This document shows positions 1 through 64,000 of a stretch of DNA of 64,000 nucleotides, piece by piece. Made by a program: the position numbers and the translations under genes. The DNA is from an uncultured Chlamydiae bacterium (GTDB lineage: Bacteria > Chlamydiota > Chlamydiia > Chlamydiales > SM23-39): NCBI GenBank assembly GCA_963828125.1, contig CAWHDP010000002.1, forward strand, positions 576,001-640,000. Reading direction: 5' to 3'. Position 1 is the first letter of the stretch. The number at the start of each line of letters is the position of its first letter. The notes beneath the pieces are model-generated. The model worked only from the letters and a program-made list of their open reading frames with translations, had not been told where the DNA came from and ran no database searches.

Positions 1-2
1 TC

Positions 3-212
3 GACCTTGAGGGAGCAATCATTCCCATTTTCGACCGGGAGCGAACAATTGTAGATGCCTTTCGGCTCCTAAGCCGTGAGATTGCGATCAAAGCTCTAAA
101 AGCAGCCCTTGCCAAAGGAGGAAAAAATCGTCTCGACCTCGTAAAGCTGGAAGCGTATGCTAAGAAGCTCCGATTTAATCTTGCCCCTTATTTGCTGAGT
201 GTAACCACATGA
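3..212 (+). CDS. abiEi: AbiEi-family type IV TA antitoxin, 3' end only (runs in from window edge)
   Basis: Frame 3 reads ...IPIFDRERTIVDAFRLLSREIAIKALK...APYLLSVTT*, clearly homologous to the C-terminus of 37303..37899. ATGA overlap with the next gene. Confidence 0.85.
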   Translation, partial: DLEGAIIPIFDRERTIVDAFRLLSREIAIKALKAALAKGGKNRLDLVKLEAYAKKLRFNLAPYLLSVTT

Positions 213-1057
213 TCAATGAACAAGCCCTGAAAGCTCGACTCCAGACGATTGCCAAAGAAAAAGGCATGCCATTCAATTCATGCTTGAAACAGCTACTTCT
301 GGAAAGGTTTCTTGCTAGACTAGGTCGTTCTGCCTATGCCGACAAACTAATCTTCAAAGGGGGCTTTTTGCTCGCCTACATGATGCGGATAGGTAGGGAA
401 ACGGTAGATCTTGACTTTCTCCTTACTCGAATGAAGGCTGAGAAGGCCTCCATTGAAGAGATCTGCAAAGAGATCGCCGCGGTCTCTCTTGAAGATGGAT
501 TTACTTTTTCTTTTGCAGGTGTTGAGCTACTCTCTCAGCCTCATATGGATTATCCGGGATATCGAATTACGCTTAATACCTCTTTCGCAAAAATGAAGGA
601 CAAAATTCACATCGATGTGGGAGTAGGCGACATTGTTGAACCACAGCATCGAGAGATCAAACTTTTCCAATATCGCGGGAAGCCCTTCTTTGAAGATGCG
701 GTTTCTCTCTTGGTTTATCCAGTCGAGACGATTTTCGCAGAAAAATTAGAAACAGTTCTCTCCAAAGGCTCAAAAAACAGTCGAATGAAAGACTATCACG
801 ATCTTTTTCTCTTAGTTCATAGCAAGGGATTGATCGAGTCAAAAAAACTCAAAGAGGCTGTGACAAAAACATTCAAGAACAGAGGAACAACCCTCTCAGC
901 TATTCAATTCGATTCTACCGGACTAAAATCGCTTCAACAACTCTGGGCGGCTCATCTGGATGGACTTGGCGATATCGCAAAAGATCTAGCTCTACCCAAG
1001 AGCATCGAGACCGTAATCGAAGAAATCAACCGTGGGCAGGAATTGCTTTTAGGGTAA
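209..1057 (+). CDS. abiEii: AbiEii/AbiGii-family nucleotidyltransferase toxin
   Basis: Motifs FKGG, RETVDLDF, AEKLE, SRMKDYHD; translationally coupled to abiEi. Confidence 0.9.
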   Translation: MINEQALKARLQTIAKEKGMPFNSCLKQLLLERFLARLGRSAYADKLIFKGGFLLAYMMRIGRETVDLDFLLTRMKAEKASIEEICKEIAAVSLEDGFTFSFAGVELLSQPHMDYPGYRITLNTSFAKMKDKIHIDVGVGDIVEPQHREIKLFQYRGKPFFEDAVSLLVYPVETIFAEKLETVLSKGSKNSRMKDYHDLFLLVHSKGLIESKKLKEAVTKTFKNRGTTLSAIQFDSTGLKSLQQLWAAHLDGLGDIAKDLALPKSIETVIEEINRGQELLLG

Positions 1058-1060
1058 TCA

Positions 1061-1411
1061 TCAATGCCGATCCGCAGAACAAACCCGATTTTTCGAATGC
1101 GCTTTTATCCATTCAAAGAAAGCTTGCTCATTGATCACAACCCGCTTTCCAACTTTGATAAACACCTTGTCGAGTCCCCTTTTATGTCGATTTTTGGCCA
1201 AATGCCTCAAAGCTCCGAGTGTTGGCCAGTCATGGGGCCATTTGATTAGGGGTATAAATCGATTTTGCTGAACTTTCACCTCTTTAGGCAGCCTTGACCC
1301 TACTAAGACGCTTTCTTTCGATTGTAGGACAAGCCATGAGTCCAAAATATGAGTCATTTCTCTGATTTTTCCGCATAAGGCCCGAAGCGCTTGAATTGTG
1401 TCTGCATCCAT
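1061..1411 (-). CDS. Small basic DNA-binding protein, possible excisionase/recombination directionality factor
   Basis: C-terminal WPTLGALRHL...KVGKRVVINEQAFFEWIK resembles Xis/AlpA-like winged helices. GGAGG lies just upstream of ATG 1411. Function is inferred. Confidence 0.5.
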   Translation of the reverse strand: MDADTIQALRALCGKIREMTHILDSWLVLQSKESVLVGSRLPKEVKVQQNRFIPLIKWPHDWPTLGALRHLAKNRHKRGLDKVFIKVGKRVVINEQAFFEWIKAHSKNRVCSADRH

Positions 1412-1607
1412 AAAACCTCCTCGCTTTTTTGGCAAATAATTCAGACATAATGGAGATATCTAAAAAGCATTCACTTTGCAAGATTCGATAGAGATGTGCT
1501 TGGCTCCGTCCTAGTCAAACAGCGCGCGATAGTCAGTTTAAACGCCGTTCTATCGACACGGAAGAGAGAAATCGGTACAATTCTCTTTTTTCTCAACCCC
1601 CAAAGCA

Positions 1608-2567
1608 TTGAACATGAAAACATTTATTGATGAAGCCGGAATCTTTACCGATCCTCAACAGTCGAATGCCCATAAAGTCTCAGCAGTCGGGGCCTTGGTC
1701 ATTCCTGATTGTTCTTATGCTGGCGTTTGCGACCTGCTTACCCAACTCAAAGATCAGTGGGGAGTCAAAGGCGAGGTGAAAGGAAGTAAGCTAACAGAAA
1801 ATCAAGTGCGATCGTTAGTGGAGGGACTGGAAAAGCACAATGTCCTATTCGATGCCGTAATCGTCGATAGCAAGTTTTGCACTCCAACTACGATTGCAAA
1901 CCATAAAGCCCACTTTGCTGCTAAGGTTCTGGCTAATATTTCCCCTTACCACCATCCCAATGTCGTAAAACAAATCCAGACTCTAAGCAAAACGATTGCA
2001 GAAATATCCGACCAACTCTACCTCCAAAGCTTAGCCATGACCTCCCTCGTTCACAGATCACACCAACTCTCAACCCTTTTCTATGTACAACGGACCCCAA
2101 GCGAATTATCTCAATTTCAATGGGTAGTAGACGCGAAGCAAAAAACCCTGACAAAATCGGAACAATGGTGGAAGGATATGCTCAACCCGTGCCTCCAAGG
2201 AATGAGCATGATGAACCCCATGATCATGCTCAAAGGCGCCGACTACAGCCACTACTACCAGTTTAGCGATGATACTCGCCCTACCTTCGGAAGTATCAAT
2301 AAGATTCTCAACGACTTCTCATTTCGAGATTCGGCCTCAGAGGAGGGTTTGCAGCTAGTGGATATTTTAACAACGTCTCTCCGCCGTGCATTAAATCAGA
2401 AATTTCAAATAGAAGGATGGCGCGGAATCGGTCGATTGATGATCCATATGAGAGGTTATAATCTGCTGTCTGTCATCCTCGAGGGAACTATCCCCACGCA
2501 GCAAAGCGTACCCTACCACCATGTGGCTGAGACTTTAAATAAAGAAGCACAGTCGATGATCATCTAG
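1608..2567 (+). CDS. DUF3800-like (RNase H-like fold) protein
   Basis: N-terminal FIDEAG, central EVKGS and C-terminal DS...GLQLVDIL motifs. Confidence 0.7.
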   Translation: MNMKTFIDEAGIFTDPQQSNAHKVSAVGALVIPDCSYAGVCDLLTQLKDQWGVKGEVKGSKLTENQVRSLVEGLEKHNVLFDAVIVDSKFCTPTTIANHKAHFAAKVLANISPYHHPNVVKQIQTLSKTIAEISDQLYLQSLAMTSLVHRSHQLSTLFYVQRTPSELSQFQWVVDAKQKTLTKSEQWWKDMLNPCLQGMSMMNPMIMLKGADYSHYYQFSDDTRPTFGSINKILNDFSFRDSASEEGLQLVDILTTSLRRALNQKFQIEGWRGIGRLMIHMRGYNLLSVILEGTIPTQQSVPYHHVAETLNKEAQSMII

Positions 2568-2568
2568 C

Positions 2569-2620
2569 CTCTATTTTGAACATGGCTGGCTAGCAGTCGG
2601 AGTTGAAAGGATGGAAGGCG
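2569..2620 (+). repeat. Partial copy of the class-1 island arm sequence
   Basis: ctctattttgaacatggctggctagcagtcggagttgaaagga resembles 3587-3630 and ~10975-11020. Confidence 0.6.
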
Positions 2621-2682
2621 AAAAGCCCGCGAGAGTTGAATCCCGCGAGCATTTATTGAGTTTCAGACGTATTTAGCCAAAA

Positions 2683-3306
2683 CTACATGTATTGTCTAAA
2701 ATCATTCTTACCAGAAATAGGATTGTAAGTAAGAAAATGTTTCAAGGTTGCAGGCACTTCATCGAAAAGCAAGTCTACTTTTTGGTTCTCTATCGCCACG
2801 CGATATCTTCTTAAATACTCTTTAAAATGAACAATGAAAGCAGACAAGTACTGAACAAATTGAAGTCGGGTTGAAAGATCAAATTCAATTAGAGGTCGCT
2901 TAGCTAAAACTTCTGACTCGTAAGGCATAATCCCCTCTACAGGTTTTCCTTGCCATACAATCACCTCTTCTAACGTTGAGAGAAGAAAAAGTCTGAAGTT
3001 CTTTGATTTTTCATCGGCTTCCCAACTCAGATACCAACAAGTATTAGAACAGTATCCTAAATAAGCAGGATCTTGTTCAAACTTTCTGTTCAAATGCCTT
3101 TCCTCTAATGGGTTGATTACCGAAGATTTATCTTCTCGGAGAGGATAGGTAAATGGGAAGTTAGCTTTTATTTCGCCAAGTCTTTTTTCGAGATTACGAA
3201 TCTCGTTTGAAGTGTTGTCTAATGCCTGGAACAAACCTTGTGCTTCATTCGCAAGATCATCAAGCTGAAAATTAGTTGATTGTTTAGATTTAGATAATTC
3301 CGTCAT
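2683..3306 (-). CDS. Hypothetical protein with N-terminal coiled coil
   Basis: 207-aa ORF, GAGG upstream of ATG; no recognised family. Confidence 0.65.
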   Translation of the reverse strand: MTELSKSKQSTNFQLDDLANEAQGLFQALDNTSNEIRNLEKRLGEIKANFPFTYPLREDKSSVINPLEERHLNRKFEQDPAYLGYCSNTCWYLSWEADEKSKNFRLFLLSTLEEVIVWQGKPVEGIMPYESEVLAKRPLIEFDLSTRLQFVQYLSAFIVHFKEYLRRYRVAIENQKVDLLFDEVPATLKHFLTYNPISGKNDFRQYM

Positions 3307-3563
3307 AAGTCCTCTGACAATAAAATTTTAAAAGTTTGCTAAAATTCGAAGAACTCAATCTTCTAAATTGTCTCAGTCAAGAGTTAAGAGCCCAGTCAAG
3401 GGACGTTGGCTAGAATTTTGAAATCTAGATTTTCAACAGGAATAAGCAAATCACTGCGCATCCGAAGAAAACATAGCCATTTTATCTAGTGGGTGATTTT
3501 TAGCAACATGCATTTCTTGGAATGCCACCAACTAGAGATATCCGAAAAACAACCCTTTTGTCA

Positions 3564-3708
3564 GACACAATCGCGACACAGTTCGGCTCTATTTTGGTTA
3601 TGTCTGGCCAGCAGTCGACAGTTGAAAGGAAGGCGGTGGATGGGTTATTCTACTGCTGTGAGCAGCGAATGAGTGCTGCGGTTGGTGGTAAGTGCTGCGG
3701 ACTCATAA
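3564..3708 (+). repeat. Island arm (GACACA x2, 11-bp period) ending in a tRNA-CAT core cut at the anticodon loop
   Basis: Close match to 10950-11094. Ends GCTGCGGA-CTCATAA and then diverges from the tRNA 3' half. Confidence 0.85.
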
Positions 3709-4332
3709 GGAGAGAGTGGGTGCTCCTAAGGTTTGAAGAGTTGATTCCTCTTTGTCTTTTTCAGAAGATTTTTTCTCACAAATCACAAGACAACTATGTA
3801 ACAATTCCGCACCTAATTTTTTCATCCTTTCATCAATGCTCGGATATAACTTTTTAAGTAAAGGAACCACAAGTTTTTTCACCTTCATTCGCAAAACATA
3901 CCGTGTTTTACCTTCTAATCGAATCATTTCTACTTCACAGATATATCTAGTTGCATTCGGCCAGACGTGGTACTCAAATACAATTTTCGATTCCTTGTCA
4001 AAACAGGACAAAAACCCCTTAAACCCATATCCCTTTCGTATTCTTATTCTAACTGCACTACCTAACTTCAACGGCTGTTCAAAATCAACCCACTTGATCT
4101 TATTTCTATAGTTGAAATTCATAAATTTGTCAGGATCTGTCAAAAAAGACCAAACAACAGATGGATTTACGCAAGAATCTTCAAACACTTCTACGCATTG
4201 ATAAAACCTCTTATTCCATTGCCTTTCATTTTTTGATCTGCAAACAATCCAAAAAACAAGAGATTGAATAGAAATAATCAAAATAAACAACGGGATAAAA
4301 CCAACATAAGTAAACAGTTCAAAATAATTCAC
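3703..4332 (-). CDS. Membrane-anchored SRPBCC/START-like protein
   Basis: N-terminal hydrophobic helix, then VNPSVVWSFLTDPDKF and a C-terminal long helix typical of SRPBCC domains. Confidence 0.55.
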   Translation of the reverse strand: MNYFELFTYVGFIPLFILIISIQSLVFWIVCRSKNERQWNKRFYQCVEVFEDSCVNPSVVWSFLTDPDKFMNFNYRNKIKWVDFEQPLKLGSAVRIRIRKGYGFKGFLSCFDKESKIVFEYHVWPNATRYICEVEMIRLEGKTRYVLRMKVKKLVVPLLKKLYPSIDERMKKLGAELLHSCLVICEKKSSEKDKEESTLQTLGAPTLSL

Positions 4333-4349
4333 AGAACCTCAGATTCAAT

Positions 4350-5246
4350 TTAATTTTCCACATTTTCTACATTTGCCTGTAAAACAATCCCATTTTTACT
4401 ATAGATTTTCCATGGTTCAATTTTAGAATGGGTAAAAATTTCGAAAATATATCCATCTTCAAATTCCAATCTCACATCCATTCCAGAAGAATCAATACTC
4501 ACATTTTTTAAACTTTTTCCAATAAGATTAGATATTATGTTTCTAAGATCCTTTCCTCGTTCTTCCTTAAATCCAAAATAATAGTCCAATCTTCCTAGAT
4601 AATACTCGTTATTTTTAGTAAGTCTCCACGCGGCCGTTCCTAGATCGACAAGAAAATCATTTGATAGGATCAGTTTCGAAACCTTGTCTTTCTTATAAGA
4701 AATTTCATCTACTTTTTCCCCAAGGATCGGAAGATTCACTTGCGTGAACCGATCATTAATATTTATTTGTTTAGATAAAGATTGTAGAGATTTTATCGAT
4801 TCCTTCGTCGAGCAATCGATAACCATTTCAGAATCATTAGGAAGGAAGATAAGCCATTGGTTTTCAACAGAATAATTAAAAAACGTATTTATCTTATATC
4901 CATCCTCAAAATTCAATTCTATATCTAAGAATTGCGAAATAAAAAGCAAAGATTGAAACCGCTTTCCCAGCAATTTATCAAGAAATGATTGAATGCTAAT
5001 CTCAGGATTCTCATCAGATCCAGTAATATATCCATTGTGATGAGTAATTCTCCATGACGTCCAACTTAACCAAATACTCCATTCCTTCTGAGCGCTTTTT
5101 TTTCCATTAGGAAAGACATATTCCTTTTTCTTACCAAATTCAAAAAAAATATTAGAGCCAATCGAGTTAAATGTTCGATCCATCACCTGGTTAACAAGAC
5201 TCGTATTAATTAAATCGTAACAATGCAAAAACTGTTTATGATCCAC
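4350..5246 (-). CDS. Putative immunity protein for RHS toxin 5236..9729; internally duplicated domain
   Basis: Start overlaps the toxin stop; AT-rich; two similar halves (..WRI..LLGK..ELNFEDGYKINTF / ..WRL..LIGK..RLEFEDGYIFEIF). Confidence 0.7.
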   Translation of the reverse strand: MDHKQFLHCYDLINTSLVNQVMDRTFNSIGSNIFFEFGKKKEYVFPNGKKSAQKEWSIWLSWTSWRITHHNGYITGSDENPEISIQSFLDKLLGKRFQSLLFISQFLDIELNFEDGYKINTFFNYSVENQWLIFLPNDSEMVIDCSTKESIKSLQSLSKQININDRFTQVNLPILGEKVDEISYKKDKVSKLILSNDFLVDLGTAAWRLTKNNEYYLGRLDYYFGFKEERGKDLRNIISNLIGKSLKNVSIDSSGMDVRLEFEDGYIFEIFTHSKIEPWKIYSKNGIVLQANVENVEN

Positions 5247-8200
5247 CTAGCAACCAATATCCTTCTTCTACCATTTCATGATAACCATAACCTTGTCCTG
5301 TGACATGATCGTGAAACTTTCTCTCTTCTCTAGGATTTAATTTTCTTCCCAACTGTCTTTCAATCGCTTTTTTTGCATCTTCAGCCTGTTTATTTTGATC
5401 TGTATTTGATGTTGGCGTACCTGGATCATTTTTTGATATAGTATATGACCCACCTGTGCTGCGAGAGTCAAATGAAATATCTTGAGCATGATAAGTAGTT
5501 GTCGCAATCCCAAGACCCATTAACGCAGCGCCGGTGCTTGTTGTTAGTCCCAGGCCAAATGTAAATCCTCCAATGGTAACTACTTCAAGTGCGAAACCAC
5601 CAGCCATGATAGTTCCCCCTAAAACGATTTGGCCTAAGCCAAGAAGATATCCACCAACGCTTTCTCCATTAGGATCTTGATAAAGAAAAGGATTATTAAA
5701 AACATACTGATATAGATTAGAGTGATCCTCAGGACCAATCGGATCAGGAGTCAGCCAACGTCTCAAAGAGGGGTCATAATAGCGCTTACCAAAGTAGATA
5801 AGTCCTGTTTTAGGATCGTACCTCTTTCCTGCGTACGCATAGGGAATCTCCCCAGAAAGGCCAAATCCGAAAGCATCGCAATCATTTTGCTTGAAGATCT
5901 TCGTCTCTTTCCAATCAACGAGGAAGCGGGTGATCCCTTGAACATCTATGATCGGAGCATAAGGCGTTTGGTTAATCTCAATGGCTACAGGAGTAGCCAA
6001 TCCAGGAATTTTAAGCTCTTTAGGTTCTCCATTTTCAAACGCCCCTATTTCTTCATCGCCAATGTAAAGAAAAGCGGTCTGCCCTCTTTGAAGCCTTCTC
6101 CCTAGGGCATCGTATACGGATATTTCCCCTCCCGATTCAACGAGTTGATCAAATTCATCATAGACGAATCCGGGCCTGACGAGGTTTCCATTTAGGTCAT
6201 AGCTAAGCCCTTCGATTTGATTAAGAGCATCAACAGTCATCGACTGACCATTTAGCTCTTGGAGGTTGTAACGAACATCATAAACAGCCGTAAATCGTCC
6301 AGACTCGAACGTCATTTGCGACTGAGGATCATAGGTGTAACTGTAATCCCCCCGTCTAATTAGATTCCCGGATGGATTGTAGTCAGCGGTTTCTGCGTAA
6401 TATGGGGTATTGTGACTGACTTTTCTTCCCATTCGATCGTACTTGTAGTTTGTTTGGAAGAATCCTGTACTTAAGCGGGGATTGCCTCTTAAATCATGCT
6501 GATCGTAGGTATGGGAATACGCTTCAGTGCCATCGTTTGAAACCCTAGTGACTTTTTTCAGAAAAGGGCCCTCGTAATAATACGCGATTCGAGTCCGATC
6601 AGGCAATCTCCGCTCGAGAGGGCGATCCCAATCATCGTAATCACTTTCAATCCAAAGACCATTAGACCATTCTTCTCGCTTGATATTCCCAAAGGCGTCG
6701 AGCTTTCTAGAAAACCCTGTTCCCCCAATAATCCGATCCAACTCATCATATCGGAATTCCCGAGTTCCTACTTTTTCAAGACGCCACCCTGTATCATATT
6801 CGTGAAACAATACTGTCCCGTCGGGCTTTTGCTTGGTCAAAAGCCGATCGCCTGGTGTGTAGGTCCAATTCGTAGTTCGAGTACCAGCCTCTTTAATCGA
6901 CTGCCTTTTGCCGTTTAGCGTGTAACCAAAGGTAAGATGATCCTGTTTCTTTAAACGAAACAACTTATCGTACTCAAATTTCTCTACTACTTGGCCTGCC
7001 ACTTCCTTTTTCAATAGCCGCTGCTCTGGATTGTACGTCTCTACCGTCTCAAGGCCCATCGGGTCGGTAATCTTTTTTAAAAGAACTTGAGATCCTTTTT
7101 CATAGCGAATTTCGGTTTTATGACCTTCTGGATCAATCTTCTGAATTAAACGATTATGCACGTCAAAGTTAAGTGTAGTGAGCCCTCCTTGCTCTATAGT
7201 AGCGATATTACCGCCCCCATCGTAGGTCCAGAAAAAAGTAAGAACTCCATCTACCGATTTCTTACGTATCCTTCCTAAAGCGTCATTCGTATATTCAGTT
7301 CGACGCCCTCCTCTTTCTTCCCAGGCTAAAAAGCCGAGAGCATCGTAGCCAAAGCGACTAATCCGATTTTGACGCTTCTCTTCAATTTTTCTGCCCACGA
7401 GGTCATATTGGTACTCGGTGACAAAACCTGCGGCATCGATCGTCTCATAGAGATTGTAGCTGTCATTGTGGAAAATAGTAGTGGATTTGCCCACAGTTTT
7501 TTCTTTTGTACGACCGAGAGCATCGTAAAAGTAAGTTGTCACTAGCCCATCTGCATCTGTGTGAGATTTAAGCAGACCATTGGGGAAATAATCAAAAACC
7601 TCTTCTCCCCCACAGGGATGAATGATTTTGGCAACGTCGCCGTAACTGTTATAAGTTTTTAGAGTTTTGACCTTATACGGATCGATCCTCTCTTTTTCTC
7701 TTCCAAAGGCATCATAGACGATTTCTGTAATCGCAGATGGCTCTTCAATTCGGTCTGGCTTCCCATGAACAGGGTCATAATGGTACGTTACTTTATAGCC
7801 CAGATAGTCAATCTTCTCGATTAGCTCATCGGATACGTTGTAGTCAAATCGGGTCTCGTGATCACCCTCGTTGAGCACTTTAAGGCGACCTTTAGCATCG
7901 AATGTGCGTCTAATAACAAGTCCGTTTGAAAAAGGCTCTTCATAAAAGCACCGCCCCCTCGTGTCATATTTGTACGCGGCCACTTCTCCAACGGGGTTTG
8001 TTTCATCTAGCAGCTCCCCTTTTTCGTTATATGTTCGTTCAATGGTATAAGCGATTTTTCCGTCTGAACCATACCGTTCTTCTCTATTTGTATTCCCCCA
8101 CGCATCGTATCCATAACGGATCTTGTGGATAGGCTCGCCATTCCAATCTGTTTTTTCTTCCCATTCGACTCGATGCAAGTAGGGTCCAGTTTGGTAAAGG

Positions 8201-9729
8201 GTATAGATCGTTCTTAGCTTCCCCTCTTCCTCCTTTTGAATAAGATTATTAGCATCATCATAAGAATAAATGGTCTTTCGGAGCTGTTTGCCTGATTCCA
8301 AAGTCGTTTTAGAGATGACTAGCCGGGTATCGCCTAAATAGGTAAATGCGTACTGCAAACCATTATCATATTCTTCATGAATGACACGATTTTTATCGAA
8401 TTTACGCTTTATGCAAAAGACCCCGAAATCTCCTTCTGTTTTTTCCACAGTGGCATTTCCAGTAGCATCGCACTCGAATCGTTTTGCAATAAGAAGATTT
8501 CCCTCGCCGTCCAAAGTTTCTATGCTTTTGATGTGCTGCTTGTGGTCATATTCAAACGTTTTCTTGTTGACTAACTTGGCTCCAAACCAATTCTCAATCG
8601 CTTCTAGCAAAAAGAGTTTGTTGAAGCGATATACCGTTTGCACACCATCGGGATGAGTGACGGTCGTAGAACCGCTTTTTTCCCCTGCAATAGCTGGGTC
8701 ATAGGAAAAAGAAAATGAGCCTGAGGGATTCGAAAAAGTTTGAATACGAGAAGACACATTTTTGTTTTGAAAATAGGTACATGAGACAGGATAGTCTTTT
8801 GCATCATAGGAATTGAGAAGGGTCCTTTCGTTGTATCCAACTGTATTTGTGTAGACAGGATTTGAGCCCCTAGTCATTACTGGAAATCGAAAACTGGCCT
8901 TTTCCTTATAGCCATCTTTTTTGTACTCGCCTTTAATCTCTCGGGTCTCATAGACAAGATCCACTTCTCTTCCATCTGAAGCTAGATAATGATTGCCGCT
9001 GACTCTCGTTATTGAAGCATAAACAAATTGCCCGGTTGAGTCAGAAGATGTAATTTTGAAAAGTCCCTGATCGTTGTATTCATATCGAATCACTTTTCCA
9101 TTTGAGAGCAGCTCTCTTTCAAGCCGATAGACTCCTGGGTAACATTTGAAATATTGGCGTTGAATCCCATCAGGCCAAACAACTTTGACCAAATCCCCGT
9201 CTATCGAAAGCTCAATATTGCGAATATCGGCTGAACTAGTTGGATTCTCGCCTCTTAGGTTGCTGCACCCATAGGAATTGGTTTTTAAAATACCCTTGTT
9301 CCCTTGAATCTGAAATTCTAAAACGAACCCCTGTTGATCGCGCACTTGAAAGTAGGAGGAATTTCGGTTGTAGCCAGCCCAGAGATGAGGATTGACCACC
9401 CATCCCTTCGTTTCAAGCTGATGAAGGGCTTTCCCCAACATGAGCTGATCTAACTTATCTTTGTCTTCATAACGCCCCAGAATCTGAGGAGGCACGTAGG
9501 TTCTTTTCAAAAGAAGATCTTGAGCTCCTTTCACCAGCAGATCTATTTCGCTGATAGAAATCTGACCAGACGAAGCAGAAACATATCCATCGATTAAAAG
9601 ATCAGAAGCCAGAGAAAAAATTTCCTCAGACGAAGAAGGTATAACTTCATCAAAGGAGCCCGCAAAAAGACGAACTCCAAAACCTAAAATGAAAAACCAG
9701 CGCATAAAAATCCCTAAAAAAGAAGCCAT
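5236..9729 (-). CDS. RHS/YD-repeat polymorphic toxin (RHS-A)
   Basis: YD repeats; RHS core GKRYDPKTGLIYFGKRYYDP..RWLTPDP..NLYQYVFNNP..DPNG; Gly-rich hydrophobic pre-toxin segment; short C-terminal tip with QNKQ..FHDHVTGQGYGYHE. Confidence 0.95.
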   Translation of the reverse strand: MASFLGIFMRWFFILGFGVRLFAGSFDEVIPSSSEEIFSLASDLLIDGYVSASSGQISISEIDLLVKGAQDLLLKRTYVPPQILGRYEDKDKLDQLMLGKALHQLETKGWVVNPHLWAGYNRNSSYFQVRDQQGFVLEFQIQGNKGILKTNSYGCSNLRGENPTSSADIRNIELSIDGDLVKVVWPDGIQRQYFKCYPGVYRLERELLSNGKVIRYEYNDQGLFKITSSDSTGQFVYASITRVSGNHYLASDGREVDLVYETREIKGEYKKDGYKEKASFRFPVMTRGSNPVYTNTVGYNERTLLNSYDAKDYPVSCTYFQNKNVSSRIQTFSNPSGSFSFSYDPAIAGEKSGSTTVTHPDGVQTVYRFNKLFLLEAIENWFGAKLVNKKTFEYDHKQHIKSIETLDGEGNLLIAKRFECDATGNATVEKTEGDFGVFCIKRKFDKNRVIHEEYDNGLQYAFTYLGDTRLVISKTTLESGKQLRKTIYSYDDANNLIQKEEEGKLRTIYTLYQTGPYLHRVEWEEKTDWNGEPIHKIRYGYDAWGNTNREERYGSDGKIAYTIERTYNEKGELLDETNPVGEVAAYKYDTRGRCFYEEPFSNGLVIRRTFDAKGRLKVLNEGDHETRFDYNVSDELIEKIDYLGYKVTYHYDPVHGKPDRIEEPSAITEIVYDAFGREKERIDPYKVKTLKTYNSYGDVAKIIHPCGGEEVFDYFPNGLLKSHTDADGLVTTYFYDALGRTKEKTVGKSTTIFHNDSYNLYETIDAAGFVTEYQYDLVGRKIEEKRQNRISRFGYDALGFLAWEERGGRRTEYTNDALGRIRKKSVDGVLTFFWTYDGGGNIATIEQGGLTTLNFDVHNRLIQKIDPEGHKTEIRYEKGSQVLLKKITDPMGLETVETYNPEQRLLKKEVAGQVVEKFEYDKLFRLKKQDHLTFGYTLNGKRQSIKEAGTRTTNWTYTPGDRLLTKQKPDGTVLFHEYDTGWRLEKVGTREFRYDELDRIIGGTGFSRKLDAFGNIKREEWSNGLWIESDYDDWDRPLERRLPDRTRIAYYYEGPFLKKVTRVSNDGTEAYSHTYDQHDLRGNPRLSTGFFQTNYKYDRMGRKVSHNTPYYAETADYNPSGNLIRRGDYSYTYDPQSQMTFESGRFTAVYDVRYNLQELNGQSMTVDALNQIEGLSYDLNGNLVRPGFVYDEFDQLVESGGEISVYDALGRRLQRGQTAFLYIGDEEIGAFENGEPKELKIPGLATPVAIEINQTPYAPIIDVQGITRFLVDWKETKIFKQNDCDAFGFGLSGEIPYAYAGKRYDPKTGLIYFGKRYYDPSLRRWLTPDPIGPEDHSNLYQYVFNNPFLYQDPNGESVGGYLLGLGQIVLGGTIMAGGFALEVVTIGGFTFGLGLTTSTGAALMGLGIATTTYHAQDISFDSRSTGGSYTISKNDPGTPTSNTDQNKQAEDAKKAIERQLGRKLNPREERKFHDHVTGQGYGYHEMVEEGYWLLGGS

Positions 9730-9802
9730 CCTAAGATAGTCAAGAAATTGTGTAAAGAGCGACCCACTAGAGATATCCGAAAAAGAACCCGAAGTTAGGC
9801 TT

Positions 9803-10861
9803 TTATTTTTGCAAAACGGCTTCCTGCGCTACGAGTTTCTGTTCGCAGAAGTTGAAAACTGAGATATTACCATATTTACTGCAAGATAAAGAGTTCGAAT
9901 TAGGCGTCTCTTCGCTATTAGAAAATTCGGAAACTTTCTTTAGCAGAACAGTTATAGTGTTATGGCATATGATGTTTGCATCACTGCTCACTTGAATTTC
10001 TGATTGAATTTTTACAATAGGCTCAAAAAAATGCCATTCCGCTGGCATTAGCATTTGCTCTACCGCCAAACATTTACAAGAAATCGTCTCGTCTGCTGGC
10101 TGTATGTTTACTTGTATTTTCCCATCTCTTATCCGTTTCTCTGCTGAGACTTTAAGTACAGATCCATAAACATTGACCAAAGTGAAGCCTTCTCTTAAAT
10201 CTTGACCATGAGCTTTATAAAACGCATGTTCATCAAGAGGCTTGGTCTTTTTTAAAAACTCAGACCACATCTTTGAATCTTCTGCCGAAGAAGAGTGTTG
10301 ATTAGGAGGATAAATAAGCGCCGCACATAATACTTGACCGCCTTCATTAAGTCCTATCCAGGCTACATTGACTTCATCGTCATCCATCGTTGCATCCATG
10401 CTCATTACCGGATGGAGACCCCATTTCCACTTATTGATAACCCAATTCTTTATTCCTTGAGAGGCAAGATCAGAATCTGAGCCTTCATCCGAAAAACTAT
10501 TTTCATCGATTTGAGACACACTTAGGCTGACATCCACACGAATGACAGCTGATTTCAGATGAGATATTCCTTTTTCAAAGTAGGCTTCTAAGACATCTTT
10601 ATCTCCCCAATATACTTTACTCCAATCTTGAGGATGACGAAGTGCAACGAAATGAGCCGGCAGGCAAGGTTCAACCGCAGGCAATATCATGTAACCAGGC
10701 AAAAGCTTTTGGATCCTTAAATCTTCCCAAACTATGTCTCTTTCTACCACATTAGATACAACACCTGGATCATTAGAAATCGAAGTGTGAGAACAACTAG
10801 ATACAAGGGTCATTAGAAAAATGATCAATAGAATTCGCTTACACATTCCCTTATCGCTCAT
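9803..10861 (-). CDS. Putative lipoprotein
   Basis: Basic N-terminus, hydrophobic stretch and lipobox-like LVSSC. Confidence 0.65.
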   Translation of the reverse strand: MSDKGMCKRILLIIFLMTLVSSCSHTSISNDPGVVSNVVERDIVWEDLRIQKLLPGYMILPAVEPCLPAHFVALRHPQDWSKVYWGDKDVLEAYFEKGISHLKSAVIRVDVSLSVSQIDENSFSDEGSDSDLASQGIKNWVINKWKWGLHPVMSMDATMDDDEVNVAWIGLNEGGQVLCAALIYPPNQHSSSAEDSKMWSEFLKKTKPLDEHAFYKAHGQDLREGFTLVNVYGSVLKVSAEKRIRDGKIQVNIQPADETISCKCLAVEQMLMPAEWHFFEPIVKIQSEIQVSSDANIICHNTITVLLKKVSEFSNSEETPNSNSLSCSKYGNISVFNFCEQKLVAQEAVLQK

Positions 10862-10949
10862 ATGATCCCCTGCCTATTGCTATTACAAGGACACGATGTT
10901 ATGAGGAGAAACTTTTTAAATCCAGAGGGAATCAAACCCTGATTTTCAA

Positions 10950-11082
10950 AACACACTTGAGACACAGTTCGACCCTATTCTGCTTAACTCTGGACAGCAG
11001 CCAGTAGTTGAGCGAAAGGGAACTGATGGGTTATTCTACTGCTGTGAGCAGCGAATGAGTGCTGCGGTTGATGGTAAGTACG
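10950..11082 (+). repeat. Class-1 island arm ((A/G)ACACA x2, 11-bp period)
   Basis: Homologous to 3564-3695 and directly precedes the tRNA-derived core. Confidence 0.8.
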
Positions 11083-11129
11083 ACGGACTCATAACCCGTC
11101 GGTCCCTGGTTCAAGTCCAGGTTGCCCCA
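11083..11129 (+). repeat. att core: 3' half of a CAT-anticodon tRNA (Ile2- or Met-type), copy 1
   Basis: ACGGA-CTCATAA-CCCGT anticodon arm, T arm CCTGG-TTCAAGT-CCAGG, acceptor 3' strand TTGCCCCA. No D arm or 5' acceptor strand upstream. Confidence 0.9.
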
Positions 11130-11296
11130 CATTTCTTCCCGAGTTTATCACACTAAAAATGAGCTGGTTATGCAATAACACCAAAATCAGCTCAAAGTGC
11201 GATTTCTCTCCGTGGACCATTTGTGGACCACTCGCCTACAACAATTGGCGATAAGCCTAGCAGCTAACCTTTGAAAATTAAAACCAAAGGTAGCTC

Positions 11297-11963
11297 GTGA
11301 AAGGCATCGACAAACGCACCCACAAAGACGGGACGGTTTCTTACCGCGCCCGCGTTCGCATCAAAGGTCATCCAGTCCTCATCCAATCTTTCTCTTCCAA
11401 AACACTCGCCATGAAATGGAAGCGCGATACTGAATCGGCTGTTGAACGAGGCACTTTCTCTTATGAGAAACCAGGGACCAGACATACCCTCTCCGAACTG
11501 ATCGATCGCTATATCGAAAAAGTTTTACCTACCAAACCGAAGAACGCCCGCAAAAATCTCTAAACCGAGAATTTCGAATGAGCGCACCCGCTTCCTAAGC
11601 GATGAAGAACGAACAAGGCTCATTAAAGTATGCCAAGAGAGCGAATCAAAAGGACTCTACCCTGTTGTTATACTAGCTCTTTCGACAGGAATGAGGCGCG
11701 GCGAAATTCTCAATCTCAGATGGAGCGATGTCGATTTAGACCGAGGGGCGATTCTTTTGCAGACCACCAAAAATGGAGAACGCCGTTTTATCCCTCTTGT
11801 TGGGATTGCGCTAGATCTGCTCAAATCCCGACATATCAAGCAGTCTGCAAATTCTCTTGTATTCCCTGCGCCACATTGTCCATCAAAGCCAATCGATCTT
11901 CGTTCTGCGTGGGAAACTGCGCTCGAAAAAGCAAACATTTCCAACTTTCGATTCGATTCCTAA
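11297..11963 (+). pseudogene. Tyrosine integrase, internally deleted and 3'-truncated
   Basis: N-terminal arm-binding part (YRARVRIKG..AMKWKRD), then TGMRRGEILNLRW..TKNG.., ending NFRFDS where HxxR should follow. Confidence 0.85.
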
Positions 11964-12652
11964 CTATGCCGGTTTCATGGAAAGGCACTATTGCCCAATA
12001 CGTGGGCAGACTTCATCGCCTTCACGCAGATAAAAAGGAAGTCCAAGTGTATGATTATGCAGATCTTGGGGTGCCTATTCTCGAAAAGATGTTCAACCGA
12101 AGATGCCAAGGATATGAAGCTGTTGGTTACAAGATCCTTCTCCCCGCCAGCGCCATTCCTGGATGGCCTGCAGAAGTGCCTCTTCCCGTCGATCCTGCGT
12201 GGAAAGCAGATTATGCAGGCAGCGTGAAAAGACTGGTACGCGATGGAATCGATCTTCCTTTAGCTCACCTCTTTATCCAAGTTGCGACTATTTTGCCTCA
12301 TGAAGCAGAAGGAATAGATCGAGCCCGAAGTGCTAGCGAAAGATTTTTATTTCAGAGGTTGGACACACTTCCTCAAACTAAAGGGTTGTTCCGCCTAAAT
12401 GTGGAACTGGATATTCCTTTTGATGGTTGGGGTCGAATGGAGGTTGATCTCGTATGTAGTACACTAAAACTCGCCATTGAAATCGATGGAAGCCAACACC
12501 TCAGCTCTGTTGAAGCTTATCGCAGAGACCGACGAAAAGATACTTTGCTCCAAGAAAACGGCTACAAAGTACTTCGATTTCTGGCTGAAGATGTAGGTAA
12601 ATGCCTTGATGATGTCCTGGACACAATCTTACGCGTTTTAAGCTCACATTAA
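11955..12652 (+). pseudogene. 3' fragment of a superfamily-2 helicase fused to a DUF559/Vsr-like endonuclease
   Basis: MPVSWKGTIAQYVGRLHR..VYDYAD (helicase motif VI region), then EVDL..LAIEIDGSQH..RDRRKD..GYKVLRF. 5' part replaced by integrase sequence. Confidence 0.75.
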
Positions 12653-12741
12653 CAGCATATGGCCAAACCAGATCTTCATTTACAATAGATCAAAATAAGA
12701 ACTTCCCTTATCATTTTTTCTTCAATAACAGGGGCCTGTAT

Positions 12742-13890
12742 ATGAGCGAGTACCAGTACTACGAGTTTCAAGCCGTGGATCGGCCACTGAATGATAAAGA
12801 AATGAACGAACTCCGTTCTTTCTCCACACGTGCCGAGATTACACCTCATAGCTTTATTAATGATTACTCCTGGGGAAGCTTTAAAGGAGATGAAGATCGT
12901 TGGATAGAAAAATATTTCGATGGGTTCCTCTATTACGCCAATTGGGGCACTCACATCTTAAAATTGCGTCTCCCCTCCATTCTTTTAGACTTACAAACTA
13001 CACAGAATTACTGCAATGGCGACCATTTTTCAGTTCGTCTTAGCGGAGATAAAGTTATACTGGATTTTCTCTCCGAAAGCGAAGATGGCGGTGACTGGGA
13101 AGAAGATCTACGTCTTACATCCTTTTTAAGCCTACGCACGGACTTAAGCCGTGGTGACTTGCGCTGCTTGTACTTAGGCTGGCTATCGGGATTGCAAAGC
13201 GATGAATATGATGAAGAAGAGATTGAACCACCCGTACCCCCAGGCTTGCAAAATTTAAGCCCTGCTCTCGCAAATCTTGCCGACTTCCTACGAATCGATC
13301 CTGATCTAATTGATGCGGCTGCTATCAATAGCCCAACATTTGAAGATATCACCCCGAGCGTTGCAGATTTGCGCACTTGGATTACAACGCTTCCAATAAA
13401 CGAGAGAGACGATCTCCTGGCCAATATTTTAGCAGGCAGCATGCAGGGTAATCAAACCGCAGCGCTTCAGCAAGTGAGTCGTTTTACCAAAATATGGCAG
13501 ACGTTACAAGGGGACAAAAAAGCGAAGATTAAATCACGCACAGTGGGAGAGCTGCTCAAGAAGGCGGATCTCGTAAGGAAAAATAGAGAACGCCTTCAAG
13601 CTGAGAAAAAAGCCGCGGAATTAGCAGAGAAGCAAAGGTTGCAAAAAATAGCTCGAGAGAAAAGGTTAAATGAAATCATGGGCCAAGAACTCATCCTATG
13701 GGCACAGATAGAATCTTTAGCCTCTTGAAAGAAAGCCAAAAGTTACGACAAAGCCGTCGAACTGCTAACCGATCTACGTGATTTAGCTGCTCGTACAAAA
13801 GCTTCTGACTTTCACCTAAGGCTTAAGAACTTGAGAGTGAAACATTCTCCAAAATCGTCGTTTATTGAGCGCTTGCGAATTTTTTCATAA
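12742..13890 (+). pseudogene. Conserved hypothetical protein (MSEYQYYEF family) with an in-frame stop
   Basis: TGA at 13726-13728; the same frame continues KKAKSYDKAVELLTDLRDLA..FIERLRIFS* to 13890. Confidence 0.7.
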
Positions 13891-13914
13891 ACAATTTGGG
13901 ATTTTCAGAAAAAA

Positions 13915-15293
13915 ATGGAAGAGGGATTTTTATTAGAAGAGTTGCTCGCTAAGTCAGAAGGCAAAACCCTTGAATTCAAGGAGAACGCCTCTGCCCTTCC
14001 CAAAATCGTTCAAACAATCATACGCCTTTGCCAATACTGCTGGTGGCACTTTAGTCATTGGCATTCAAGATAAGACAAAGAATATCGTCGGACTGGCAAA
14101 TATCCTGCAAGACGAAGAAAGGATTGCCAACGCTGTCGCTGATTCAGTTGCCCCTATTTTGCTTCCGAACCTCCAATTTCTTTCTTGGAGAGGCAAAGAT
14201 TTGCTGATTGTCACCATACCTCACAGCTTAGGGCCTTTTTATCTCAAAGACAAAGGCGAAACTGCAGGAGTTTATGTGCGCCTAGGATCTACGAACCGTA
14301 TCGCAGATGCAGCAATGATCGCTGAAATCAAACGCTTGAAAGACCATACCTCCTTTGACCAGCTACCGGAAATGCGAGCATCGTTAGACGATTTAGATTT
14401 GGATTTTATAAAACATTTATTTGCAAAAATCGAAAAAACTTTTACAAAAGCTCAAGCAAAATCCTTGGAACTCGTCGCAGACTATAGAGAAATACCCCAT
14501 CCCACGAAAGGCGGCATGCTGCTGTTCGGAAAACGGCGAGAAGAACTATTTCCTGATCCGCTCATTCGGTTGATCCGATTTGATGGAATAACCAAGTCAA
14601 GTGCCATTGACCATGCGGATATCAAAAGTCCCCTTCCGACAGCTATTGACGAGACTTGGGCATTCATTCGTAGAAACACTTTTATGAAAGCGGTGATCCG
14701 CTCTATTCGTAGAGAGGATATCCCAGAATATCCCACAGAAGCCGTTCGAGAAGCGGTAATCAATGCAATCCTTCATGCCGATTATTCGACCATGCGCTCT
14801 TGTATCCAAATTGCTATTTTCGATGACAGAATGGAAATCACTAATCCAGGTCCTCTACCCCTTGGATTAAGTTTAGAGACAGCAATGTCTGGAGTCTCAC
14901 AGCTACGCAATCGAGTCCTCGGTAGGGTATTTAGAGAGCTACGCTTAATCGAACAATGGGGATCAGGGCTTTCTCGCATGCATAAGATTTGCTTAGAGCA
15001 GGGACATCCTCCTCCGAAATTCGAAGAACTTGATCTATTCTTCAGAGTGACTCTCTATCCCAAAGCAGGAACACAATCGGCTATTCCCCCCCCCCTGGTA
15101 CACGCCTCTTTTTGAATATCTCCAAAAAGAAGGCAAGGTCTCCGTCCAAGAAGCTGAAAAATTATGGAAGGTCTCACGTAAAACAGCCAACCAACGACTC
15201 AAACAACTCTGTAAAGAAGGGGTACTCACCGAGATGTCCCAAGGTCCGTTTGATCCTCATAAAGTTTTTATTTCAACAAAGAGGCACTCTTGA
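13915..15293 (+). pseudogene. Schlafen/AlbA_2 + HATPase_c_4 + winged-helix protein, two frameshifts
   Basis: EGKTLEFKE, frameshift near 14021, AFANTAGG, REAVINAILH, NPG, RN..IEQWGSG, frameshift at the C10 tract 15086-15095, then an HTH tail. Confidence 0.8.
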
Positions 15294-15370
15294 AGCAACC
15301 CTGGAGTCTTGACCTCCAAGGTTCTCCAGGGTTCCTGAAAAGAAGGATACCAACAATCGCAAACTCTTAA

Positions 15371-15712
15371 TTACAATGCATCTAATAGACCACAGATCAG
15401 AAGCATAGCAACAAATACATACACGGGCAATCCAGCAAAGATAAGCGCTTTGTTTACTTGACGACGAAAATACCTCGACCACAGCAGATAAATGCTTGCA
15501 GGGATAGACAAAGGAACGCAAGACATAACGACTACAATAACGCCTATTGTAAGAGGGGTTTCTGTAGGGCGCTCAAAAGCAAGCATGGAACACACAAAGG
15601 CCATGCCTAAAAGAAAAGGAAACGCAAGCACATAGATAGTGGTACACATGCCTAACCCCCATTTGAGCATTTTAGGTTGCAGAGTTGATGCCTTTGATTG
15701 AGGGTTGGACAT
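15371..15712 (-). CDS. Small multi-pass membrane protein, candidate immunity protein for 15714..17171
   Basis: ATG immediately after the upstream stop; about three hydrophobic segments. Confidence 0.65.
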   Translation of the reverse strand: MSNPQSKASTLQPKMLKWGLGMCTTIYVLAFPFLLGMAFVCSMLAFERPTETPLTIGVIVVVMSCVPLSIPASIYLLWSRYFRRQVNKALIFAGLPVYVFVAMLLICGLLDAL

Positions 15713-15713
15713 G

Positions 15714-17171
15714 TTACCTACGATATTTTTGAATAATCTGCAGAACCGTATTCTGATAACAGTCGCTAGCAAATTCGTGTTTCCAGCGACTACCTGGGTC
15801 TGGGTCCAATATGGTCAGGTTGTTGATTTTGGAAAACATATCCTGATAATGCCGAGTTTTAGCTTCTGCAAACTTTTTTATCACCTCAGCATCAATCGAG
15901 TCTAATTCCAAAATTGCATCTTCAAAAGCCCACTCGCGGATCATTTGATCATCAGTTAATCCTGCTTTATGAGCATTATAGCGCTTAAGAGCAAGCGTTT
16001 GTAAATTAGGTGATCCCATCAAACATACATAGTCGGCCACGCTCGCATAATTGTGAGAATCGAAGTGACTCTTACCAGAGGCAATAAAAGACCCTCCGCC
16101 AAAAGTGAAAATCCTCAAGGCCGCTCTTTCAGTGAATTCAAGAAACTCAAGCGCATGTTCCAGAATAATTCCACCTTGGCTATGCGCAAAAAGAATCACG
16201 GGGGCATTTTCTTCTTTTTGTAGCACCAAAAGGTATCGCAAAAATTTGACAGCTCGCTCAATCACTGGCAGTTCGAGAGAAGCTTTTAACAATATGCAAT
16301 GTCCGAAATCCACAGACCCTTTAAATTCTTTCGTATCATTCTGCATTGCTAGGACGCGTTCTCCTCCGGCCATGAAGGAAATCTGATTCGCTGCTTTCAA
16401 AGCGTCCTGTTTACTGTTGTCAATGCCGTTTATAAAGGCCCAAATACACTGCCCTTCTTTTGCAGTGCCAACGATTCGCATAAATGAAACAATATCTTGG
16501 GGCTGTGGAGCAGTTGCAAACGGAAGCCGGATATGCTGAATCAAATGATCGGGGCGTGAACGCAGATGGGTATGGCCATTATGTTCGTGAACTACGATGG
16601 CATCTAAGCGATTTTGCTCAACCCATTGAATGGCCTCCTCTTTGGAAAGGATGACATTACCTCCAATCAAGTAGGTGTCTTGACTCCCACCACTTTCGAT
16701 CTTTCCCAGTATTTTAGGCATGAAATGAAATTTTTCATCGCCTTGGGAACGGTAGTTGCACAGCTTCTCGATCCCAAAAAGCAACTGACTAAATTGTTGT
16801 TTGCTGAGAGCCTTGACCTTCATTTTAATGGGAATATCGGTCAGCTTAGATAACCGCCCCGCAAAATCATCTGGGTTATTCGGTTGGTAGTGTTTGGCGA
16901 TAGCTTTGAGTGATCCATTAAAATATTTCTTAGAATGAAGCCAATTGGATAGCGCTGCACGCCCATTTTCTGGGCTGGCAAAAATTGCATAACGGCCAAA
17001 ATGACCTATAGAACCTTGCTTAGAGAAAAACCGACTGGCGCTATGAACTAATCCGGGATTATTCAAACGCCAAGCTAGGCTGCCACCAGTCGCGGCATAT
17101 TTATTTCCTGCCGAGTCCAGGTAAAAAACAATATTGCCATCTTGACAGTAAGCCGCTTTATACATGGCCAA
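15714..17171 (-). CDS. Multidomain toxin-like protein: NNPG lysozyme-like N-terminus, DUF3892-like middle, alpha/beta-hydrolase C-terminus
   Basis: SLAWRLNNPGL..YAIFASPENGRAAL; LSKEEAI..HLRSRPD; FINGIDN..AHSQGG..NYASVADYV..KHEF, matching the tips of RHS-B and RHS-C. Confidence 0.7.
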   Translation of the reverse strand: MAMYKAAYCQDGNIVFYLDSAGNKYAATGGSLAWRLNNPGLVHSASRFFSKQGSIGHFGRYAIFASPENGRAALSNWLHSKKYFNGSLKAIAKHYQPNNPDDFAGRLSKLTDIPIKMKVKALSKQQFSQLLFGIEKLCNYRSQGDEKFHFMPKILGKIESGGSQDTYLIGGNVILSKEEAIQWVEQNRLDAIVVHEHNGHTHLRSRPDHLIQHIRLPFATAPQPQDIVSFMRIVGTAKEGQCIWAFINGIDNSKQDALKAANQISFMAGGERVLAMQNDTKEFKGSVDFGHCILLKASLELPVIERAVKFLRYLLVLQKEENAPVILFAHSQGGIILEHALEFLEFTERAALRIFTFGGGSFIASGKSHFDSHNYASVADYVCLMGSPNLQTLALKRYNAHKAGLTDDQMIREWAFEDAILELDSIDAEVIKKFAEAKTRHYQDMFSKINNLTILDPDPGSRWKHEFASDCYQNTVLQIIQKYRR

Positions 17172-17356
17172 AGATCATATCAAAAAGAGGGGCTCAAAAC
17201 CATCCGAATCGATCTACTCTTTAAATTCCGTGGACCATTTGTGGACCACTGGCATACAAAAAAGTGCGATAAGTGACAGTAGATCGCAGTAGCTGGAAAG
17301 GGGCGCTTTCCGCTATGATTTTGGGCAGTTAGCTGCTAAATGGCAGGAGCGGTGCT

Positions 17357-17405
17357 GCGGACTCATAACCCGTCGGGCCTTAGGTATCAAGTCCAGGTTG
17401 CCCCA
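17357..17405 (+). repeat. att core: tRNA-CAT 3' half, copy 2 (degenerate T arm)
   Basis: GCGGACTCATAACCCGTCGG..TCAAGTCCAGGTTGCCCCA with small indels. Confidence 0.85.
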
Positions 17406-17570
17406 CATTTCATAACCAGCACAAATCCATACACATCGGATAGATTCGACTTGATCCAACCATACCGATCAAGTTAAGATTATGTCCTTCGGTGCAATGG
17501 CGGTGCAACGAGCCACAACTTTATTCGGCAGCGCCATCCAACCCAAACCCGAAAACACAAGGTTGGAACT

Positions 17571-18152
17571 ATGGCATCTATCTATAAACGCAAAGACGGT
17601 AAAGGCGGGCGCGCTGTCGTCCGCATCACAGGCTACCCCACTGTCTGCGATCATTTCGAACGAAAAAAACAAGCAGAAGATTGGGCCGTCGAAATAGAAA
17701 GGCAGATCAAACTCGGTCAATATAAATTCGATCAACACAACCATCTTCATACTTTCGGCGAGTTAACCGAACGCTACTTAAATGATGGAGCTATCGAACA
17801 TCATCGCTCAGCCAAAGATACTCGCCGTCATCTCGTTTACTGGAGGTCTCATTTCTCTGCTTTCGCTCTTATCCATCTTACCCCTGAGCTGATCGGCAAA
17901 GAACGACTTCACCTACTCAAAACTCCTACACATCGAGGAACAAAGAGGACACCGGCTACTGTCAATCGCTATATAGCCTCGCTCTCTCTACTCTTTAGCT
18001 ACGCGGTCAAGCAACTTCACTGGATTAGCAAAAACCCCTGCACAAGTCTAATCAAACTCAAAGAAAATCCTGGAAGAGATCGAGTGTTAACTAACGATGA
18101 AATCGAACGCCTTCTCCAAGCGTGCCGCAAGAGTCGATCCATCTACCTCTGA
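17571..18152 (+). pseudogene. Tyrosine integrase, N-terminal half
   Basis: Paralog of 29221..30294; stops at ..RKSRSIYL just before the catalytic Arg motif. Confidence 0.9.
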
Positions 18153-18298
18153 GAAATGGATGGACTATCGGCTACCATACCAGACATGCCTGCAAACCAC
18201 AATAAAAAGGGGAACAATAAACTATAGATAATTGTCGCATTTTGAGCGTATCCTTTCATTTTCTTTTGATCTTCAGTTTGTAACACAATTTTTGACAT
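18143..18298 (-). pseudogene. Truncated membrane protein resembling 15371..15712
   Basis: Manual translation MSKIVLQTEDQKKMKGYAQNATIIYSLLFPFLLWFAGMSGMVADSPSISQR*; compare TIYVLAFPFLL. A second copy starts at 19777. Confidence 0.55.
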
Positions 18299-18318
18299 TC
18301 TTTTTCCCTACAAAATTT

Positions 18319-18840
18319 TTATTCAGAAGAAATTGTTCGCGAAGCTTGCTCGTAAGTCTCCTCATAAATCGCTTGGCGAGGATTTGCACGAGTGTAATAC
18401 TCGAGGTCTCCATTTATACATTCAATACAATAAATTTTTTCTAGAGGAAGCTCAGATCTGTCTGGATTGTAAACGAAAATTCTTATTTCAACATTTTTAG
18501 CAGTAAAAGGATACTCATGAAGATAAGGCCTAACTTCTTTATTATTATTGATTGCTGACAGATATTCATTGATAGCATAAATAGTAAGTTCCCTGGCTGT
18601 TTTAAGGTTTACCTCTTGATAATAATTAAAACTCATTGCCATCATCTGTATGTCATCCATCATTTGTCCCCCTGTTCCTATAAGATACAGGTTCTTTTGC
18701 GCTTTCAATTCTTTTGCAGTTTTTTCCGTAATTTCATGGGCTAGTTTTACATAACGAGGAGACTGATAGCCAAAAGATGAACACCCAAAAAGAAAAGAAA
18801 ACATAAATAGGATTACCCCAACGTTAAAAAATAACTTCAC
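18319..18840 (-). CDS. Lipoprotein immunity paralog (orphan module)
   Basis: Lipobox LFGC; GTGA overlap with the orphan tip; close paralog of 19798..20319. Confidence 0.8.
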   Translation of the reverse strand: MKLFFNVGVILFMFSFLFGCSSFGYQSPRYVKLAHEITEKTAKELKAQKNLYLIGTGGQMMDDIQMMAMSFNYYQEVNLKTARELTIYAINEYLSAINNNKEVRPYLHEYPFTAKNVEIRIFVYNPDRSELPLEKIYCIECINGDLEYYTRANPRQAIYEETYEQASRTISSE

Positions 18841-19647
18841 TTTTTACCTCCATAATTTTTGATATAACTGTTAATATGGCGTTCTATTGGATCTTTAAAA
18901 GTAGGACTTAAAAACTCATGATCCCAAAAATTGGCATTGGGATGCGGTTCTAGCACTTGCAACTGATTTCCATATTTTATCTTCCCTATGACGTCGAGAC
19001 GAGTAACAATATCCCGTCTACTCATGTAGTTATAAGACCTAAAGCATAGTTCTTCTGGAATAATGGCAGCGGGGGCGAGAGCTAGGCTAATGATTCTTTG
19101 CTGGACTGATTTTGGCGAGGTCAAAAGAGCATTGTAGACCTGAAGGGCGCCTCCACTGTGGCTAATCTGTAGAAATTTTTCATCAGGTCCATGTGTGGCA
19201 ATAAAGTGATTCCATTGATTTTTTAATAATTGAACGGGTGGAGTATGCATTCTCATATGTCCTAGTCCGCATTCTAGGACATCGATCACTGTTGATACCC
19301 ACTGAATACTATCCCAGTTGGTTGCATTATAAATCCCATAAACTTTGGCTCCCCCTGCATATTGGCTCAATTGTTGTGCACTTGCTATAGATTTAGTTTG
19401 TTGATTGTTAATCCCATTGATGAATCCTATTCCACCACAAGGTAAATCAAAAGAACCTACCTGGAAAGAGCCTGAACGCACTTGAAATTCTTCTTCAGGA
19501 TCGTAGAGAGAATGGGTGATTAAAGTTTGCTCTCCTGATTTTGTATAGCGAGTCTGGAGTCTTCTACCCAAAGCATCGTAAGAGGCTTCCCAGAGATAAG
19601 AAGGGTCGGTCACTTTGGTCAATTTGCCCCATGGATCCCAAGACAAT
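18837..19647 (-). pseudogene. Orphan RHS C-terminal toxin module (alpha/beta-hydrolase tip)
   Basis: 19481-19647 copies 21500-21666 and is joined directly to a copy of the tip (ending 20959); no credible start codon. Confidence 0.85.
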
Positions 19648-19797
19648 CGGCTACCATACCAGACATGCCTGCAAACCACAATAAAAAGGGGAACAATAAA
19701 CTATAGATAATTGTCGCATTTTGAGCGTATCCTTTCATTTTCTTTTGATCTTCAGTTTGTAACACAATTTTTGACATTCTTTTTCCCTACAAAATTT

Positions 19798-20319
19798 TTA
19801 TTCAGAAGAAATTGTTCGCGAAGCTTGCTCGTAAGTCTCCTCATAAATCGCTTGGCGAGGATTTGCACGAGTGTAATACTTAAGCGTGCCATTAAGAGAA
19901 GTAATACAATCTATTTTTTCTGGTGGAAGCTCAGACCTGTCTGGATTGTAAATGAAAATTCTTATTTCAATGTTTTTGGCATTAAATGGATATTCATGAA
20001 GATAAAGTCTTATTTCTTTATTACTATTGATTGCTGATAGATATTCATTGATGACATGGACAATAAGCTCTCGACCTGTTTTGAGATCAACCTCTTGATA
20101 ATAATCAAAGCTCATAGCCAACATCTGTATGTCATCCATCATTTGTCCTCCTGTTCCTGCAAGGTACAAATTCTTTTGAGCTTTTAATTCCTTTGCAGTT
20201 TTTTCCGTAATTTCATGAGCTAGTTTTACATAACGGGGAGACTGATAGCCAAAAGAAGAACACCCAAAAAGAAAAGAGAACATAAATAGGATCACTCCAA
20301 TGCTAAAAAATAATCTCAT
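19798..20319 (-). CDS. Lipoprotein immunity protein for RHS-B
   Basis: ATGA overlap with the toxin stop; lipobox LFGC. Confidence 0.8.
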   Translation of the reverse strand: MRLFFSIGVILFMFSFLFGCSSFGYQSPRYVKLAHEITEKTAKELKAQKNLYLAGTGGQMMDDIQMLAMSFDYYQEVDLKTGRELIVHVINEYLSAINSNKEIRLYLHEYPFNAKNIEIRIFIYNPDRSELPPEKIDCITSLNGTLKYYTRANPRQAIYEETYEQASRTISSE

Positions 20320-23300
20320 TTCTTACCTCCATAGTTTTCAATATAATCGTTAATATGACGCCTTATCTTCGGTGCAAAAGTCGGACTTAAAAACTCATGA
20401 TCCCAAAAATTGGCGTTAGGATGAGGTTCTAGCACTTGCAACTGATTTCCATATTTTATCTTCCCTATGACGTCGAGACGAGTAACAATATCCCGCCTAC
20501 TCATGTAGTTATAAGACCTAAAGCATAGTTCTTCTGGAATAATGGCAGCGGGGGCAAGAGCTAGGCTAATGATTCTTTGCTGGACTGATTTTGGCGAGGT
20601 CAAAAGAGCATTGTAGACCTGAAGGGCGCCTCCACTGTGGCTAATCTGTAGAAATTTTTCATCAGGTCCATGTGTGGCAATAAAGTGATTCCATTGATTT
20701 TTTAATAATTGAACGGGTGGAGTATGCATTCTCATATGTCCTAGTCCGCATTCTAGGACATCGATCACTATTGATACCCACTGAATACTATCCCAGTTGG
20801 TTGCATTATAAATCCCATAAACTTTGGCTCCCCCTGCATATTGGCTCAATTGTTGTGCACTTGCTATAGATTTAGTTTGTTGATTGTTAATCCCATTGAT
20901 GAATCCTATTCCACCACAAGGTAAATCAAAAGAACCTACCTGGAAAGAGCCTGAACGCATCAGATCGTGATTTGCAAGATAGGCGGGAATAGCGTTAAAG
21001 CCTTGAATGGCTTGATTTAATCCGTTGAAAGGCTGCAAAGCACCGATCACAAGAGGTTTGATTGATTGATACACAGGAGACGCAAATCGACCATCTGGAT
21101 CAAAGTAATTAACTGGATCCCCATTAGCATAAGCATATAGATCTAGGCACATCGGGTAAGACACCGGATCTTGGCTTAAGAATTGACCGCTTCTAGAATC
21201 ATAGTATCTATCCCCCATCCAGATGAAACCTGTTGGGTCTTGGGCCTTACTATGCCAATTCAAAGACTGGGCATAAGAAATCAGATCTGAAGAAACAGAA
21301 GGATTTATTTCAAGAGGCCCATAGAAGGAAGGGGGCGTTTCGCTATAGAGAATCCCTTGGTGAGAAACAACTCCTGTCAGCTGCCTCAATGCATTGTGCA
21401 TTAGGGTAACGGATGCTCCTGTTTCATCACTGATCGCATCGCAAGCATCCGGCCCATAAATTTTCCAAAAGGTTTTCCCTTCGATTTGTACCCCGATCTC
21501 TTGAAATTCTTCTTCAGGATCGTAGAGAGAATGGGTGATTAAAGTTTGCTCTCCTGATTTTGTATAGCGAGTCTGGAGTCTTCTACCCAAAGCATCGTAA
21601 GAGGCTTCCCAGAGATAAGAAGGGTCGGTCACTTTGGTCAATTTGCCCCATGGATCCCAAGACAATTGTTTTTGACCATGAGTAATCACCTCTCCTATTG
21701 CATTGTAACCTGTTGAAAGAGACGTCTTTTCAAACACCGAAGCAAGAATTCTACCGAAATCATCTAATCCGTTTTGCGGCACATACCAACCTGGGGCGGC
21801 TGTTCGAACGCCGGCGCCTGCAGACCCAAAATCAAAATCGTATTTTTCCGACCCTGTCGATATTAAATGCCCTCTTTCATTGTAAGAAAAACTCTGATCT
21901 CTTCCTGGAGCAGTATAGGTATAGATTTTTCCTGAAGGGTACCAATTGAGCTGCTCCTGATAAAAGCCTTCAGGTAGACTGGTTACAACAGTCTCTGGTA
22001 ACCCTGAGGAATTATAATCGATCGTAGTAGAACTCAGTCGGCTATTTTTGCTCTTCAGAGTTCCGCTGAGTTCATACGAATAGGATACTCCTACAGCTTG
22101 AGTTGAAACCTGAATGAGCTGATTGTTCTGATAGAAGAAATCACGAACATGGTTTCCAATCTGCAAAGAACGACTATTAGCCGTCCATTTCTGCTTTGTC
22201 TCTTGGATCAGATTGGAATTCAAATAGACTGACTCAAGAGCTAAATTACCATCTGCATCATACGAGCGCTCTACTAGAGAATTTTCGTTTTGCGACCCAT
22301 ATACCCAGCTAGATAGCCAGGAAGAGGCTACATCTGTAGTCTGACTTGCTGCCCTTAGAAATCCCCTGGGCTCATAAGTATAAGTACGCTTGCCGCCTTC
22401 AACGCTATCTTGGAAGACCCTTCCATAGTCATCATAAAGATAAGTATGAGTCCGTTGCATAGGATCTCTAGCTTCTCTGAGGTAGCCATTTTCATAAGAG
22501 AAGGTCCAGCGTTCAGAGGAACCTCTTGAAGAGATAAGCTCCTCTGATTTCTTTCTATGCATTGAATCATACGAAGCTTTCCAGACATTGCCGTTAGGTA
22601 GGTGGTATTCGGCTAAGTTAGAGTCTAAATCATAGACAAATTCAAGAACGGTTCCATCGGGTAAATATTTTTGGGTCAAGCGGCCTAATCCATCGAATTC
22701 TTGGCGGGTGATTCTTCCATCTCCGTCGATTGAAATAATGCGATTTCCACAAGCGTCATATTCGTACTTAGCTGTGATTTCGCCTTTTTCAATCTTAATT
22801 GGCAACCCAAGAGCATTTCTCCAAGTGACTGTTCTTTCATCTCCTTCAATGACTTCTTCCTTGTCATGCTCAAGGTCAACCTGGAGTTCTGAGACAGAAA
22901 TAAGAGTCCCTCTAGAGTCGCTGGTCTCTGATTTAATAGCTCTTGCCCCAGCATATTGAGTGGTGGTGGTCTCGCCGCTTGGAAGAGTGCAAACGACAAG
23001 GTTATCCTGATACTTCCAGCTTGTGTGCTTGCCGCTAGGACTTATCTCGGTCTTAGGCCGATTAAGACTGTCATAGGTTTTTTCTGAGGTATAACCTGCA
23101 GCATCCGTAAATTTGATGAGATTTCCTCTCGGATCAAATCCGCTGATTTCAGAATTTTTCGTCGCTAGATGAGTTCTTATCACTCGATGATGGGGGTCGT
23201 CGTATGTGATTTCCCAAGAAATTCCCTTCTTTGTTTCTAAGACCGGACGCCCTAAAACATCATAAACTGTCGTATTCTTCGTTCCATCTGGATAAATCTC

Positions 23301-26300
23301 CTCTTTGAGAAGGCCATTGGTTGTGTAATGACGTGTTGTTTGACCTCCAGATGGCGATGTGAGAGTTTCAAGGAGCCCCCCTGCTTCGTAAGAAAAAAGA
23401 GCTGTATGTCCCTCTTTAGTTTCCGATTTTACTCGGCCAAGGGGATCGTAGTCTCTATAAGTTACATATCCTCTAGGATCTGTTTCTTCGATGAGATATC
23501 CACAAGAATTGTATTCGTAAAGGGTATAGGCAATCGAACGGCTGGGGGTAAGAGATTGTCTCTTTGCTTTGGCGAGGCCTGAGGCGTGGTAATCAAAGTA
23601 GACGATATTCTCAGAATTCTCTGTCTGCTTCCATGTAGGAGCGCTATTCAGATCGTATCCGATATATGATGCAGCAATCAGCTCCCCCGAAGGTGAAAAT
23701 ACCTTTGATTCGATTTGATTCCCCATAAGATCGTAGTCATTCTCTTGGGTTCCGTCGATGGCTCTGATTTCTATGCATTGCCCTTGATGATTGTAGGTAT
23801 AAGTGGTGACAACATCTGGATCATCCGTTCCCGTCATTTGGATTTTTTCTTTTGGGAAACCTCGATCGTTATAATGCCAGACAGTGATCGCCCCAGAACG
23901 GTCTTCTTTTTCCAGTTGTCCCAAGGAGTTGTAATCGAAATCAACGTAGGAAGTCAGGGTGTTTTCGCTGTATTTCTCGATTCTTTTTGGTAAATAAGGA
24001 AATGTAGTGTCATAGGAAGTGAGCGTTTTTTGCCCATAGACTTCTTCTTTAATGCAGAGATTTCTCTCATTGTAGGCAAGTTTCTTGGTAGCTTTTGATT
24101 CCCCTCTTCCTGTGAGATCCTCACCTTCAATCGTGATGAATTCAGGATTCCCACGATCGTCGTAAAGGTAAGAGGTTATGAGTCCTCGTTTATCCGTTAT
24201 GGACTGTAGGCTTCGGATAGCTCCGCCCTTTTGATTCCATTCCACAACTCGCTCAGTTTCTGGATCAAACCACGACTCTTTGTCTATAAACCAAGCTTGA
24301 AGCGTGATAAAACCAAGAGGATCGGTGATTTTGTAGATCTGTTTATCATGGATTTGATATGTGGTTTTATTTCCTTCGGCATCTGCGACAATCGTTTTCC
24401 CATCGACATATTCAAATGTAGCTGTCGTGATCATTTGTTGGTTATAACCCATGGGAGATCTTTGCTCTTTGACTTGTCCCTTATCGGTATAGACGTTTTC
24501 TAGGACTTTCCCATGAGGCTTTGTTTCTCGAATGATCCGATGGTTCCGATCGTATGTGTAGCTAATCTCAGCCGTATTGGGGAGCGTGACTTTAACAAGA
24601 TCTCCTTGAGAATCATAATCGTAAGAAATACGCCGACCGTCTTTTGCATAGATTTCAGAGATATTGCCTTCATGATTGTAATGGACCCCGCAGAAATCTC
24701 CATTGGAACTTTCGATACGGGATAAGCGATCATTTTTATAGGAGAAAGAGAGGGTATGCCCTCTAGCATCTGACCATTGTTGAAGAAGTCCCTCTTTGTA
24801 GGATCTTTTTGATCCATCCGCTCCATATAAGACATCATTTTCGATGTAGGAATGGAAAGGGCTAGCAGAGCTGCCTATTCCCTGCTGATTAAAATTGGAG
24901 AGCTCTGGATTTTCTTCGGGGAAGACTTCCCATCGATCGGTCTGCCGATTGTAGCTGTAAACGATCACCGTTCCGTCTAATTCAGCAGCAAAGCGTTTAC
25001 CGTCTTGGTCTACAAGAAACGGATTTAAGCTGAGCTTCCATCCGCAACCGAGATCACCAATGAGTGGGTTTTGGCTATTATAGTTACGGCGAATGGTTAG
25101 AGGGAAAGGTCCTGGAAGAACCAGATCGATTTCATCGATATAGAACGCTCCTGATACAATATCAATGGGGTCTGCTACAAAGTTCCAGCTATCTCTAAAA
25201 CCTGCTCTTACATCAGAAATCCAATCTCTCTTTCCTGGTATAGATTTTTCAATGGTTGGAACAGGATGAGCTGGAAGGTTCGAGAAATTAGTCTGCGCAG
25301 GAACTTGGAGTGCATAGCCATTCGTATAGCTACTAGATGTAGGGACAAGATCCCAATTTCTAATCGCCCAGGGAGAAAGATAGTAGTTGGGAAGTGGGGT
25401 CCCCAGACCTCCATTGGTTACGATGTCGTTAATAGAAATCAGGGCATACCATGCATGAGGGCTTATGATGATAGTCCCCATTTCCTTACGCATTCCATCT
25501 AAGCTAGTTACCAATCCAGGAGTCATATAAGCATAGGTCCAACTGCTACATGGTTGATTCGGATCCATAAGAGTTTGCAGCATGTTCCATTGCCACGGCG
25601 ATACAGTCTTTAAATCAGAAAGATTGAAGTCTTTTAAATTAGAAAAATACTGGCTTTGAGCGGACTTAGGGTTTTTATTGGCAGCTTCAAAACTAGCTGG
25701 AGTAAGAGTCAAAAACCCCGCTCCTTCTAATCCTTGCTTTTGTTGCTCAAGATGAGCTAACTGCAGTAGTTTCACCGTAGAAACAGCATAGTCGTCTTTA
25801 AAAATTTCTCGTAAAATCTGATGTTCATTCGAAGAACCGTCAATTAGAGAGAGCGCTTCAAAACCAGTCCTCGCTGTATGCAGCTCCTGATGCCAGGCTG
25901 AAGGAGTTGATAACTCCGAAGGACCCGCATGAAAGCGGAACATATCGACTTGAGGAAGTACTAGGTCTTCCTCTCCTCTAAAAGGGCCTTTTGAAAGGTC
26001 AGGAGAGAGCTTAGCAAGTCCAAAAGCAAATGGGGAGGTAGGATTGACCTTATGCAAGGCAGCAAGAATATTGGTTGATCTACTGCATTTCTCGAAATAT
26101 GAGGCTCCAACAAAGGCCAAAAGAGATAAAAGTTTCTTTTTCTCATCTTTTTGAACTTTAAATTGCTCAAAATATTGGGAGGTCACTTTGGGACTATCCC
26201 CACCGAAATGTGAACAAAGTGCTGCACTAGTCCCTTTCTCTATCCAGAACGTTTGTTTTTGGGCAAGACTCTGATTCCCAAGAAGAAATTCTACTTGAAT

Positions 26301-28793
26301 AGAGATATCAATAACCCGATCTGAGGAATCCAGCTGAACTGCAGATAAATCTTTTCCTGCCAATTGAGCGAAAAGAGTCTGATTGTTCCCATTGGTATCA
26401 AAACGAATAAAAGATGCTCCCGAATTGAAAAAAGGTACCGGGAATGTACGAGAGATTAATTTTTTAGGATTTTGACGAGAATTTATATCTATTTTCATCC
26501 AAGCATATATTTGGGGAATCGCATCTAATGAGTTATAAATTTGAGGTTGAGATTGGATGCTGGGATGGGGAAAATCGCCCCAACAGGAGTATTGTTTTTT
26601 TAGTTGGATTCGATGAACCCCAACATCGCTTAAGTGTAACCCCTGTTTTCTTAAATTCTCTTCCACAAAACGGACAAAAAGCACCCCGGCCGTGTCGTCT
26701 CCGTCAGGTCCAATATGCTTGAAGATTTCTTGGTCTCCTTTCAGGTACTGTAAGATCCATTGATCGGCGCCCGCATATTTTTCTGGTAAAAAGCTGTAAA
26801 GGTCATGTCCTTCATGGACTTGGATATCCTTCATCCAAGGAAAAAGAGAGATCCATTCCCTACCGTCAAAAAATAAGACCCATGGATATTTAAGCAGAGC
26901 TTCCTGTTTGTCTTCCGGCAGTTTGGTTAAAAGCATTCGCTCTACAAAATCCTTAGGAAGTGAGCAAGAGTCTCCTAAAGCATAGACTGCTTTGAAACCC
27001 GCTTTGCGTAAAAGGTAAACGAGTAGCTGACATTGCTCCCAAGCAGATCCTTGTTTTTCAAGAAATGTTGTACAAGGATTTCTATAAACACTTACTGGAT
27101 GAATGACACCATTTTCTTGATGGAAAAATGCATCGACGAGAGCAATTTCATTTTGGACAAAGCTAGCCAACGCTAGAGGGTCTTTTCTCAGCTCTTCAAC
27201 GAGCTGATCCAATACAGGATAAACCATCGATTCTAACGAAGTGATGAGCCGTTGCTCCCCTTCTTTCAGCGTTACATCTATAGAGGGTAGTGAAGTAGAA
27301 TTTATAGGTTTATTGGGTTGAGCCGAAGCTGGTTTTCTCAAAGTTTCAAGCTGCCATGGTGGAGGAGCTGAAAATTGACACACATAGTGTGCCGAGTCTT
27401 CCCCTAAGGAAATCACAAATTGGTAACGCAAGTCCGTACTTTTTTGTGAAACAATCAAAGAAAATTTGTTGTGTGGATCAGCAGCAAAACTTAGACGCAG
27501 GTCTAAACCGAAGTCCGACTTCAGTTTTGTATCCGGAATGAAAACCATTCCATTCTTTAGATAGTCTTCCCAACTATCGGTATTTTTAAAAGGAAGAGCG
27601 ATTTTTTCTGTATGGACTTCCTGTCCATTTTCAAGAACTTTGATGGTGAGCTCGGGCTCGGACGTGTGGCTTTGGATCAAAAATCGATAAAACTGATCTG
27701 TATAAAGAGAAAAATCCCCTTCCTTTTTCCCTGTTTGCCCATCTAGTGGAACTATTCTAGGAAGAGGCTCATTTTTAACCGTTTCAGGCAAATAAAGATC
27801 AGGGTTTAAAAGGAAATCACTTTTAAAAAATAACTCTCTCCTCTCTTTTTCCCGAGCCTCGAATTCCTCTTTAGAAAAAACTGGTTTTACATCTGTTAAT
27901 CGGTTGTCATCAGCTTCTTTCTCAAAAGCAGCAACAAATTCCTCTAATTGCGCTTGTTCCTGTTTGAGAGCAGAAGCTTCCTCGCTGGTATTTCCATCAA
28001 GTAATTGTTCTAATAGGAAAAGGGCGTGTTTTTGTAAGTCATAGCAGCTTCGCTTTAATCCTTTTTCTGTCAAAAGCCTGCAGTCTGATTTGATTTCTGC
28101 TATTTTCTCTTTGCAGACTGCTCTATTATTCGCCGCGGCAGACGGCCACTCAACTGCTTCGTTTTTGTATTTCTCAGCTAGTTCTTGATAATTTGCTGCC
28201 TGACGCCTTAAGGCTGCCTTGTCTTCTTCTTGAGGATAAGGATTGATAAGAGATAGAGCTTGATTTGTAAGAGAAAAAGCTTCTTCATAGAGTTTTGCTA
28301 TTTCATTGAGAACCGAAACAACCTCATCGGCATTATTGAATCCCCTTTCACAACTTCTACCTTTATTTCCTGCTACTGCAGCTTTTTCCAGGCTTGTATT
28401 ATAAAGAGCTGTGGCAGAAATATTCGCCTCAACCCTGCCGATGTCGATCTGCAGTTGATTAATCTCTGCATTTAACCCCCGTTTTTCTTTCTCACATCGA
28501 CTTTTTAAATCCACTCTCCACTGTTTTTTGCGATCATCTTTTTTCTTACTGGCGATATCATTTAGAATGGCATCGCAGTGCCCCACGGCTCTTTGGCAAC
28601 ATGCGAGCGATTCCTTAAGGAGCTGAAGTCCTTCTTGAGTATACGGCTTTTTCTGAAATTGCTGGATTAGTTCAGTGTGTCGATTCCATTCGGGAAGAAT
28701 TTTGTGAAAGATGTTCGCACATTCTTCTTGGTTAAGAGCATACATCAAGGTGGGAAGGAGAAAGACAATGAGAAAAAAACGCTGCCATTTCAT
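20316..28793 (-). CDS. Giant RHS toxin (RHS-B): signal peptide, helical N-terminus, degenerate transglutaminase-like domain, YD repeats, hydrolase tip
   Basis: MKWQRFFLIVFLLPTLMYA; GSAWEQCQLLVYLLRKAGFKAVY; VADPIDIVSG..RNYNS..GWK; RYYDS..FLSQDP..DPDG; tip ISHSGG..DHEF. Confidence 0.93.
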   Translation of the reverse strand: MKWQRFFLIVFLLPTLMYALNQEECANIFHKILPEWNRHTELIQQFQKKPYTQEGLQLLKESLACCQRAVGHCDAILNDIASKKKDDRKKQWRVDLKSRCEKEKRGLNAEINQLQIDIGRVEANISATALYNTSLEKAAVAGNKGRSCERGFNNADEVVSVLNEIAKLYEEAFSLTNQALSLINPYPQEEDKAALRRQAANYQELAEKYKNEAVEWPSAAANNRAVCKEKIAEIKSDCRLLTEKGLKRSCYDLQKHALFLLEQLLDGNTSEEASALKQEQAQLEEFVAAFEKEADDNRLTDVKPVFSKEEFEAREKERRELFFKSDFLLNPDLYLPETVKNEPLPRIVPLDGQTGKKEGDFSLYTDQFYRFLIQSHTSEPELTIKVLENGQEVHTEKIALPFKNTDSWEDYLKNGMVFIPDTKLKSDFGLDLRLSFAADPHNKFSLIVSQKSTDLRYQFVISLGEDSAHYVCQFSAPPPWQLETLRKPASAQPNKPINSTSLPSIDVTLKEGEQRLITSLESMVYPVLDQLVEELRKDPLALASFVQNEIALVDAFFHQENGVIHPVSVYRNPCTTFLEKQGSAWEQCQLLVYLLRKAGFKAVYALGDSCSLPKDFVERMLLTKLPEDKQEALLKYPWVLFFDGREWISLFPWMKDIQVHEGHDLYSFLPEKYAGADQWILQYLKGDQEIFKHIGPDGDDTAGVLFVRFVEENLRKQGLHLSDVGVHRIQLKKQYSCWGDFPHPSIQSQPQIYNSLDAIPQIYAWMKIDINSRQNPKKLISRTFPVPFFNSGASFIRFDTNGNNQTLFAQLAGKDLSAVQLDSSDRVIDISIQVEFLLGNQSLAQKQTFWIEKGTSAALCSHFGGDSPKVTSQYFEQFKVQKDEKKKLLSLLAFVGASYFEKCSRSTNILAALHKVNPTSPFAFGLAKLSPDLSKGPFRGEEDLVLPQVDMFRFHAGPSELSTPSAWHQELHTARTGFEALSLIDGSSNEHQILREIFKDDYAVSTVKLLQLAHLEQQKQGLEGAGFLTLTPASFEAANKNPKSAQSQYFSNLKDFNLSDLKTVSPWQWNMLQTLMDPNQPCSSWTYAYMTPGLVTSLDGMRKEMGTIIISPHAWYALISINDIVTNGGLGTPLPNYYLSPWAIRNWDLVPTSSSYTNGYALQVPAQTNFSNLPAHPVPTIEKSIPGKRDWISDVRAGFRDSWNFVADPIDIVSGAFYIDEIDLVLPGPFPLTIRRNYNSQNPLIGDLGCGWKLSLNPFLVDQDGKRFAAELDGTVIVYSYNRQTDRWEVFPEENPELSNFNQQGIGSSASPFHSYIENDVLYGADGSKRSYKEGLLQQWSDARGHTLSFSYKNDRLSRIESSNGDFCGVHYNHEGNISEIYAKDGRRISYDYDSQGDLVKVTLPNTAEISYTYDRNHRIIRETKPHGKVLENVYTDKGQVKEQRSPMGYNQQMITTATFEYVDGKTIVADAEGNKTTYQIHDKQIYKITDPLGFITLQAWFIDKESWFDPETERVVEWNQKGGAIRSLQSITDKRGLITSYLYDDRGNPEFITIEGEDLTGRGESKATKKLAYNERNLCIKEEVYGQKTLTSYDTTFPYLPKRIEKYSENTLTSYVDFDYNSLGQLEKEDRSGAITVWHYNDRGFPKEKIQMTGTDDPDVVTTYTYNHQGQCIEIRAIDGTQENDYDLMGNQIESKVFSPSGELIAASYIGYDLNSAPTWKQTENSENIVYFDYHASGLAKAKRQSLTPSRSIAYTLYEYNSCGYLIEETDPRGYVTYRDYDPLGRVKSETKEGHTALFSYEAGGLLETLTSPSGGQTTRHYTTNGLLKEEIYPDGTKNTTVYDVLGRPVLETKKGISWEITYDDPHHRVIRTHLATKNSEISGFDPRGNLIKFTDAAGYTSEKTYDSLNRPKTEISPSGKHTSWKYQDNLVVCTLPSGETTTTQYAGARAIKSETSDSRGTLISVSELQVDLEHDKEEVIEGDERTVTWRNALGLPIKIEKGEITAKYEYDACGNRIISIDGDGRITRQEFDGLGRLTQKYLPDGTVLEFVYDLDSNLAEYHLPNGNVWKASYDSMHRKKSEELISSRGSSERWTFSYENGYLREARDPMQRTHTYLYDDYGRVFQDSVEGGKRTYTYEPRGFLRAASQTTDVASSWLSSWVYGSQNENSLVERSYDADGNLALESVYLNSNLIQETKQKWTANSRSLQIGNHVRDFFYQNNQLIQVSTQAVGVSYSYELSGTLKSKNSRLSSTTIDYNSSGLPETVVTSLPEGFYQEQLNWYPSGKIYTYTAPGRDQSFSYNERGHLISTGSEKYDFDFGSAGAGVRTAAPGWYVPQNGLDDFGRILASVFEKTSLSTGYNAIGEVITHGQKQLSWDPWGKLTKVTDPSYLWEASYDALGRRLQTRYTKSGEQTLITHSLYDPEEEFQEIGVQIEGKTFWKIYGPDACDAISDETGASVTLMHNALRQLTGVVSHQGILYSETPPSFYGPLEINPSVSSDLISYAQSLNWHSKAQDPTGFIWMGDRYYDSRSGQFLSQDPVSYPMCLDLYAYANGDPVNYFDPDGRFASPVYQSIKPLVIGALQPFNGLNQAIQGFNAIPAYLANHDLMRSGSFQVGSFDLPCGGIGFINGINNQQTKSIASAQQLSQYAGGAKVYGIYNATNWDSIQWVSIVIDVLECGLGHMRMHTPPVQLLKNQWNHFIATHGPDEKFLQISHSGGALQVYNALLTSPKSVQQRIISLALAPAAIIPEELCFRSYNYMSRRDIVTRLDVIGKIKYGNQLQVLEPHPNANFWDHEFLSPTFAPKIRRHINDYIENYGGKK

Positions 28794-29007
28794 AAGTGAT
28801 CATTGCATATAAGAAAAAAAAAGATCTTATCCAAAATCCCTTTTCCCTCAGAAGAGAAAACTTGCTTTGATACAATTTCCGTGGACCATTTGTGGACCAC
28901 TGGCATGCAAAAAAGTGCGATAAATGACGACAGTTCACAGTAGCTTGAAAGGCTAGCTTTCCGCTATGATTCCGGGGAGTTAGCTGCTGGGAAGTGGCGA
29001 AGGTGCT

Positions 29008-29054
29008 GCGGACTCATAACCCGTTGGTCCCTGGTTCAAGTCCAGGTTGCCCCA
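29008..29054 (+). repeat. att core: tRNA-CAT 3' half, copy 3
   Basis: GCGGACTCATAACCCGTTGGTCCCTGGTTCAAGTCCAGGTTGCCCCA; the upstream sequence is island arm, not a tRNA 5' half. Confidence 0.9.
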
Positions 29055-29220
29055 TATTTTCAACCAACGCAATTCCAGGAACTTAAGCGCGTACCTCTTG
29101 CCCTAAAAATATCTTTTAGGCTACGTTCCAGCGCTTACGGTGCAAAAACGGTGCAGCGAAAAGCAACTCTATTCGCCACTGCAATCCAGCCACCTAAACA
29201 CATAACCATAAGGTGGAACC

Positions 29221-30294
29221 ATGGCAGTATACAAAAGAAAAGACGGTAAAAGCTGGCGCGCAGTCGTCCGGATGAAGGGCTACCCTACAGTCTGCGATCA
29301 CTTCGATCGAAAGCCGGAAGCTGAAGACTGGGTACGCGACACCCGCAACAAGATCAAACTCGGCCAGTACAAATTTGACCAACATAAAAAGCACCACACC
29401 TTCAACAGCCTCCTAGAGCAATACATTGCAAACGGCGCTCTCGAACACCACCGTTCCGCCGATGATACACGCCACCACCTCTCCTACTGGCAATCTCGCT
29501 TCGGCTCTTACGATCTCGTCCACATCACCCACGAATTCATCGCCAAAGAAAGGCTCCTCCTTTCAAACACTCCCTCGGCGTCTGGGAAAAAACGCACGAA
29601 CTCCACAGTCAATCGATACACCGCCTCCCTATCCGCCATCTTCACCTACGCTACCCGCCAACTCCATTGGATCAGCGAAAGCCCCTGCATCCATCTTCAA
29701 AAACTCAAAGAAAACCCTGGACGCGACCGCATCCTCTCCGAAGCTGAAATTGAACGCCTCCTCGATGCCTGCCGCAAAAGCCGCAGCACCTATCTCTACT
29801 GCATCATCATCCTCTCTCTCACAACCGGCGCCCGCCAGGGTGAAATCCTCAATCTCGAATGGAAAGATTTAGACTTCAATAATCGCCTCGCCTATCTGAA
29901 GCAAACTAAAAATGGCCGTCCCCGCAGCATCTCCCTCGCCGATCCCGTCATTGATGAGCTCAAGCGCCTCTACGAACTCCGCCATCCCCTCAAGCCTCTC
30001 GTGTTTGCCAGTAAAACCGCCTTTGGCCGCATCGACATCAAGAAAGCCTGGCAAACAGTCCTGCGTATTGCTGGAATCACCAATTGCCGGGCACACGACA
30101 TGCGCCACACCTTCGCAACGTTCGCCGCTGCGCAAGGCGCCTCCAACCTCGAACTCGCCACCGCAATGGGCCACCGCACGCTGCAAATGCTCCAAAGGTA
30201 TACACATTTGGATGTACAAGTGACGAAGAGGTTCAGCAAAAATATCTCTGAGAAAATTCTCTGGACGGAGCCAACTCTCACTGATCTTCTTTAA
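29221..30294 (+). CDS. Tyrosine integrase, apparently intact
   Basis: TGARQGE (R), TKNG (K), HDMRH (HxxR), MGH, QRY (Y); N-terminal arm-binding domain; ~170 bp downstream of the att core. Confidence 0.95.
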   Translation: MAVYKRKDGKSWRAVVRMKGYPTVCDHFDRKPEAEDWVRDTRNKIKLGQYKFDQHKKHHTFNSLLEQYIANGALEHHRSADDTRHHLSYWQSRFGSYDLVHITHEFIAKERLLLSNTPSASGKKRTNSTVNRYTASLSAIFTYATRQLHWISESPCIHLQKLKENPGRDRILSEAEIERLLDACRKSRSTYLYCIIILSLTTGARQGEILNLEWKDLDFNNRLAYLKQTKNGRPRSISLADPVIDELKRLYELRHPLKPLVFASKTAFGRIDIKKAWQTVLRIAGITNCRAHDMRHTFATFAAAQGASNLELATAMGHRTLQMLQRYTHLDVQVTKRFSKNISEKILWTEPTLTDLL

Positions 30295-30387
30295 AACCAT
30301 TGACGGGCAGCACCTATGAAATTTTTCTCTTTCAGAATACACGCAACTATCTAGGAATAAATTGCTTGTATTTTTAACACATAAGAT

Positions 30388-30435
30388 TATGTAATTCAGG
30401 CACCCACTTGATGTTTTTGGGTACTTGTGTTACAT
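30388..30435. promoter_or_regulatory. Orphaned copy of the abiE upstream inverted repeat
   Basis: Nearly identical to 37248-37295, but no abiEi follows. Confidence 0.65.
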
Positions 30436-30447
30436 CCGGACAAGCCC

Positions 30448-30990
30448 TTAACTTCCATTACTTGTTTCATTTACAATTTTTAAGGCGTCATCATATGATT
30501 CTGTAATGGTTGATTTGTATTTAAATGTATCATTTTGATCTGTTGTTTTATAAATCAACTTCCCTTTTCTTGCACTGGCTACACCAATATTCGGATCATA
30601 TACATCCATACCCCATTTATTTCTTACAAAAAGCCGTATTCCAATTTCCTGAGACGTGAATGGATATACTTTGAGATAAGGCCGAAGTTCTTCATTACTA
30701 TTCACAACTGAAAGAAATTCCTCTACACAACTTACTAATATGCTTCTCAATTGATCTTTGGTCAATGGACCCTGAATATCAAAAGCTAAAAACATCTCTC
30801 TGACACAATCATAAAAAGATCCTCCTTCACCAATCGGAGTCATTTGGAATTCTTTTGAAAGTTTTTTGGCTACTTCATTGCGAATTTCATCTGCAAGTAT
30901 TACATACTTTGGAGAAACATGCTGATTGTTTGCAGAATTGTTGCATGAGCAAAAAAAAGAAATTAAAATAAACGCAAAAAACCTCATCAT
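30448..30990 (-). CDS. Lipoprotein immunity protein for RHS-C
   Basis: MMRFFAFILISFFCSC lipobox-like. SPKYVILADEI and LRPYLKVYPFT match SPRYVKLAHEI and VRPYLHEYPFT of the RHS-B-associated lipoproteins. Confidence 0.8.
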   Translation of the reverse strand: MMRFFAFILISFFCSCNNSANNQHVSPKYVILADEIRNEVAKKLSKEFQMTPIGEGGSFYDCVREMFLAFDIQGPLTKDQLRSILVSCVEEFLSVVNSNEELRPYLKVYPFTSQEIGIRLFVRNKWGMDVYDPNIGVASARKGKLIYKTTDQNDTFKYKSTITESYDDALKIVNETSNGS

Positions 30991-30997
30991 TTTCCAC

Positions 30998-33900
30998 CTA
31001 TTTATTAAAATAGTCATCAATTTCACCTTTTAGGGGCTCTCTGTATATCTTTCTGCTAAAGAAATGATCAATAAAAGGGACATATGAATGAGACGGCAAA
31101 TCAGTTATCGATCCATATTCGCGTTCTGAACCCAATCTATCGATTCTGGGTACAAAATCTCTCCATCTAGATTTCGCCCTATAATGAGCAGCTCTCTCAC
31201 AAGTTTGTCTGTAAACATATGTTGCAGGCGCAATCGCTACCACCACAATTCTACTTCTTCTCTCCTGCGGATAACCCAGAAGACTATTTCGTATGTGAAT
31301 AACCCCCTGACTATGACCGATCATCAGAAATCTTGCATCAGGAGAACTATTGTCAAAAAAGTTATCCCACATTTTATGTAATTGTAGCACAGGCTCTGTC
31401 GCTATGCAGCTTAGACCCATGTAGCACTCCAAAAGATCGACTATGTATCCATGAGTAGCATTATGAACATAATGCACATTATAATCTCCCGCTAATTGTG
31501 AAATATATTCTGCACTCTCTCTTGCATCTTCTCGACTGTTCCAAACTCCATTAATAAACCCAATTCCAAAATCGGCATTTTCCCCTCTTTGAAGATCGAA
31601 TACATTCGATTGGGTATGCCATGGATTGATTTCTCCCCAAATTTTTTCAAAAACAAGATCATATCCAATTTTTGGTAAACTTGAGATTACACTACTGCCA
31701 ATATCTCCCCCCCTTTTGCAATTGCGATGCCGCTCACAATAACAATGACTTTCCACCTCACCGTAGAAATACTCACGAAGAGGATCACCTGACGAGCCTT
31801 CTGCCGCAAGACCAAATGCATCAAAGGAGGTGAGCGGATTATTATGAAGAAAAGCGTAAAGGTTAGGGCCATCTAACGAACCTAAAGGGTCTGGGCTGAT
31901 CCACCTGCGGGCATCTGGATCGTAATATCGGAAGCCGAAATAGATCAATCCTGTCTCTTCATCCGTTCTTTTCTCCTTATACCTCCAGGGATTGCCTATC
32001 GCTGAATGGAAAATCCGGTTCCCTGCCGAGTCATAAATTTTCTCTTCAGCAAAAGCTGAATAGGTATAACTCTCCGCAACACTCTTAGTTGTGGGATCGA
32101 TGAGAGCGATCACATTTCCAGAAAAGTCGTGAAGAGGGGCGTAAGGTTTCGTCCCGATTTCGATGGCGATGCTCTCTTGAGAGATTCCAATGGGTGAAAG
32201 ACCGGGAACGCGCAGCTCTTGAATTTTATCTTTCTCATCAATGCTTCCTAGTTCATGATATCCAAAATAGAACGCTTGAGAAAATAAACATGAGATTTTT
32301 TTGGGGCCTTTAACAAAAAAAAGCTCCTTAGCAATTCTCCTGCCAAATCCATCATAATTGTAGCTCACCATTGCACCATCGTCTTTCTCGACTGTAGTCA
32401 GCCGAGAGAGGATGTCAAATGTGAAACAAGTCCCCGCTTTGCCCAAAACTTTCCTGAAAAGATTCCCTTGTGGATCGTAGGAATATTCTCTTTTCTCTGG
32501 TCCAGTGAGTTGGTTGAGATTATTGTACAGAAATTCTTCACTATCGACTAATCGAGAGTTGCCAAGAGAGTCATGCGAGTAGGTTTTATATTGTTCTGTT
32601 TGTTCAGAAATGAGCTGAGACAATGAATCGTAAGTATAGATCCCGCTCTGAAGGTGGAAAGTGCCTTGACGCTCAATTTTAAGGAGATTCTCTAGCACAT
32701 CATAGCCTGTCGCAGGGACCGTTTCAGAGAAATATTTAGTTTGCTGACCTATCTTGCGACCATGCCGATCGTATTTTATGCCTTTACATCCCGCGATTCC
32801 CGTCTCTTCGGAAAGCCTTCCTTGGGGATCATATGAATCGTATTTATGCTGATAAAGGAGATTTCCTCGTGGCGATAATCTTTCTACGCGACTTCCTAAT
32901 AAACCGTCATATGCGTAGGAAATATCCGATTTGTCGGGAAGTGTGATCTTATTAACCCTCCCTAGCCGATCATATCGATAGCTCATTGAAGTGGAATAAA
33001 CACTTTTACCGCCATCATACTCTATAGTTTCGCTGATGATTTGAGCAAAAACGTTATATTTACGCTCAACGTGTATATTATTAAGACTTTTAGCTGAGGT
33101 GATGTTGCCTGAGGCGTCGCATGAATATCGATTTAAGATACGGAGTTCTTTTTCTTCCGCCGGATACTCGATTTGGTCAATATGCCCCCGTTTATCATAA
33201 GTGTATGTAAGAGGAACAGATGCGCCTGGCAAAATTTTAGTGGCCAACCTACCGAACTGATCGTATGTAAGTTCGGTTCTTTTTTCTTCGGAGGTCCCTT
33301 CTGCCTCGATTTGAGCTTCTAGTCGCTCTAAGGGGCCGTAAATCCAATGGGTCGTTTGAACTCCCGTTGCTTGACCCTGCCAAATGTTCCCGTTTATTTC
33401 GAAAGTTTTATTTCCCGATGCATCATAGAGGATGGATTGAGAGGAGAGCAGCGAGCCGCGAATGTCTTTTTTGATGGTTGATCCAATGCGTCCGAGCGCA
33501 TCAAAAATGATCTCTGTTTGGGTCCCGAGAGGATCGATCAAAGTTTTTCGAAGAATTTTTCCTCCATAGTCGACAATGATAGTGGTTTCATTTCCTGAAG
33601 CGTTAGAATACGAAATGGGTTCTCCAAAAGGATCATAAATTGTTTTGGCAAGAGTCTGTTTTTGACCATTGAGAAAAGTATATTCCTCATTACATTTACC
33701 AGAGGCATCATAGTCTAGATATCTTTGAAGCAAGATGCGGCCCACAGCATCTTCGATCCATTTCTCTCTGATCTGGCCAAGCAAATCATATTTGCAACAT
33801 TCAAGTGAATACTCATTAAGAGCTGTACCACACCATATTTTCTTTTTAACCTCTCGCCCCAAATGGTCATAGACGAATTCAATTTTTCGTGAAGAGGGAT

Positions 33901-36505
33901 CATCCTCTGAATGTTTGCCATCATATTGAATGGTCGATATAACTCTGCCAGCCGGGTCGTGACTGAAGCGGGTTACACGCTCAAATTCACCGACCCCTTC
34001 AGTTTCTGTTTCCTTAAGAGCTCGAAAACCATTATATTCATATGAATGGCCTTTAAGAAAAATCAGGCTCCCTTTGTCTGGGATTTTTGAGGTCTCCTGA
34101 TAAGAAATTCTCCCCTGGTAATCATATTCATGAACGGTAACCTTGTTGTCCCGCGTTAAAGAGCGGTGAAGACTTCCCTCTAAATCGTATTTGAAGAGTT
34201 CAGAAGTTCCGTCAGGGTAAAAAATTTGGGTTGGACTTCCTCGAATATTGTAAGTCTTTGAGGTTACGTATTTTTTAGGCTCAGTGACAGAAAGAACATT
34301 TCCAAAAATATCATACATATATGAAAAAACGGGCTGAATGGACTCTTTCTTCTCATTGAGGACAGTGGGATGAATAAGCCGTTCCAACCGACCAAACTCA
34401 TCATAGTCAAATTGTGTCACTTGATTAAAGCGATCCGTGGAGGAGATTTTTCTTCCCAAGCAGTCATACCCATATCGTTCAATCGCTTGAAGCCCTTCTG
34501 ATACTTCCGAGATTTCAAAGCATTGATTCCTCAAGTCAAATTTTCGTTCTATAACCCTCTTTTGATGCGGAACGGTGATCAGAGTCTGATTGCCAACTCC
34601 ATCATACTCGTAAAAGATCTGCCGACCTTCAGGATCAGTTTCGGTCTCAATTTGACCCAGGGTTGTATAGGTTTTGCTGATGAGGTAGGCAGGGAGGTTC
34701 TTGTCGTCATAGATTTGGGTTAAACGGAGCTGTCCCTGCGGGAAATAGGAGTGAACCTGTTTGCTAACAAGAATTGGCTTCTTTGTTTTAAGATCAAGGG
34801 CTTTTCCTTCAACAACTTCTGGGCTTCCAACTCCAGGAAGACTTTCCTTCGATTGAATAACGGTAATATGCCTTTCCGTTACATTTTTGAGCTCTTTTGG
34901 ATCTTCACTAGAGCCGTCATCATCAATGATCTGGTCACAAACTCCATCTTTATCATACGAATAAAACATCCTTTTAAGAATTTTTTCATCGCGAGATTTG
35001 ATCAACTTCTTGATTAGTAGATTGGTGCAGGGTTTGTATTCAAATTTAACCTGACTACCCTTACAATCCTCAACATCTATGAGGAGATTGAAGCCATCCT
35101 CTGAATACTTATAGGTTTTGACATGCTGTTCAACCTCAGTTTGGTTGAGAAGCATCCCTTTCTCATCTAACTTTAAGAATATCTCTTTTTCTCCTGTGAG
35201 ATTCCCATAGATCCAGTCTTTCTCGATATTCCCCCGAGAATCGTATTTAAATGCACGCTGCGAATAAATGCGCCCCTTCCCATCAGCAACAGTAAATGAC
35301 TTGAGCATCCCATAATCCGTTTGAGATTCGCCCCAATATTTGCGATCAGTTCGATAGACCTCGCCCTGTTTATCGTATTGTTCTACGGCTATCAGTTGTT
35401 GACGTGCATCATATAAATATCTAGTTTTTAGCTCTTTTGCATTAAATACTTCAGTACTCCCCTCTCCATATACGAATCGTTGGACAATTTCTGACTCATC
35501 AGGTTCAATACGTGGGTTTTTCAAAATTTTTACTCGCCCATTATCGTCGTATTCAATGCCGATGAATCTGCCCTCGGGCAAAATTTTGTTTTTTAATACA
35601 CACATCCCATCAATCACCTCGTAATCATAGGAAGTTGGAATACAATGAGATCCATTTACCTTTTGGAGGACAAAAAAGTTTTGGGTTTGCTGAAAGTGGT
35701 ACTTTAGGGTTCTTTCGTCGCTAGTTGTTGCTGTAACGGTGCATTGGTCTCCCTTAAATTCATAGTCAAAGCGGATCGACGCATGGAGCTTTTTTTGACT
35801 CGAATCTTTCATCTCAACAAGAGAAAGACGCCCCTTTTCATAAGTGAATAGGATGACATTTCCACTTGGGAGCTTTTCAGAGGTTAATTTGTAATATTTG
35901 TGGTTAGATACCTTGGATGTCAAAAAGGAGGGGATTTTCCCGCCAAAAGTATCATCGGGCTTCTCCGTGACCAAACAATAGGTCCGTTTAGTTCCATCTC
36001 CAAGAATGAGTTCGCAAGTACTCTCCTTGCAATTCAAGCGATTGCTCTGGTGATTTAACTGGCCATTGATTTTTCCAGCATAGGTGTTGACCATGCCAGC
36101 GCCATCTTGAAACATATCGATCTTTAGAGGTTGTTTTTCCTGCCCGCTGTATGTGAGAATGGCTCCAGACCGTTCTCCAGTAAAGGCATACTGCTTCCCA
36201 TCTGAACGGTGTCCTAAAATCAATAGACATTGGGGGAAGATACGCCACCCCCCAAAATTCGTGATGTTCAATTCATCATTGCTACTATAAAATCTAGTTA
36301 GGACCAATGGATCAGGACCCTTTATAACAAGGTCATTTTCGGCTGCGGTAAAACATCCGTCAACGACACTCACTCCCCCTACATAACTTGCCGGATCGTT
36401 TTCTCGAAATGGGACATAGCCTCGTTCGACAGCATCAAGAGCAGGAGGGGCAAGGTTGGCAAGTAGATAAACCGAAAAAAGGAGGAGTTGTCTGATAGTT
36501 CTCAT
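30998..36505 (-). CDS. RHS toxin (RHS-C) with signal peptide and alpha/beta-hydrolase tip
   Basis: YD repeats; NPWRY..ETGLIYFGFRYYDP..WISPDP..NLYAF..NNP..DAFGL; tip GIGFINGVWN..GHSQG..DFV..DHFF. Confidence 0.93.
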   Translation of the reverse strand: MRTIRQLLLFSVYLLANLAPPALDAVERGYVPFRENDPASYVGGVSVVDGCFTAAENDLVIKGPDPLVLTRFYSSNDELNITNFGGWRIFPQCLLILGHRSDGKQYAFTGERSGAILTYSGQEKQPLKIDMFQDGAGMVNTYAGKINGQLNHQSNRLNCKESTCELILGDGTKRTYCLVTEKPDDTFGGKIPSFLTSKVSNHKYYKLTSEKLPSGNVILFTYEKGRLSLVEMKDSSQKKLHASIRFDYEFKGDQCTVTATTSDERTLKYHFQQTQNFFVLQKVNGSHCIPTSYDYEVIDGMCVLKNKILPEGRFIGIEYDDNGRVKILKNPRIEPDESEIVQRFVYGEGSTEVFNAKELKTRYLYDARQQLIAVEQYDKQGEVYRTDRKYWGESQTDYGMLKSFTVADGKGRIYSQRAFKYDSRGNIEKDWIYGNLTGEKEIFLKLDEKGMLLNQTEVEQHVKTYKYSEDGFNLLIDVEDCKGSQVKFEYKPCTNLLIKKLIKSRDEKILKRMFYSYDKDGVCDQIIDDDGSSEDPKELKNVTERHITVIQSKESLPGVGSPEVVEGKALDLKTKKPILVSKQVHSYFPQGQLRLTQIYDDKNLPAYLISKTYTTLGQIETETDPEGRQIFYEYDGVGNQTLITVPHQKRVIERKFDLRNQCFEISEVSEGLQAIERYGYDCLGRKISSTDRFNQVTQFDYDEFGRLERLIHPTVLNEKKESIQPVFSYMYDIFGNVLSVTEPKKYVTSKTYNIRGSPTQIFYPDGTSELFKYDLEGSLHRSLTRDNKVTVHEYDYQGRISYQETSKIPDKGSLIFLKGHSYEYNGFRALKETETEGVGEFERVTRFSHDPAGRVISTIQYDGKHSEDDPSSRKIEFVYDHLGREVKKKIWCGTALNEYSLECCKYDLLGQIREKWIEDAVGRILLQRYLDYDASGKCNEEYTFLNGQKQTLAKTIYDPFGEPISYSNASGNETTIIVDYGGKILRKTLIDPLGTQTEIIFDALGRIGSTIKKDIRGSLLSSQSILYDASGNKTFEINGNIWQGQATGVQTTHWIYGPLERLEAQIEAEGTSEEKRTELTYDQFGRLATKILPGASVPLTYTYDKRGHIDQIEYPAEEKELRILNRYSCDASGNITSAKSLNNIHVERKYNVFAQIISETIEYDGGKSVYSTSMSYRYDRLGRVNKITLPDKSDISYAYDGLLGSRVERLSPRGNLLYQHKYDSYDPQGRLSEETGIAGCKGIKYDRHGRKIGQQTKYFSETVPATGYDVLENLLKIERQGTFHLQSGIYTYDSLSQLISEQTEQYKTYSHDSLGNSRLVDSEEFLYNNLNQLTGPEKREYSYDPQGNLFRKVLGKAGTCFTFDILSRLTTVEKDDGAMVSYNYDGFGRRIAKELFFVKGPKKISCLFSQAFYFGYHELGSIDEKDKIQELRVPGLSPIGISQESIAIEIGTKPYAPLHDFSGNVIALIDPTTKSVAESYTYSAFAEEKIYDSAGNRIFHSAIGNPWRYKEKRTDEETGLIYFGFRYYDPDARRWISPDPLGSLDGPNLYAFLHNNPLTSFDAFGLAAEGSSGDPLREYFYGEVESHCYCERHRNCKRGGDIGSSVISSLPKIGYDLVFEKIWGEINPWHTQSNVFDLQRGENADFGIGFINGVWNSREDARESAEYISQLAGDYNVHYVHNATHGYIVDLLECYMGLSCIATEPVLQLHKMWDNFFDNSSPDARFLMIGHSQGVIHIRNSLLGYPQERRSRIVVVAIAPATYVYRQTCERAAHYRAKSRWRDFVPRIDRLGSEREYGSITDLPSHSYVPFIDHFFSRKIYREPLKGEIDDYFNK

Positions 36506-36691
36506 GGATCGATTACCTTTTGTAAGCGATCAACAATGCCAATCCGCGATCGAAAAAGTCAATTTTTAGTTAAGGTCTTATGAAAAAATTTTCCACATTT
36601 TTTCCGCAAATGAGTAAAAACCAAAAGGATATTTTGGAATCCACCAGAACCCGACATCAATCCCCTGCCATGGAAAACGCGGTTCTGCTTT

Positions 36692-37179
36692 AATCTCTAT
36701 TGCATTGTCATCCTCTCTCTCACAACTGGTGCCCGCCAAGGAGAAATCCTCAATCTCGAATGGAAAGATCTAGACCTCGACAATCGCCTCGCCTATCTCA
36801 AACAAACCAAAAACGGTCGCCCCCGCAGCATCTCCCTTGCAGATCCAGTCATCGATGAACTCAAACGCCTCTACGAACTCCACCATCCCCTCAAATCTCC
36901 GTGTTCGCCAGCAAGACAGCCCTTTGGCCGCATTGATATCAAGAAAGCTTGGCAAACAGCCTTGCGCGTCACTGGAATCTTGCCGGGCACATGACATGCG
37001 CCACATTCGCCGCTGCACAAGGCGCCTCCAATCTCGAACTCGCCACCGCGATGGGCCACCGCACATTGCAAATGCTCCAAAGGTATACACATTTGGATGT
37101 ACAAGTGACGAAGAGGTTCAGCAAAAATATCTCTGAGAAAATTCTCCGGACGGAGCCGATTCTCACCGATCTTCTTTAA
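36692..37179 (+). pseudogene. Tyrosine integrase, C-terminal half, frameshifted
   Basis: Nucleotide-level paralog of ~29792-30294, from LYCIVILSLTTGARQGE to TDLL*. Confidence 0.9.
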
Positions 37180-37247
37180 AACCGTTTGATAGGCAGCATA
37201 CAAGCCCTTTATTTTTAGATATTTATATACATTTTTTAACATAAAAT

Positions 37248-37296
37248 TATGTAACTCAGGCACCCACTTGATGTTTTTGGGTACTTGTGTTACATA
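37248..37296. promoter_or_regulatory. Imperfect inverted repeat, putative AbiEi operator
   Basis: TATGTAACTCAGGCACCCA-N11-TGGGTACTTGTGTTACATA just upstream of abiEi ATG 37303. AbiE operons are known to autorepress via inverted repeats. Confidence 0.65.
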
Positions 37297-37302
37297 TTGA
37301 TT

Positions 37303-37899
37303 ATGACGAACTCCAAGTATGGGCAGATAATCAAGAGATTTGCCAAAAAGGCAGTTTTCACAACGGAAGAAGCGCGAGTTGCGGGAATCCCACCTCGGAT
37401 GCTTGCTTATTTTTGTCAAAAAGGGCTGATCGAACGGATGAGCCGAGGTATCTATAAAGGCGGAATGGCCCAGATGGATATTGATTTTCGGTGGGAAGAT
37501 CTTGCGTTGGTGGCTATGAGTATCCCAAATGGTGTTATTTGTCTCATTTCCGCGCTGTGTTATTATGATCTAACAGATCAAATCATGAGAGAATTTTGGA
37601 TTGCTATGCCTCATGCCTCAAAAAGTCCCAAAAGACCCAAAACCCACATCATTCGCATGCGCAATATCGAATTAGGCCAATCCGAAATAGTGCTAGGTAC
37701 ACATCATCTTAGAATTTTTGATAGAGAAAGAACAGTTGTTGATTCTTTTCGATATTTGAGCCATGAGATCGCAATTAAAGCATTGCAAGAATATTTAAAA
37801 CAGAGAAAGCCTTCCAAACCTAATCTCGATAAACTTTTAAAATACGCAAAAATACTTCGCGTGAATATTTACCCCTACATAATGGCACTGACGACATGA
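37303..37899 (+). CDS. abiEi: AbiEi-family antitoxin
   Basis: N-terminal wHTH (LIERMSRGIY), GVICLISAL..DLTD, FDRERTVVD. Confidence 0.9.
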   Translation: MTNSKYGQIIKRFAKKAVFTTEEARVAGIPPRMLAYFCQKGLIERMSRGIYKGGMAQMDIDFRWEDLALVAMSIPNGVICLISALCYYDLTDQIMREFWIAMPHASKSPKRPKTHIIRMRNIELGQSEIVLGTHHLRIFDRERTVVDSFRYLSHEIAIKALQEYLKQRKPSKPNLDKLLKYAKILRVNIYPYIMALTT

Positions 37900-38341
37900 G
37901 CAAATCTCTAAAGCAATCGATGAAAGAACGACTGAAACGTGTTGCAAAAGAACGAGATCTCACTTTTGAACAGGTTTGGCATAACTTAGTTTTAGAGCGA
38001 TTTTTAGCCCGCCTCTGCCAATCCAAATACAAAACAAATTTCATTCTAAAAGGAGGAACTCTATTAGCGAGATATATCCCTATAGGGAGGGAAACCAAAG
38101 ACTTGGATTTTCTTGTTGAAAAACTCAAAAACTCCGAAGAATTTCTAAGCAAGGCCTTTGATGATATTTGCAGGATTGACCTTGAAGATGGCTTTGAATT
38201 TGAAAAAGTCAAAATCAGCACGCTGCAACATCCTCACATGGATTACACCGGAATTGAAGTATCGCTAATGGCAAAATTAGGTAGCCCCCAATCCTATATT
38301 CAAATTGATCTAGGTTTTGGCGATATTGTTGAACCTATTAC
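37896..38341 (+). pseudogene. abiEii: AbiEii toxin truncated by an IS
   Basis: LKGG, RETKDLDF, IDLGFGD; homology to 209..1057 stops at the IS end at 38342. Confidence 0.88.
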
Positions 38342-39615
38342 CTCGACTTTGCAACTTTTAGCTGCCTAACTCAAGCGGCTTGAAGCACCCGCTTCACTAT
38401 GTCATCCGCCCAGTTCCACATTTCGGGCGTAATATTTTCTACGGAAGAGGTGAATTTGCCCTTCCTGGAAATTAAATTATCCCTCCATATCACCATGCGC
38501 ACAGCTCTTAGCATGTCGGAAAACGTGGCTTGCTCTTTCTGGTGCCAAGCAGTGGATTCCACTTTGAGCAAACCCACCTGTTTCAGCCGATTAGCCATCA
38601 TACAGACACAACTATATAATCCCATCAGTATAGGAGTCGATCGGGCGATTGCTCGATCTGACCATTGCCGTTGAGTCTCCACCCCGAGATGCTCTCGACT
38701 TTCTTCGAACGTGACCTCAAGACTCCAACGATCTACGAATAGTTCGACCATACGTTCAACAGTCATGAGCGGATCTGTGCTCATAAGAGGTAAAGGATCC
38801 AATTTCCCCGTAGGATCTACCACTAAAGCCCATCGAATAGGTATAGGCGTCGCTCCATCTGCTCCCCACATGCATGTATCGGAAATTACACGCGCTATTC
38901 TTTTTTCTCCGCCGTACCCAACGACCTCTATTTCTTTCCATGGCAACCCCTCCAGAGACAGCATCTGTTTGAAATTTTTCAACCGGACGCCCTTTTTCGC
39001 AATACGCCCTCTTCGGCCAGGCTGTTTCTCGGCGGGGAAATCAAACAAGGCTGCATTCATCTTCAGGCGGGACACAAGAGCCACTCCAAAAGAAATGCAG
39101 TCTAAAGCCAATTGCCCTGCCGCATATCCCCCATCTCCAACGAGGATTAAAGGCCAAGTTTTCCCCACCCACCGACGCACTTGCAAAATCATCTGACTTG
39201 TCCATCTCCAGGGGAAGTTTATCGGAGACGAAAACGAGCAACAGCTGAAACAGAATCTTTGCCGCCTTCAGAGAGGACCATTCAGCCCGATTTAAGAGGT
39301 GATGGTACTTGGAACATCCCGGTTCATACTCGAGTCCCATTGCACGCAACGCAGAGCAAATGGTTCTTTTACCCGTACATAAGAGCGTACCGAGCAAGAG
39401 GGTTAGGGCTTTTTTCCAGGAGGGTTTAGAAAAAAGTACCGAGAAAGGGAGTAGAACCGATAAAATGTTGTGTGATAGAGAGTCCATTGGCATAGCCTTT
39501 TGTCTTTGAACAACAAAGATTATGAACGATGGGGGACTCTCTATCAATTTTTATTTTTGCAATCTCATGGCTGACGAGCGTCAGCGAGGAAGTCATGAAA
39601 TTGTACAAAGTCGAG
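38342..39615 (-). mobile_element. IS701-like element, transposase broken
   Basis: Terminal inverted repeats CTCGACTTTG / CAAAGTCGAG. Transposase pieces 39493..~39200 and 39192..38371 (GDGGY, RWSLEVTFEESREHLGVETQRQW). No target duplication. Confidence 0.8.
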
Positions 39616-39944
39616 ATAAATCGATGTTCAAATGAACCGCGGTTTTTATCTTCAGATGGGAAAGAGCCAAGTTGTTCTTTTCTAAGTTTGCGCCAAGTTG
39701 CGCCTAGATTCGGTCCTTCACAGTACTCAGGATGGAGTGCAAAAAGCCCGGCTATAGTCACATCAACAATATTATCTAAGCGCCCTCCCAAAAACTGCAC
39801 GGTTGGCCAGGCTTGATGTCGGGTGGTCTCGCTCAAGCCTCTACGAAGCTCTGCTAATCTGCCGAGATCTTTCAAGGTTTTAAGTTTGATCAAATTTTCT
39901 ATAAATTGCTCAGATCGATCGGGGAAAGTACTTTGATTTTTCAT
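39616..39944 (-). pseudogene. cas11: Type I-E small subunit Cse2/Cas11, 3'-truncated
   Basis: LAELRRG, AGLFALH, NLGAT, FEHRF motifs; directly downstream of cse1 with ATGA overlap; cut by the IS701-like end. Confidence 0.8.
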
Positions 39945-40654
39945 TTCTTGTCTCTAGTTGATTTCTTGGTCGAAGGGTTTGTAAGTTTACTACGTCCCTT
40001 TGAAAACGCTTCTATTTGTCGAGGAGTCGAATGCGGACAGGAGATCTCATAAGCATCCGTAGCGCGTCGCCCAACAAAATTACTCCAAGCATCGGTCTTG
40101 TTGAATGCAGCAACCTGGTCGAGCAATATGCTCACTCCGCTTTCTACATCCGTCCAAAAGTGCATTGATGCGGCCTCCGCCATTTTTTTGATTGTTTTCG
40201 GATCGATTCCCAATGTCTCGGCGTAGGTCTTGATCGCAAAGACTAAAGTAGAGTCCCATTGAGAGGCGAGTAATACGCCATTCTCGTAACTTTTCCTCCC
40301 AATCTCGCCAAACATGGAGCTTGGAACAGACAAACTAGATTCGATCGAATCGATGATTTTGGACTTATTGCAGCAGAGCGCTCCAGTCCAAAGATCTACA
40401 TCTTGTCCTCCGTCAAATTTTCCCCAAATAATAGGACCTGCTAAATCTCCCTTGTTTTTGATGACGATGCAATGGAGTTCCCTCCAGATGGCCCTTCTAG
40501 GAGACATCATCACAGGAGTTGATTGCTCCTTGCCTTTCACCTTGCGGATCTGAGTTGATATTGCGACCTCTCTAAATGAGGGATAGGGACGATATGTCAA
40601 GCCATTAGCGATGATCATGCTGCGCTGATCCAACAAGAAAATGGACCGGCTTAC

Positions 40655-42030
40655 GGCAAAGCAACAACTTTTCTGTAAATTCCATTTTTTTCCTCTTTTC
40701 TCCCTCGAGGTTATTCATTTCTCGGTCCCTGATTTAACAGTGGACTCATATCTAAATACTGTTTGCCCGTCACCCACTCCTCATGGATTTCGATCACTAC
40801 ACCTGTCACCAACCGGAGCGCTGATTCCGGATTCGGGAACAAGACAGCCACTCGCGTCCGCCGCTTAATCTCCTTGTTGACCCGCTCCATACCATTGGAG
40901 GTCCTCACCCGCTTCCAGTGCTCCTTCGGAAACTGATAAACTGTCAGCCCTTCATCGACATTCTCCTCGAGCCATTTCGCAAACTCAGGAGCACGCTTCT
41001 GGTATCTCTCTATGGCCCGGCGTTTCATCTCTTGCGCCATTTCAACAGTCGGACTGTTAAAAATCTCCCTCATTACCTCTGCTATCTCTACCCTCATCGA
41101 TTTCTTAGGAGCATAGCTTTGGGCGTTCTGCGCCAGGTGGAACTGACATCTCTGCCATGGCACTGATGGGAACATTGCCTTCCTCGCACTTTTCATTCCG
41201 GCATGATCATCGCTAATGATTAACCGGAGTCCTCGCATCCCCCGAGACTGAAGGTGCTTAAAAAACTCCCTCCAGTGAACCTCAGCCTCCGAGAGGCTCG
41301 CGGAGGCTCCTAGGATTTCTCGTTTCCCTTCCGGAGTAATTCCATAGCCCAGAAGGATCGCCATGTCGATTACAGACCCATTGTGCCGCACCTTGAGGTA
41401 GATTGCATCAATGACCAGATAGCTCACCTCTCCTATCGGTCTATTCCTAAACAGCTCAAACTGCCCATCCAGCTCTTGAGTCAGCCTCGAGACCTGGGTT
41501 GAACTTATCTCGAGGCCGCACAGCTTCTCGGTAATATCCTGCACCCTCCTAGTCGAGACCCCTTCTAAATACATCTGGGCTATTGCCAACTTTAGGGCTT
41601 TTTCTGAACGAGTGCCCTTCTCCAGACTCTGGGGATAAAACCCAAGGCCTCTTACCTGAGGGATCTGTAGATCCAGGGCTCCCAACCTGGTTTGCAACTC
41701 TTTTGGCTTATACCCATTGGCGTACCCCTTCCTGCCCTCTGTTCTCTCATGGGAACCAGCACCGAGGAACTGTTCCCTTTCCATTTTCATCGTTCCATTG
41801 AACAGTAACTCTAAGACGGGCTTCAACCCCTCCATGCCTTGGCCAATGAGTCCTTTCACAATTTGGTCCACTAAGGTATCCTTTAACTGGTCTGAGATCA
41901 TAACATTCCTTCCTTTCAATTTTTGAAACGAGTTAGAAAAGAAGAATGGGATCTCAGACCATTTTCCACCAGGGTTTTTCGACCCGGCCAAAATCCTAGT
42001 CTGAATTTACAGAAACGATGTTACACTACC
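40655..42030 (-). mobile_element. IS256-family insertion sequence, apparently intact
   Basis: Imperfect inverted repeats sharing TTTCTGTAAATTC; 8-bp TSD CGGCTTAC at 40647-40654 and 42031-42038. Confidence 0.95.
40711..41901 (-). CDS. IS256 family transposase
   Basis: MYLEGVSTR, IDAIYLKVR, IISDDH, QRCQFH, RTSNGMERVNKEIKRR. Start codon uncertain. Confidence 0.95.
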   Translation of the reverse strand: MISDQLKDTLVDQIVKGLIGQGMEGLKPVLELLFNGTMKMEREQFLGAGSHERTEGRKGYANGYKPKELQTRLGALDLQIPQVRGLGFYPQSLEKGTRSEKALKLAIAQMYLEGVSTRRVQDITEKLCGLEISSTQVSRLTQELDGQFELFRNRPIGEVSYLVIDAIYLKVRHNGSVIDMAILLGYGITPEGKREILGASASLSEAEVHWREFFKHLQSRGMRGLRLIISDDHAGMKSARKAMFPSVPWQRCQFHLAQNAQSYAPKKSMRVEIAEVMREIFNSPTVEMAQEMKRRAIERYQKRAPEFAKWLEENVDEGLTVYQFPKEHWKRVRTSNGMERVNKEIKRRTRVAVLFPNPESALRLVTGVVIEIHEEWVTGKQYLDMSPLLNQGPRNE

Positions 42031-42816
42031 CGGCTTACTGGCAGTAACCGTCCTAGATATGTTTCAGTAGCATTTTTGATAGAAGCGTCATCATCTTGAG
42101 AGCGAGGCATATCTTCCCAAACCGGAACTCCCCAGTTTCCTTCACCATGAACCAATTGACTGTCATCCTTGGTGATTAGATTGCTGTGAATGGTGCCGAT
42201 AAGATTATTTTCTCTGATGACAGCGTGAATGATACTCCCGGAACAAGGAGCGTGAATACTAGAGCCTTTGAGTGGCTTACCATTCCATAGACAAACTCCG
42301 ATTAGACTGCCGGGAGCAAAACACTGGAATGAAAGGAGTGTAAGAGCCAGCCGTTCCTTTGAAATCGTTCGAGATGGTGCAGTAGCAGCGTTATCGAAGA
42401 GAGTGTGATTATTTCCTGAGGCAAGTGCCAGGTCGAGCTTACTGGTTTCCGCTTTTGCACTGAGAACTTCATCGCCTCCCTCTTTTTTGGATTTTTTCTT
42501 TGTTTTACTGTTATCGAGCGAAAGACCTTCCAGTTGTAGAAATCGAGTGCGCTCTCCGAATAATTCAAATTTATCGCTGAACTTTTGTAAATAGCTCTGG
42601 GAGAGAGACGCAATTTGCTCTCGGCATTTCCCCCATTCATCATAAGTTTTTGGACCGTTTAAAGCGGCTTGTGCCACACAGATCAGCAAGCGCATAACGG
42701 ATATTCGCTCATGCGGCAACGCATTCAAATCACGTATTTTATGGCCTAGAGCAAATGCATCATCCAGGCTTACCAGAGAAGTTTTTCCATCTTGAAAAAC
42801 AATAGGTATCCAGGGA

Positions 42817-43895
42817 TCATTCACAAGATTCATCTTCAAAATCCATATTCGTTGTTTTTATAGGGTTGGATCGAGAGCAAATAGTTATGCCTTCATCTAT
42901 GCTCCAGAAAAGCTGAGTGCGATCATTGGGTTCTGCAAAGATCGCCTCGTTCTTATCTACAATTGCCACTGCGCAACACCCTTGCACATAGCCAGCGAAC
43001 CCATCAGGTCGTTGAGCGCACGCCGCTGTGACAGCCCTATGCGGTAGGCGAACAAGGTTTTCGTGAATTGCGCGAGCGATATCCACACGTCTATCACCCG
43101 GATAAATCGTAAATTCTTTCCCATACAAAGGCATTATCTGTATGCCCTGATCGGTTCGTTTGATTGTTTTGACGAGGAGAAGAGATGCTGTTAATTGATC
43201 GCCCCATCGCGTTGCAATACCTTCGTTTTCCGTATCGTCTAGAGTCGGATCTGCTTCGACACGTGCGACGGACGCAGCAATAGCCCTCATTTCAGCACAT
43301 CGCTCTTGAATTTCATTGAAAAACTTTCTCCAGGCAGCAGGCTCTGGTTTAATGGAAATATTCGAGTACGTTCCATGTCTCAGGAAACAACGTGGATCGA
43401 TCTGGTCTTTCATGTCTCCACAATCGTCCGATACGCTGAAATAACATGTCGGTTGGCGCTATATCAGTGATGAGGAAATCGGCATCGATATCGATACTTT
43501 GTTCCACAATTTGAGTTGAAACAAGCACACATCCACGAGGTCGCTTTTCACTGGATTTACCTAGACACTCTATCCACTTTTCTTCCAACTGCTCGCGGCG
43601 CCAATAAGGGAAGCGGCTATGAAGTAGACCTATTTCGGGGTCATTTTCACCTTGGATTGCCTTTAGTTCGCGCCAAGACTCCTGAGCTTCTGCTACGGTA
43701 TTTCGAATCCAAAGAACGCAAGCCCCCTTTTTTGCCCGTTCTAAACATTCGGTAGCTAATTGAGGGACAGACTGAGTTACATACTTTATGCAGATATCTT
43801 TAGGCTTTGGTGCTTCAATCTCAGACTCAATCACACAGCCATCTGAATACGCCGCTGAGAGAAGGGGATACGAGGTCGAAAGTCGATCAGGAGCA
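42817..43895 (-). pseudogene. cas3: Cas3 helicase, C-terminal fragment (frameshifted, 5' part lost)
   Basis: WIRNTVAEAQ, LLHSRF, VSTQIVEQSIDIDADFLITDIAPTDMLFQRIGRLWRH; immediately upstream of cse1. Confidence 0.9.
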
Positions 43896-44040
43896 ATAGC
43901 CGCAGCACAGGGCGCTTCCAATATGGAACTTCGTACTGCCATGGGACACAAAACTCTTCAGATGCTTTATGGTGTTATCTGCCTCATTTCCGCGCTGTGT
44001 TATTATGATCTAACAGATCAAATCATGAGAGAATTTTGGA
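43896..44040 (+). pseudogene. Fused micro-fragments of integrase (43896-43967) and abiEi (43969-44040)
   Basis: AAAQGASNMELRTAMGHKTLQML followed by 72 nt nearly identical to 37529-37600. Confidence 0.8.
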
Positions 44041-45045
44041 GTCGCTTGACAGGGCCTACTTTCGACGGGACTGGCTTGCTTCTGTTGGACTGTGTTTGAA
44101 TGGAGTTCCTTCCCACGACACTCTCAATAGGGTATTTCGACTCCTTGACCCAAAGAGTTTTCACGAATGTTTCATGCACTGGATTCGTACAATTGCGGCA
44201 ACGGTCGAGGGAGTCATTGCAATTGATGGAAAAACACTCTGCAATTCAGGGGATACGTTTCGACAAACTAACCCATTACACATAGTCCATGCTTTTGCGA
44301 CTGAGAATAGCTTGTTGTTAGGACAGCTTGCGACCGATCCCAAATCGAACGAAATCACTGCCATCCCTGAACTTCTTAAAATGCTGACAGTTAAAGGCAA
44401 TATGATAACGATCGATGCAATGGGATGCCAGAAAGAAATCGTAAAGCAGATCAGAGAAAAAGAGGGCGACTACGTGATTGCCCTGAAAGGGAATCAGGGG
44501 TGTTTGCATGCGGAGGCAGAAAATTTTTTCCAGCAGGCAATGGAAGTAGACCCCGAGGAAGCTGGTTGTGATTATGTAAGTACCGTTGAGAAAAATCGTG
44601 GCAGAATCGAAGAAAGACAAATCTGGAGTTGTACTCCCGACTGGCTTAGTGCCGGTCAACTCGAAGATTGGGTTGATCTGAAAACCTTGATATGTGTGAA
44701 ATCAAAGCGGACTCGCAAGAGAAAAACGACTCAGGAATTCCGTTATTATATAAGCAGCCTGAGAACCACTGCACAACGGTTAGGGGAAATCGTAAGGGCT
44801 CATTGGGGAGTGGAAAACAAACTCCATTGGCATTTGGATGTGTCATTCAGTGAGGATTTATGCAAAATACGGACTGATCACGCTGCTGAGAATTTTTCGC
44901 TGGTGAAGAAAATGGCCCTGAATCTACTTAAAGCGGACACGTCAGAAAAGTTGGGAGTGCCTAACAAAAGAAAGCTCGCCGGCTGGAGTCCGGAGTACCT
45001 GCTCAAAATCTTAGGTGTCAAGTGATTTTTCTTGCAATTTCCCTG
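44041..45045 (+). mobile_element. ISAs1-family element, 5'-truncated
   Basis: PSHDT, IAIDGK, KSNEITAIPELL, TIDAMGCQ, LKGNQ, HWGVENKLHWHLDVSFSED; stop at 45025; right end ..TTGCAATTTCCCTG. Confidence 0.9.
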
Positions 45046-45249
45046 CCTTCTTCTACCATTTCATGATAACCATAACCTTGTCCTGTGACATGATCGTGAA
45101 ACTTTCTCTCTTCTTTAGGATTTAATTTTCTTCCTAACTGTCTTTCAATCGCTTTTTTTGCATCATCGGCTTGTTTATTTTGATCTGTGTTTGCGGTGGG
45201 CCTTGCTGGATCATTGTCAAAGATTCACAGCATAAATGAATATCTTGAG
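45046..45249 (-). pseudogene. Orphan copy of the RHS-A toxin tip, cut by ISAs1
   Basis: 45046-45215 closely matches 5261-5430 (QNKQ..FHDHVTGQGYGYHEMVEEG). Confidence 0.88.
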
Positions 45250-45253
45250 ATCT

Positions 45254-45898
45254 CTATTCAAGATCAGAAAATCTTTTCCATACAACAAATCCTTCCATAT
45301 CGTAAGCACCGATTACAATCAGAGTTGCCTTTAAAGCAATGTTTTGTAACTGCTCAGAAGTCACATTTAAATCGAATCCAGAATTTGTCTCTGAAATAAT
45401 ATTCATGTAATACCATTGAGCATCTGAATAATGAATCATCTTTTCTGCAATTTCTTGAGAGAATTCACCTTCCTTGATGTATAGATAAACCTCTTCATGA
45501 AAATAAAAAATATACTTCTTTATCTCCGATCTAATCGGATCCGATCTATGATGGACCATATCTTCAAAAAAGCAAGATTGCCCTGGCTGTAATATACTTT
45601 TTAAATAAAGAGCTAATTGATGAACAGAATGTGCTTTTTTTCTACCAGGATATAATCCCCCTTGAAAAAAGACATCCTCTAATGGATTTACTGCCAATAT
45701 GCCCCCAGCTTGGAATTCATGAATTTTTGTTCTATCCGCTGAGGGGTGAAGTAAAGCAAAAAATGAACCTTCCTTAAAGTCGAGGTTCATCAATAATTCT
45801 CGTGCTAAAGTGTGTCCATCTTGAAGTTGATCCGTTACATATCGAAATGTCTGTTCAAATTTCAATGGAAATATTTTTATTTCTACATTCACTGCCAA
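45254..45898 (-). CDS. Putative immunity protein for RHS-D
   Basis: Start overlaps the toxin stop; AT-rich; ends IGAYDMEGFVVW. Confidence 0.75.
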   Translation of the reverse strand: MAVNVEIKIFPLKFEQTFRYVTDQLQDGHTLARELLMNLDFKEGSFFALLHPSADRTKIHEFQAGGILAVNPLEDVFFQGGLYPGRKKAHSVHQLALYLKSILQPGQSCFFEDMVHHRSDPIRSEIKKYIFYFHEEVYLYIKEGEFSQEIAEKMIHYSDAQWYYMNIISETNSGFDLNVTSEQLQNIALKATLIVIGAYDMEGFVVWKRFSDLE

Positions 45899-48800
45899 CT
45901 CCCATTAGGAAATAAATCATAAGGAATTCCATTGGGATCTTTATATCCCCAGTGGGGACCTTTTGGATCTGGGTGCCACAAGTCGGGATGAAGTTTTTCT
46001 CCTGTATCAGGATTCAACCAATTGCCCTTGCCACTTTCTGGAGAACCTTTGCCTCGCCATTCAAAACCCTCTCCAGGACATTTTGATGGATCAGATCCTA
46101 AATCTTCTCCATTAAAGCGGGGCGGTTGTTTGGTCGCTTCTTTCCATTGCGGAGCATAAACATCAGTATTTTTCCAAGAGATATTAGGCGCTTTTATATC
46201 TTGCGCATGACAAGCAGTCGTTGCGAGCCCAAGTCCCATTAAAGCTAGTCCAGTCTTCGTTGTCACTCCCAACCCGACAGTGAATCCACCAATGGTAGCC
46301 ACCTCAAGGGCAAAACCACCCGCTATAATAGCTCCCCCTAAAACAATTTCCCCTAATCCAAGAAGATACCCTCCAACACTTTCTCCAGTAGGATCTTGAT
46401 AACGAAAGGGATTATTGAAAACGTACTGGTACAGATTTGAATGATCCTCAGCTCCAATTGGATCTGGAGTCAACCAACGTCTTAAAGTGGGATCATAATA
46501 ACGCTTACCGAAGTAGACTAGTCCTATTTTAGGATCATACCTCTTTCCAGCATACGCATAGGGAATCTGTTCAGAAAGACCTAATCCGAAAACATCGCAA
46601 TCATTCTGCTTGAAGATCTCCGTTGTTTTCCAATCAATGAGGAAGCGGGTGATCCCTTGGACATCCACTATCGGAGCGTAAGGCGTTTTGTTAATTTCAA
46701 TAGCTACAGGAGTAGAGAGTCCAGGAATTTTAAGCTCTTTAGGCTCTCCGTTTTCAAAAGCTCCTATTTCTTCATCGCCAATAGAGAGAAAAGCAGTCTG
46801 TCCTCTTTGAAACCTCCTTCCTAGAGCATCGTATACGGATGTTTCCCCTCCCGATTCAATTAGTTGGTCAAACTCATCATAGACAAATCCGGGCCTGACG
46901 AAGTTTCCATTTAGATCATAGCTAAGCCCTGCGATTTGATTAAGGGCATCAACAGTCATCGACTGACCATTTAACTCTTGGAGGTTGTAGTGAAGGTCAT
47001 AAACGGCCGTAAATCGTCCAGACTCGGAGGTCATTTGCGACTGTGAATCATAGGTGTAACTGGTATCTCCTCTTCTAACGAGATTCCCGGATGGATTATA
47101 GGCGGCAGTTTCTGTGTAATAAGGGGTATTTTGGCTGATTTTTCTTCCCATTCGATCATATTCGAAATTTGTTTGGAAAAATCCTGTACTTAAGCGAGGA
47201 TTGCCTTTTGGATCATATCGATCGTAGGTATGGGAATAAGCTTCAGTGCCATTTTCAGAAACTCTAGTAACCATTTTCAGGAAAGGGCCTTCATAATGGT
47301 ATTCGATTCGAGTTTGATCAGGCAGTCTTCGCATTAAGGGACGATCCCAATCATCATACTCGCTCTCTTGCCACAGACCATTAGACCATTCTTCTCGCTG
47401 GATATTCCCGAAAGCATCGAATTTTCTCGAAAACCCCGTTCCCCCGATCACTCGATCCAGCGCATCATATCGAAATTCCCGAGTTCCCTCTTTTTCAAGG
47501 CGTCCCTGAGTATCATATTCATGAAGTATTACGGTTCCGTCGGGCTTTTGTTTGATCAAAAGTCGATCGCCTGGAGTATAGGTCCAATTGGTGGTTCGAG
47601 TCCCCGCCTCCTTAATCGATTGCTTTTTTCCGTTTAGCGTGTAATCAAATGTAAGATGATCCTGTTTCTTTAAACGAAAAAGCTTATCATACTCAAACTC
47701 CGCTACTACCTGACCGGCCACTTCCTTTTTCAATAACTGCCCTTGAGGATTATAAGTCTCGACTGTCTCGATTCCCATCGGGTCTGTAATCTTTGTCAAG
47801 AGAGTTTGAGGTCCCTTTTCGTAGCGGATCTTAAGTCTATGACCTTCTGCATCGGTTTTCTGAGTCAGACGATCGTGGGCATCATAATGGAATGTTGTGA
47901 TCCCACCTTGCTCAATGGTGGCGACATTACCCCCCTCATCATAGGTCCAAAGAAAAGTCAGAGCGTTATCCACTGATTTCTCTCGTATCCGCCCTAACGA
48001 GTCGTTCGTATATTCGATTCGACGTCCCCCTCTCTCTTCCCAAGCTAAGAACCCAAGAGGATCATAGCCATAGCGGCTAATCCGATTTTGGCGTTTCTCC
48101 TCAATTTTTCGGCCTACGAGATCATATTGATACTCGGTGACAAAACCTTCGGCATCGATCATTTTATAGAGATTGTAGCTATCATTGTGGAAGGTGGTGG
48201 TAGCTTCACCCACTGTTTTTTCTTTTATGCGGCTGAGAGCATCATAGGTGTAAGCGGTTACTAGCCCATCTGCATCTGTATGGGATTTGAGCAGGCCGTT
48301 AGGGAAGTAATCGAACACCTCTTCTCCCCCACAGGGATGAAGGATGGTTGTGAGACAGCCGTAGCTGTTGTAAGTTTTTGCAGTTTTGATCTTATATGGA
48401 TCGATTTTCTCTTTTTCTCTTCCAAAGGCATCAAAGATGATTTCTGTGATGGCCGAGGGCTCTTCGATCCGATCTGGTTTCCCATGCACAGGGTCGTAAT
48501 GATACGTTATTGTATAGCCCAGGTAATCTGTCTTTTCGATCAGCTCATCGGATGCATTGTAGTCAAATCGAGTCTCTTGTTCGCCCTCATTGAGGACTTT
48601 AAGGCGACCTTTTGTATCGAATGTGCGTCTAATGATGAGGCCGTTTGAAACGGGTTCTTCATAAAAACATCTGCCTCTTGGGTCATATTGATAAGAAGCC
48701 AGCTCTCCAATGGGGTTCGTTTGATTAAGGAGTTCCCCTTTTTCATTATAGATTCGCTCAATAGTGTAACCGATTTTTCCATCTGAACCAAAATGCTCTT

Positions 48801-50448
48801 CCCTATTCGTATTCCCCCAAATATCGTATCCATAGTGAATTTTATGGATAAGGTCGCCCTTCCAATCGCTTTTTTCCTCCCACTCAACTCGATGCAAATG
48901 AGGATGGCTCTGATAAAGGGTATAGGTTGTTCTTGTCTTCCCTTCTTCCTCTTTTTGCATGAGATTGTTGGCATTATCATAAGAATAGATTGTCCTTCGG
49001 AGCTGTTTACCTGATTCCAAAGTCGTTTTAGAAGTGATAAGTCGCGTGTCGCCTAAGTATGTAAATGCATACGCAAGGCCATCGTCGTATTCTTCAAAAA
49101 TAAGGCGGTTCTTATCGAATTTACGCCTTATGCCAAAAACCCCGAAATCTCCTTCGGCTTTTTCTAGAGTAGCATTTCCAGCAGCATCGCATTCGAATCG
49201 TTTGGCGATGAGAAGCTTGCCCTCCCCATCTAGGGTTTCTATGCTTTTGATGTGTTGCTTGTGATCATACTCGAAGGTTTTCCTATTGACTTGCTTGCCC
49301 TTAAACCAATTTTCGATTGCCTCCAGCAGTAAAAACTTATTGAACCGGTATACAGTTTGCACGCCATCTGGATGAATGACCGTTGTGGAGCCGCTTTTTT
49401 TTCCTGCAACAGCTGGGTCATAAGAAAAGGAAAAAGATGCTGAAGGATTCGAAAAGGTTTGAATACGAGAAGGCACGTTTTTATTTTGAAAATAGGTACA
49501 CGCGACTGGATAGTCCTTTGCATCATAAGAATTGAGAAGAGTTCTCTCGTTGTACCCAACGGTATTTGTATAAACAGGGTTTGATCCTCTAGTCATTACT
49601 GGAAATTGAAAACTAGCCTTCTCCTTATAGCCATCTTTTTTGTATTCGCCTTTAATCTCTCTGGTCTCATACACAAGATCGACTTTTCTTCCATCTGAAC
49701 CTAAATAATGGTTACCGCTGACTCTCGTTATTGAAGCATAAACAAGTTGTCCGGTTGGATCAGATGATAAAATTTTGAATAGTCCCTGATCGTTGTACTC
49801 ATATCGAATTACCTTTCCATTTGAGAGCAACTCTTTTTCAAGCCGATAGATTCCTGCATACCGTTTAGAATATTGGCGCTGAACCCCATCCGGCCAAACG
49901 ACCTTTACCAAATTACCCTCTACGAGAAGCTCGATGTTGCGAATATCGGCTGAACTAGTTGGATTCTCTCCCCTCAGATTGCTGCATCCAAAAGAGCTAG
50001 TTTTTAGAACGCCCTTATTTCCTTGAATCTGAAACTCTAAAACAAAACCCTGCGGATCGCGAACTTGAAAATAGCTGGAATTACGGTTATAGCCAGCCCA
50101 AAGATGTGGATTGACAACCCATCCTCTTGTTTCAAGCTGATGAAGAGCCTTGCCCAACATGAGTTGATCTAACTTATCTTTATCTTCATAGCGACCAAAA
50201 ATCTGGGGCGGTACATAGGTCCTTTTCAAAAGAAGATCTTGAGCTCCCCTTACTTGCAGATCTATTTCGCTGATAGAAATCTGACCAGACGAAGCAGAAA
50301 CATATCCATCAATTAAAAAATCAGAAGTCAGAGAAAAAATTTCCTCTGGAGAAGAAGGCGTAACATCATCAAAAGAGCCTGCAAAGAGACGAGCCCCAAA
50401 ACCCACAATGAAAAACCAGCGCATAAAAAATCCTAAAAAAGAAACCAT
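45889..50448 (-). CDS. RHS toxin (RHS-D), paralog of RHS-A with an Ntox37-like tip
   Basis: Colinear with 5236..9729 up to HAQDI. Tip PGEGFEWRG..GNWLNPDTGEKLHPDLWH..GPHW resembles polymorphic toxin 37 (recognised from memory). Confidence 0.92.
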   Translation of the reverse strand: MVSFLGFFMRWFFIVGFGARLFAGSFDDVTPSSPEEIFSLTSDFLIDGYVSASSGQISISEIDLQVRGAQDLLLKRTYVPPQIFGRYEDKDKLDQLMLGKALHQLETRGWVVNPHLWAGYNRNSSYFQVRDPQGFVLEFQIQGNKGVLKTSSFGCSNLRGENPTSSADIRNIELLVEGNLVKVVWPDGVQRQYSKRYAGIYRLEKELLSNGKVIRYEYNDQGLFKILSSDPTGQLVYASITRVSGNHYLGSDGRKVDLVYETREIKGEYKKDGYKEKASFQFPVMTRGSNPVYTNTVGYNERTLLNSYDAKDYPVACTYFQNKNVPSRIQTFSNPSASFSFSYDPAVAGKKSGSTTVIHPDGVQTVYRFNKFLLLEAIENWFKGKQVNRKTFEYDHKQHIKSIETLDGEGKLLIAKRFECDAAGNATLEKAEGDFGVFGIRRKFDKNRLIFEEYDDGLAYAFTYLGDTRLITSKTTLESGKQLRRTIYSYDNANNLMQKEEEGKTRTTYTLYQSHPHLHRVEWEEKSDWKGDLIHKIHYGYDIWGNTNREEHFGSDGKIGYTIERIYNEKGELLNQTNPIGELASYQYDPRGRCFYEEPVSNGLIIRRTFDTKGRLKVLNEGEQETRFDYNASDELIEKTDYLGYTITYHYDPVHGKPDRIEEPSAITEIIFDAFGREKEKIDPYKIKTAKTYNSYGCLTTILHPCGGEEVFDYFPNGLLKSHTDADGLVTAYTYDALSRIKEKTVGEATTTFHNDSYNLYKMIDAEGFVTEYQYDLVGRKIEEKRQNRISRYGYDPLGFLAWEERGGRRIEYTNDSLGRIREKSVDNALTFLWTYDEGGNVATIEQGGITTFHYDAHDRLTQKTDAEGHRLKIRYEKGPQTLLTKITDPMGIETVETYNPQGQLLKKEVAGQVVAEFEYDKLFRLKKQDHLTFDYTLNGKKQSIKEAGTRTTNWTYTPGDRLLIKQKPDGTVILHEYDTQGRLEKEGTREFRYDALDRVIGGTGFSRKFDAFGNIQREEWSNGLWQESEYDDWDRPLMRRLPDQTRIEYHYEGPFLKMVTRVSENGTEAYSHTYDRYDPKGNPRLSTGFFQTNFEYDRMGRKISQNTPYYTETAAYNPSGNLVRRGDTSYTYDSQSQMTSESGRFTAVYDLHYNLQELNGQSMTVDALNQIAGLSYDLNGNFVRPGFVYDEFDQLIESGGETSVYDALGRRFQRGQTAFLSIGDEEIGAFENGEPKELKIPGLSTPVAIEINKTPYAPIVDVQGITRFLIDWKTTEIFKQNDCDVFGLGLSEQIPYAYAGKRYDPKIGLVYFGKRYYDPTLRRWLTPDPIGAEDHSNLYQYVFNNPFRYQDPTGESVGGYLLGLGEIVLGGAIIAGGFALEVATIGGFTVGLGVTTKTGLALMGLGLATTACHAQDIKAPNISWKNTDVYAPQWKEATKQPPRFNGEDLGSDPSKCPGEGFEWRGKGSPESGKGNWLNPDTGEKLHPDLWHPDPKGPHWGYKDPNGIPYDLFPNGSWQ

Positions 50449-50492
50449 CCTAAGATAGTCAAGAAATTGTGTAAAGAACGACCAACTAGAGA

Positions 50493-52055
50493 CAGCAGCT
50501 CCCGCGAAAAGTGGGAGCTGCGAAAAATATAGAGATTTTTTAAACGCCTAAAATTTTTAGACAACCTCCTCCGATAGACCATCGTCCCGTCTTCAGAAAT
50601 TCAGAAAATACACCCTCTTGAACCAAAGATCCTTTTGAACTTTATTCTCTAGGAAGTATTCGCTAGTTCTACGAACCTTACCCCGCGCCTTTTACCCATT
50701 GCGGCATATAAAGCAGCCCATGAGTCAACGTGGAACTCTAAAACATACATGCGCAATTTTTCCCAAAATCGAGTCTTTCTTTTTGCCCTTTCGAGCGCTT
50801 CTTGCAATAGGCCACAACATCTTTGTTGTACCTGATCAATCAAAAACGCCAAAAACATAAGCAGCCCGAAGACATGACTCAGGTGCTTGTAGCCATGTCC
50901 AAAATTGTGTTCAAACTGATAGCCTTGGTTCTTGAGGGTGTTAAATGTCTCATTCTCAATGTGCCATCTCGCTCTACCTGCCCTTGCAAGGGGATATACG
51001 TTGTCTTGTGTAACTAACAGATCGGTGATCCATGAGAAATGGGTCACTTTGCCTTTTTTATCGCGTATCACGCAATCAATAAAATTAACCGACAGATCGT
51101 GATTCGAATCATTTAGTGGAACGCCATTATAAAACTGCACTTCGATCGATTCCTTTTTAGTTGTGATGGTCTTTTTTTCTAAAGGAACTCCCTTCAACCA
51201 TTCAAAAAGACTCGGATTGCCCGTAGGGTTGACGTTGACTATAAAGTGAGCCCCTATCTCTAAGATACGTCGAAGAGACGGTCCTTTTGCGCTTAATGCA
51301 TCCTCCGTAAAAATCGCCTCGAGGCGAGGATGTTCTCGCTGAAAGTCTACTAAAAGTCGTTTCATAGCATTCTGTTCACAATCGTTCTTACTAGATCCAT
51401 CGGCTTTTGAAATGGGTTCTGGACATAGAGGAAAAACTTCTTTCTGGTCGGGATGTACTACAACAGCCCCCAGCATTTGGTGATAATAGGTGATCTGCCC
51501 ATCCTTATGATGTTTTTCACAGCAGTTCTCACAATGAACGGTGTTGGAGGAAAACATTCCTGTGCCATCGCAAGCAATCACCAGATATTTACCTAGGATT
51601 TTATAATCATCCAACACCTTCCCTCGTTGAAGGAGAGAAAAAACAGAAGTAAAAGCCGGCCTGAGAGCTCTTGGGTCCACCTCATCCAATCTCGCTCTCA
51701 TAGAGGTGTCGCAGGGTGCGTCATTGACGCCGTAAAGGGTTTTGAGGTTATGTCTGAGTGCTGCCTCTTCCTGAGAATCATCGAATTGAAGAAGGGAAGG
51801 GAATTTTAATCCGAAAACAGCCAACCCAGACATCAAACAGTCTGACAGGGGAATCCGTGCTTTCACGCCCCGTGGACTTTTTTGTGGTTCTGGAACTTCT
51901 TCGAAAATAGAACGCACTTTTTGCAACATCCCGGTTGCGGAGAGTTGCTTTTTCTCAACGGAATGAATACCCATAGCCTTTTCTTAACCTTTGCGAAAAA
52001 ATAGTTAAAAAAAGAGTCTACCTCATTGCGAAAATTTATTTAACGGGAATTGCTG
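50493..52055 (-). mobile_element. Insertion sequence with DDE transposase (ISNCY-like)
   Basis: Inverted ends CAGCAGCTCCCG / CGGGAATTGCTG; no matching TSD. Confidence 0.8.
50649..51974 (-). CDS. DDE transposase
   Basis: IACDGTG, TEDAL, RARWHIENETFNTLKNQGY.FEHNFGHG. Confidence 0.92.
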   Translation of the reverse strand: MGIHSVEKKQLSATGMLQKVRSIFEEVPEPQKSPRGVKARIPLSDCLMSGLAVFGLKFPSLLQFDDSQEEAALRHNLKTLYGVNDAPCDTSMRARLDEVDPRALRPAFTSVFSLLQRGKVLDDYKILGKYLVIACDGTGMFSSNTVHCENCCEKHHKDGQITYYHQMLGAVVVHPDQKEVFPLCPEPISKADGSSKNDCEQNAMKRLLVDFQREHPRLEAIFTEDALSAKGPSLRRILEIGAHFIVNVNPTGNPSLFEWLKGVPLEKKTITTKKESIEVQFYNGVPLNDSNHDLSVNFIDCVIRDKKGKVTHFSWITDLLVTQDNVYPLARAGRARWHIENETFNTLKNQGYQFEHNFGHGYKHLSHVFGLLMFLAFLIDQVQQRCCGLLQEALERAKRKTRFWEKLRMYVLEFHVDSWAALYAAMGKRRGVRFVELANTS

Positions 52056-52080
52056 CTTGATCGGATTAAAAGGCAGGAGA

Positions 52081-52298
52081 TATGTGCATGCCAATATGGT
52101 TATGAACCTGGCCACAAGAGCTAGGGAAATCTTTAAAAGTTCTGAAGTGGACGAAAAACGTCAACTTTTAGATTTAGTATTTCAGAACTTGCAATTGAAA
52201 GACGGAAATCTCTCATTTTCAGTGAGATAACCGTTCTTAACGATGATGGATTTTAAGAATCGTCCGAAAGAATGGGGGCGGCTGGACGGATTCAGAAC
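52081..52298 (+). pseudogene. Large serine recombinase, C-terminal remnant
   Basis: Manual translation ..LATRAREIFKSSEVDEKRQLLDLVFQNLQLKDG..*PF..EWGRLDGFR, typical of large serine recombinase tails; rest removed at the IS end. Confidence 0.7.
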
Positions 52299-52845
52299 GT
52301 GCGACACGAGGTCGCTGGAGGGAATTGTCTTGAGACCACTCCTTATGCGCGCGGTCAAAACGGAAAACCTGATCAAATACCTGAATGTGAAAATTCAGGG
52401 GTGGGTCAATTATTACGGCACTGCGTAGCAAAAGCGACGTTTAACTACTTAGACAATAGCATATTCTGGATAGTTTGGAAGTGGGCCAAAAGGCGACATC
52501 AGAACAGGGGGGCATCCTGGATCCGGAAAAGGTATTACACTACCTTGGGACTCAGAAAGTGGTGCTTCTACTCGAAGGTGAAAGCGGGAAAACAAGAATC
52601 CCGTATTCTTCTCACTCTGGCACAACGCACGAAGATCGAAAGACACGTGAAGGTCAGGTCGGAAGCTTCGCCGTATGATCCCGATTTTAAGGAATATTTC
52701 ATAAAACGGAAAGGAGAAAAGATGAGAAAAAAAAATGATAGCTGGGTGATATGAGCCTTAAGAGAGGCTTGAGCCGTATGATGGGAAACTATCACGTACG
52801 GTTCTTAGAGGAGGAAACTAGGGCAACCTAGTTTCCTTACTCAAC
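52299..52845 (+). mobile_element. Group II intron, internally deleted
   Basis: 5' GTGCG; domain V GAGCCGTATGATGGGAAACTATCACGTACGGTTC (52771-52804); domain VI hairpin ending AC; only the maturase X region of the ORF remains (LNVKIQGWVNYY / RHCVAKATF..WKWAKRRH). Confidence 0.9.
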
Positions 52846-52847
52846 TT

Positions 52848-53333
52848 TTGATTGGCAGAAATTTTCCTCGTTACGTTACCATTTGCCAAAAGATTTCCTC
52901 ACAAATAGGCAATATGGTCAGATTGTACCGTTGGCTTCCGATCATGCTCGCCTATACCGCTGCTGACAGCGCTCAGCCTCCAGCTGTCGTTCATTATGAG
53001 CCAAGCATTGTACAGCTGACGGGAACTTTGAAAGAGTGCGTTTGCCCAGGACCTCCCGAATACGAAAACATAGAAATGGGAGATGCTCCAGAACATATTT
53101 TTGTATTGATGTTGGATCATCCCGTACATGTAAGAGAGCTCGAACCTAAAAAAGATTTTTTAGATGAACCCGAAGATAACGTTACTGAAATTCAAGTTGC
53201 AGCTTCTTCAAGCGAAGTACAACCAATTCTAGGTAAACATGTTAAAATCTCAGGCACGTTATTCCATGCCATTACGGCTCATCACAGAACAGAAGTCATC
53301 ATGATCAATGACTCCATGAATATAATAGAGTAA
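52848..53333 (+). CDS. DUF4431-like exported protein (true start probably downstream)
   Basis: LTGTL..PGPPEY..LMLDHP..GTLFHAITAHHRT. Confidence 0.65.
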   Translation: MIGRNFPRYVTICQKISSQIGNMVRLYRWLPIMLAYTAADSAQPPAVVHYEPSIVQLTGTLKECVCPGPPEYENIEMGDAPEHIFVLMLDHPVHVRELEPKKDFLDEPEDNVTEIQVAASSSEVQPILGKHVKISGTLFHAITAHHRTEVIMINDSMNIIE

Positions 53334-53408
53334 AATTTAAACATGGAAATCGTTGATTGCTTAACAAAAACGCCTTATAATTGACTCCTACATAACGAGG
53401 TAGATTTT

Positions 53409-53817
53409 ATGGCGAACAAAAAGTACGTCTGGATTAAAGCCGAAGGAAATGCTGACCAGTCCATTACGTACCATGACCAAGATGGCAATAAGTTAACCCG
53501 CTATCTCGATCCAAAGGCTAAAAATCCACCGAGAGGAACTAAATCTTGGCGCCACCAAAACCCTGGAAATATTAATCATGGCGATTTTTCTAAGCGTCAC
53601 GGAGAAATTGGGTTCGCCTGTTATCCAAGCCCCTACGATCCTAAGAAAAAAAATCTGTTTTGCCATCTTCCCTGACTATGAAACAGGTAGACTTGCATTC
53701 GCAGCGCTTCTGAAAACGGAAAGATTCATTGATCTGACCCTAAATCAGTTTCCTCGATTCTATACAGGCCTTCTTAAAGATAGCCTGCCGGACACCACCT
53801 CAATCTATGCCAGATAA
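53409..53817 (+). pseudogene. NPGN-motif lysozyme-like protein, frameshifted and truncated
   Basis: SWRHQNPGNI, frameshift at an A-run near 53650, then FAIFPDYETGRLAF; similar to the N-terminus of 15714..17171. Confidence 0.6.
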
Positions 53818-53946
53818 AGTTGTTGGAGTGAAATTCTTAAAACACAAAGCCACAGAATTTCTAGTATACTTGGTGCAGCTGATATAAATTCGTCTTAAAA
53901 CACCTTTTGAAAAATAGATAATTAACATCAAATTTGCTATCAATAG

Positions 53947-54102
53947 GCCAGTCTTAAAAAAGAACTTGTCGATGAAATATTAAGCCTATCAAAAACCCGC
54001 ATGATACGGCAGACATTGGCTGATAAACTTGATATCGGGGTAGCTACTGTATATAGGGCATTGAAAGAACCTGGCAATAAAGACAATTACAAGAACCTCT
54101 AA
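53947..54102 (+). pseudogene. Resolvase-type HTH remnant
   Basis: Manual translation ..LADKLDIGVATVYRALK.. Confidence 0.5.
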
Positions 54103-54148
54103 ACCAAAGATTTACTGTCTCTTTCCCCCTTTTTATTTAAGCAGAATC

Positions 54149-54178
54149 TTGACATCATGTAACCATATAGGTTACAAT
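54149..54178 (+). promoter_or_regulatory. Sigma70-type promoter overlapped by a palindromic operator
   Basis: TTGACA-N18-TACAAT with TGTAACC-N5-GGTTACA (54158-54176) upstream of higB. Confidence 0.75.
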
Positions 54179-54199
54179 TAAAAGAAATATGGAAATGTA

Positions 54200-54481
54200 G
54201 TGCCGATAAAGTCGTTTAAGCACAAAGGACTGAAGAAGTTCTTTGAAACCGATAGTAAATCTGGAATTCAGCCGGCACATGCGAAAAGGATTGGGCTTAT
54301 TTTAGACTTGCTGGATGGCGCTCTGATAGCCCAAGATATGAATTTTCCTGGCTCAGATTTCCACTTGTTGAAGGGAAATTTAAAGAATTTTTACTCCGTT
54401 CATGTGAATGGTAATTGGACAATTATCTTTCGGTTTGAAAATGGAGATGCTAATGATGTGGACCTAATAGACTATCACTAA
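54200..54481 (+). CDS. higB: HigB-like toxin
   Basis: IKSFKHKGLKKFFE..HLLKG..YSVHVNGNWTIIFRF..DLIDYH. Confidence 0.9.
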   Translation: MPIKSFKHKGLKKFFETDSKSGIQPAHAKRIGLILDLLDGALIAQDMNFPGSDFHLLKGNLKNFYSVHVNGNWTIIFRFENGDANDVDLIDYH

Positions 54482-54492
54482 AACGAGGATTT

Positions 54493-54837
54493 ATGATTAG
54501 AAAAAGAAAACCTTCGCATCCCGGAGAAATCCTTGATGATCTGTATATCAAACCTCTTAATTTAAATTTGCAAAAACTTGCAGATAGACTTGGGATCGCG
54601 CGCAACACTTTGTTTAAGATTCGGACCGGATTAGCAAGCGTAACTCCTGCTATTGCGCTTTCATTAGCAGAAGCTTTTGACACTACGCCCCAGCTGTGGA
54701 TTAACTTACAAACGAATTATGATTTGTGGATTGAAGCGAAAGAACACGAACATGTTCGCCCCATCGTAAAAAATGGCGAACTTCTTCCAAGCGAAAGGAA
54801 TATCCAAATCGCCGCAAGCCCACGAAGCCATAAATGA
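54493..54837 (+). CDS. higA: HigA antitoxin
   Basis: HPGEIL..LA..LGI..TPAIALSL..TTPQLWINLQTNYDLW. Confidence 0.92.
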   Translation: MIRKRKPSHPGEILDDLYIKPLNLNLQKLADRLGIARNTLFKIRTGLASVTPAIALSLAEAFDTTPQLWINLQTNYDLWIEAKEHEHVRPIVKNGELLPSERNIQIAASPRSHK

Positions 54838-54956
54838 GCGCACAAAACAAATCAGTAAGAAAAGAGTTTTCGGCTTGGCCTTGAGTTAAAGGTAAGCTTG
54901 CAGAAACGTCCTAGAGTCCTCACAACCAGCGTTATTCACATCAAACGTAACCAATG

Positions 54957-55244
54957 CTAAAAACTCCCCCGAAATTGCCCTGCACCCTTGAATTGGCGAG
55001 GATCAATTGAATTGATATGCTTAAAGCGCCCAAGAGATGCGCCTTCAAGCGATCCGATAGGCTCCTTCATGGAAATTCTGTTCCCAAAGTATGAGAAAAC
55101 ACTGTAGCGCAAGGCATCAATCGCTTGGTCCGCCCTTTTGATGGGGGCGTCTTCGCCCCGTTCTGCTGCTTTTGGGTCCCAGCAATATCCTTGTATCTCT
55201 CCAATCAAGTTACGGCAATTGCGACAAATCTTTAAATCCCCCAT
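54957..55244 (-). pseudogene. Phage terminase large subunit, C-terminal fragment
   Basis: CRNLIGEIQGYCWD..GEDAPIKRADQAIDALRY resembles the PBSX-type terminase nuclease end. Confidence 0.65.
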
Positions 55245-55577
55245 TGAAAGATACGAGGAGGAGGAAATGCTGCTTCTACGGGCTTATTACAAGAGCGGGC
55301 GTTGGAATCTGTTAAAAAAGATGGCTTATGAGGGAGGTTTGTCCTATGCAGCGTAGCTTTTTAGGCGGCTACCCAGAAAATGGGAATGCGCCCTGTCCAA
55401 CAGCCAAAATTAACTCCTTATTTTTCCCTGTCAAAGTCTCAGTACTCTTATTCAAGGGTATCAATTCTCGATCTCGACGTAAAATATACTGACGCAGAGG
55501 GAAAATTCTGTTAATTAGGAGACGAGCTTCTTCTATCTGACTGCTGTCAGAAGCAACAACCACTGCTATCATGATCA

Positions 55578-55874
55578 TCAAGCCAAACTGATTTTTAAAT
55601 GTCTACCAAGAGCGCGGGCAGCTTTTGCGAATGTCCGCAGCGTAGATGGGCATTCGGGATCTAAAATGCGATCAACAGCAGACCGACTTGTTTCCATCCG
55701 TTCGGCAAGTTCTGCTTTATCGATTCCCTGTTTCTTCATCTCTTTTTCCATTTGAAAAACGAAAATCTTTTTGGCGACTACTTCTTCGATTTCTTCCAAG
55801 ATTCCCTCTTCTTTTAAGAAATCATCAAAATTGGAGCCAATATGCTTGTTTTTTTTCATATTCATCCTCTCCAA
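55578..55874 (-). CDS. XRE-family HTH antitoxin
   Basis: HIGSNFDDFLKEEG..KAELAERMETSRSAVDRILDP..TLRT. Confidence 0.85.
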   Translation of the reverse strand: MERMNMKKNKHIGSNFDDFLKEEGILEEIEEVVAKKIFVFQMEKEMKKQGIDKAELAERMETSRSAVDRILDPECPSTLRTFAKAARALGRHLKISLA

Positions 55875-56219
55875 ACCTCTTTTGCTCTTTTTAACCCTAT
55901 CTCTAAATCCTGGGAAGGCGTCTTCTGCGTCTTCTTAATAAATCCATGCACCAAAACCATTTGTCCCCCATGCATTACAAAGAGAACCCTGGCAATTGTA
56001 TTCGGAAGAGTACTGCGCACTTCCCACAATCCCTTTCCTAAATTCCTAACAAGGGGCATACCCAAAGGCCATCCTTCTTGCACCATTTTGATATCCTCTC
56101 CGATCGCGCGCCTTTCCCCCCTTCTTTAAGGATTTTAACCATTCCCTGACCGGTTCCTTTCCATTTTCTTGCTTATAGAAGTCAACAGAGATAATTTTTC
56201 GGGGCGCTAAATCAGACAT
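55862..56219 (-). pseudogene. RelE/Gp49-like toxin with a frameshift in a G-run
   Basis: FYKQENGKEPVREWLKSL, shift near 56116-56121, then IGEDIKMVQEGWPLGMPLVR..GLWEVRS..HGFIKKTQKTP. Confidence 0.8.
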
Positions 56220-56254
56220 GACGTCCTTTTACCTTCAAATTCTAACACTGATTT

Positions 56255-56268
56255 TACCAAATTTGGTA
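56255..56268. promoter_or_regulatory. Perfect palindrome, putative TA operator
   Basis: TACCAAATTTGGTA about 35 bp upstream of the toxin start. Confidence 0.55.
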
Positions 56269-56343
56269 CAAAAAAAAGCAAGAGCCTGATATTTCAGAAC
56301 TCTAACCCATTCAAATAAAACATATTAAAATTTCGTGTCCGGA

Positions 56344-56382
56344 GAATGGGGGCGGCTGGACCCATTCAGAACTTTTGACTGG
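56344..56382 (+). repeat. Serine-recombinase att-like repeat, copy 2
   Basis: GAATGGGGGCGGCTGGACCCATTCAGAACTTTTGACTGG; compare 52270-52298 + 52846-52855 and 57168-57203. Confidence 0.8.
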
Positions 56383-56495
56383 GCAAAGCTATCAAACACT
56401 CTGGGTTTCAAACACTTTCCTGTTCATCAACAATTCGAGAGGCTAGTCAAGAGATAATATTCCTGTCAGAAGCATTACTCCTAGCATGCTATTTT

Positions 56496-56909
56496 TCAGA
56501 CAACCTCAAGCTTCGGTGTAAAATTAGAAGGACTGTAAATTGAATTCCTTTGAACATCTGGATTCATCCGTTGTCTATCATTCAGCTCTCTTTCCCAATT
56601 TTCCTTATTGTTTAGGGCATCAGAAGCAGCATCTACAACCATCGCAGTCCCAGATAAAATTAGCGCAGTGCTAGTTCCTGCGCTGAATGGAGCAGCCAAA
56701 ACGCCTACAAGAATTTGACCTACACCAAACCAATATTTCAATTTCACTCCACTAGGCTGCTCTTGTTTGCATAAGCGAGCCATTCCTATAAAACCAACCT
56801 GTTCTACGGAAGAAGCAGGCAAAGCTTTATGATACACCTGGAGGACAAAACTCATCATAGGATCGGAAAGCTCTTCAGCAGAAGGCACCCCGCTAGTATA
56901 GATCCCCAA
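56496..56909 (-). CDS. Hypothetical protein fragment with a Gly/Ala-rich hydrophobic hairpin
   Basis: ORF with WFGVGQILVGVLAAPFSAG..; start uncertain, probably 5'-truncated. Confidence 0.4.
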   Translation of the reverse strand: MGIYTSGVPSAEELSDPMMSFVLQVYHKALPASSVEQVGFIGMARLCKQEQPSGVKLKYWFGVGQILVGVLAAPFSAGTSTALILSGTAMVVDAASDALNNKENWERELNDRQRMNPDVQRNSIYSPSNFTPKLEVV

Positions 56910-57055
56910 AGAAGCGCAATTCCTTTGCGCATTTTTTTTGAGTCATTCATCTGCCAAGCTGTTTTTAGCATTAATATGCTGGGAGGTAACGCAAAAAACG
57001 AAAACAATAAAAGCCCTAAACGGACTATAGAAAAAACGATGTATCCTTGTTCCAT
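56855..57055 (-). CDS. Small membrane protein
   Basis: 66 aa, two hydrophobic segments, AGGA upstream of ATG. Confidence 0.45.
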   Translation of the reverse strand: MEQGYIVFSIVRLGLLLFSFFALPPSILMLKTAWQMNDSKKMRKGIALLWGSILAGCLLLKSFPIL

Positions 57056-57167
57056 GAAAATCCTATCTTTGAGGAAGAGAAATATATAGAAACAAAAATT
57101 ATATTGTCAAACCATCACAAAAAAATAAATTCATATCTCTTTGAAGATAAGTAGATTGAAAGAACTT

Positions 57168-57203
57168 TGGGGGCGGTTGGACGGATTCAGAACTTTTGAT
57201 TGG
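57168..57203 (+). repeat. Serine-recombinase att-like repeat, copy 3
   Basis: TGGGGGCGGTTGGACGGATTCAGAACTTTTGATTGG. Confidence 0.8.
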
Positions 57204-57466
57204 AGAAAGTTACAAGACAATAATCGTCATTTGAACTGGCTGTTCCTTCAAAAAATAATAGTTTCGACTGGAGCGGTTTGCAAATGAGTCTTCCATCGCC
57301 GAGAAAAAAATTCCGAAACATCACAATAAGGATTCCTAGCCAAACAGATCTTAAATCGAAGATCGTCATTTCCTAATGCGATAGCTTGGAATTCCGCAAT
57401 GGACAAAGTAGTCTGTATACAGCTTTCTGAAATCGAAACCGCTGCCACAGCTTCTTGCTAGCTTTT

Positions 57467-58750
57467 TTAAGGAGCTTCGTAAGCTGTGTATTTCAGTGAT
57501 TTTCCCCGACATTTATCCGTTGGGTACTTTTGTTTCATTTTCTCAAACTTTTGATACGCGGCTTCAATTGGATCGATCTTGAGCTTATGAGAAAGATAGA
57601 GAACGGCTTTAAACACATCAGCAATTTCGTCTCGAACTTCTTGCAACGTCTTCGAGTCCGGATGGTAACTTTGCTCTTCACTCATCCATCGAAATAAATC
57701 CAAAAGTTCACCTGCTTCTGAAGCAAGATCCATCACTAGGTTTTTCGGAGAGTGAAACGGCTCCCATTGACGTTCTTGATAAAACTCAAGCAAAGATGTT
57801 AAGACTTTCTCATGAGGCACTTGCAGTTTTATCTCCGTTCTCCTCAAACGAGGAATAAATTCACTAAACGCATCTTTTACCGCCTTTGGATTTTCCACCC
57901 AGCCCATATGCCCAGCATCTTCTATAAAAAGTATTTTGATGTTGGGACGATGAAATCGTTGGTCTTTTTCAAAAAGAGAAAAAGGACAAATGCAATCATA
58001 CTTGCCACCGACAATTAAGGTAGGAGTTTGGTTAGGAATCCAACTGGCAGAAAAATTAAGCTCTATTGCTTTTCTCTGCCACCAAACTGCAGGCTGCCAT
58101 TGGAAAGGAACGTGAGAAAGCAATTCTCTCCCCCTTTCTAAAGTCTCCTTTGGAAAATAGTACGGTAGGCAAGCACTCAAGGCAGTATTGAAAGTTTCTT
58201 GATTTGGATGGAGGGTAAACTCCGTCATTTCCTGCGTTAAATCAGGCACATCAAACTGCTTAGAATAGTTTACCGCTTCTTCTAGCCATAAGGTTGGCGC
58301 AGCATTCAAAATGACAAACCCTTCGAGGTAATTTTCCAGCTCTGGAAACATCAAAGGAAACATCCCTCCAAATGAATGACCTACTAATACAGGATGATCA
58401 AATCGTCTGACAATCTCAGGAAAAAGTTCAATCCATTGATCAAAATTTTCTGCAAAATCATTCGGTACATTCGCTCCATTTCCAGGCAAATCGATGAGCC
58501 ACACGTTTCCAGGCAAATCTAATTGATCGACTAAACTTTTAAGATAACTTGAGTCCGCCCCTGGTCCGCCAGGAAAAAATAGCCAGTTGTACGGTTGCCC
58601 ACCATTTGTTTGATACAACTCATAACGAACCTGATTTGAATCATAAGAATAGTGGCTCATTTTTGGTCTCTCGTTTAAATTTTGTATTTCTGAACACAGC
58701 ATCATTGGAATGGCCAAATAACATAGTAGGGAAAATATTCTTGTCTTCAT
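57467..58750 (-). CDS. Alpha/beta hydrolase fused to a MazG-like nucleotide pyrophosphohydrolase
   Basis: PGGPG, GHSFGG, GKYD, AGH; then ERQWEPFHSPKNL..EAGEL..DEIADV. Confidence 0.85.
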   Translation of the reverse strand: MKTRIFSLLCYLAIPMMLCSEIQNLNERPKMSHYSYDSNQVRYELYQTNGGQPYNWLFFPGGPGADSSYLKSLVDQLDLPGNVWLIDLPGNGANVPNDFAENFDQWIELFPEIVRRFDHPVLVGHSFGGMFPLMFPELENYLEGFVILNAAPTLWLEEAVNYSKQFDVPDLTQEMTEFTLHPNQETFNTALSACLPYYFPKETLERGRELLSHVPFQWQPAVWWQRKAIELNFSASWIPNQTPTLIVGGKYDCICPFSLFEKDQRFHRPNIKILFIEDAGHMGWVENPKAVKDAFSEFIPRLRRTEIKLQVPHEKVLTSLLEFYQERQWEPFHSPKNLVMDLASEAGELLDLFRWMSEEQSYHPDSKTLQEVRDEIADVFKAVLYLSHKLKIDPIEAAYQKFEKMKQKYPTDKCRGKSLKYTAYEAP

Positions 58751-59211
58751 TTTTCAATCGCTATCAATATATCTACTTCTTTTGAAGTTCCTGAAAACTT
58801 GTGGCCGTAAACCTCATAATCCCCTGCATAGGTCCGCTTTAAATCTGAACGCCAAATATTACCCCAGGTATCGATTAGACTTTTGGGGAAATCACCCACG
58901 GCGCAATAAAGAGCAAAAGTTGACTCCGGAACTGTCTTACCAACCATTCCGTCAGGAATTGCCTCTAAAGAATTCACAACACACCCAATCACGCAAGAAT
59001 AGGGTTGGGTGTAATCCCCTTCATAGTCACAGTAGAGAGCAATTACTTCATCTGAAGCCTTGTTGGGAATCTTACTCTGGATATTTTCTGCATAAAATTT
59101 TTGCCAAAGCTGAGGAATATCCTGCGAGCCTGCATTAGGATCATTTGAAGTGCGACATTCAATGCCGACAACCATCATTCGAGGCTTGTGAACCTTTGTA
59201 AAATTTTGCAT
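58747..59211 (-). CDS. GyrI-like small-molecule-binding protein
   Basis: VVGIECRTSN..IPQLWQKF..ALYCDYEGD..WGNIW..RTYAGDYEVY. Confidence 0.85.
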   Translation of the reverse strand: MQNFTKVHKPRMMVVGIECRTSNDPNAGSQDIPQLWQKFYAENIQSKIPNKASDEVIALYCDYEGDYTQPYSCVIGCVVNSLEAIPDGMVGKTVPESTFALYCAVGDFPKSLIDTWGNIWRSDLKRTYAGDYEVYGHKFSGTSKEVDILIAIEK

Positions 59212-59384
59212 TAGTCGTTCCTTGTTAGTATTTATTTCTTCTGCTGATTTATGGGCCTATAGAATGAATAATTGACTTCTGTCTCAAGGAAAAAGTGGGA
59301 CAGGGGTTGGACAAATCTGATAGTCAATCGATTGCCTGACCTTCTTTTTTGATCTTATTTCACTCATTTTTTACCTATGGAAAA

Positions 59385-59466
59385 TGGGGGCGGGCGGACT
59401 CGAACCGCCGAAAACCGAAGTTGGGGGATTTACAGTCCCCTGCAATTGCCGCTATGCGACACCCCC
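59385..59466 (-). tRNA. tRNA-Tyr(GTA)
   Basis: Full cloverleaf with long variable arm; anticodon loop CTGTAAA; GGTTCGAGTCC. Confidence 0.97.
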
Positions 59467-59481
59467 AGAAATGGGAAATTT

Positions 59482-59553
59482 TGCTGGCGAAAGGAATTGA
59501 ACCCTCAACCATCCGATTACAAGTCGGGCGCTCTACCATTGAGCTACGCCAGC
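59482..59553 (-). tRNA. tRNA-Thr(TGT)
   Basis: GCTGGCG acceptor stem, loop CTTGTAA, GGTTCAATTCC. Confidence 0.97.
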
Positions 59554-59568
59554 AAAGAAAGAAACACT

Positions 59569-59820
59569 TTAACAAATCTCCTCTTTTTCGTGGGAATTTT
59601 GTTCTCCCTTCTCCGCCGGAGGCATCGGTTTCTTCGGCGTTTCAGCCAGACGAGCCTGAAAAAGCGATGTCATATTCACCGCTTTCTTAATTTGCATCGC
59701 GCTCTCAGGATCCACCTTCGTAGCCATAAACCGACCCCCCAGCATCTTGCTCTCGCAACACTTCTTAAATTTTTTACCAGACCCACAGGAACAAGGGTCG
59801 TTTCGCCCAATTTTCTTCAT
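59569..59820 (-). CDS. SEC-C metal-binding motif protein
   Basis: [19 protein letters not shown]. Confidence 0.9.
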
Positions 59821-59892
59821 AAGTGCTTTCTATTCAATTTTAATGCACCCTATTGTATCATCAGGAAATCAAAAAAGTCTAGCGATTCTGTT

Positions 59893-60642
59893 ATGAATAT
59901 CGGGATACCCCTCGCACGCCCCCCCTGGACCTCCTTAGGCAAAGAGCTTGAGAGCGCCCTTAGAAAGGCCCTCTTCGACTTCTCTCTCCTCGAAAAAGAG
60001 ATCCAAAAACTCGCCGTCGCCCTCAGCGGAGGCAAAGATTCCCTCGCCCTCCTCTTCCTCCTCCACGCCATCCGCGGCAGGGGCTTCCCTCCCTTCGAAA
60101 TCCACGCTATCCATGTCGACGGAGAATTCTCTTGCGGCGCCGGGGTCGACGCCAATTTCTTGGGAGCTATCTGCAAGGAACTGGGGGTCAACTTCATCCT
60201 TAAATCATCCACCCAAAAACGGGAAGAACTCGAATGCTACAGATGCTCCAGAGAACGGCGCAGGCTCATCTTCGAGGGGGCTAAAGAGGTCGGCGCTACA
60301 ACTGTCGCCTTCGGCCATCATAGAGACGATAGCGCCCAAACACTCCTCCTCAATCTTTTACATAAAGCCGAATTCGCCGCTAACCTCCCCAAAGTCCATA
60401 TGCGCGATTATGGCGTCACCATTATCCGCCCTCTCATCTATATAGATGAAGAATCAATCCGCTCCTTCGCCAAACACTACGGCTTCTCCCGAATCTCTTG
60501 CCAATGCCCCGTCGGCCAAAATTCCAAAAGAAAGGTCGTCGACCAAATCATCAAAGACATAGAACTCCATTTCCCCCACGCAAGAACAAACTTGGCCAGG
60601 GCTGGCCTCTTATACGGCTCAGATAAAGCAAGCCGCCCTTGA
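59893..60642 (+). CDS. ttcA: tRNA 2-thiocytidine biosynthesis protein TtcA family
   Basis: PP-loop SGGKDS, CYRCSRERR, GHHRDD, IIRPL, CQCP. Confidence 0.9.
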   Translation: MNIGIPLARPPWTSLGKELESALRKALFDFSLLEKEIQKLAVALSGGKDSLALLFLLHAIRGRGFPPFEIHAIHVDGEFSCGAGVDANFLGAICKELGVNFILKSSTQKREELECYRCSRERRRLIFEGAKEVGATTVAFGHHRDDSAQTLLLNLLHKAEFAANLPKVHMRDYGVTIIRPLIYIDEESIRSFAKHYGFSRISCQCPVGQNSKRKVVDQIIKDIELHFPHARTNLARAGLLYGSDKASRP

Positions 60643-60699
60643 CTGGACATTGGCCTTTTCTCAGCACTGCGCGCCGATCAATGGCCAATATCCAGTTGA

Positions 60700-62184
60700 A
60701 TGATATCCAAACAAATGTTACCTTCGGATGCTATGGAATTCAGCGTGGCCCTTTTAGAAGTCGGAACTTTCTGCGGATACTTCCTCGTACTCATCCTCAT
60801 CGCCTCCCTCTCCTATCGTAAACAAAAATCCGATCAAGATTTCCTCATCGGAAATCGTTCCCTCAATTTCTGGCTCACAGCCCTATCAGCTCACGCAAGC
60901 GATATGAGCAGCTGGCTCTTCCTCGGCTACCCAGCTCTCATCTTCATGACCGGCCTCTTCTCCGCTTGGGCCGCCATCGGCCTCACTATCGGTATGTTCC
61001 TCAACTGGCACTTCATCGCACCCAAAATCCGCACCATTACCGAACAAATGGAAAGCTTAACCCTCAGCTCCTATTTCGAAGCCCGCTTTTCCGACCTCTC
61101 AGGAAGCATTCGCCTCGTCTCCGCCGCCATGTCTGTCCTCTTCTTCACGTTTTATATCTCCTCAGGTCTCGTCGGTATGGGAATCCTCGTCGAATCGCTC
61201 TTCAATATGAATTACCTCGTCGGCATCTCCATCGGCCTCTTCATCGTCATGCTCTACGTATTCATGGGCGGTTACCGCACTGTCGCTTGGATCGATCTCT
61301 TCCAAGGTTTCTTCCTCCTCGGCGTCATCGTCCTCATCCCCACTCTCCTCCTCATCTCCTATGGAGGCATCGATCCGATTATCCAAGCCGTCAAAATCAA
61401 AAATCTTTCCACTTCCCTACTCCCCAATTTCTCCGGCGCCACTCTTTGGAACATCTCCATGACCGCCGCGGGCTGGGGCCTCGGCTACTTCGGACAGCCT
61501 CACATCATCACCAAATTCATGGGAATCCGTAAAGTCGAAGAGATGTATAAGGCTAAATATCTAGGCATTAGCTGGCAGGCAATCGCCCTCGCCTCAGCCA
61601 CGCTAATCGGCTTGATCGGCGTCTATGTCTTCCCTCAAGGACTTGCCAATCCAGAACAGGTCATCCTCAGCATCGTTAAATCTACGTTCCCCCCCCTCTT
61701 CGCAGGACTCGTCCTCTGCGCCATCCTAGCAGCTACTACAAATGTCATGGCCGCTCAAATCCTCGTGGTCGCCTCCAATCTGTCGGAAGATTTCTATAAA
61801 CGGATCTTCCGCAGACATGCAACCTCTGCCGAACTCCTCTGGATGTCACGGATCAGCGTCGTGCTCATCTCCTCCATCGCTTTCACGATTGCCTTTTTCA
61901 AAATAACCACCATCTATAGACTCGTCCTCTACTCCTGGTCCGGCTTGGGCGCCTCTTTCGGCCCCTTGTTAATCCTCTCCCTCTATAGAAAATCAATCAA
62001 TAAATATGGCGCCTTCTCCGGTATCCTCGTCGGCGGATTGGCTGCGGCTATTTGGCCCTATTTCGAACCTAAACTCCCTTGGGATCTCCCCTCTCTAGTC
62101 GTCGGCTTCGTCCTCAGTGCCTGCGCGATCGAAGGGGTCTCCTTCCTCATGCGAAAACGACTCCAATTAGACAACGAACCTTAA
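60700..62184 (+). CDS. putP: Sodium/proline symporter
   Basis: ALSAHASDMSSWL, GGYRTVAWID, GWGLGYFGQPHI, WSGLGASFGP. Start may be a few codons downstream. Confidence 0.92.
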   Translation: MISKQMLPSDAMEFSVALLEVGTFCGYFLVLILIASLSYRKQKSDQDFLIGNRSLNFWLTALSAHASDMSSWLFLGYPALIFMTGLFSAWAAIGLTIGMFLNWHFIAPKIRTITEQMESLTLSSYFEARFSDLSGSIRLVSAAMSVLFFTFYISSGLVGMGILVESLFNMNYLVGISIGLFIVMLYVFMGGYRTVAWIDLFQGFFLLGVIVLIPTLLLISYGGIDPIIQAVKIKNLSTSLLPNFSGATLWNISMTAAGWGLGYFGQPHIITKFMGIRKVEEMYKAKYLGISWQAIALASATLIGLIGVYVFPQGLANPEQVILSIVKSTFPPLFAGLVLCAILAATTNVMAAQILVVASNLSEDFYKRIFRRHATSAELLWMSRISVVLISSIAFTIAFFKITTIYRLVLYSWSGLGASFGPLLILSLYRKSINKYGAFSGILVGGLAAAIWPYFEPKLPWDLPSLVVGFVLSACAIEGVSFLMRKRLQLDNEP

Positions 62185-62191
62185 AAAATTT

Positions 62192-62968
62192 ATGCGACCT
62201 TTCCTCCTAATCACAAATGACGATGGCATCAACGCACCAGGGATCAAACACCTCTGGCAGGCCGTCTCCGAATTCGCCGACGTCGCCATCGTCGCCCCTC
62301 ATGCAGAAAAATCGGGCTCCGGCCTCTCCATCACCTGGACCAAGCCGCTCCATATCCGCCCATTCCACTGGGAGGCCAATACCCCCGCTTGGTCCCTCAA
62401 TGGCACCCCCGCCGATTGTATCAAAATGGCTCTCTCCGTCCTCCTCGAAAAACGGCCCGATATGATCGTCTCCGGCATCAACCGAGGCTCCAACTCCGGA
62501 CGGACTGTCCTCTATAGCGGCACCATCGGCGGCGTCATCGAAGGCATCCTAAAGGGAATACCAGGCATCGCTTTCTCCTTCTCCGATTCCGAAGAACCCC
62601 CTCTCTCCACTACAAAACCTTACATCTTCCCCCTCATCCAACATTTCCTCAAAAACCCAACCGAGCCGGGCACCCTCCTCAATATCAATTTCCCTTATCA
62701 CTCCAAAGAATCCATCAAAGGCGTCCGAATGGCCAAACAGGGCAAAAGCTACTGGCGAGAGGCCCCAGATCAAAGAGTCCACCCCAGAGGAGATCCCTAC
62801 TACTGGCTCGGCGGCGATTGGGGCGCAGTCGACGAAGAACCCAATACCGACGTCTCTCTCCTAGAACAAGGCTACATCGCCGTCGCCCCCATCCATGTCG
62901 CCGAACTCACCTGCCATAAAACATATGAAAAATTTAAATACTTCACAGAAACAGATTTAATATTTTAA
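62192..62968 (+). CDS. surE: 5'/3'-nucleotidase SurE
   Basis: LITNDDG, GTPADC, SGINRGSN, YSGT. Confidence 0.97.
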   Translation: MRPFLLITNDDGINAPGIKHLWQAVSEFADVAIVAPHAEKSGSGLSITWTKPLHIRPFHWEANTPAWSLNGTPADCIKMALSVLLEKRPDMIVSGINRGSNSGRTVLYSGTIGGVIEGILKGIPGIAFSFSDSEEPPLSTTKPYIFPLIQHFLKNPTEPGTLLNINFPYHSKESIKGVRMAKQGKSYWREAPDQRVHPRGDPYYWLGGDWGAVDEEPNTDVSLLEQGYIAVAPIHVAELTCHKTYEKFKYFTETDLIF

Positions 62969-63011
62969 TGCGGTTTTAATTAACTATTCGTTGTGTTATA
63001 ATTGCCAAGCA

Positions 63012-63758
63012 ATGGCGTTATACACAAGCACTACATGTACTGATAAGTTGGGCGTTCCATCAAAAAATTTCGATGTGATTCTCTGTTTGCCGAAAAACTT
63101 CAAAAAAGAAGACGTCATCACGAACGTGGCGTCTGTTTGCCTTCAGGAAATAGAAAAATCTCAACTTGGATGGGGCCATTCGGTCAGAAAATTTTTAGCT
63201 AGCAGCCTGACCTACGCCTCTCTGTTAGCTCTTCCGATCGCAACTCTTATGGGAGCCCTTTGGTTTTATCTCGACAAGATCAAAGAGCTCTCCGTTTTAT
63301 ATGACGCCAAAAGTTTGATTTATACAGGCGGCGGCCTCAGCGCTCTCTATCTGGCTGATTTCGCCATTGGCAAACTATTCGGCGTCAGGCCGGCGACGGC
63401 CATCGTATTGGCCACTTACGACGTCTATCGGACGGGGGCCAAATATCTCTCCGATCAGGTTCGGGACAGCTACACAAATCATGAATTGAACATGAAAGAG
63501 GCGATCCAAAAAAATCGGAAAACGGTCGAAGAGCAGCTTAAAAACGCTTACTTAGGGATCGCTGACGAACTCACTCGGCGCCACAAAGCTGGAAGCCTCT
63601 CAAAGGATGATCTCGACGCCCTCAAAACTCATTTTCCTCTCATCAAAAAAGCATTGTTACAAATCGGTCTCACCCTACCTGTAGCGACCGAGATCCTCAC
63701 TCCTCTGGAACAGGCGGCAAATCTAATTTCTCTTGAGCAAAATCAGCCAAAATCGTAA
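63012..63758 (+). CDS. Hypothetical membrane protein
   Basis: Long ORF with central hydrophobic segments and a helical C-terminus. Confidence 0.7.
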   Translation: MALYTSTTCTDKLGVPSKNFDVILCLPKNFKKEDVITNVASVCLQEIEKSQLGWGHSVRKFLASSLTYASLLALPIATLMGALWFYLDKIKELSVLYDAKSLIYTGGGLSALYLADFAIGKLFGVRPATAIVLATYDVYRTGAKYLSDQVRDSYTNHELNMKEAIQKNRKTVEEQLKNAYLGIADELTRRHKAGSLSKDDLDALKTHFPLIKKALLQIGLTLPVATEILTPLEQAANLISLEQNQPKS

Positions 63759-63777
63759 CATAACTGTTCGTTACGAG

Positions 63778-63850
63778 GGGCGTATAGCTCAGTTGGTAGA
63801 GCGCCTGTCTTACACACAGGTGGTCATAGGTTCGAGTCCTTTTGCGCCCA
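63778..63850 (+). tRNA. tRNA-Val(TAC)
   Basis: Cloverleaf, anticodon loop CTTACAC, GGTTCGAGTCC. Confidence 0.96.
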
Positions 63851-63871
63851 AGCTTTGTATCGACCTCCTTC

Positions 63872-63945
63872 GCGGGAGTAGTTCAATTGGTTAGAGCGCC
63901 GCCCTGTCACGGCGGAAGTTGCGGGTTCGAGCCCCGTCTCCCGCG
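63872..63945 (+). tRNA. tRNA-Asp(GTC)
   Basis: Cloverleaf, anticodon loop CTGTCAC, GGTTCGAGCCC. Confidence 0.97.
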
Positions 63946-64000
63946 TTTATTTTTACGGATGTTATGGCTGCAGTACCGCTCTCCAAAAAAATCCTTAAAC

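Follow-up and report, generated by a model that had tools for sequence, protein, structure and literature searches.

A probable decayed stack of tyrosine-integrase islands at a tRNA-CAT gene of an environmental chlamydia, with likely toxin-immunity pairs among its cargo

The 64,000-nucleotide stretch analysed here (the window) belongs to an uncultured soil (environmental) chlamydia, genome G000 (95% complete). It is probably the decayed middle of several different islands stacked at one tRNA-CAT gene, with RHS or lipase-like genes and their partners left at the right ends as likely toxin-immunity cargo (table 1). In the mechanism that we propose, each island would bring a lambda-type tyrosine integrase, and each integration would rebuild the tRNA and displace a 3' half outward, so that unrelated islands pile up. 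Deletions and insertion sequence (IS) activity would then have removed island middles and joined left ends to unrelated right ends. Cassettes beside a right arm would have survived this decay; the loss of immunity or weapons may be costly.

Table 1. Features of the array by window position (aa, amino acids).
Position	Strand	Feature
209..3306		Right-hand cargo of first (tRNA-proximal, A-type) element: AbiEii, DUF3800 protein, 207-aa gene of no assigned family
3564..3582	+	A-type right-end arm, GACACA x2, 11-bp spacing
3698-3708	+	Partial att core, ends just past anticodon loop
3703..5246	-	Gene pair downstream of RHS-A: 298 aa (weak DUF6188 match), 209 aa (AHSA1-like)
5236..9729	-	RHS-A, 1497 aa, signal-peptide-like N-terminus
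9803..10861	-	352-aa lipoprotein-like gene between RHS-A and arm, no known function
10951..10969	+	A-type right-end arm, degenerate
11084-11129	+	att core, identical to intact tRNA
11212..11230	+	B-type left-end arm, GTGGACCA x2
11297..11960	+	B-type integrase, frameshifted and truncated
11956..15115	+	Defence-type cargo: DUF559 nuclease fragment, 328-aa gene of no assigned family, AlbA_2/HATPase protein
15371..17171	-	485-aa protein and 133-aa membrane partner; end cargo of B-type element 11084-17358
17230..17248	+	B-type right-end arm, match to 11212
17358-17405	+	att core, T arm with 2-nt insertion
17490..18152	+	C-type left-end arm, CGGTGCA x2; C-type integrase, truncated (193 aa)
18319..19679	-	Orphan cassette: RHS-B C-terminal part (96% identical) with second lipoprotein partner
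19798..20319	-	RHS-B partner, 173 aa, lipoprotein-like
20316..28793	-	RHS-B, 2825 aa, DUF6531 and RHS core; end cargo of B-type element
28881..28899	+	B-type right-end arm
29009-29054	+	att core, called by ARAGORN as 67-nt pseudo-tRNA
29138..30294	+	C-type left-end arm; integrase of 357 aa, the only intact one in the window
30448..36505	-	RHS-C, 1835 aa, tip a DUF687-like hydrolase; lipoprotein-like partner, 192 aa
36590..37186	+	E-type right-end arm (TTTCCGCA type) fused to C-type integrase 3' half
37285..38369	+	AbiEi/AbiEii pair; toxin gene interrupted by IS701-family element (38339-39618)
39429..43951	-	Remnant of type I-E cas genes: 3' part of cas3, split cse1, partial cse2
43863..44040	+	35-codon integrase remnant and 72-bp AbiEi fragment, then ISAs1 (44036-45025)
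45254..50448	-	RHS-D, 1519 aa, and 214-aa partner; A-type end cargo
50493..52055	-	1563-bp IS-like element, truncating the array's right end

The intact tRNA, its displaced copies and the arm repeats

A sequence-only reading of this DNA had predicted that an intact cognate tRNA would lie left of the window, and a tRNA-CAT gene, likely a tRNA-Ile2, is indeed found 12 kb away at G000:C2:563979-564054. Together with the integrase of the first, A-type element, a whole one at C2:564241, it spans G000:C2:563979-565314. The full att core is the 46-bp 3' part of tRNA-CAT, from anticodon stem to acceptor end. The proposed unit of tRNA 3' half, arm repeats and integrase was confirmed at the cores at 11084, 17358 and 29009, the first of which equals the intact tRNA over 46/46 nt (BLAST E 2e-17) and is thus not a chance match. 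Sequence identity among the att copies begins at the 7-bp anticodon loop. The intact tRNA and its displaced 3' fragments share one orientation, as in tandem tRNA islands, and PF00589 integrases lie beside their own cores; those at 29221 and left of the window are whole, and those at 11297 and 17571 are broken. The stacking of tyrosine-integrase islands at one tRNA was likewise borne out.

The gene at 29221-30294 (PF00589 E 9e-32, catalytic motifs present) is the only whole integrase in the window. The C-type integrase at 17571 ends at 193 aa, and the further remnants that had been suspected are real, at about 36693-37186 and 43863-43967. An integron was considered and rejected: TIGR02249 scores 42 bits against a cut-off of 265, and every unit brings an integrase and a tRNA core of its own.

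At +115-130 nt of each full core stands an 11-bp-spaced direct repeat, followed by integrase sequence. These arm repeats had been described as recurring; each full core does have one, but they differ from unit to unit. The GTGGACCA repeat lies 3' of the core at 11084, but 5' of those at 17358 and 29009. Since the arm at 17230 matches that at 11212, 11084-17358 is the sole in-window unit with matching arms; within the window, no C-type right arm was found downstream of 29138..30294. Among related genomes, which are statistically non-independent, the left arm motif equals the next right arm motif in 19 of the 23 elements with both arms called and differs in four (10,000 shuffles: mean 7.4, maximum 16). 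By this pairing, each toxin pair lies at the right end of the element that has its integrase to the left of the pair, and the earlier assignment of each pair to the integrase that it faces is abandoned. At least four integrase subtypes occur in G000, 35-40% identical and each with its own arm repeat (grouped by a quick tree, made for grouping only and without tycheposon integrases). We infer that each subtype binds its own repeat, while the 7-bp anticodon loop would be the crossover site for all of them. Such a natural set, with one crossover site and different arm repeats, is useful for studies of arm recognition and possibly offers tools for chlamydial genetics.

Decay of the array and support for the assembly

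Left ends are fused to unrelated right ends at 18152, 30435 and 36690. The C-type integrase at 17490..18152 is joined to RHS-B-family DNA by deletion. No core is left between the E-type arm and the C-type integrase 3' half at 36590..37186, and this fusion is also the result of deletion. As mismatched arms mark fused units, most in-window units are, by their arm sequences, deletion chimeras, and their small size is best explained by deletion. Most are probably unable now to excise on their own; B-armed units might manage this only if a B integrase were supplied intact from elsewhere in the genome. A whole B-type integrase lies at C1:432407.

The defence cargo is similarly worn. What had been called a cas operon does contain cas genes, but only as a cas3'-cse1-cse2' remnant cut by insertion sequences, with a Mutator-family IS (40653-42030) interrupting cse1. 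Protochlamydia naegleriophila is known to have type I-E cas genes, according to the available text of PMC5010888. The DUF559 nuclease fragment is 74% identical in nucleotides to a TOTE-family gene at 429-432 kb of contig C1. The terminal IS-like element has no target duplication at 50493..52055; an identical copy on C1 and the flank where it now sits show a perfect 9-bp target duplication. An origin of the terminal IS in a junction with the second array on C1 was considered because the arms would match, and was set aside as unproven.

No primase of the six families used for relatives' cargo was found in the window. F-type TraC has no match in G000 and no relaxase is among the Pfam matches of window proteins and recurring cargo, which led us to reject an ICE or IME. 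No terminase small subunit was recognised in the window and no helper phage is known; a transfer route for the islands was not found.

It is barely credible that the repeated junctions are an assembly artefact. Contig C2 does start with a chimeric 17.7 kb of about 63% GC, joined inside the array-ending IS, and short-read contigs from the public run X1, which may be the source sample, end at the repeated 46-bp cores and at insertion sequences, leaving the junctions unbridged. Yet core and arm sequences differ and every unit is unique; the X1 contigs reproduce the unique stretches (11337-17258, 17376-18196, 29026-30211 and 30406-37096) at an even, single-copy depth of about 12, with 0-2 differing letters per stretch; and equivalent arrays stand in the single-contig genomes G257 and G232.

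Candidate toxin-immunity cargo

The minus-strand RHS genes, the 485-aa protein with its partner and the orphan C-terminal/partner pair are as the first reading described them. Each of the four RHS genes has an RHS-associated core (TIGR03696) and a small downstream gene, and YD repeats and core precede a variable tip. RHS-A and RHS-D share a common body (85% identical) with unrelated tips and different partners, so the partner changes with the tip; the pair at 18319-19679 is an orphan cassette. The RHS-A tip falls in no known family and found nothing above 0.77 in the ESM Atlas; the 298-aa gene, by its position, is its candidate immunity gene. RHS-D, whose own arm and core are missing, has a weak tip match to Ntox37 (E 0.013, below cut-off). 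RHS-C and its partner are the end cargo of an E-type element.

RHS-B has a signal-peptide-like N-terminus and ends in an alpha/beta-hydrolase in which Ser, Asp and His are conserved. Its tip is modelled by AlphaFold at pLDDT 90, with alpha/beta-hydrolases as Foldseek matches, and across 38 sequences Ser113, Asp161/167 and His192 show conservation of at least 90%. The fold together with the triad residues favours the prediction that the tip is a hydrolase. Searched with the hydrolase alignment, PDB sequences gave only matches at E>=0.03, to plant alpha/beta-hydrolases. The 485-aa protein combines DUF3892 with a DUF687-like alpha/beta-hydrolase, its N-terminal part matching unnamed or DUF3892 clusters in the ESM Atlas. 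In the portion of PMC11878206 at hand, the DUF687 family of Chlamydia is classed as catalytically dead; in contrast, the triad residues are conserved in the window's tips. The 173-aa partner of RHS-B is a candidate periplasmic immunity protein, and the lipoprotein partner family of the DUF687-like tip has no immunity match in Pfam or NCBIfam.

Judged from sequence, toxin-immunity cargo is the likely role of the RHS and lipase-like genes and their small partners. VgrG (TIGR03361) and PAAR (PF05488) have 0 matches in the 95%-complete genome, and RHS effectors delivered by a type VI secretion system (T6SS) were therefore rejected as a reading; the type II secretion (T2SS) ATPase GspE is present. 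Export of the RHS proteins would probably run via Sec/T2SS, and a lipase or nuclease-like domain would be released from the C-terminus; lipoprotein partners may guard the periplasm against it.

Chlamydiae are obligate intracellular bacteria, and the RHS and hydrolase proteins might instead be effectors or adhesins directed at the protist host or the inclusion membrane, with the downstream genes as chaperones. We consider this unlikely. The best match in Foldseek, the Legionella effector RavL, is only 13% identical, and DUF687 is present in Chlamydia proper (PMC11878206, as far as its available text goes); however, a common body with swapped tips, orphan tip/partner pairs and many diverged partners form an interbacterial pattern, and lipoprotein-like partners would shield the producer's own envelope.

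With the toxin-immunity reading, interbacterial competition in chlamydiae becomes testable, with a new candidate family of lipase toxins and lipoprotein immunity proteins. As a tentative extension, chlamydiae that share a protist host could fight each other or co-resident bacteria there, using RHS-lipase weapons exported through Sec/T2SS and lipoproteins for immunity. Arm-orthogonal integrases at one tRNA-Ile2 site would trade the weapons between families, the right-arm slot would capture a cassette, and decay would keep the toxin-immunity ends, giving a growing arsenal and an immunity memory.

Relatives, spread and known systems

By a hand count, 73 of 301 genomes of the order have at least two copies of the core pattern and 27 at least three. 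Integrase clades recur across chlamydial families, the B type being 90.6-93.8% identical in family f7 and the D type 90% in family f44. Viral contigs yielded no relative of the C integrase and a single 29% match to a B integrase, and none of their 120 core-pattern loci had a chlamydial acceptor end or a close relative of the integrases, RHS proteins or 485-aa protein.

We tabulated the cargo of 49 core-to-core elements (median 9.6 kb, up to 42 kb) from 26 relatives. It consists chiefly of defence, toxin-antitoxin (TA), resistance-type or metabolic genes: defence or TA genes occur in 30 elements, primase/helicase genes in 15, and RHS or lipase-like (485-aa type) genes in seven. Thirteen of the 23 elements with a full integrase have primase/helicase genes, the usual order in whole islands being integrase, primase/helicase module and variable cargo. 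One recurring cargo family (five genomes) matches terminase small subunit PHROGs.

The sequence-only reading had seen one family of minimal, toxin-specialised cassettes, an integrase with a toxin-immunity pair, stacking like an integron array; this now looks quite improbable. G000 is unusually toxin-rich: nine of its 18 RHS cores lie with these att features, and at five of its ten non-tRNA cores an RHS or 485-aa gene begins, antisense, within 1.5 kb. The same geometry occurs in G257, G232, G005, G010 and G146, and a 6.4-kb core-to-core unit of G010 holds little besides an RHS gene. The claimed enrichment in toxin cargo thus stands for G000 but largely fails beside homologous integrases elsewhere. 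In relatives the geometry is seen at only 6 of 57 non-tRNA cores; among the best loci per genome, some with short upstream stretches, an antisense core lies within 1.5 kb upstream of 1 of 29 RHS-B, 0 of 29 RHS-A and 2 of 29 485-aa homologues. Moreover, the single contig of G232 has five cores and its one RHS core elsewhere, no RHS match was found in G296 and G191 despite their arrays, and a seven-copy tRNA-Asn array of G000 lacks RHS and 485-aa genes. With several subtypes, different arms, larger elements in relatives and arms that mark the window's units as chimeras, the minimal cassette is largely refuted as a general rule.

How the RHS cassettes reached the stack bears on another alternative, in which the stack is only a safe landing zone and the cassettes came or multiplied chiefly by IS and homologous recombination. 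The region is rich in IS, most RHS homologues in the order lie away from att sites, and a 99.4% identical RHS-B copy on C1 is IS-flanked, so IS-driven duplication also moves cassettes. Nevertheless, this account is highly improbable as the main route. The B arm accompanies RHS-B homologues of 91-92% identity in G257, in G289 (one repeat) and on two metagenome contigs with one shared junction; the arm is absent beside the homologue in G176 and beside the more distant homologues examined. The same arm in another family's genomes implies element-borne transfer, and on these sequences one RHS cassette likely moved on such an element. Furthermore, RHS-C-type genes adjoin E- or B-type arms in G010, G257 and G005, and the cassettes keep one orientation at a constant 220-230 nt from the core. 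Between families, integrases are 90-94% identical and a 2825-aa RHS protein 91-92%; this is evidence, precise to the base, that genes have recently passed between families of obligate intracellular bacteria, which had long been regarded as genetically isolated.

The stack of different islands that we favour has parallels. The tycheposons of Prochlorococcus, in the available part of their description (10.1101/2020.12.28.424599), are likewise tyrosine-integrase elements at tRNAs, including a CAT-anticodon tRNA, with a primase/helicase module and cargo and without conjugation genes, whose successive insertions push older elements out, leaving broken integrases and partial tRNAs. The combination of integrase, replication module and cargo is found in the 13 of 23 relatives' elements and not in the window. 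The chlamydial elements may work like tycheposons, a likeness of layout, integrase kinship aside. They differ in host phylum, in the large secreted RHS/lipase-immunity pairs among their cargo, and in placing several arm-distinct subtypes on one tRNA, whereas each tRNA has its own integrase cluster among tycheposons.

The stacking process itself is already known. In the consulted text of PMC4383910, the members of Islander tandem tDNA islands each have their own integrase and tRNA fragment, with an anticodon-centred crossover (site A). Its survey of 2168 genomes counted 125 tandems of at least two islands and four of at least three, versus the 27 of 301 genomes with at least three copies of one tRNA core here; its main text leaves chlamydiae unmentioned. 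The account of Vibrio cholerae Aux3 available to us (PMC7721734) also has integrase-mobilised interbacterial effectors, truncated and grounded with the weapon kept. Aux3 is prophage-like, T6SS-dependent and single, unlike the multi-element stack here, with signal-peptide-bearing RHS proteins and no VgrG or PAAR found.

RHS body, variable tip, adjacent immunity gene and orphans are shared with polymorphic RHS systems (Zhang et al., PMC3482391), a source that, in the part available, lists chlamydiae among carriers of several toxin domains and in whose first 300,000 characters the word "integrase" is absent; the DUF687-like hydrolase tip and its lipoprotein partner family set the present pairs apart from what is described there. 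Environmental chlamydiae have other tRNA-linked integrase islands, Pam100G (PMC548262) and PnaK_GI1/GI2 (PMC5010888); in the available text of these papers they lie at other tRNAs (Gly, Thr), Pam100G carries an F-type tra operon, and neither RHS genes nor a multi-integrase stack are described. Our literature search, with most subscription papers and supplements outside its scope, met no description of the array or of RHS cargo on chlamydial tRNA islands. These islands may be entered, without a name, in the TIGER/Islander database.

Arm repeats and element boundaries

The array is real. We re-found the cores (displaced 3' parts of tRNA-CAT), arms, integrase pieces, RHS genes and partners (small genes downstream, candidate immunity) where the sequence-only reading had placed them, and the intact cognate tRNA that it expected left of the window lies 12 kb away, followed by a whole integrase. 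Short-read contigs recovered unique stretches of the window with the depth of a single copy; for RHS-B the depth is double, in line with its 99.4% twin on C1. These contigs do not span cores.

Some 115-130 nt past a core and 130-137 nt ahead of a core lie 7-9-bp direct repeats with an 11-bp spacing, whose motif tracks the integrase subtype (A, GACACA; B, GTGGACCA; C, CGGTGCA; D, ATGCACA; E, TTTCCGCA). We compared 35 regions from 30 relatives, picked by core pattern or close integrase and not by toxins. Both arms were called in 23 core-to-core elements, and in 19 of these the left and right motifs agree, against a shuffled mean of 7.4 and maximum of 16, the relatives being kin and so not independent. 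The arrangement argues for the element order core, left arm, integrase, cargo, right arm, core. Since arms match across core-to-core elements, a minus-strand toxin goes with the integrase to its left and not with the one its 5' end faces. Some att copies match the tRNA from exactly the anticodon loop onwards, the crossover that the Islander paper (PMC4383910) describes as site A.

A single unit in the window has matching arms. Because the arms show the window units to be fused or broken (table), their minimal appearance is best read as decay. The damaged core variant, also seen among C1 cores, occurs four times in the genome, and nearly the same variant is found in two genus mates.

Positions of features in the window, which spans C2:576001-640000, and elsewhere on contigs C1 and C2 of the genome under study
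Location	Position	Feature
C2	563979-564054	intact tRNA-CAT
C2	570069-575478	first element: Hsp70-like gene, unknown gene, AAA ATPase cassette
Window	11084-17358	unit with matching arms (B); integrase frameshifted
Window	17358-17405	damaged core variant, 2-nt insertion in T arm
Window	17358-29009	C left end joined to B right end
Window	29009	start of C element joined to E right end bearing RHS-C
Window	36693	next C integrase, into which the core of that E right end is deleted
Window	39429-43951	type I-E cas remnant
Window	50493	IS cutting the A-type flank of RHS-D
Window	52057-52300	frame, presumably large serine recombinase tail-like
Window	52273, 56347, 57168	three related 52-bp repeats, minus strand
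Window	52769-52845	group II intron 3' remnant with maturase fragment
Window	59384-59467	tRNA-Tyr
C1	444482, 433682, 426589, 407757, 122702 (partial)	further core copies
C2	1289308	further core copy
C1	263153-317042	tRNA-Asn array
C1; C2	389000-445412; 17737-24000	second array
C1	136051	remainder of cse2
C2	1-17736	likely chimeric contaminant

Cargo of the elements across the order

Stacking at the core is order-wide: by hand count, at least two copies of the core pattern occur in 73 of 301 genomes and at least three in 27, the genome under study having the most (eight). Toxin cargo is not the rule. The 49 core-to-core elements delimited in 26 genomes (median 9.6 kb) include 23 with a full integrase at the left end, 15 with a primase/helicase (DUF927, DUF3987, DUF5906, DnaG-type or AAA_25; PHROG primase matches) and 30 with defence or TA genes. 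RHS or 485-aa-type (DUF3892 plus DUF687-like hydrolase) genes are present in seven, a count that covers these two families only; four of the seven are antisense and adjoin the right core. Single-genome ORFs are mostly unannotated. Of six checked among the large unclassified ones, two encode PKS/NRPS, two are of restriction-helicase type, one is a STAND protein and one has no match. Antisense toxins start within 1.5 kb of a non-tRNA core in 6/57 cases in relatives versus 5/10 here. The converse test, which took each genome's best locus, found an antisense core within 1.5 kb upstream of 1/29 RHS-B, 0/29 RHS-A and 2/29 485-aa homologues, several upstream stretches being short; the 485-aa family adds three cases in which the core is oppositely oriented and two with nothing but an arm. 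The proposal of a minimal element family specialised in toxins finds no support.

The genome under study is an outlier in toxin content. Of its 18 RHS cores, seven fall in the arrays of the window and of C1, regions that make up about 5% of the genome by boundaries drawn post hoc, and two further ones adjoin stray B arms. Arrays of four relatives (G232, G314, G296, G191) have no RHS core inside among the matches listed, and the tRNA-Asn array of the genome itself has no RHS or 485-aa gene; that array has seven displaced 3' copies with primase and TA cargo. Displaced copies also occur at Thr(CGT) (four), Phe (three) and Leu(TAA) (two). The genome contains about 22 pieces of the integrase family, which are found at further sites too: tRNA-Leu, Lys, Thr, Phe and Asn, and near tmRNA.

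Other cargo includes a hybrid PKS/NRPS cluster within a B-type element of the G232 array (L018-L019). Inside B-type elements we also found an antisense module of four genes, in seven copies (L014, L016, L018, L019, L021, L046, L052; genomes G257, G232, G084, G282). It consists of a 378-381-aa integrase clade and three unknown genes, has one conserved end, which lies directly upstream of the integrase, and is possibly an element parasitising these islands. The Hsp70-like cassette of the first element recurs in G200.

RHS and hydrolase cassettes and their probable transfer

By eye, the N-termini of all four RHS proteins are signal-peptide-like. GspE is present in the genome (2.37 Mb, 95% complete), in which VgrG and PAAR were not found. 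RHS-A and RHS-D are 85% identical along a common body of 1358 aa, and their tips and partners are unrelated. The RHS-A tip gave no match; that of RHS-D has a weak one to Ntox37 (E 0.013), below the cut-off. The 485-aa protein, RHS-C, RHS-B and the RHS-B orphan all contain a DUF687-like domain, in which Ser, Asp and His are conserved and for which an alpha/beta-hydrolase fold is predicted (pLDDT 90; TM about 0.45-0.55 against esterases and cutinases). The Chlamydia DUF687 family is termed inactive in PMC11878206. The RHS-B and RHS-C partners belong to a large family (164 matches) with lipoprotein-like N-termini and a near-invariant Cys, as expected of candidate periplasmic immunity to a lipase, by analogy with Tle/Tli lipase-immunity pairs.

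Two family f7 genomes have B-type integrases at 90.6% and 93.8% identity, and family f44 has a D-type one at 90%. Three f7 genomes encode RHS-B homologues with 91-92% identity over the N-terminal 500 aa, and the 90% cluster of RHS-B takes in a Ca. Rhabdochlamydia sp. T3358 protein. A B arm follows RHS-B in G257 (with core), G289 (one repeat) and metagenome loci L285 and L286, whose identical junction has the core deleted into a C integrase; none follows the homologue in G176 or homologues at most 83% identical. The simplest reading would be that RHS-B was captured once at the right end of a B element and then spread. IS elements also duplicate these cassettes. No vehicle came to light: F-type TraC was not found in the genome, and viral contigs yielded no close relative.

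The tycheposon island-growth model (bioRxiv 10.1101/2020.12.28.424599) and Islander tandems (PMC4383910) describe the same process as the chlamydial stack, and Vibrio Aux3 (PMC7721734), a weapon-bearing element that was grounded, is akin to the situation here. No paper describing these arrays, or RHS genes as their cargo, emerged from the literature searches. Three points are new: an arm code of several subtypes operates at a single site, stacks are frequent throughout the order, and a cassette of RHS and predicted lipase has probably been traded.

Host, assembly and neighbouring regions

DUF687 matches and close proteins from Rhabdochlamydia, Simkania and Simkaniaceae would make the host an environmental chlamydia; the sequencing runs best matching the window are soil metagenomes of one study, and the public run X1 may be the source sample. 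Under the identity rules for CAT tRNAs, the array tRNA is likely tRNA-Ile2, because the other two in the genome have initiator features and an elongator-like acceptor stem, respectively. The AlbA gene may contain single-base assembly errors, since one base is absent from short-read contigs at window 14022 (three runs) and 15086 (two runs). At 11294 one contig, which may derive from the C1 paralogue, has an extra base. The first 17.7 kb of C2 (about 60-66% GC, with a NifH-like gene) are joined within an IS copy to chlamydial DNA of 40-43% GC, and the end of C1 and C2:17737 are two halves of one IS.

The second array is fragmentary: it has four tRNA-CAT cores but no intact tRNA, integrases of types A, B, D and E, and homologues of RHS-A, RHS-B, RHS-C and the 485-aa protein. 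It probably belonged to the same stack and was displaced from it. Right of the first array, the 52-bp repeats resemble, by eye, a degenerate copy of the 3' end of tRNA-Tyr, and a Pfam search of the recombinase-like frame gave no match; possibly, a second island stack is growing in from the right of the window. No second cas3 or cse1 copy was found elsewhere in the genome. The remainder of cse2 lies across an IS701 junction, a split left by an IS-mediated rearrangement.

What the first reader, a model, noticed from the sequence alone, without database searches (positions are those of the whole stretch)
52270..52860. Group II intron inserted precisely inside a recombinase att-like repeat
Seen: removing 52299-52845 (GTGCG...AC) gives TGGGGGCGGCTGGACGGATTCAGAAC|TTTTGATTGG. 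This differs by one base from the empty repeat at 57168-57203 and restores the recombinase tail WGRLDGFRTFDW. Known: some group II introns target recurring recombination sites, such as integron attC. Inference: an intron lineage that may home to serine-integrase att sites and so travel with these elements. This copy has lost most of domains I-III and the RT domain, so it is probably inactive.
Basis: partly seen in the sequence, partly recalled or inferred. Interest (0 to 1): 0.75.

Follow-up and report, generated by a model that had tools for sequence, protein, structure and literature searches.

The report
Intron homing to recombinase attachment sites
This is a dead, shortened copy of a self-splicing jumping intron whose family lands at one exact spot in the attachment sites that a DNA-integrating enzyme uses to add gene islands at tRNA genes of chlamydia-like bacteria, so one genetic parasite has specialised on another's docking site.

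Summary
Confirmed and extended. Window 52299-52845 is a group II intron remnant: 45 nt of the 5' end fused to the last ~500 nt of a 2136-nt IIB1/CL1-like intron found intact in a relative (L023). EBS1, EBS2 and the RT are gone, so this copy is dead. The repeat is the attachment site of a large serine recombinase (LSR) family that integrates at tRNA-Tyr, tmRNA and tRNA-Leu 3' ends; its constant arm also encodes the LSR tail (D-x-F-R-T-F-D-W). All 14 of 14 distinct 5' junctions of the lineage, found by intron sequence alone, lie at the same base of that arm; 8 of 10 3' junctions continue into it. EBS1 (6/6), EBS2 (4-5/5) and EBS2a pair with the arm. Downstream cargo differs, so these are repeated homing events, while more distant introns use other targets. 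Whether the intron rides on or blocks the islands is unresolved because the crossover point is not fixed. I found no paper describing this target in nine searches. Earlier scan notes describe only the reverse nesting (LSR elements inside introns).

The parts
50493..52055 (-). Multi-copy insertion sequence (441-aa transposase-like ORF 50649-51974) that cuts off the LSR gene at 52056
   Evidence: 100% copies elsewhere in the genome, in two pieces; no Pfam or NCBIfam hit; IS label is inference
52056..52298 (+). 3' remnant of a large serine recombinase gene, with an internal TAA at 52228-52230, running into the att site
   Evidence: 52081-52287 is 90% identical to residues 428-496 of an intact 533-aa open frame carrying Resolvase, Recombinase and Zn_ribbon_recom domains
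52273..52298 (+). att site, left part = intron 5' exon: tRNA-Tyr-3'-end-like segment plus constant arm; IBS2a 52285, IBS2 52286-52290, IBS1 52293-52298
52299..52845 (+). Internally deleted group II intron (547 nt), IIB1/CL1-like lineage; non-mobile remnant
52299..52343 (+). Retained intron 5' end (GUGCG, base of domain I); deletion junction at about 52343/52344 removes EBS2, EBS1, DII, DIII and the RT
   Evidence: blastn to L023; alignment
52344..52754 (+). Maturase (X domain) and C-terminal remnant of the intron-encoded protein, frameshifted and with a stop; no endonuclease domain
   Evidence: PF08388
52771..52845 (+). Domain V (34 nt, AGC triad, 52771-52804), domain VI and the AC 3' end
   Evidence: Rfam RF00029, 64.2 bits
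52846..52855 (+). 3' exon: distal part of the constant arm, encoding the (T)-F-D-W end of the LSR tail
52848..56129 (.). Cargo of the intron-bearing island unit: DUF4431 protein, HigBA-like pair (54200-54837), Gp49/HTH pair (55578-56129)
   Evidence: Pfam
56347..56382 (+). Empty att repeat 2, with a vestige of the LSR tail upstream
57168..57203 (+). Empty att repeat 3 (1 base from the reconstituted occupied site)
59385..59466 (-). tRNA-Tyr, the integration target at whose 3' end the tandem island array was built
   Evidence: Rfam, ARAGORN; relatives' LSR genes abut tRNA-Tyr

Best explanation
A lineage of endonuclease-less IIB1/CL1-like group II introns in environmental chlamydiae retrohomes to one position in the element-side arm (P') of the att sites of a tRNA/tmRNA-targeting LSR family. 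Shown from sequence: (1) the LSR gene points toward the tRNA 3' end and its last codons cross the att site, so the P' arm encodes its tail; (2) tandem integrations leave arrays of these att sites at tRNA-Tyr, tmRNA and tRNA-Leu; (3) EBS1, EBS2 and EBS2a pair with the 14 bases of the arm that are shared by all three att types, and insertion is always at the same base and in the LSR sense direction; (4) occupied sites carry unrelated cargo, so homing happened many times; (5) the window copy is a decayed, internally deleted member. Inferred: mobility is by reverse splicing and, lacking En, replication-fork priming (general knowledge, recalled); the arm is a recurrent, low-cost target inside mobile islands; splicing would restore the LSR tail wherever an LSR gene is joined to the arm.
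For: 14 of 14 distinct 5' junctions within 3 mismatches of the 31-nt intron start end in the arm motif; of 20 rows at 9-12 mismatches, only degenerate L042 shows it (2 nt offset). The metagenome scan keyed on intron sequence only gave 9 loci, all 9 at the arm (7 distinct). 8 of 10 distinct lineage 3' junctions match TTTYGAYTGG with at most 1 mismatch, all 10 start TTT. EBS1 6/6, EBS2 4-5/5, EBS2a C with G-14 in 14 of 14 exons; EBS2/EBS2a positions validated on 9 introns with different targets (cognate 40 of 54, permutation mean 20.9, 1 of 20000). L017 has a compensatory EBS2 change giving 5/5. IEPs of att-sitting copies form one clade, support 0.99, 82-90% identical to L023 versus at most 68% for 15 others. 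Sixty bases after the arm share only 10-26 of 60 among 7 occupied sites. LSR tails run into tRNA-Tyr, tmRNA, tRNA-Leu, tRNA-Asn or into the arm.
Against: Own-genome copy at C2:982923-983454 has a 3' exon 5 mismatches from the consensus arm and no 5' end, and L111 is 3 mismatches off. Five D5/D6-only ends in G041 have unrelated 3' flanks; they differ from the lineage before D5 and no IEP was found there, so they are unassigned, not shown to be foreign. L041 has a lineage-like D6 but a divergent 5' end and a non-att 5' exon. One contig piece in run X5 leaves the reference after +1. Only one full-length copy was found; no splicing or mobility data. Kin genomes are not independent samples.
Confidence: 0.86

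Rival explanations
1. One ancestral insertion into one element's attP, later spread by LSR recombination, which swaps the left arm and so mimics many insertion sites; no continuing homing.
For: The crossover lies left of the intron, so left flanks would vary by recombination alone; the window and C1 copies are one duplicated event.
Against: Sequence right of the arm, which recombination would not swap, is unrelated among 7 occupied sites (10-26 of 60). Leu-type occupied sites carry the same arm variant as Leu-type empty sites and Tyr/tmRNA types carry theirs. Empty arms are common.
Confidence: 0.05
2. The intron retrotransposes loosely into any EBS-compatible site and only insertions in dead att relics survive selection.
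For: The own genome holds 39 sites meeting relaxed EBS1/EBS2/EBS2a/+1 rules, only 5 of them att sites; most copies seen are decayed; host genomes are gene-dense.
Against: 14 of 14 5' junctions are att sites although IS elements and intergenic DNA would be equally neutral; EBS matches the arm consensus exactly and is unchanged across the lineage.
Confidence: 0.06
3. Same homing, but it is best read as ordinary homing into a conserved mobile-element gene (the LSR 3' coding end); the att overlap is incidental and insertion simply inactivates the site and fixes the island.
For: Always sense to the LSR; variation in the 3' exon is mostly at synonymous positions of F-D-W; related introns sit in transposase-like coding sequence (L035/L053/L121, L051). 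If the crossover is in the T-loop, as reported for Dehalococcoides ssrA islands (PMC3146451, passages), the intron lies about 12 bp from it and would split the half-site.
Against: Only 2 of 14 occupied sites have an LSR tail directly upstream; in the rest the target exists as an att arm without the gene. tRNA T-stems next to LSR genes stay host-paired while att-repeat mimics often differ from the host tRNA, which favours a crossover at the acceptor-stem end, 23 bp from the intron.
Confidence: 0.4

Closest known systems
Group IIC-attC introns (Leon et al. 2010, PMC3001079; passages read)
   Same: A monophyletic intron lineage inserting into a recurring site-specific recombination site that separates cargo units in arrays.
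   Different: Those are class C introns in the bottom strand of tyrosine-integrase attC sites, opposite to cassette genes. This one is IIB1/CL1-like, uses full EBS1/EBS2/EBS2a pairing, targets a serine-recombinase att arm, and is sense to the recombinase whose tail the arm encodes.
IIB1/CL1 introns T.el4h (Th.e.I3, PDB 6ME0) and EcI5 (PMC8643678, PMC12584367; passages read)
   Same: Nearest solved IEP (E=4e-169 versus 6e-44 for the next); 34-nt DV; 5-bp EBS2 at -9..-13 and EBS2a at -14.
   Different: 490-aa IEP with no endonuclease domain found; different target; lineage found only in chlamydial-group genomes and unlabelled metagenome contigs searched here.
Introns hiding in mobile elements (Waldern et al. 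2020, PMC7306698; passages read); RmInt1 in ISRm2011-2 and Ll.LtrB in a relaxase gene (recalled)
   Same: A conserved target inside a mobile element; CL1 is among the classes reported to hide in MGEs.
   Different: The words recombinase, integrase and attC do not occur in that paper's main text. Here the target is the att arm itself, usable at islands of at least three different RNA-gene targets.
Dehalococcoides ssrA genomic islands and DsiB (McMurdie et al. 2011, PMC3146451; passages read)
   Same: About 540-aa serine recombinase overlapping the att site at its 3' end, tandem islands at a tRNA-like gene, a conserved motif beside the direct repeat, many units lacking an integration module.
   Different: tmRNA only; no intron in the site in the passages read; the chlamydial family uses tRNA-Tyr, Leu, Asn, tmRNA and others.

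Membership tests
Group II intron | GUGYG 5' end, AY 3' end, precise insertion without duplication | tested here: met
Group II intron | Catalytic domain V and domain VI | tested here: met
   RF00029 64.2 bits, gathering 40
Group II intron | RT/maturase IEP in domain IV | tested here: met
   In relative L023: TIGR04416 377.8 bits over cut-off 300. Window copy keeps only the X-domain remnant
Active group II intron (window copy) | Domain I with EBS1 and EBS2, intact IEP | tested here: not met
   intron nt about 46-1641 deleted; frameshift and stop
Group II intron | Self-splicing and retrohoming activity | not testable with these tools
   Four DNA runs laid as contigs showed no intron-skipping joint; no RNA run laid
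Subgroup IIB1 / CL1 class | EBS2a-IBS2a Watson-Crick pair at -14 with 5-bp EBS2 | tested here: met
   C:G in 6 of 6 lineage introns that keep the region; G at -14 in 14 of 14 exons. This feature is shared by IIB1 and IIB2
Subgroup IIB1 / CL1 class | IEP falls in the CL1 clade | tested here: inconclusive
   Best solved relative is T.el4h, 566 bits versus 154 or less for others; no tree with a CL1/CL2 reference set was built
Group IIC-attC introns | Class C IEP and RNA (no EBS2) | tested here: not met
   EBS2 present; IEP 566 bits to T.el4h versus 129 to GsI-IIC
Group IIC-attC introns | Target is an integron attC bottom strand | tested here: not met
   Target is an LSR att arm at tRNA/tmRNA ends
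LSR att site | Cognate recombinase with catalytic, recombinase and zinc-ribbon domains | tested here: met
LSR att site | Hybrid junctions: LSR tail + tRNA, LSR tail + arm, host flank + arm | tested here: met
   All three combinations seen
LSR att site | Imperfect dyad around a 2-bp crossover core | tested here: inconclusive
   Scan on 6 sites: 0.35 at the acceptor-stem end versus 0.33-0.34 at other positions; the 6 included 2 doubtful rows
LSR att site | Recombination by the enzyme | not testable with these tools
   needs an assay
Dehalococcoides DsiB-type ssrA islands | Six-gene integration module with DsiA | not tested
   Only the LSR and its att overlap were compared

The most novel reading that the evidence does not exclude
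An excision-gated hitchhiker: the intron reads the outer recombinase-binding motif of the att arm and inserts just beyond it (23 bp from a crossover at the tRNA acceptor-stem end), so the site still recombines. In the integrated island the intron is cut off from the LSR gene; on excision the ends join, the LSR transcript runs into the intron, and splicing both releases the intron RNP and completes the LSR tail. The intron would thus be expressed only when the island mobilises, would ride it to tRNA-Tyr, tmRNA or tRNA-Leu in new hosts, and would make recombinase output depend on splicing.
Probability: 0.3. Interest if true: 0.82.

Novelty: new variant of a known kind. Interest (0 to 1): 0.63.

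Why it matters
It adds a second, independent case of a retroelement specialising on a site-specific recombination site, this time a serine-integrase att arm read by ordinary base pairing, and it gives a full-length candidate (L023) and a defined 14-nt target that can be assayed directly. The intron also marks which att bases are invariant across a multi-target LSR family, which helps map that family's sites and exposes cassette-like island arrays in environmental chlamydiae. If the intron-bearing site still recombines, it is a new way of coupling intron expression and spread to island excision.

Tried and rejected
Viral-contig scan with a junction pattern gave 3 loci; L101/L102 are a chance match inside a phage head gene and L100 has no intron or LSR similarity; dropped. 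Four further viral-contig scans found nothing. MFE folding of the isolated L023 domain I segment was no better than shuffles (z=0.40), so EBS positions rest on covariation, not on that fold. The dyad scan did not fix the crossover. Four of 22 listed public runs were laid (X2, X4, X5, X6): no joint skipping the intron; contigs of X2 and X5 run into the same 5' exon, most loose ends were not shown (98 hidden), so this adds little. A second intron near a tRNA in L149 (68% IEP identity) has an unrelated 3' exon and is outside the lineage. Plasmid search found no relative above 64% identity among 1502 records. The order-level 3'-end search added one junction (L158). IIC-attC membership rejected. 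Scan look-ups by place and by sequence were empty. The large protein-database searches, structure prediction and complex prediction were not used.

Full report
Observation. The window holds three copies of a 36-nt repeat at 52273 (interrupted), 56347 and 57168. Removing 52299-52845 gives a site 1 base from the copy at 57168 and 3 from that at 56347, and restores the frame ...RPKEWGRLDGFRTFDW. The insert starts GTGCG, ends AC, carries a domain V/VI match (64.2 bits, gathering 40) and a maturase fragment. Genome-wide, 4 sites lie within 7 mismatches of the repeat and the next at 11.

What the insert is. A search of the species-representative genome collection returned 5 loci, among them L023, a record titled uncultured Parachlamydiaceae, with a complete 2136-nt intron and a 490-aa protein. 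That protein has RVT_N, RVT_1 and GIIM domains, no endonuclease hit, passes TIGR04416, and is closest among solved structures to the T.el4h maturase (566 bits; next 154). The window copy aligns only to intron nt 1-49 and 1642-2136, so EBS1, EBS2, DII, DIII and the RT are gone; it also has a 1-nt deletion and a stop relative to a second copy. It cannot splice or move (inference from the missing parts). The own genome has 3 copies: the window copy; a duplicate on C1 with the same LSR tail and deletion, starting exactly at the IS boundary 52056, which is not an independent event; and a 5'-truncated copy on C2 whose 3' exon is 5 mismatches from the consensus arm, 1.2 kb upstream of a tmRNA-type att site.

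What the repeat is. The sequence upstream (52081-52287) is 90% identical to the C-terminus of an intact 533-aa frame in L087 with the three LSR domains. The tail was found in 35 of 103 family genomes. In the loci fetched (30), LSR genes end by reading into the reverse complement of tRNA-Tyr, tmRNA, tRNA-Leu, tRNA-Asn or another tRNA, or into a constant arm encoding D-x-F-R-T-F-D-W. The arm also occurs behind terminator-like host flanks, often in arrays 0.8-4 kb apart next to tRNA-Tyr or tmRNA. These three junction types are what att sites of tandem islands give. The closest described system is the Dehalococcoides ssrA islands, where the recombinase gene dsiB always overlaps the att site and tandem units accumulate (PMC3146451, passages). 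In the window the array runs from 52273 to tRNA-Tyr at 59385-59466.

Test of the homing claim. I collected 5' junctions by intron sequence only: 103 family genomes, 400 order genomes, and one metagenome scan whose pattern lay wholly inside the intron (9 loci). After de-duplication by 40-nt exon, 14 junctions lie within 3 mismatches of the window's first 31 nt, and 14 of 14 end in the arm motif at the same base; among the 20 rows at 9-12 mismatches only degenerate L042 shows the motif, offset by 2 nt; those 20 include chance rows such as L100 and L150. The occupied sites are of Tyr, tmRNA and Leu type. For 3' junctions, 10 distinct lineage ends have at least 10 nt of flank (D6 within 6 mismatches of the window's, plus L006 with a 1-nt indel; L108 dropped as 3 nt only and a duplicate of L111): 8 match TTTYGAYTGG with at most 1 mismatch, L111 has 3 and the own C2 copy 5. 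Against the reading: five D5/D6-only ends in G041 have unrelated flanks, differ from the lineage before D5 and have no IEP to place them, and L041 combines a similar D6 with a divergent 5' end and non-att exon. A tree of 22 IEP rows, several partial, puts the 7 lineage rows in one clade (support 0.99). Distant relatives sit in other targets, two of which read as transposase coding sequence (family names recalled). The 60 nt after the arm are unrelated among 7 occupied sites (10-26 of 60), which excludes spread of a single insertion by arm exchange.

How the target is read. Alignment of domain I places EBS1 (GUUCUG) in the ID3 loop and EBS2 (UACGU or UGCGU) upstream. EBS1 pairs 6/6 and EBS2 4-5/5 with all 14 exons, and the EBS2a base C faces G at -14 in 14 of 14, as described for IIB1/IIB2 introns (PMC8643678, passages). 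The positions are validated on 9 introns with different targets: cognate pairing 40 of 54 against a permutation mean of 20.9, reached by 1 of 20000 shuffles. The pairing covers only the arm bases common to all att types, which explains use of islands at different tRNAs. EBS rules alone admit 39 sites in the own genome, 5 of them att sites, so protein contacts or selection must add specificity.

Consequence for the island: open. The crossover lies between the tRNA discriminator and the GA that begins the arm motif. If at the acceptor-stem end, the intron is 23 bp away, probably outside the half-site (half-site length recalled); in favour, a CGTCC/GGACG dyad centres there, T-stems of tRNA-Tyr genes abutting LSRs stay paired in several different variants, and att mimics often differ from the host tRNA. 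If in the T-loop, as in Dehalococcoides, the intron is about 12 bp away and splits the site; in favour, two host-flank sites in L150 match the host T-stem. A dyad scan was inconclusive. Only 2 of 14 occupied sites have an LSR tail directly upstream, so most copies would be transcribed from the LSR gene only after excision (inference). Laying 4 of 22 listed public runs showed no intron-less joint.

Comparison with what is known. It works like IIC-attC introns in using a recurring recombination site (PMC3001079, passages) but fails that family's defining features. It is a IIB1/CL1-like intron by RNA pairing and best structural relative; a formal class tree was not built. Specialised targets named in a 2025 paper are terminators and start or stop codons (PMC12584367, passages); the neighbourhood survey PMC7306698 does not mention recombinases in its main text (passages). 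Nine literature searches (listings and abstract starts only for papers not named above) found no report of an intron lineage in serine-recombinase att sites. The library lacks most subscription papers, no supplements were read, and the group II intron database was not available, so a catalogued instance may exist. Earlier scan notes (untested) describe LSR elements that insert into intron RT genes, the reverse nesting.

Verdict. Observation confirmed, interpretation supported: a dead copy of a real lineage that homes to LSR att arms (confidence 0.86). New variant of a known kind; interest 0.63. The excision-gated reading has probability about 0.3.

Noticed in passing
window 52273-59466; L150, L151, L092, L093, L096, L109: Cassette-like arrays: short cargo units (0.8-4 kb) without their own recombinase, separated by LSR att repeats at tRNA-Tyr, tmRNA or tRNA-Leu ends; some units end in a copy of the host flank with its terminator-like hairpin (L093, L150). 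Integron-like, possibly cis-mobilisable.
   Followed up: partly
L056-L084: One LSR family, 45-94% identical over its tail, abuts at least five different RNA genes (tRNA-Tyr, tmRNA, tRNA-Leu, tRNA-Asn and one more tRNA type), with a C-terminus that changes between integrated and joined forms.
   Followed up: partly
L109/L110, L108/L111, L026, window 52299-52845: Several independent internal deletions keep both intron ends (for example nt 1-219 plus 2025-2136); only one full-length copy was found.
   Followed up: no
window 52299-52309: The first 11 nt of the intron match 7 of 11 positions of one natural variant of the distal arm they displace (L009 flank), which could leave partial att function; the same 5' end is shared by relatives with other targets, so it is not an adaptation.
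   Followed up: no
L035/L053/L121 5' exons; window 50649-51974: Related introns are inserted in a transposase-like motif that also occurs in the 441-aa ORF of the IS beside the window intron; that ORF has no Pfam or NCBIfam hit.
   Followed up: no
window 42021-43951: Fragments of type I-E CRISPR genes (cse1 and cas3 C-terminus) flanked by two transposase genes.
   Followed up: no
window 45889-50448: 1519-aa RHS-repeat protein with paralogues elsewhere in the genome.
   Followed up: no
window 57467-58750: 427-aa ORF with an alpha/beta-hydrolase N-part fused to a C-terminal part that looks MazG-like (recalled motif, not tested), as cargo of the unit next to tRNA-Tyr.
   Followed up: no
G000 C1:401838-406500: Scrambled duplicate of several pieces of the window island (52056-52650, 53802-53866, 54482-55260, 55261-55394), suggesting IS-driven rearrangement.
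   Followed up: no
G000 C2:949671-950038 and C2:984691: The tmRNA-type att site lies 35 kb from tmRNA in the orientation opposite to that seen in L093, suggesting an inversion.
   Followed up: no

Follow-up and report, generated by a model that had tools for sequence, protein, structure and literature searches.

The window analysed here is a stretch of 64,000 nucleotides in which the 7 kb adjoining the 3' end of a tRNA-Tyr gene are divided into three segments (A to C) by copies of one repeat (Table 1). The core TGGGGGCGG occurs as an exact match where the sequence-only reading had placed it, at 52273, 56347, 57168 and 59385, always on the plus strand, so that three repeat copies and the tRNA end share one orientation; a fifth, unrelated match lies at 7211 on the minus strand within a large ORF. 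The expected count in the window is 0.22, and five copies were reached in 0 of 100 shuffles. As that reading also held, positions 59385–59393 are the reverse complement of the tRNA-Tyr(gta) acceptor end; they are identical to the core, and the match extends to 59399 at 13 of 15 nt. The full site comprises 36 nt, namely a core (O) followed by an arm (P'), and its 26-nt pattern TGGGGGCGGYTGGACNNATTCAGAAC was found three times in the window against 0 expected. On either side, the three copies are bordered by unrelated sequences. To the left of copy 2, approximately 16 nt resemble the P arm of a recombinase gene (..CGTGTCCGGAGAA), and a search of this flank gave no longer remnant. A fourth copy was observed on contig C1, where part of segment A recurs as a segmental duplicate that includes the intron and the recombinase remnant as well as HigA and the terminase fragment.

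Table 1 Features of the array and its surroundings in the window.
Feature	Position	Strand	Basis or remark
441-aa ORF, repeated element that cuts into the recombinase remnant from the 5' side	50649..51974	-	ORF list
Large serine recombinase 3' remnant, P arm; ~80 codons, one in-frame TAA	52057..52298	+	Translation, protein comparison
att copy 1, first 26 nt: core O TGGGGGCGGCTGGAC, then GGATTCAGAAC	52273..52298	+	Repeat match
Internally deleted group II intron within copy 1 P' arm	52299..52845 (547 nt)	+	5' end, Pfam, Rfam
att copy 1, last 10 nt (TTTTGATTGG)	52846..52855	+	P' arm whole again without the intron
Segment A (~4.1 kb core to core)	52856..56346	.	ORF list, family searches
Segment A: DUF4431 ORF	52848-53333	+	
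Segment A: unknown ORFs	53409-53817	+	
Segment A: HigB	54200-54481	+	
Segment A: HigA	54493-54837	+	
Segment A: terminase large-subunit fragment	54957-55244	-	
Segment A: HTH antitoxin	55578-55874	-	
Segment A: frameshifted Gp49-type toxin	55862-56219	-	
att copy 2 (O-P', 36 nt)	56347..56382	+	Repeat match
Segment B (~0.8 kb)	56383..57167	.	Two small hydrophobic ORFs
Segment B: first ORF	56496-56909	-	No match in family searches
Segment B: second ORF	56855-57055	-	No match in family searches
att copy 3 (O-P', 36 nt)	57168..57203	+	Repeat match
Segment C (~2.2 kb)	57204..59384	.	ORF list, family searches
Segment C: alpha/beta-hydrolase-MazG ORF	57467-58750	-	
Segment C: Cass2/GyrI-like ORF	58747-59211	-	
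tRNA-Tyr(gta), attB-type partner	59384..59467	-	Genome's only tRNA-Tyr by ARAGORN
tRNA-Thr(tgt), in conserved right flank	59481..59554	-	tRNA call

The first three cores had been read as continuing into a stretch encoding LDxFRTFDW. This is correct for copies 2 and 3, which run on into the arm TTCAGAACTTTTGAYTGG encoding ..FRTFDW, and not for copy 1, which is interrupted after TTCAGAAC (52298) by a group II intron. The LDGFRTCDT translation proposed for copy 1 is intron sequence, and the true TTTTGATTGG resumes beyond it. The intron starts with GTGCGAC, in agreement with the 5' GUGYG consensus, and Rfam Intron_gpII (RF00029), representing domains V/VI, matched 52769-52845 with 64.2 bits (gathering score, 40). 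An intact intron-encoded reverse transcriptase/maturase was not found among the intron ORFs; because only the GIIM maturase part (Pfam) is present, in two frames, the intron is regarded as an internally deleted remnant. The contigs of its other copies part ways at 52344.

ORF and family searches bore out the segment sizes and the contents given by the sequence-only reading (toxin–antitoxin pairs, small membrane ORFs, a hydrolase and a GyrI-like gene) and added the terminase fragment. The right flank with tRNA-Thr is syntenic in four relatives (G080, G053, G156 and G060). The 441-aa ORF had no Pfam, NCBIfam or PHROG match; it has one identical copy and one 49% paralogue elsewhere in the genome, a copy number that suggests an IS-like element.

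The recombinase remnant and its homologues

The segments had been said to hold no intact recombinase, and none was found, although one 3' remnant could be added to the left of copy 1. The remnant was matched within its own genome (E 4.5e-48, 1 TAA), and no intact recombinase of the family was found in the source genome, which has two remnants only. It is 94–96% identical to the C-terminal part of 500–550-aa Chlamydiota proteins (P0002 and P0004) and aligns with residues ~423–507 of P0002. The Resolvase catalytic domain (PF00239) is absent from the remnant and present in the full-length P0014, P0002, P0058 and P0043. The Recombinase domain (PF07508), followed by a zinc beta-ribbon (PF13408) and a long C-terminal region, was present in 4 of 4 homologues scanned. 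With these three domains, the homologues are therefore large serine recombinases. The nearest solved structure is the C-terminal domain of A118 integrase (4KIS, E 2.5e-4).

The tails of 64 homologues were read by eye. In approximately 55, ..EWGR is followed by a tRNA or tmRNA gene translated in antisense, while 2 terminate in ..WGRLDGFRTFDW or ..WRWRDAFRTFDW, the FRTFDW ending that the sequence-only reading had proposed to look for, and 7 are other or cut. For example, the tail ..WGRLDSNQRRPKSRDLQSLAIATMRHP..LAKGIEPSTIRLQVGRST corresponds to antisense tRNA-Tyr and tRNA-Thr, as in ORF 59349-59690 of the window. Judged from these two kinds of tails, the att site coincides with the 3' end of the gene for a Chlamydiota large serine recombinase, with the crossover site in its last codons, and the C-terminus appears to be exchanged upon integration, since the gene in relatives runs on into that of the tRNA or tmRNA. 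The same exchange had been deduced from the window sequence.

Long recombinase genes adjoin tmRNA (L061, L064, L069, L076 and L053), tRNA-Tyr (L067), tRNA-Met (L077) and tRNA-Asn (L068). Every full-length gene seen lies at a tDNA junction, and those displaced from it are stumps; in the window, only a distal stump is kept. On contigs of runs X1 and X2, tRNA-Tyr is joined instead to a recombinase stump of ~24 nt (..FKNRPGKWGR) with an in-frame TAA upstream.

The repeats could also be displaced tRNA 3' fragments from islands of tyrosine integrases, or could resemble the tRNA end by chance. The available part of the Islander paper (PMC4383910) gives tRNA genes as the classical target of these enzymes, and the 9-nt core alone does occur by chance at 7211. 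These explanations are contradicted by the arm, which past the 13/15-nt match is the end of the recombinase gene and not tRNA sequence, by the zero expectation for the 26-nt pattern, and by the lack of a Phage_integrase match among the 19 window ORFs and 76 cargo ORFs of 10 other arrays. Furthermore, the same arm trails a tmRNA-type core in other genomes. We consider them scarcely credible.

Sites and arrays across the order

The P' arm was detected in 77 of the 201 genomes sampled from the order, representing 61 of 128 genera, with 0 matches for the control. Arrays adjoin tRNA-Tyr in three genomes (G053, G156 and G080) and tmRNA in 9 further loci, and same-strand arrays repeating the end of the target are also present in G053, G109, G018, G137 and others. 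Including G060, four related genomes confirm the tie of the repeat to tRNA-Tyr that the sequence-only reading had predicted. The core O differs by target (TGGGGGCGGYTGGAC for tRNA-Tyr versus TGGAGGTGGAGAGAC for tmRNA), while the arm TTCAGAACTTTTGAYTGG is identical in both classes. Specifically, the conserved part of the site is O+1..O+36 and the left arm is nearly free; the 96 unique sites compared came from hand-chosen loci and were defined by the P' arm, and the conservation of O+19..O+36 is by construction.

Among these sites, 30 pairs had similar flanks: on the left only in 12, on the right only in 16, and on both sides in 2. Homology between sites breaks at the site, 28 of the 30 similar pairs being alike on one side only. 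These breaks, and the unrelated flanks of the window copies, contradict for those three copies an origin by local or segmental homologous duplication of the recombinase 3' end with no site-specific insertion; the contig C1 copy, sitting in a segmental duplicate, would suit such an origin, which we regard as very improbable. Some of the flank shuffling could reflect rearrangement and not cassette transfer, as in G133, where a repeated PPR-gene module has just one end at the site.

The G109 and G065 genomes share a cassette end (94.6% identical; their tmRNA genes are 71% identical). In G109, this end is followed by O and the tmRNA body, and in G065 by O-P' and a 4-kb block without a recombinase.

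Origin of the segments

We estimate a probability of roughly 0.6 that the 7-kb stretch consists of three accessory segments stacked at the tRNA-Tyr 3' end, each opening with an O-P' site, which were likely inserted serially in a site-specific manner, and that segments B and C likely came in without a recombinase of their own, as cassettes on which an enzyme provided in trans had acted. Each insertion would have occurred by recombination within the 9–15 bases common to the site and the tRNA end, restoring the tRNA and leaving an O-P' copy distally; the newest segment would adjoin the tRNA and the oldest would be the distal one. The distal segment holds the recombinase stump, the intron remnant, the terminase fragment and the frameshifted toxin. 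The enzyme would read chiefly O and the right-hand arm, given the lack of conservation in the left one, and junction comparison places the crossover, probably, within the first 9 bases of O. As the genome has no intact recombinase, the array is presumably now an immobile, inert relic.

Several points count against this explanation, one being the possible share of rearrangement in the flank shuffling noted above. Large serine recombinases, as they are known, bind two half-sites per att site, and no tested example of a site whose left arm is free is known. Movement of segments B and C of the window themselves is presumed. In addition, no site lies within 4 kb of the relatives that the gene of segment C has in 4 other genomes.

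A different and rather unlikely history is that of decayed tandem islands, in which each segment brought its own recombinase at the tRNA-proximal end and later lost it by deletion, with no enzyme-less moves. In agreement with it, copy 1 retains an 80-codon remnant and copy 2 the P-arm-like nucleotides, 7 of the 96 sites in relatives keep an upstream remnant, the full-length genes seen all lie at tDNA junctions, and the alternative tRNA-Tyr junction of X1 and X2 shows a stump. Once-autonomous elements therefore do decay. Against it, deletions would have to stop time and again only a few bases from O, no remnant precedes 89 of the 96 sites, and the sequences to the left of copies 2 and 3 and of the tRNA match the remnant no better than shuffles. 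Moreover, the left arms of the tmRNA class have hairpins of their own (18/31 versus 5/31 in a control stretch), and the recombinase-less 4-kb block of the G109/G065 pair is present or absent exactly at O. Of the two origins that the sequence-only reading had offered, decayed islands or trans-mobilised cassettes, the comparative data lean to the latter for the family, while the cassettes of the window fit both. Overall, its observations were partly confirmed and its interpretation is supported.

More tentatively, serial insertion with enzymes acting in trans may extend to an order-wide cassette system of environmental chlamydiae anchored on tRNA and tmRNA genes, with attP in the last codons of the recombinase and a need for only a tDNA-like core and one conserved arm. 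Recombinase-less cassettes would enter and leave in trans by one reaction, and the array in the window would be a relic of this system.

Chlamydiae, living obligately inside cells, are credited with few routes of gene gain. Site-specific stacking of toxin–antitoxin, defence-type and small metabolic genes at tRNA-Tyr or tmRNA would be a general one, and if the order-wide trans reading is true, the system would be to serine recombinases what the integron is to tyrosine recombinases. The use of tRNA genes by large serine recombinases was stated as not known in the available text of the Islander paper (PMC4383910), and the chlamydial family, judged by its sequences, would be an instance. For recombinase biology, it would be of interest that just one site arm is conserved and that an attP inside the gene's own 3' end would give the protein different tails in the free and integrated states. 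If the enzyme does work on sites defined by half, it would offer a compact means of targeting insertions to tRNA ends. The window itself, as a decayed relic without an enzyme, is of modest importance.

Comparison with known systems

Integrons rely on the tyrosine recombinase IntI and on attI and attC sites, and group II introns have been described within attC sites. The likeness is that one anchored site gathers small, mostly recombinase-less cassettes rich in toxin–antitoxin and unknown genes, and that the group II intron of the window also sits in a recombination site. In contrast, no tyrosine recombinase was found among the 19 window and 76 cargo ORFs, the genes lie on both strands, and a tRNA or tmRNA gene serves as the anchor in place of attI and its Pc promoter. 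DNA folding of copies 2 and 3, each taken with 20-nt flanks and in both strands, gave no attC-like hairpin (z -0.07, -0.11, -0.63 and -0.60). The earlier description "integron-style" is thus apt as an analogy only.

In SCC/SCCmec of staphylococci, the CcrAB large serine recombinases target the 3' end of rlmH/orfX. SCC elements are likewise serine-recombinase elements stacked at the 3' end of a conserved gene, with the terminal bases of the target repeated at each junction and recombinase-less members in the stacks, as summarised in the accessible sections of PMC3146451. They differ in having a protein gene as the target, sizes of tens of kb, a host of another phylum and an att site outside the recombinase gene; the sequence relation considered is that of the shared Pfam domains. 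Tyrosine-integrase tDNA islands (Islander, PMC4383910) and tycheposons (bioRxiv 10.1101/2020.12.28.424599), as far as the consulted portions describe them, also insert at the 3' part of a tDNA, regenerate the gene and form tandem arrays, whereas their enzymes are tyrosine integrases and their repeat is a true tDNA fragment, compared with the 9–15 nt common here.

A close resemblance is also seen to the ssrA-specific islands of Dehalococcoides, whose serine recombinase is DsiB (McMurdie et al. 2011, PMC3146451). In the excerpts of that paper considered here, a large serine recombinase aims at the tmRNA 3' end, and the islands are tandem and each bounded by a direct repeat of the target end plus a short conserved motif; some have no integration module and are discussed by the authors as cis-mobilisable. 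Their direct counterpart is the tmRNA-class arrays of the chlamydial family, a likeness in features. The chlamydial system differs in its targets (tRNA-Tyr in the window, also tRNA-Met and tRNA-Asn in relatives), in a common core of 9–15 nt and not 20, in an att site within the last codons of the recombinase itself, and in segments of 0.8–4 kb and not large islands. The six-gene integration module (DsiB and DsiA) or a second small recombinase was not found among the window ORFs, nor noticed beside the genes examined in relatives, and the window does not show the combination of ssrA target and six-gene module that defines membership of the ssrA islands. On this comparison, the array appears to be a variant of a kind already known from SCC and the Dehalococcoides ssrA islands.

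The att copies of the window

A pattern search located the core TGGGGGCGG on the forward strand at the four positions named by the sequence-only reading (Table), and the last one is, as had been claimed, the reverse complement of the tRNA-Tyr acceptor end: 59385-59393 is antisense to the 3' end of tRNA-Tyr, since the gene was called on the reverse strand. One further match on the reverse strand is unrelated. The chance expectation for TGGGGGCGG in the window is 0.22, and five or more matches were obtained in none of 100 shuffles. The longer pattern TGGGGGCGGYTGGACNNATTCAGAAC occurs three times in the window, with 0 expected. Copies 2 and 3 extend to a 36-nt unit with the terminal bases TTCAGAACTTTTGAYTGG, consisting of the core (O) and a right arm (P').

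Copy 1 is interrupted after TTCAGAAC, at 52298. The 547 nt that follow start with GTGCGAC, contain maturase (GIIM) fragments in two frames and are closed by domain V/VI of a group II intron (Rfam, 64.2 bits, above the gathering score of 40), after which TTTTGATTGG supplies the missing end of the unit. The continuation of the first three cores into a conserved 27 nt, as previously described, thus holds for copies 2 and 3, whereas the "tail" of copy 1 is an intron remnant, placed exactly after ATTCAGAAC. In a genome of the same family but another genus (G166; L083, G166:C11, at a contig end), ATTCAGAAC of a site likewise runs into this intron 5' end, GTGCGACACGAGG.., and the left flank there is different and non-recombinase. 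Three other matches with one mismatch in the intron-at-site search are attributed to chance (controls, four matches). The P' arm may be a homing target for this intron family, comparable to the integron attC sites that some introns target.

Table. Positions of features in the window.
Feature	Position	Strand	Source or remark
Very large ORF	5236-9729	-	
Match to TGGGGGCGG	7211	-	unrelated
Very large ORF	20316-28793	-	
tRNA-Met(cat)	28988-29054		67-nt call
Very large ORF	30998-36505	-	
Very large ORF	45889-50448	-	
441-aa repeat ORF	50649-51974	-	
Recombinase remnant	52057-52298	+	
Core, copy 1	52273	+	pattern search
Intron remnant	52299-52845		
Intron domain V/VI	52769-52845		Rfam
TTTTGATTGG	52846-52855		end of copy 1 unit
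Core, copy 2	56347	+	pattern search
Core, copy 3	57168	+	pattern search
427-aa ORF	57467-58750	-	
Cass2 ORF	58747-59211	-	Pfam, E 4.6e-24
ORF through both tRNA genes	59349-59690		
tRNA-Tyr(gta)	59384-59467	-	ARAGORN, Rfam
Core at tRNA-Tyr	59385	+	pattern search
tRNA-Thr	59481-59554	-	ARAGORN, Rfam

The recombinase gene and its tRNA and tmRNA targets

One frame upstream of copy 1 reads ..LIGLKGRRYVHANMVMNLATRAREIFKSSEVDEKRQLLDLVFQNLQLKDGNLSFSVR*PFLTMMDFKNRPKEWGRLDGFRT. A search for longer proteins yielded 64 homologues of this remnant, many of them 490-550 aa long with Resolvase, Recombinase and zinc-ribbon domains (confirmed in four); the nearest solved structure is A118 integrase, and the homologues are large serine recombinases. 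All 64 C-termini were read by eye. In about 55, ..W(G/R)(R/W).. is followed by a tail translated from the antisense strand of a tRNA or tmRNA gene, for example WGRLDSNQRRPKSRDLQSLAIATMRHP..LAKGIEPSTIRLQVGRST, the same reading as the window ORF through tRNA-Tyr and tRNA-Thr. Two terminate in WGRLDGFRTFDW.. or WRWRDAFRTFDW.., and seven are cut or different. The presence of these two kinds of tail places the exchange point in the last codons of the gene. The integrated state carries the tDNA-derived tail, and the state in which the site lies between the recombinase-coded left arm and P' (P-O-P') carries the FRTFDW tail. The tails support the earlier proposal that the att site lies inside the recombinase 3' end and that integration swaps the C-terminus; the two homologues with the FRTFDW ending are both N-terminally incomplete.

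A recombinase homologue (E <= 1e-20) is present in 43 of 200 genomes, and only nine matches cover the protein without stops. The window's own genome yielded two remnants and no intact recombinase. Thirteen loci with long recombinase matches were examined for tDNA using ARAGORN, and in eight the recombinase gene adjoins a called gene: tmRNA (L061, L064, L069, L076, and L053), tRNA-Tyr (L067), tRNA-Met (L077), or tRNA-Asn (L068). At the others, the neighbour is a tDNA-like 3' fragment, which in one case lies at a contig end. The core falls into two main classes, TGGGGGCGGYTGGAC (tRNA-Tyr) and TGGAGGTGGAGAGAC (tmRNA), followed by the same arm. With at most two mismatches, this arm, GGACNNATTCAGAACTTTTGAYTGG, was found in 77 of 201 sampled genomes of the order and in 61 of 128 genera; the reversed control pattern had no match in the 201 genomes. 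The arm was not found in any of the 11 small genomes of family f35. Searches of PLSDB for the att site in plasmids and of IMG/VR for its 25-nt pattern in viruses gave no match.

Arrays in relatives lie on one strand and directly adjoin the target gene. As anticipated by the sequence-only reading, the repeat recurs near tRNA-Tyr in related genomes: in G053, the 10 kb after tRNA-Thr/tRNA-Tyr contain five sites and no recombinase, and further tRNA-Tyr arrays are found in G156 and G080. Arrays at tmRNA are found in G109, G018, G065, G178, G195, G138, G133, G067, and G137. Four genomes keep the gene order found on the tRNA side of the window's array (tRNA-Thr, a small SEC-C protein, a TilS-like gene, a symporter and SurE), and on the array side these four show no synteny.

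Recombinases of the tRNA-Met class (P0043, P0046, P0050, P0053, P0004, P0031, P0034, and P0047-P0051) have about 12 tRNA-antisense codons in common (..WGNLDLNQGPAGYES), beyond which their tails diverge from the tRNA and from one another; the shared core of this class may be much longer, extending to the anticodon arm. The C-terminal bodies of P0004 and P0002 are almost identical, but their target tails differ (Met versus Tyr). The antisense 3' end of tRNA-Met, TGGGGCAACCTGGAC.., corresponds to the WGNLDLNQ tail of this class. The 67-nt tRNA-Met call in the window has two counterparts in the genome, one complete (76 nt, 41 kb upstream, C2:563979-564054) and one also of 67 nt (C2:1289287-1289353). 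Window positions 1-28988, between the 76-nt and the first 67-nt copies, contain very large ORFs (1497 and 2825 aa), and the stretch between the copies is possibly a further island bounded by tDNA. The window's four very large ORFs encode 1497-2825 aa; the only one read throughout, that nearest the array (45889-50448), looks, by eye, like an RHS/YD-repeat protein with a variable C-terminal tip.

Junctions and cargo of the arrays

Sites in the fetched loci were defined by an 18-nt arm with at most two mismatches. Leaving out those less than about 140 nt from a locus end, exact duplicates and window copy 1, 96 unique sites were compared, and flanks were scored as similar at >= 80% across >= 50 nt of 120 nt. 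Thirty site pairs share a flank: the left only in 12, the right only in 16 and both in 2. This homology reaches right to the site, also across genera. The conserved span is O+1 to O+36 (counted from the start of O), the arm part by construction and the O part not. In the left arm, the only bias is purine-rich at -6 to -1 (Tyr class) and A/T at -1 (both classes).

A recombinase remnant lies upstream of only 7 of the 96 sites. One explanation is that the segments are decayed islands, each of which has lost its own recombinase. The stumps make clear that such loss also occurs, but it accounts less easily for the many clean junctions or for the pair that is the clearest case of a breakpoint at the site. 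This is a 1.57-kb cassette with 94.6% identity between G109 (family f26) and G065 (f29), whose tmRNA genes are 71% identical. Both copies terminate in the same hairpin and ..agtactgat, then TGGAGGTGGAGAGA. In G109 the next sequence is the tmRNA body; in G065 it is the P' arm, after which come a 4-kb block lacking a recombinase match and then tmRNA preceded by another hairpin arm. Judged from the sequences, the difference is the trace that would be expected from recombination within O inserting or excising a recombinase-less block.

Strong hairpins occur in 18 of 31 tmRNA-class left arms versus 5 of 31 control stretches. Most cassettes of this class (e.g. L042 13560-13606, L045) have, 8-15 nt ahead of O, a hairpin resembling a terminator, with an A-run on its far side, and each cassette would therefore bring a terminator for transcription towards it, the tmRNA gene included. 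The Tyr-class arms of the window have no such hairpin. Pointers to the crossover differ: the GTCC/GGAC dyad symmetry indicates GG at O+2-3, and hybrid cores indicate GG at O+8-9. The hexamer O+10..15 moves with the right module in G089, and other pairs show a conflicting pattern.

In G133, the gene for a 673-aa PPR-like repeat protein is found in at least five places (L050 7093-10027; L048, L049, L070, and L072) with an O-P' site just past its 3' end; only one end of this module coincides with the site, and it was not counted as proof of cassette transfer. G133 also has a Gp49-type toxin module like that of the window, with the same ACCAAAT.TGGTAC palindrome upstream, which forms the tRNA-proximal end of several cassettes.

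Among the 76 ORFs of ten other arrays are matches to HigB, DUF4258, AbiEii, Fic/DOC, AAA_21/AAA_15, SbcCD-like, DUF4143 ATPases, RhuM, and HNH, as well as to GNAT, SDR, aldo-keto reductase, Fe-ADH, histidine phosphatase, TetR, transporters and IS66/Mutator transposases; there is no match to a tyrosine integrase family. The window's segments are in keeping with this picture. In the 427-aa ORF, an alpha/beta-hydrolase is fused to a MazG-like pyrophosphohydrolase. Relatives of the ORF in four loci of other Chlamydiae MAGs have the parts separate (residues 14-306 matched in one locus, about 310-427 in three), and none of the four has the P' motif within 4 kb as a sign of mobility for segment C. 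The ORF adjoining tRNA-Tyr matches Pfam Cass2, "integron-associated effector binding protein", a family named from integron cassettes. The 441-aa repeat ORF and the small ORFs have no family match in Pfam, NCBIfam or PHROGs. An identical second copy of the former is split between C1:444744-445412 (the very end of the contig) and C2:17738-18391 (internal); the arrangement resembles that of a repeated mobile element lying where the assembly breaks.

Array history, proposed reaction and known systems

Going outward, tRNA-Tyr is followed by segment C, copy 3, segment B, copy 2, segment A, copy 1 and the recombinase stump. Segment C has two intact-looking ORFs, and segment A has a terminase fragment and two TA pairs, in one of which the toxin is frameshifted. 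Outermost are copy 1 with its intron remnant and the stump with its stop, cut off by the 441-aa ORF. Decay grows with distance from the tRNA, which fits, weakly, insertion at the tRNA end. Local alignments found no hidden recombinase remnant left of copy 2, copy 3 or the tRNA (observed scores reached by 7, 92 and 134 of 300 shuffles, respectively); about 16 P-arm-like bases are kept in the left flank of copy 2. A fourth att copy lies on contig C1 in a rearranged segmental duplicate of part of segment A. This duplicate (G000:C1:403500-406800; L005 about 6800-10450) has a recombinase remnant without the stop codon, the intron fragment, HigA, a longer terminase fragment and a degenerate P', with no tRNA nearby.

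The window stretch is present in contigs of the public runs X1 (0.96 of words; this run may be where the sequence originated) and X2. One contig in each joins tRNA-Tyr (59379 onward) to ..TTTAAGAATCGTCCA in place of segment C, with one mismatch in 288 nt on the tRNA-Tyr side in X2. With the next GGAAAATGGGGGCGG, this sequence encodes ..FKNRPGKWGR, which is a short stump of the recombinase; an in-frame TAA lies three codons upstream. The neighbour of tRNA-Tyr therefore varies at this boundary, within 6 nt of O, in contigs that may come from another strain. The lack of cover of 57514-58849 in X2 contigs was not counted as absence.

These comparisons establish the identity of the site, its place in the gene, its targets, arrays and breakpoints. 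In the proposed reaction, the recombinase would pair an O-P' site with the O-B' end of the tDNA and exchange strands within the first 9 bases of O, which would restore the tDNA and leave O-P' distally; repeated events would stack the segments. Native tDNA flanks show no constraint, nor do the left arms of cassettes, and recognition is therefore probably by O and the right arms. Cassette insertion and excision would then be one kind of reaction.

A tyrosine-integrase or tRNA-fragment origin was rejected, as the repeat is not tRNA beyond 13/15 nt and there were no Phage_integrase matches among the 19 window ORFs or the 76 ORFs of the ten other arrays. No attC-like folding of the sites was found. 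The earlier term "integron-style" accordingly survives as an analogy only, integrons being distinguished by a tyrosine integrase and attC folds. Searches of the openly accessible full-text literature yielded no description of such a system in Chlamydiae. The closest described systems are SCC composite islands and the ssrA islands of Dehalococcoides, which have the serine recombinase DsiB (PMC3146451). What the window adds is the tRNA-Tyr class, an arm common to both classes, and an intron at the same arm base in a second genus (G166).
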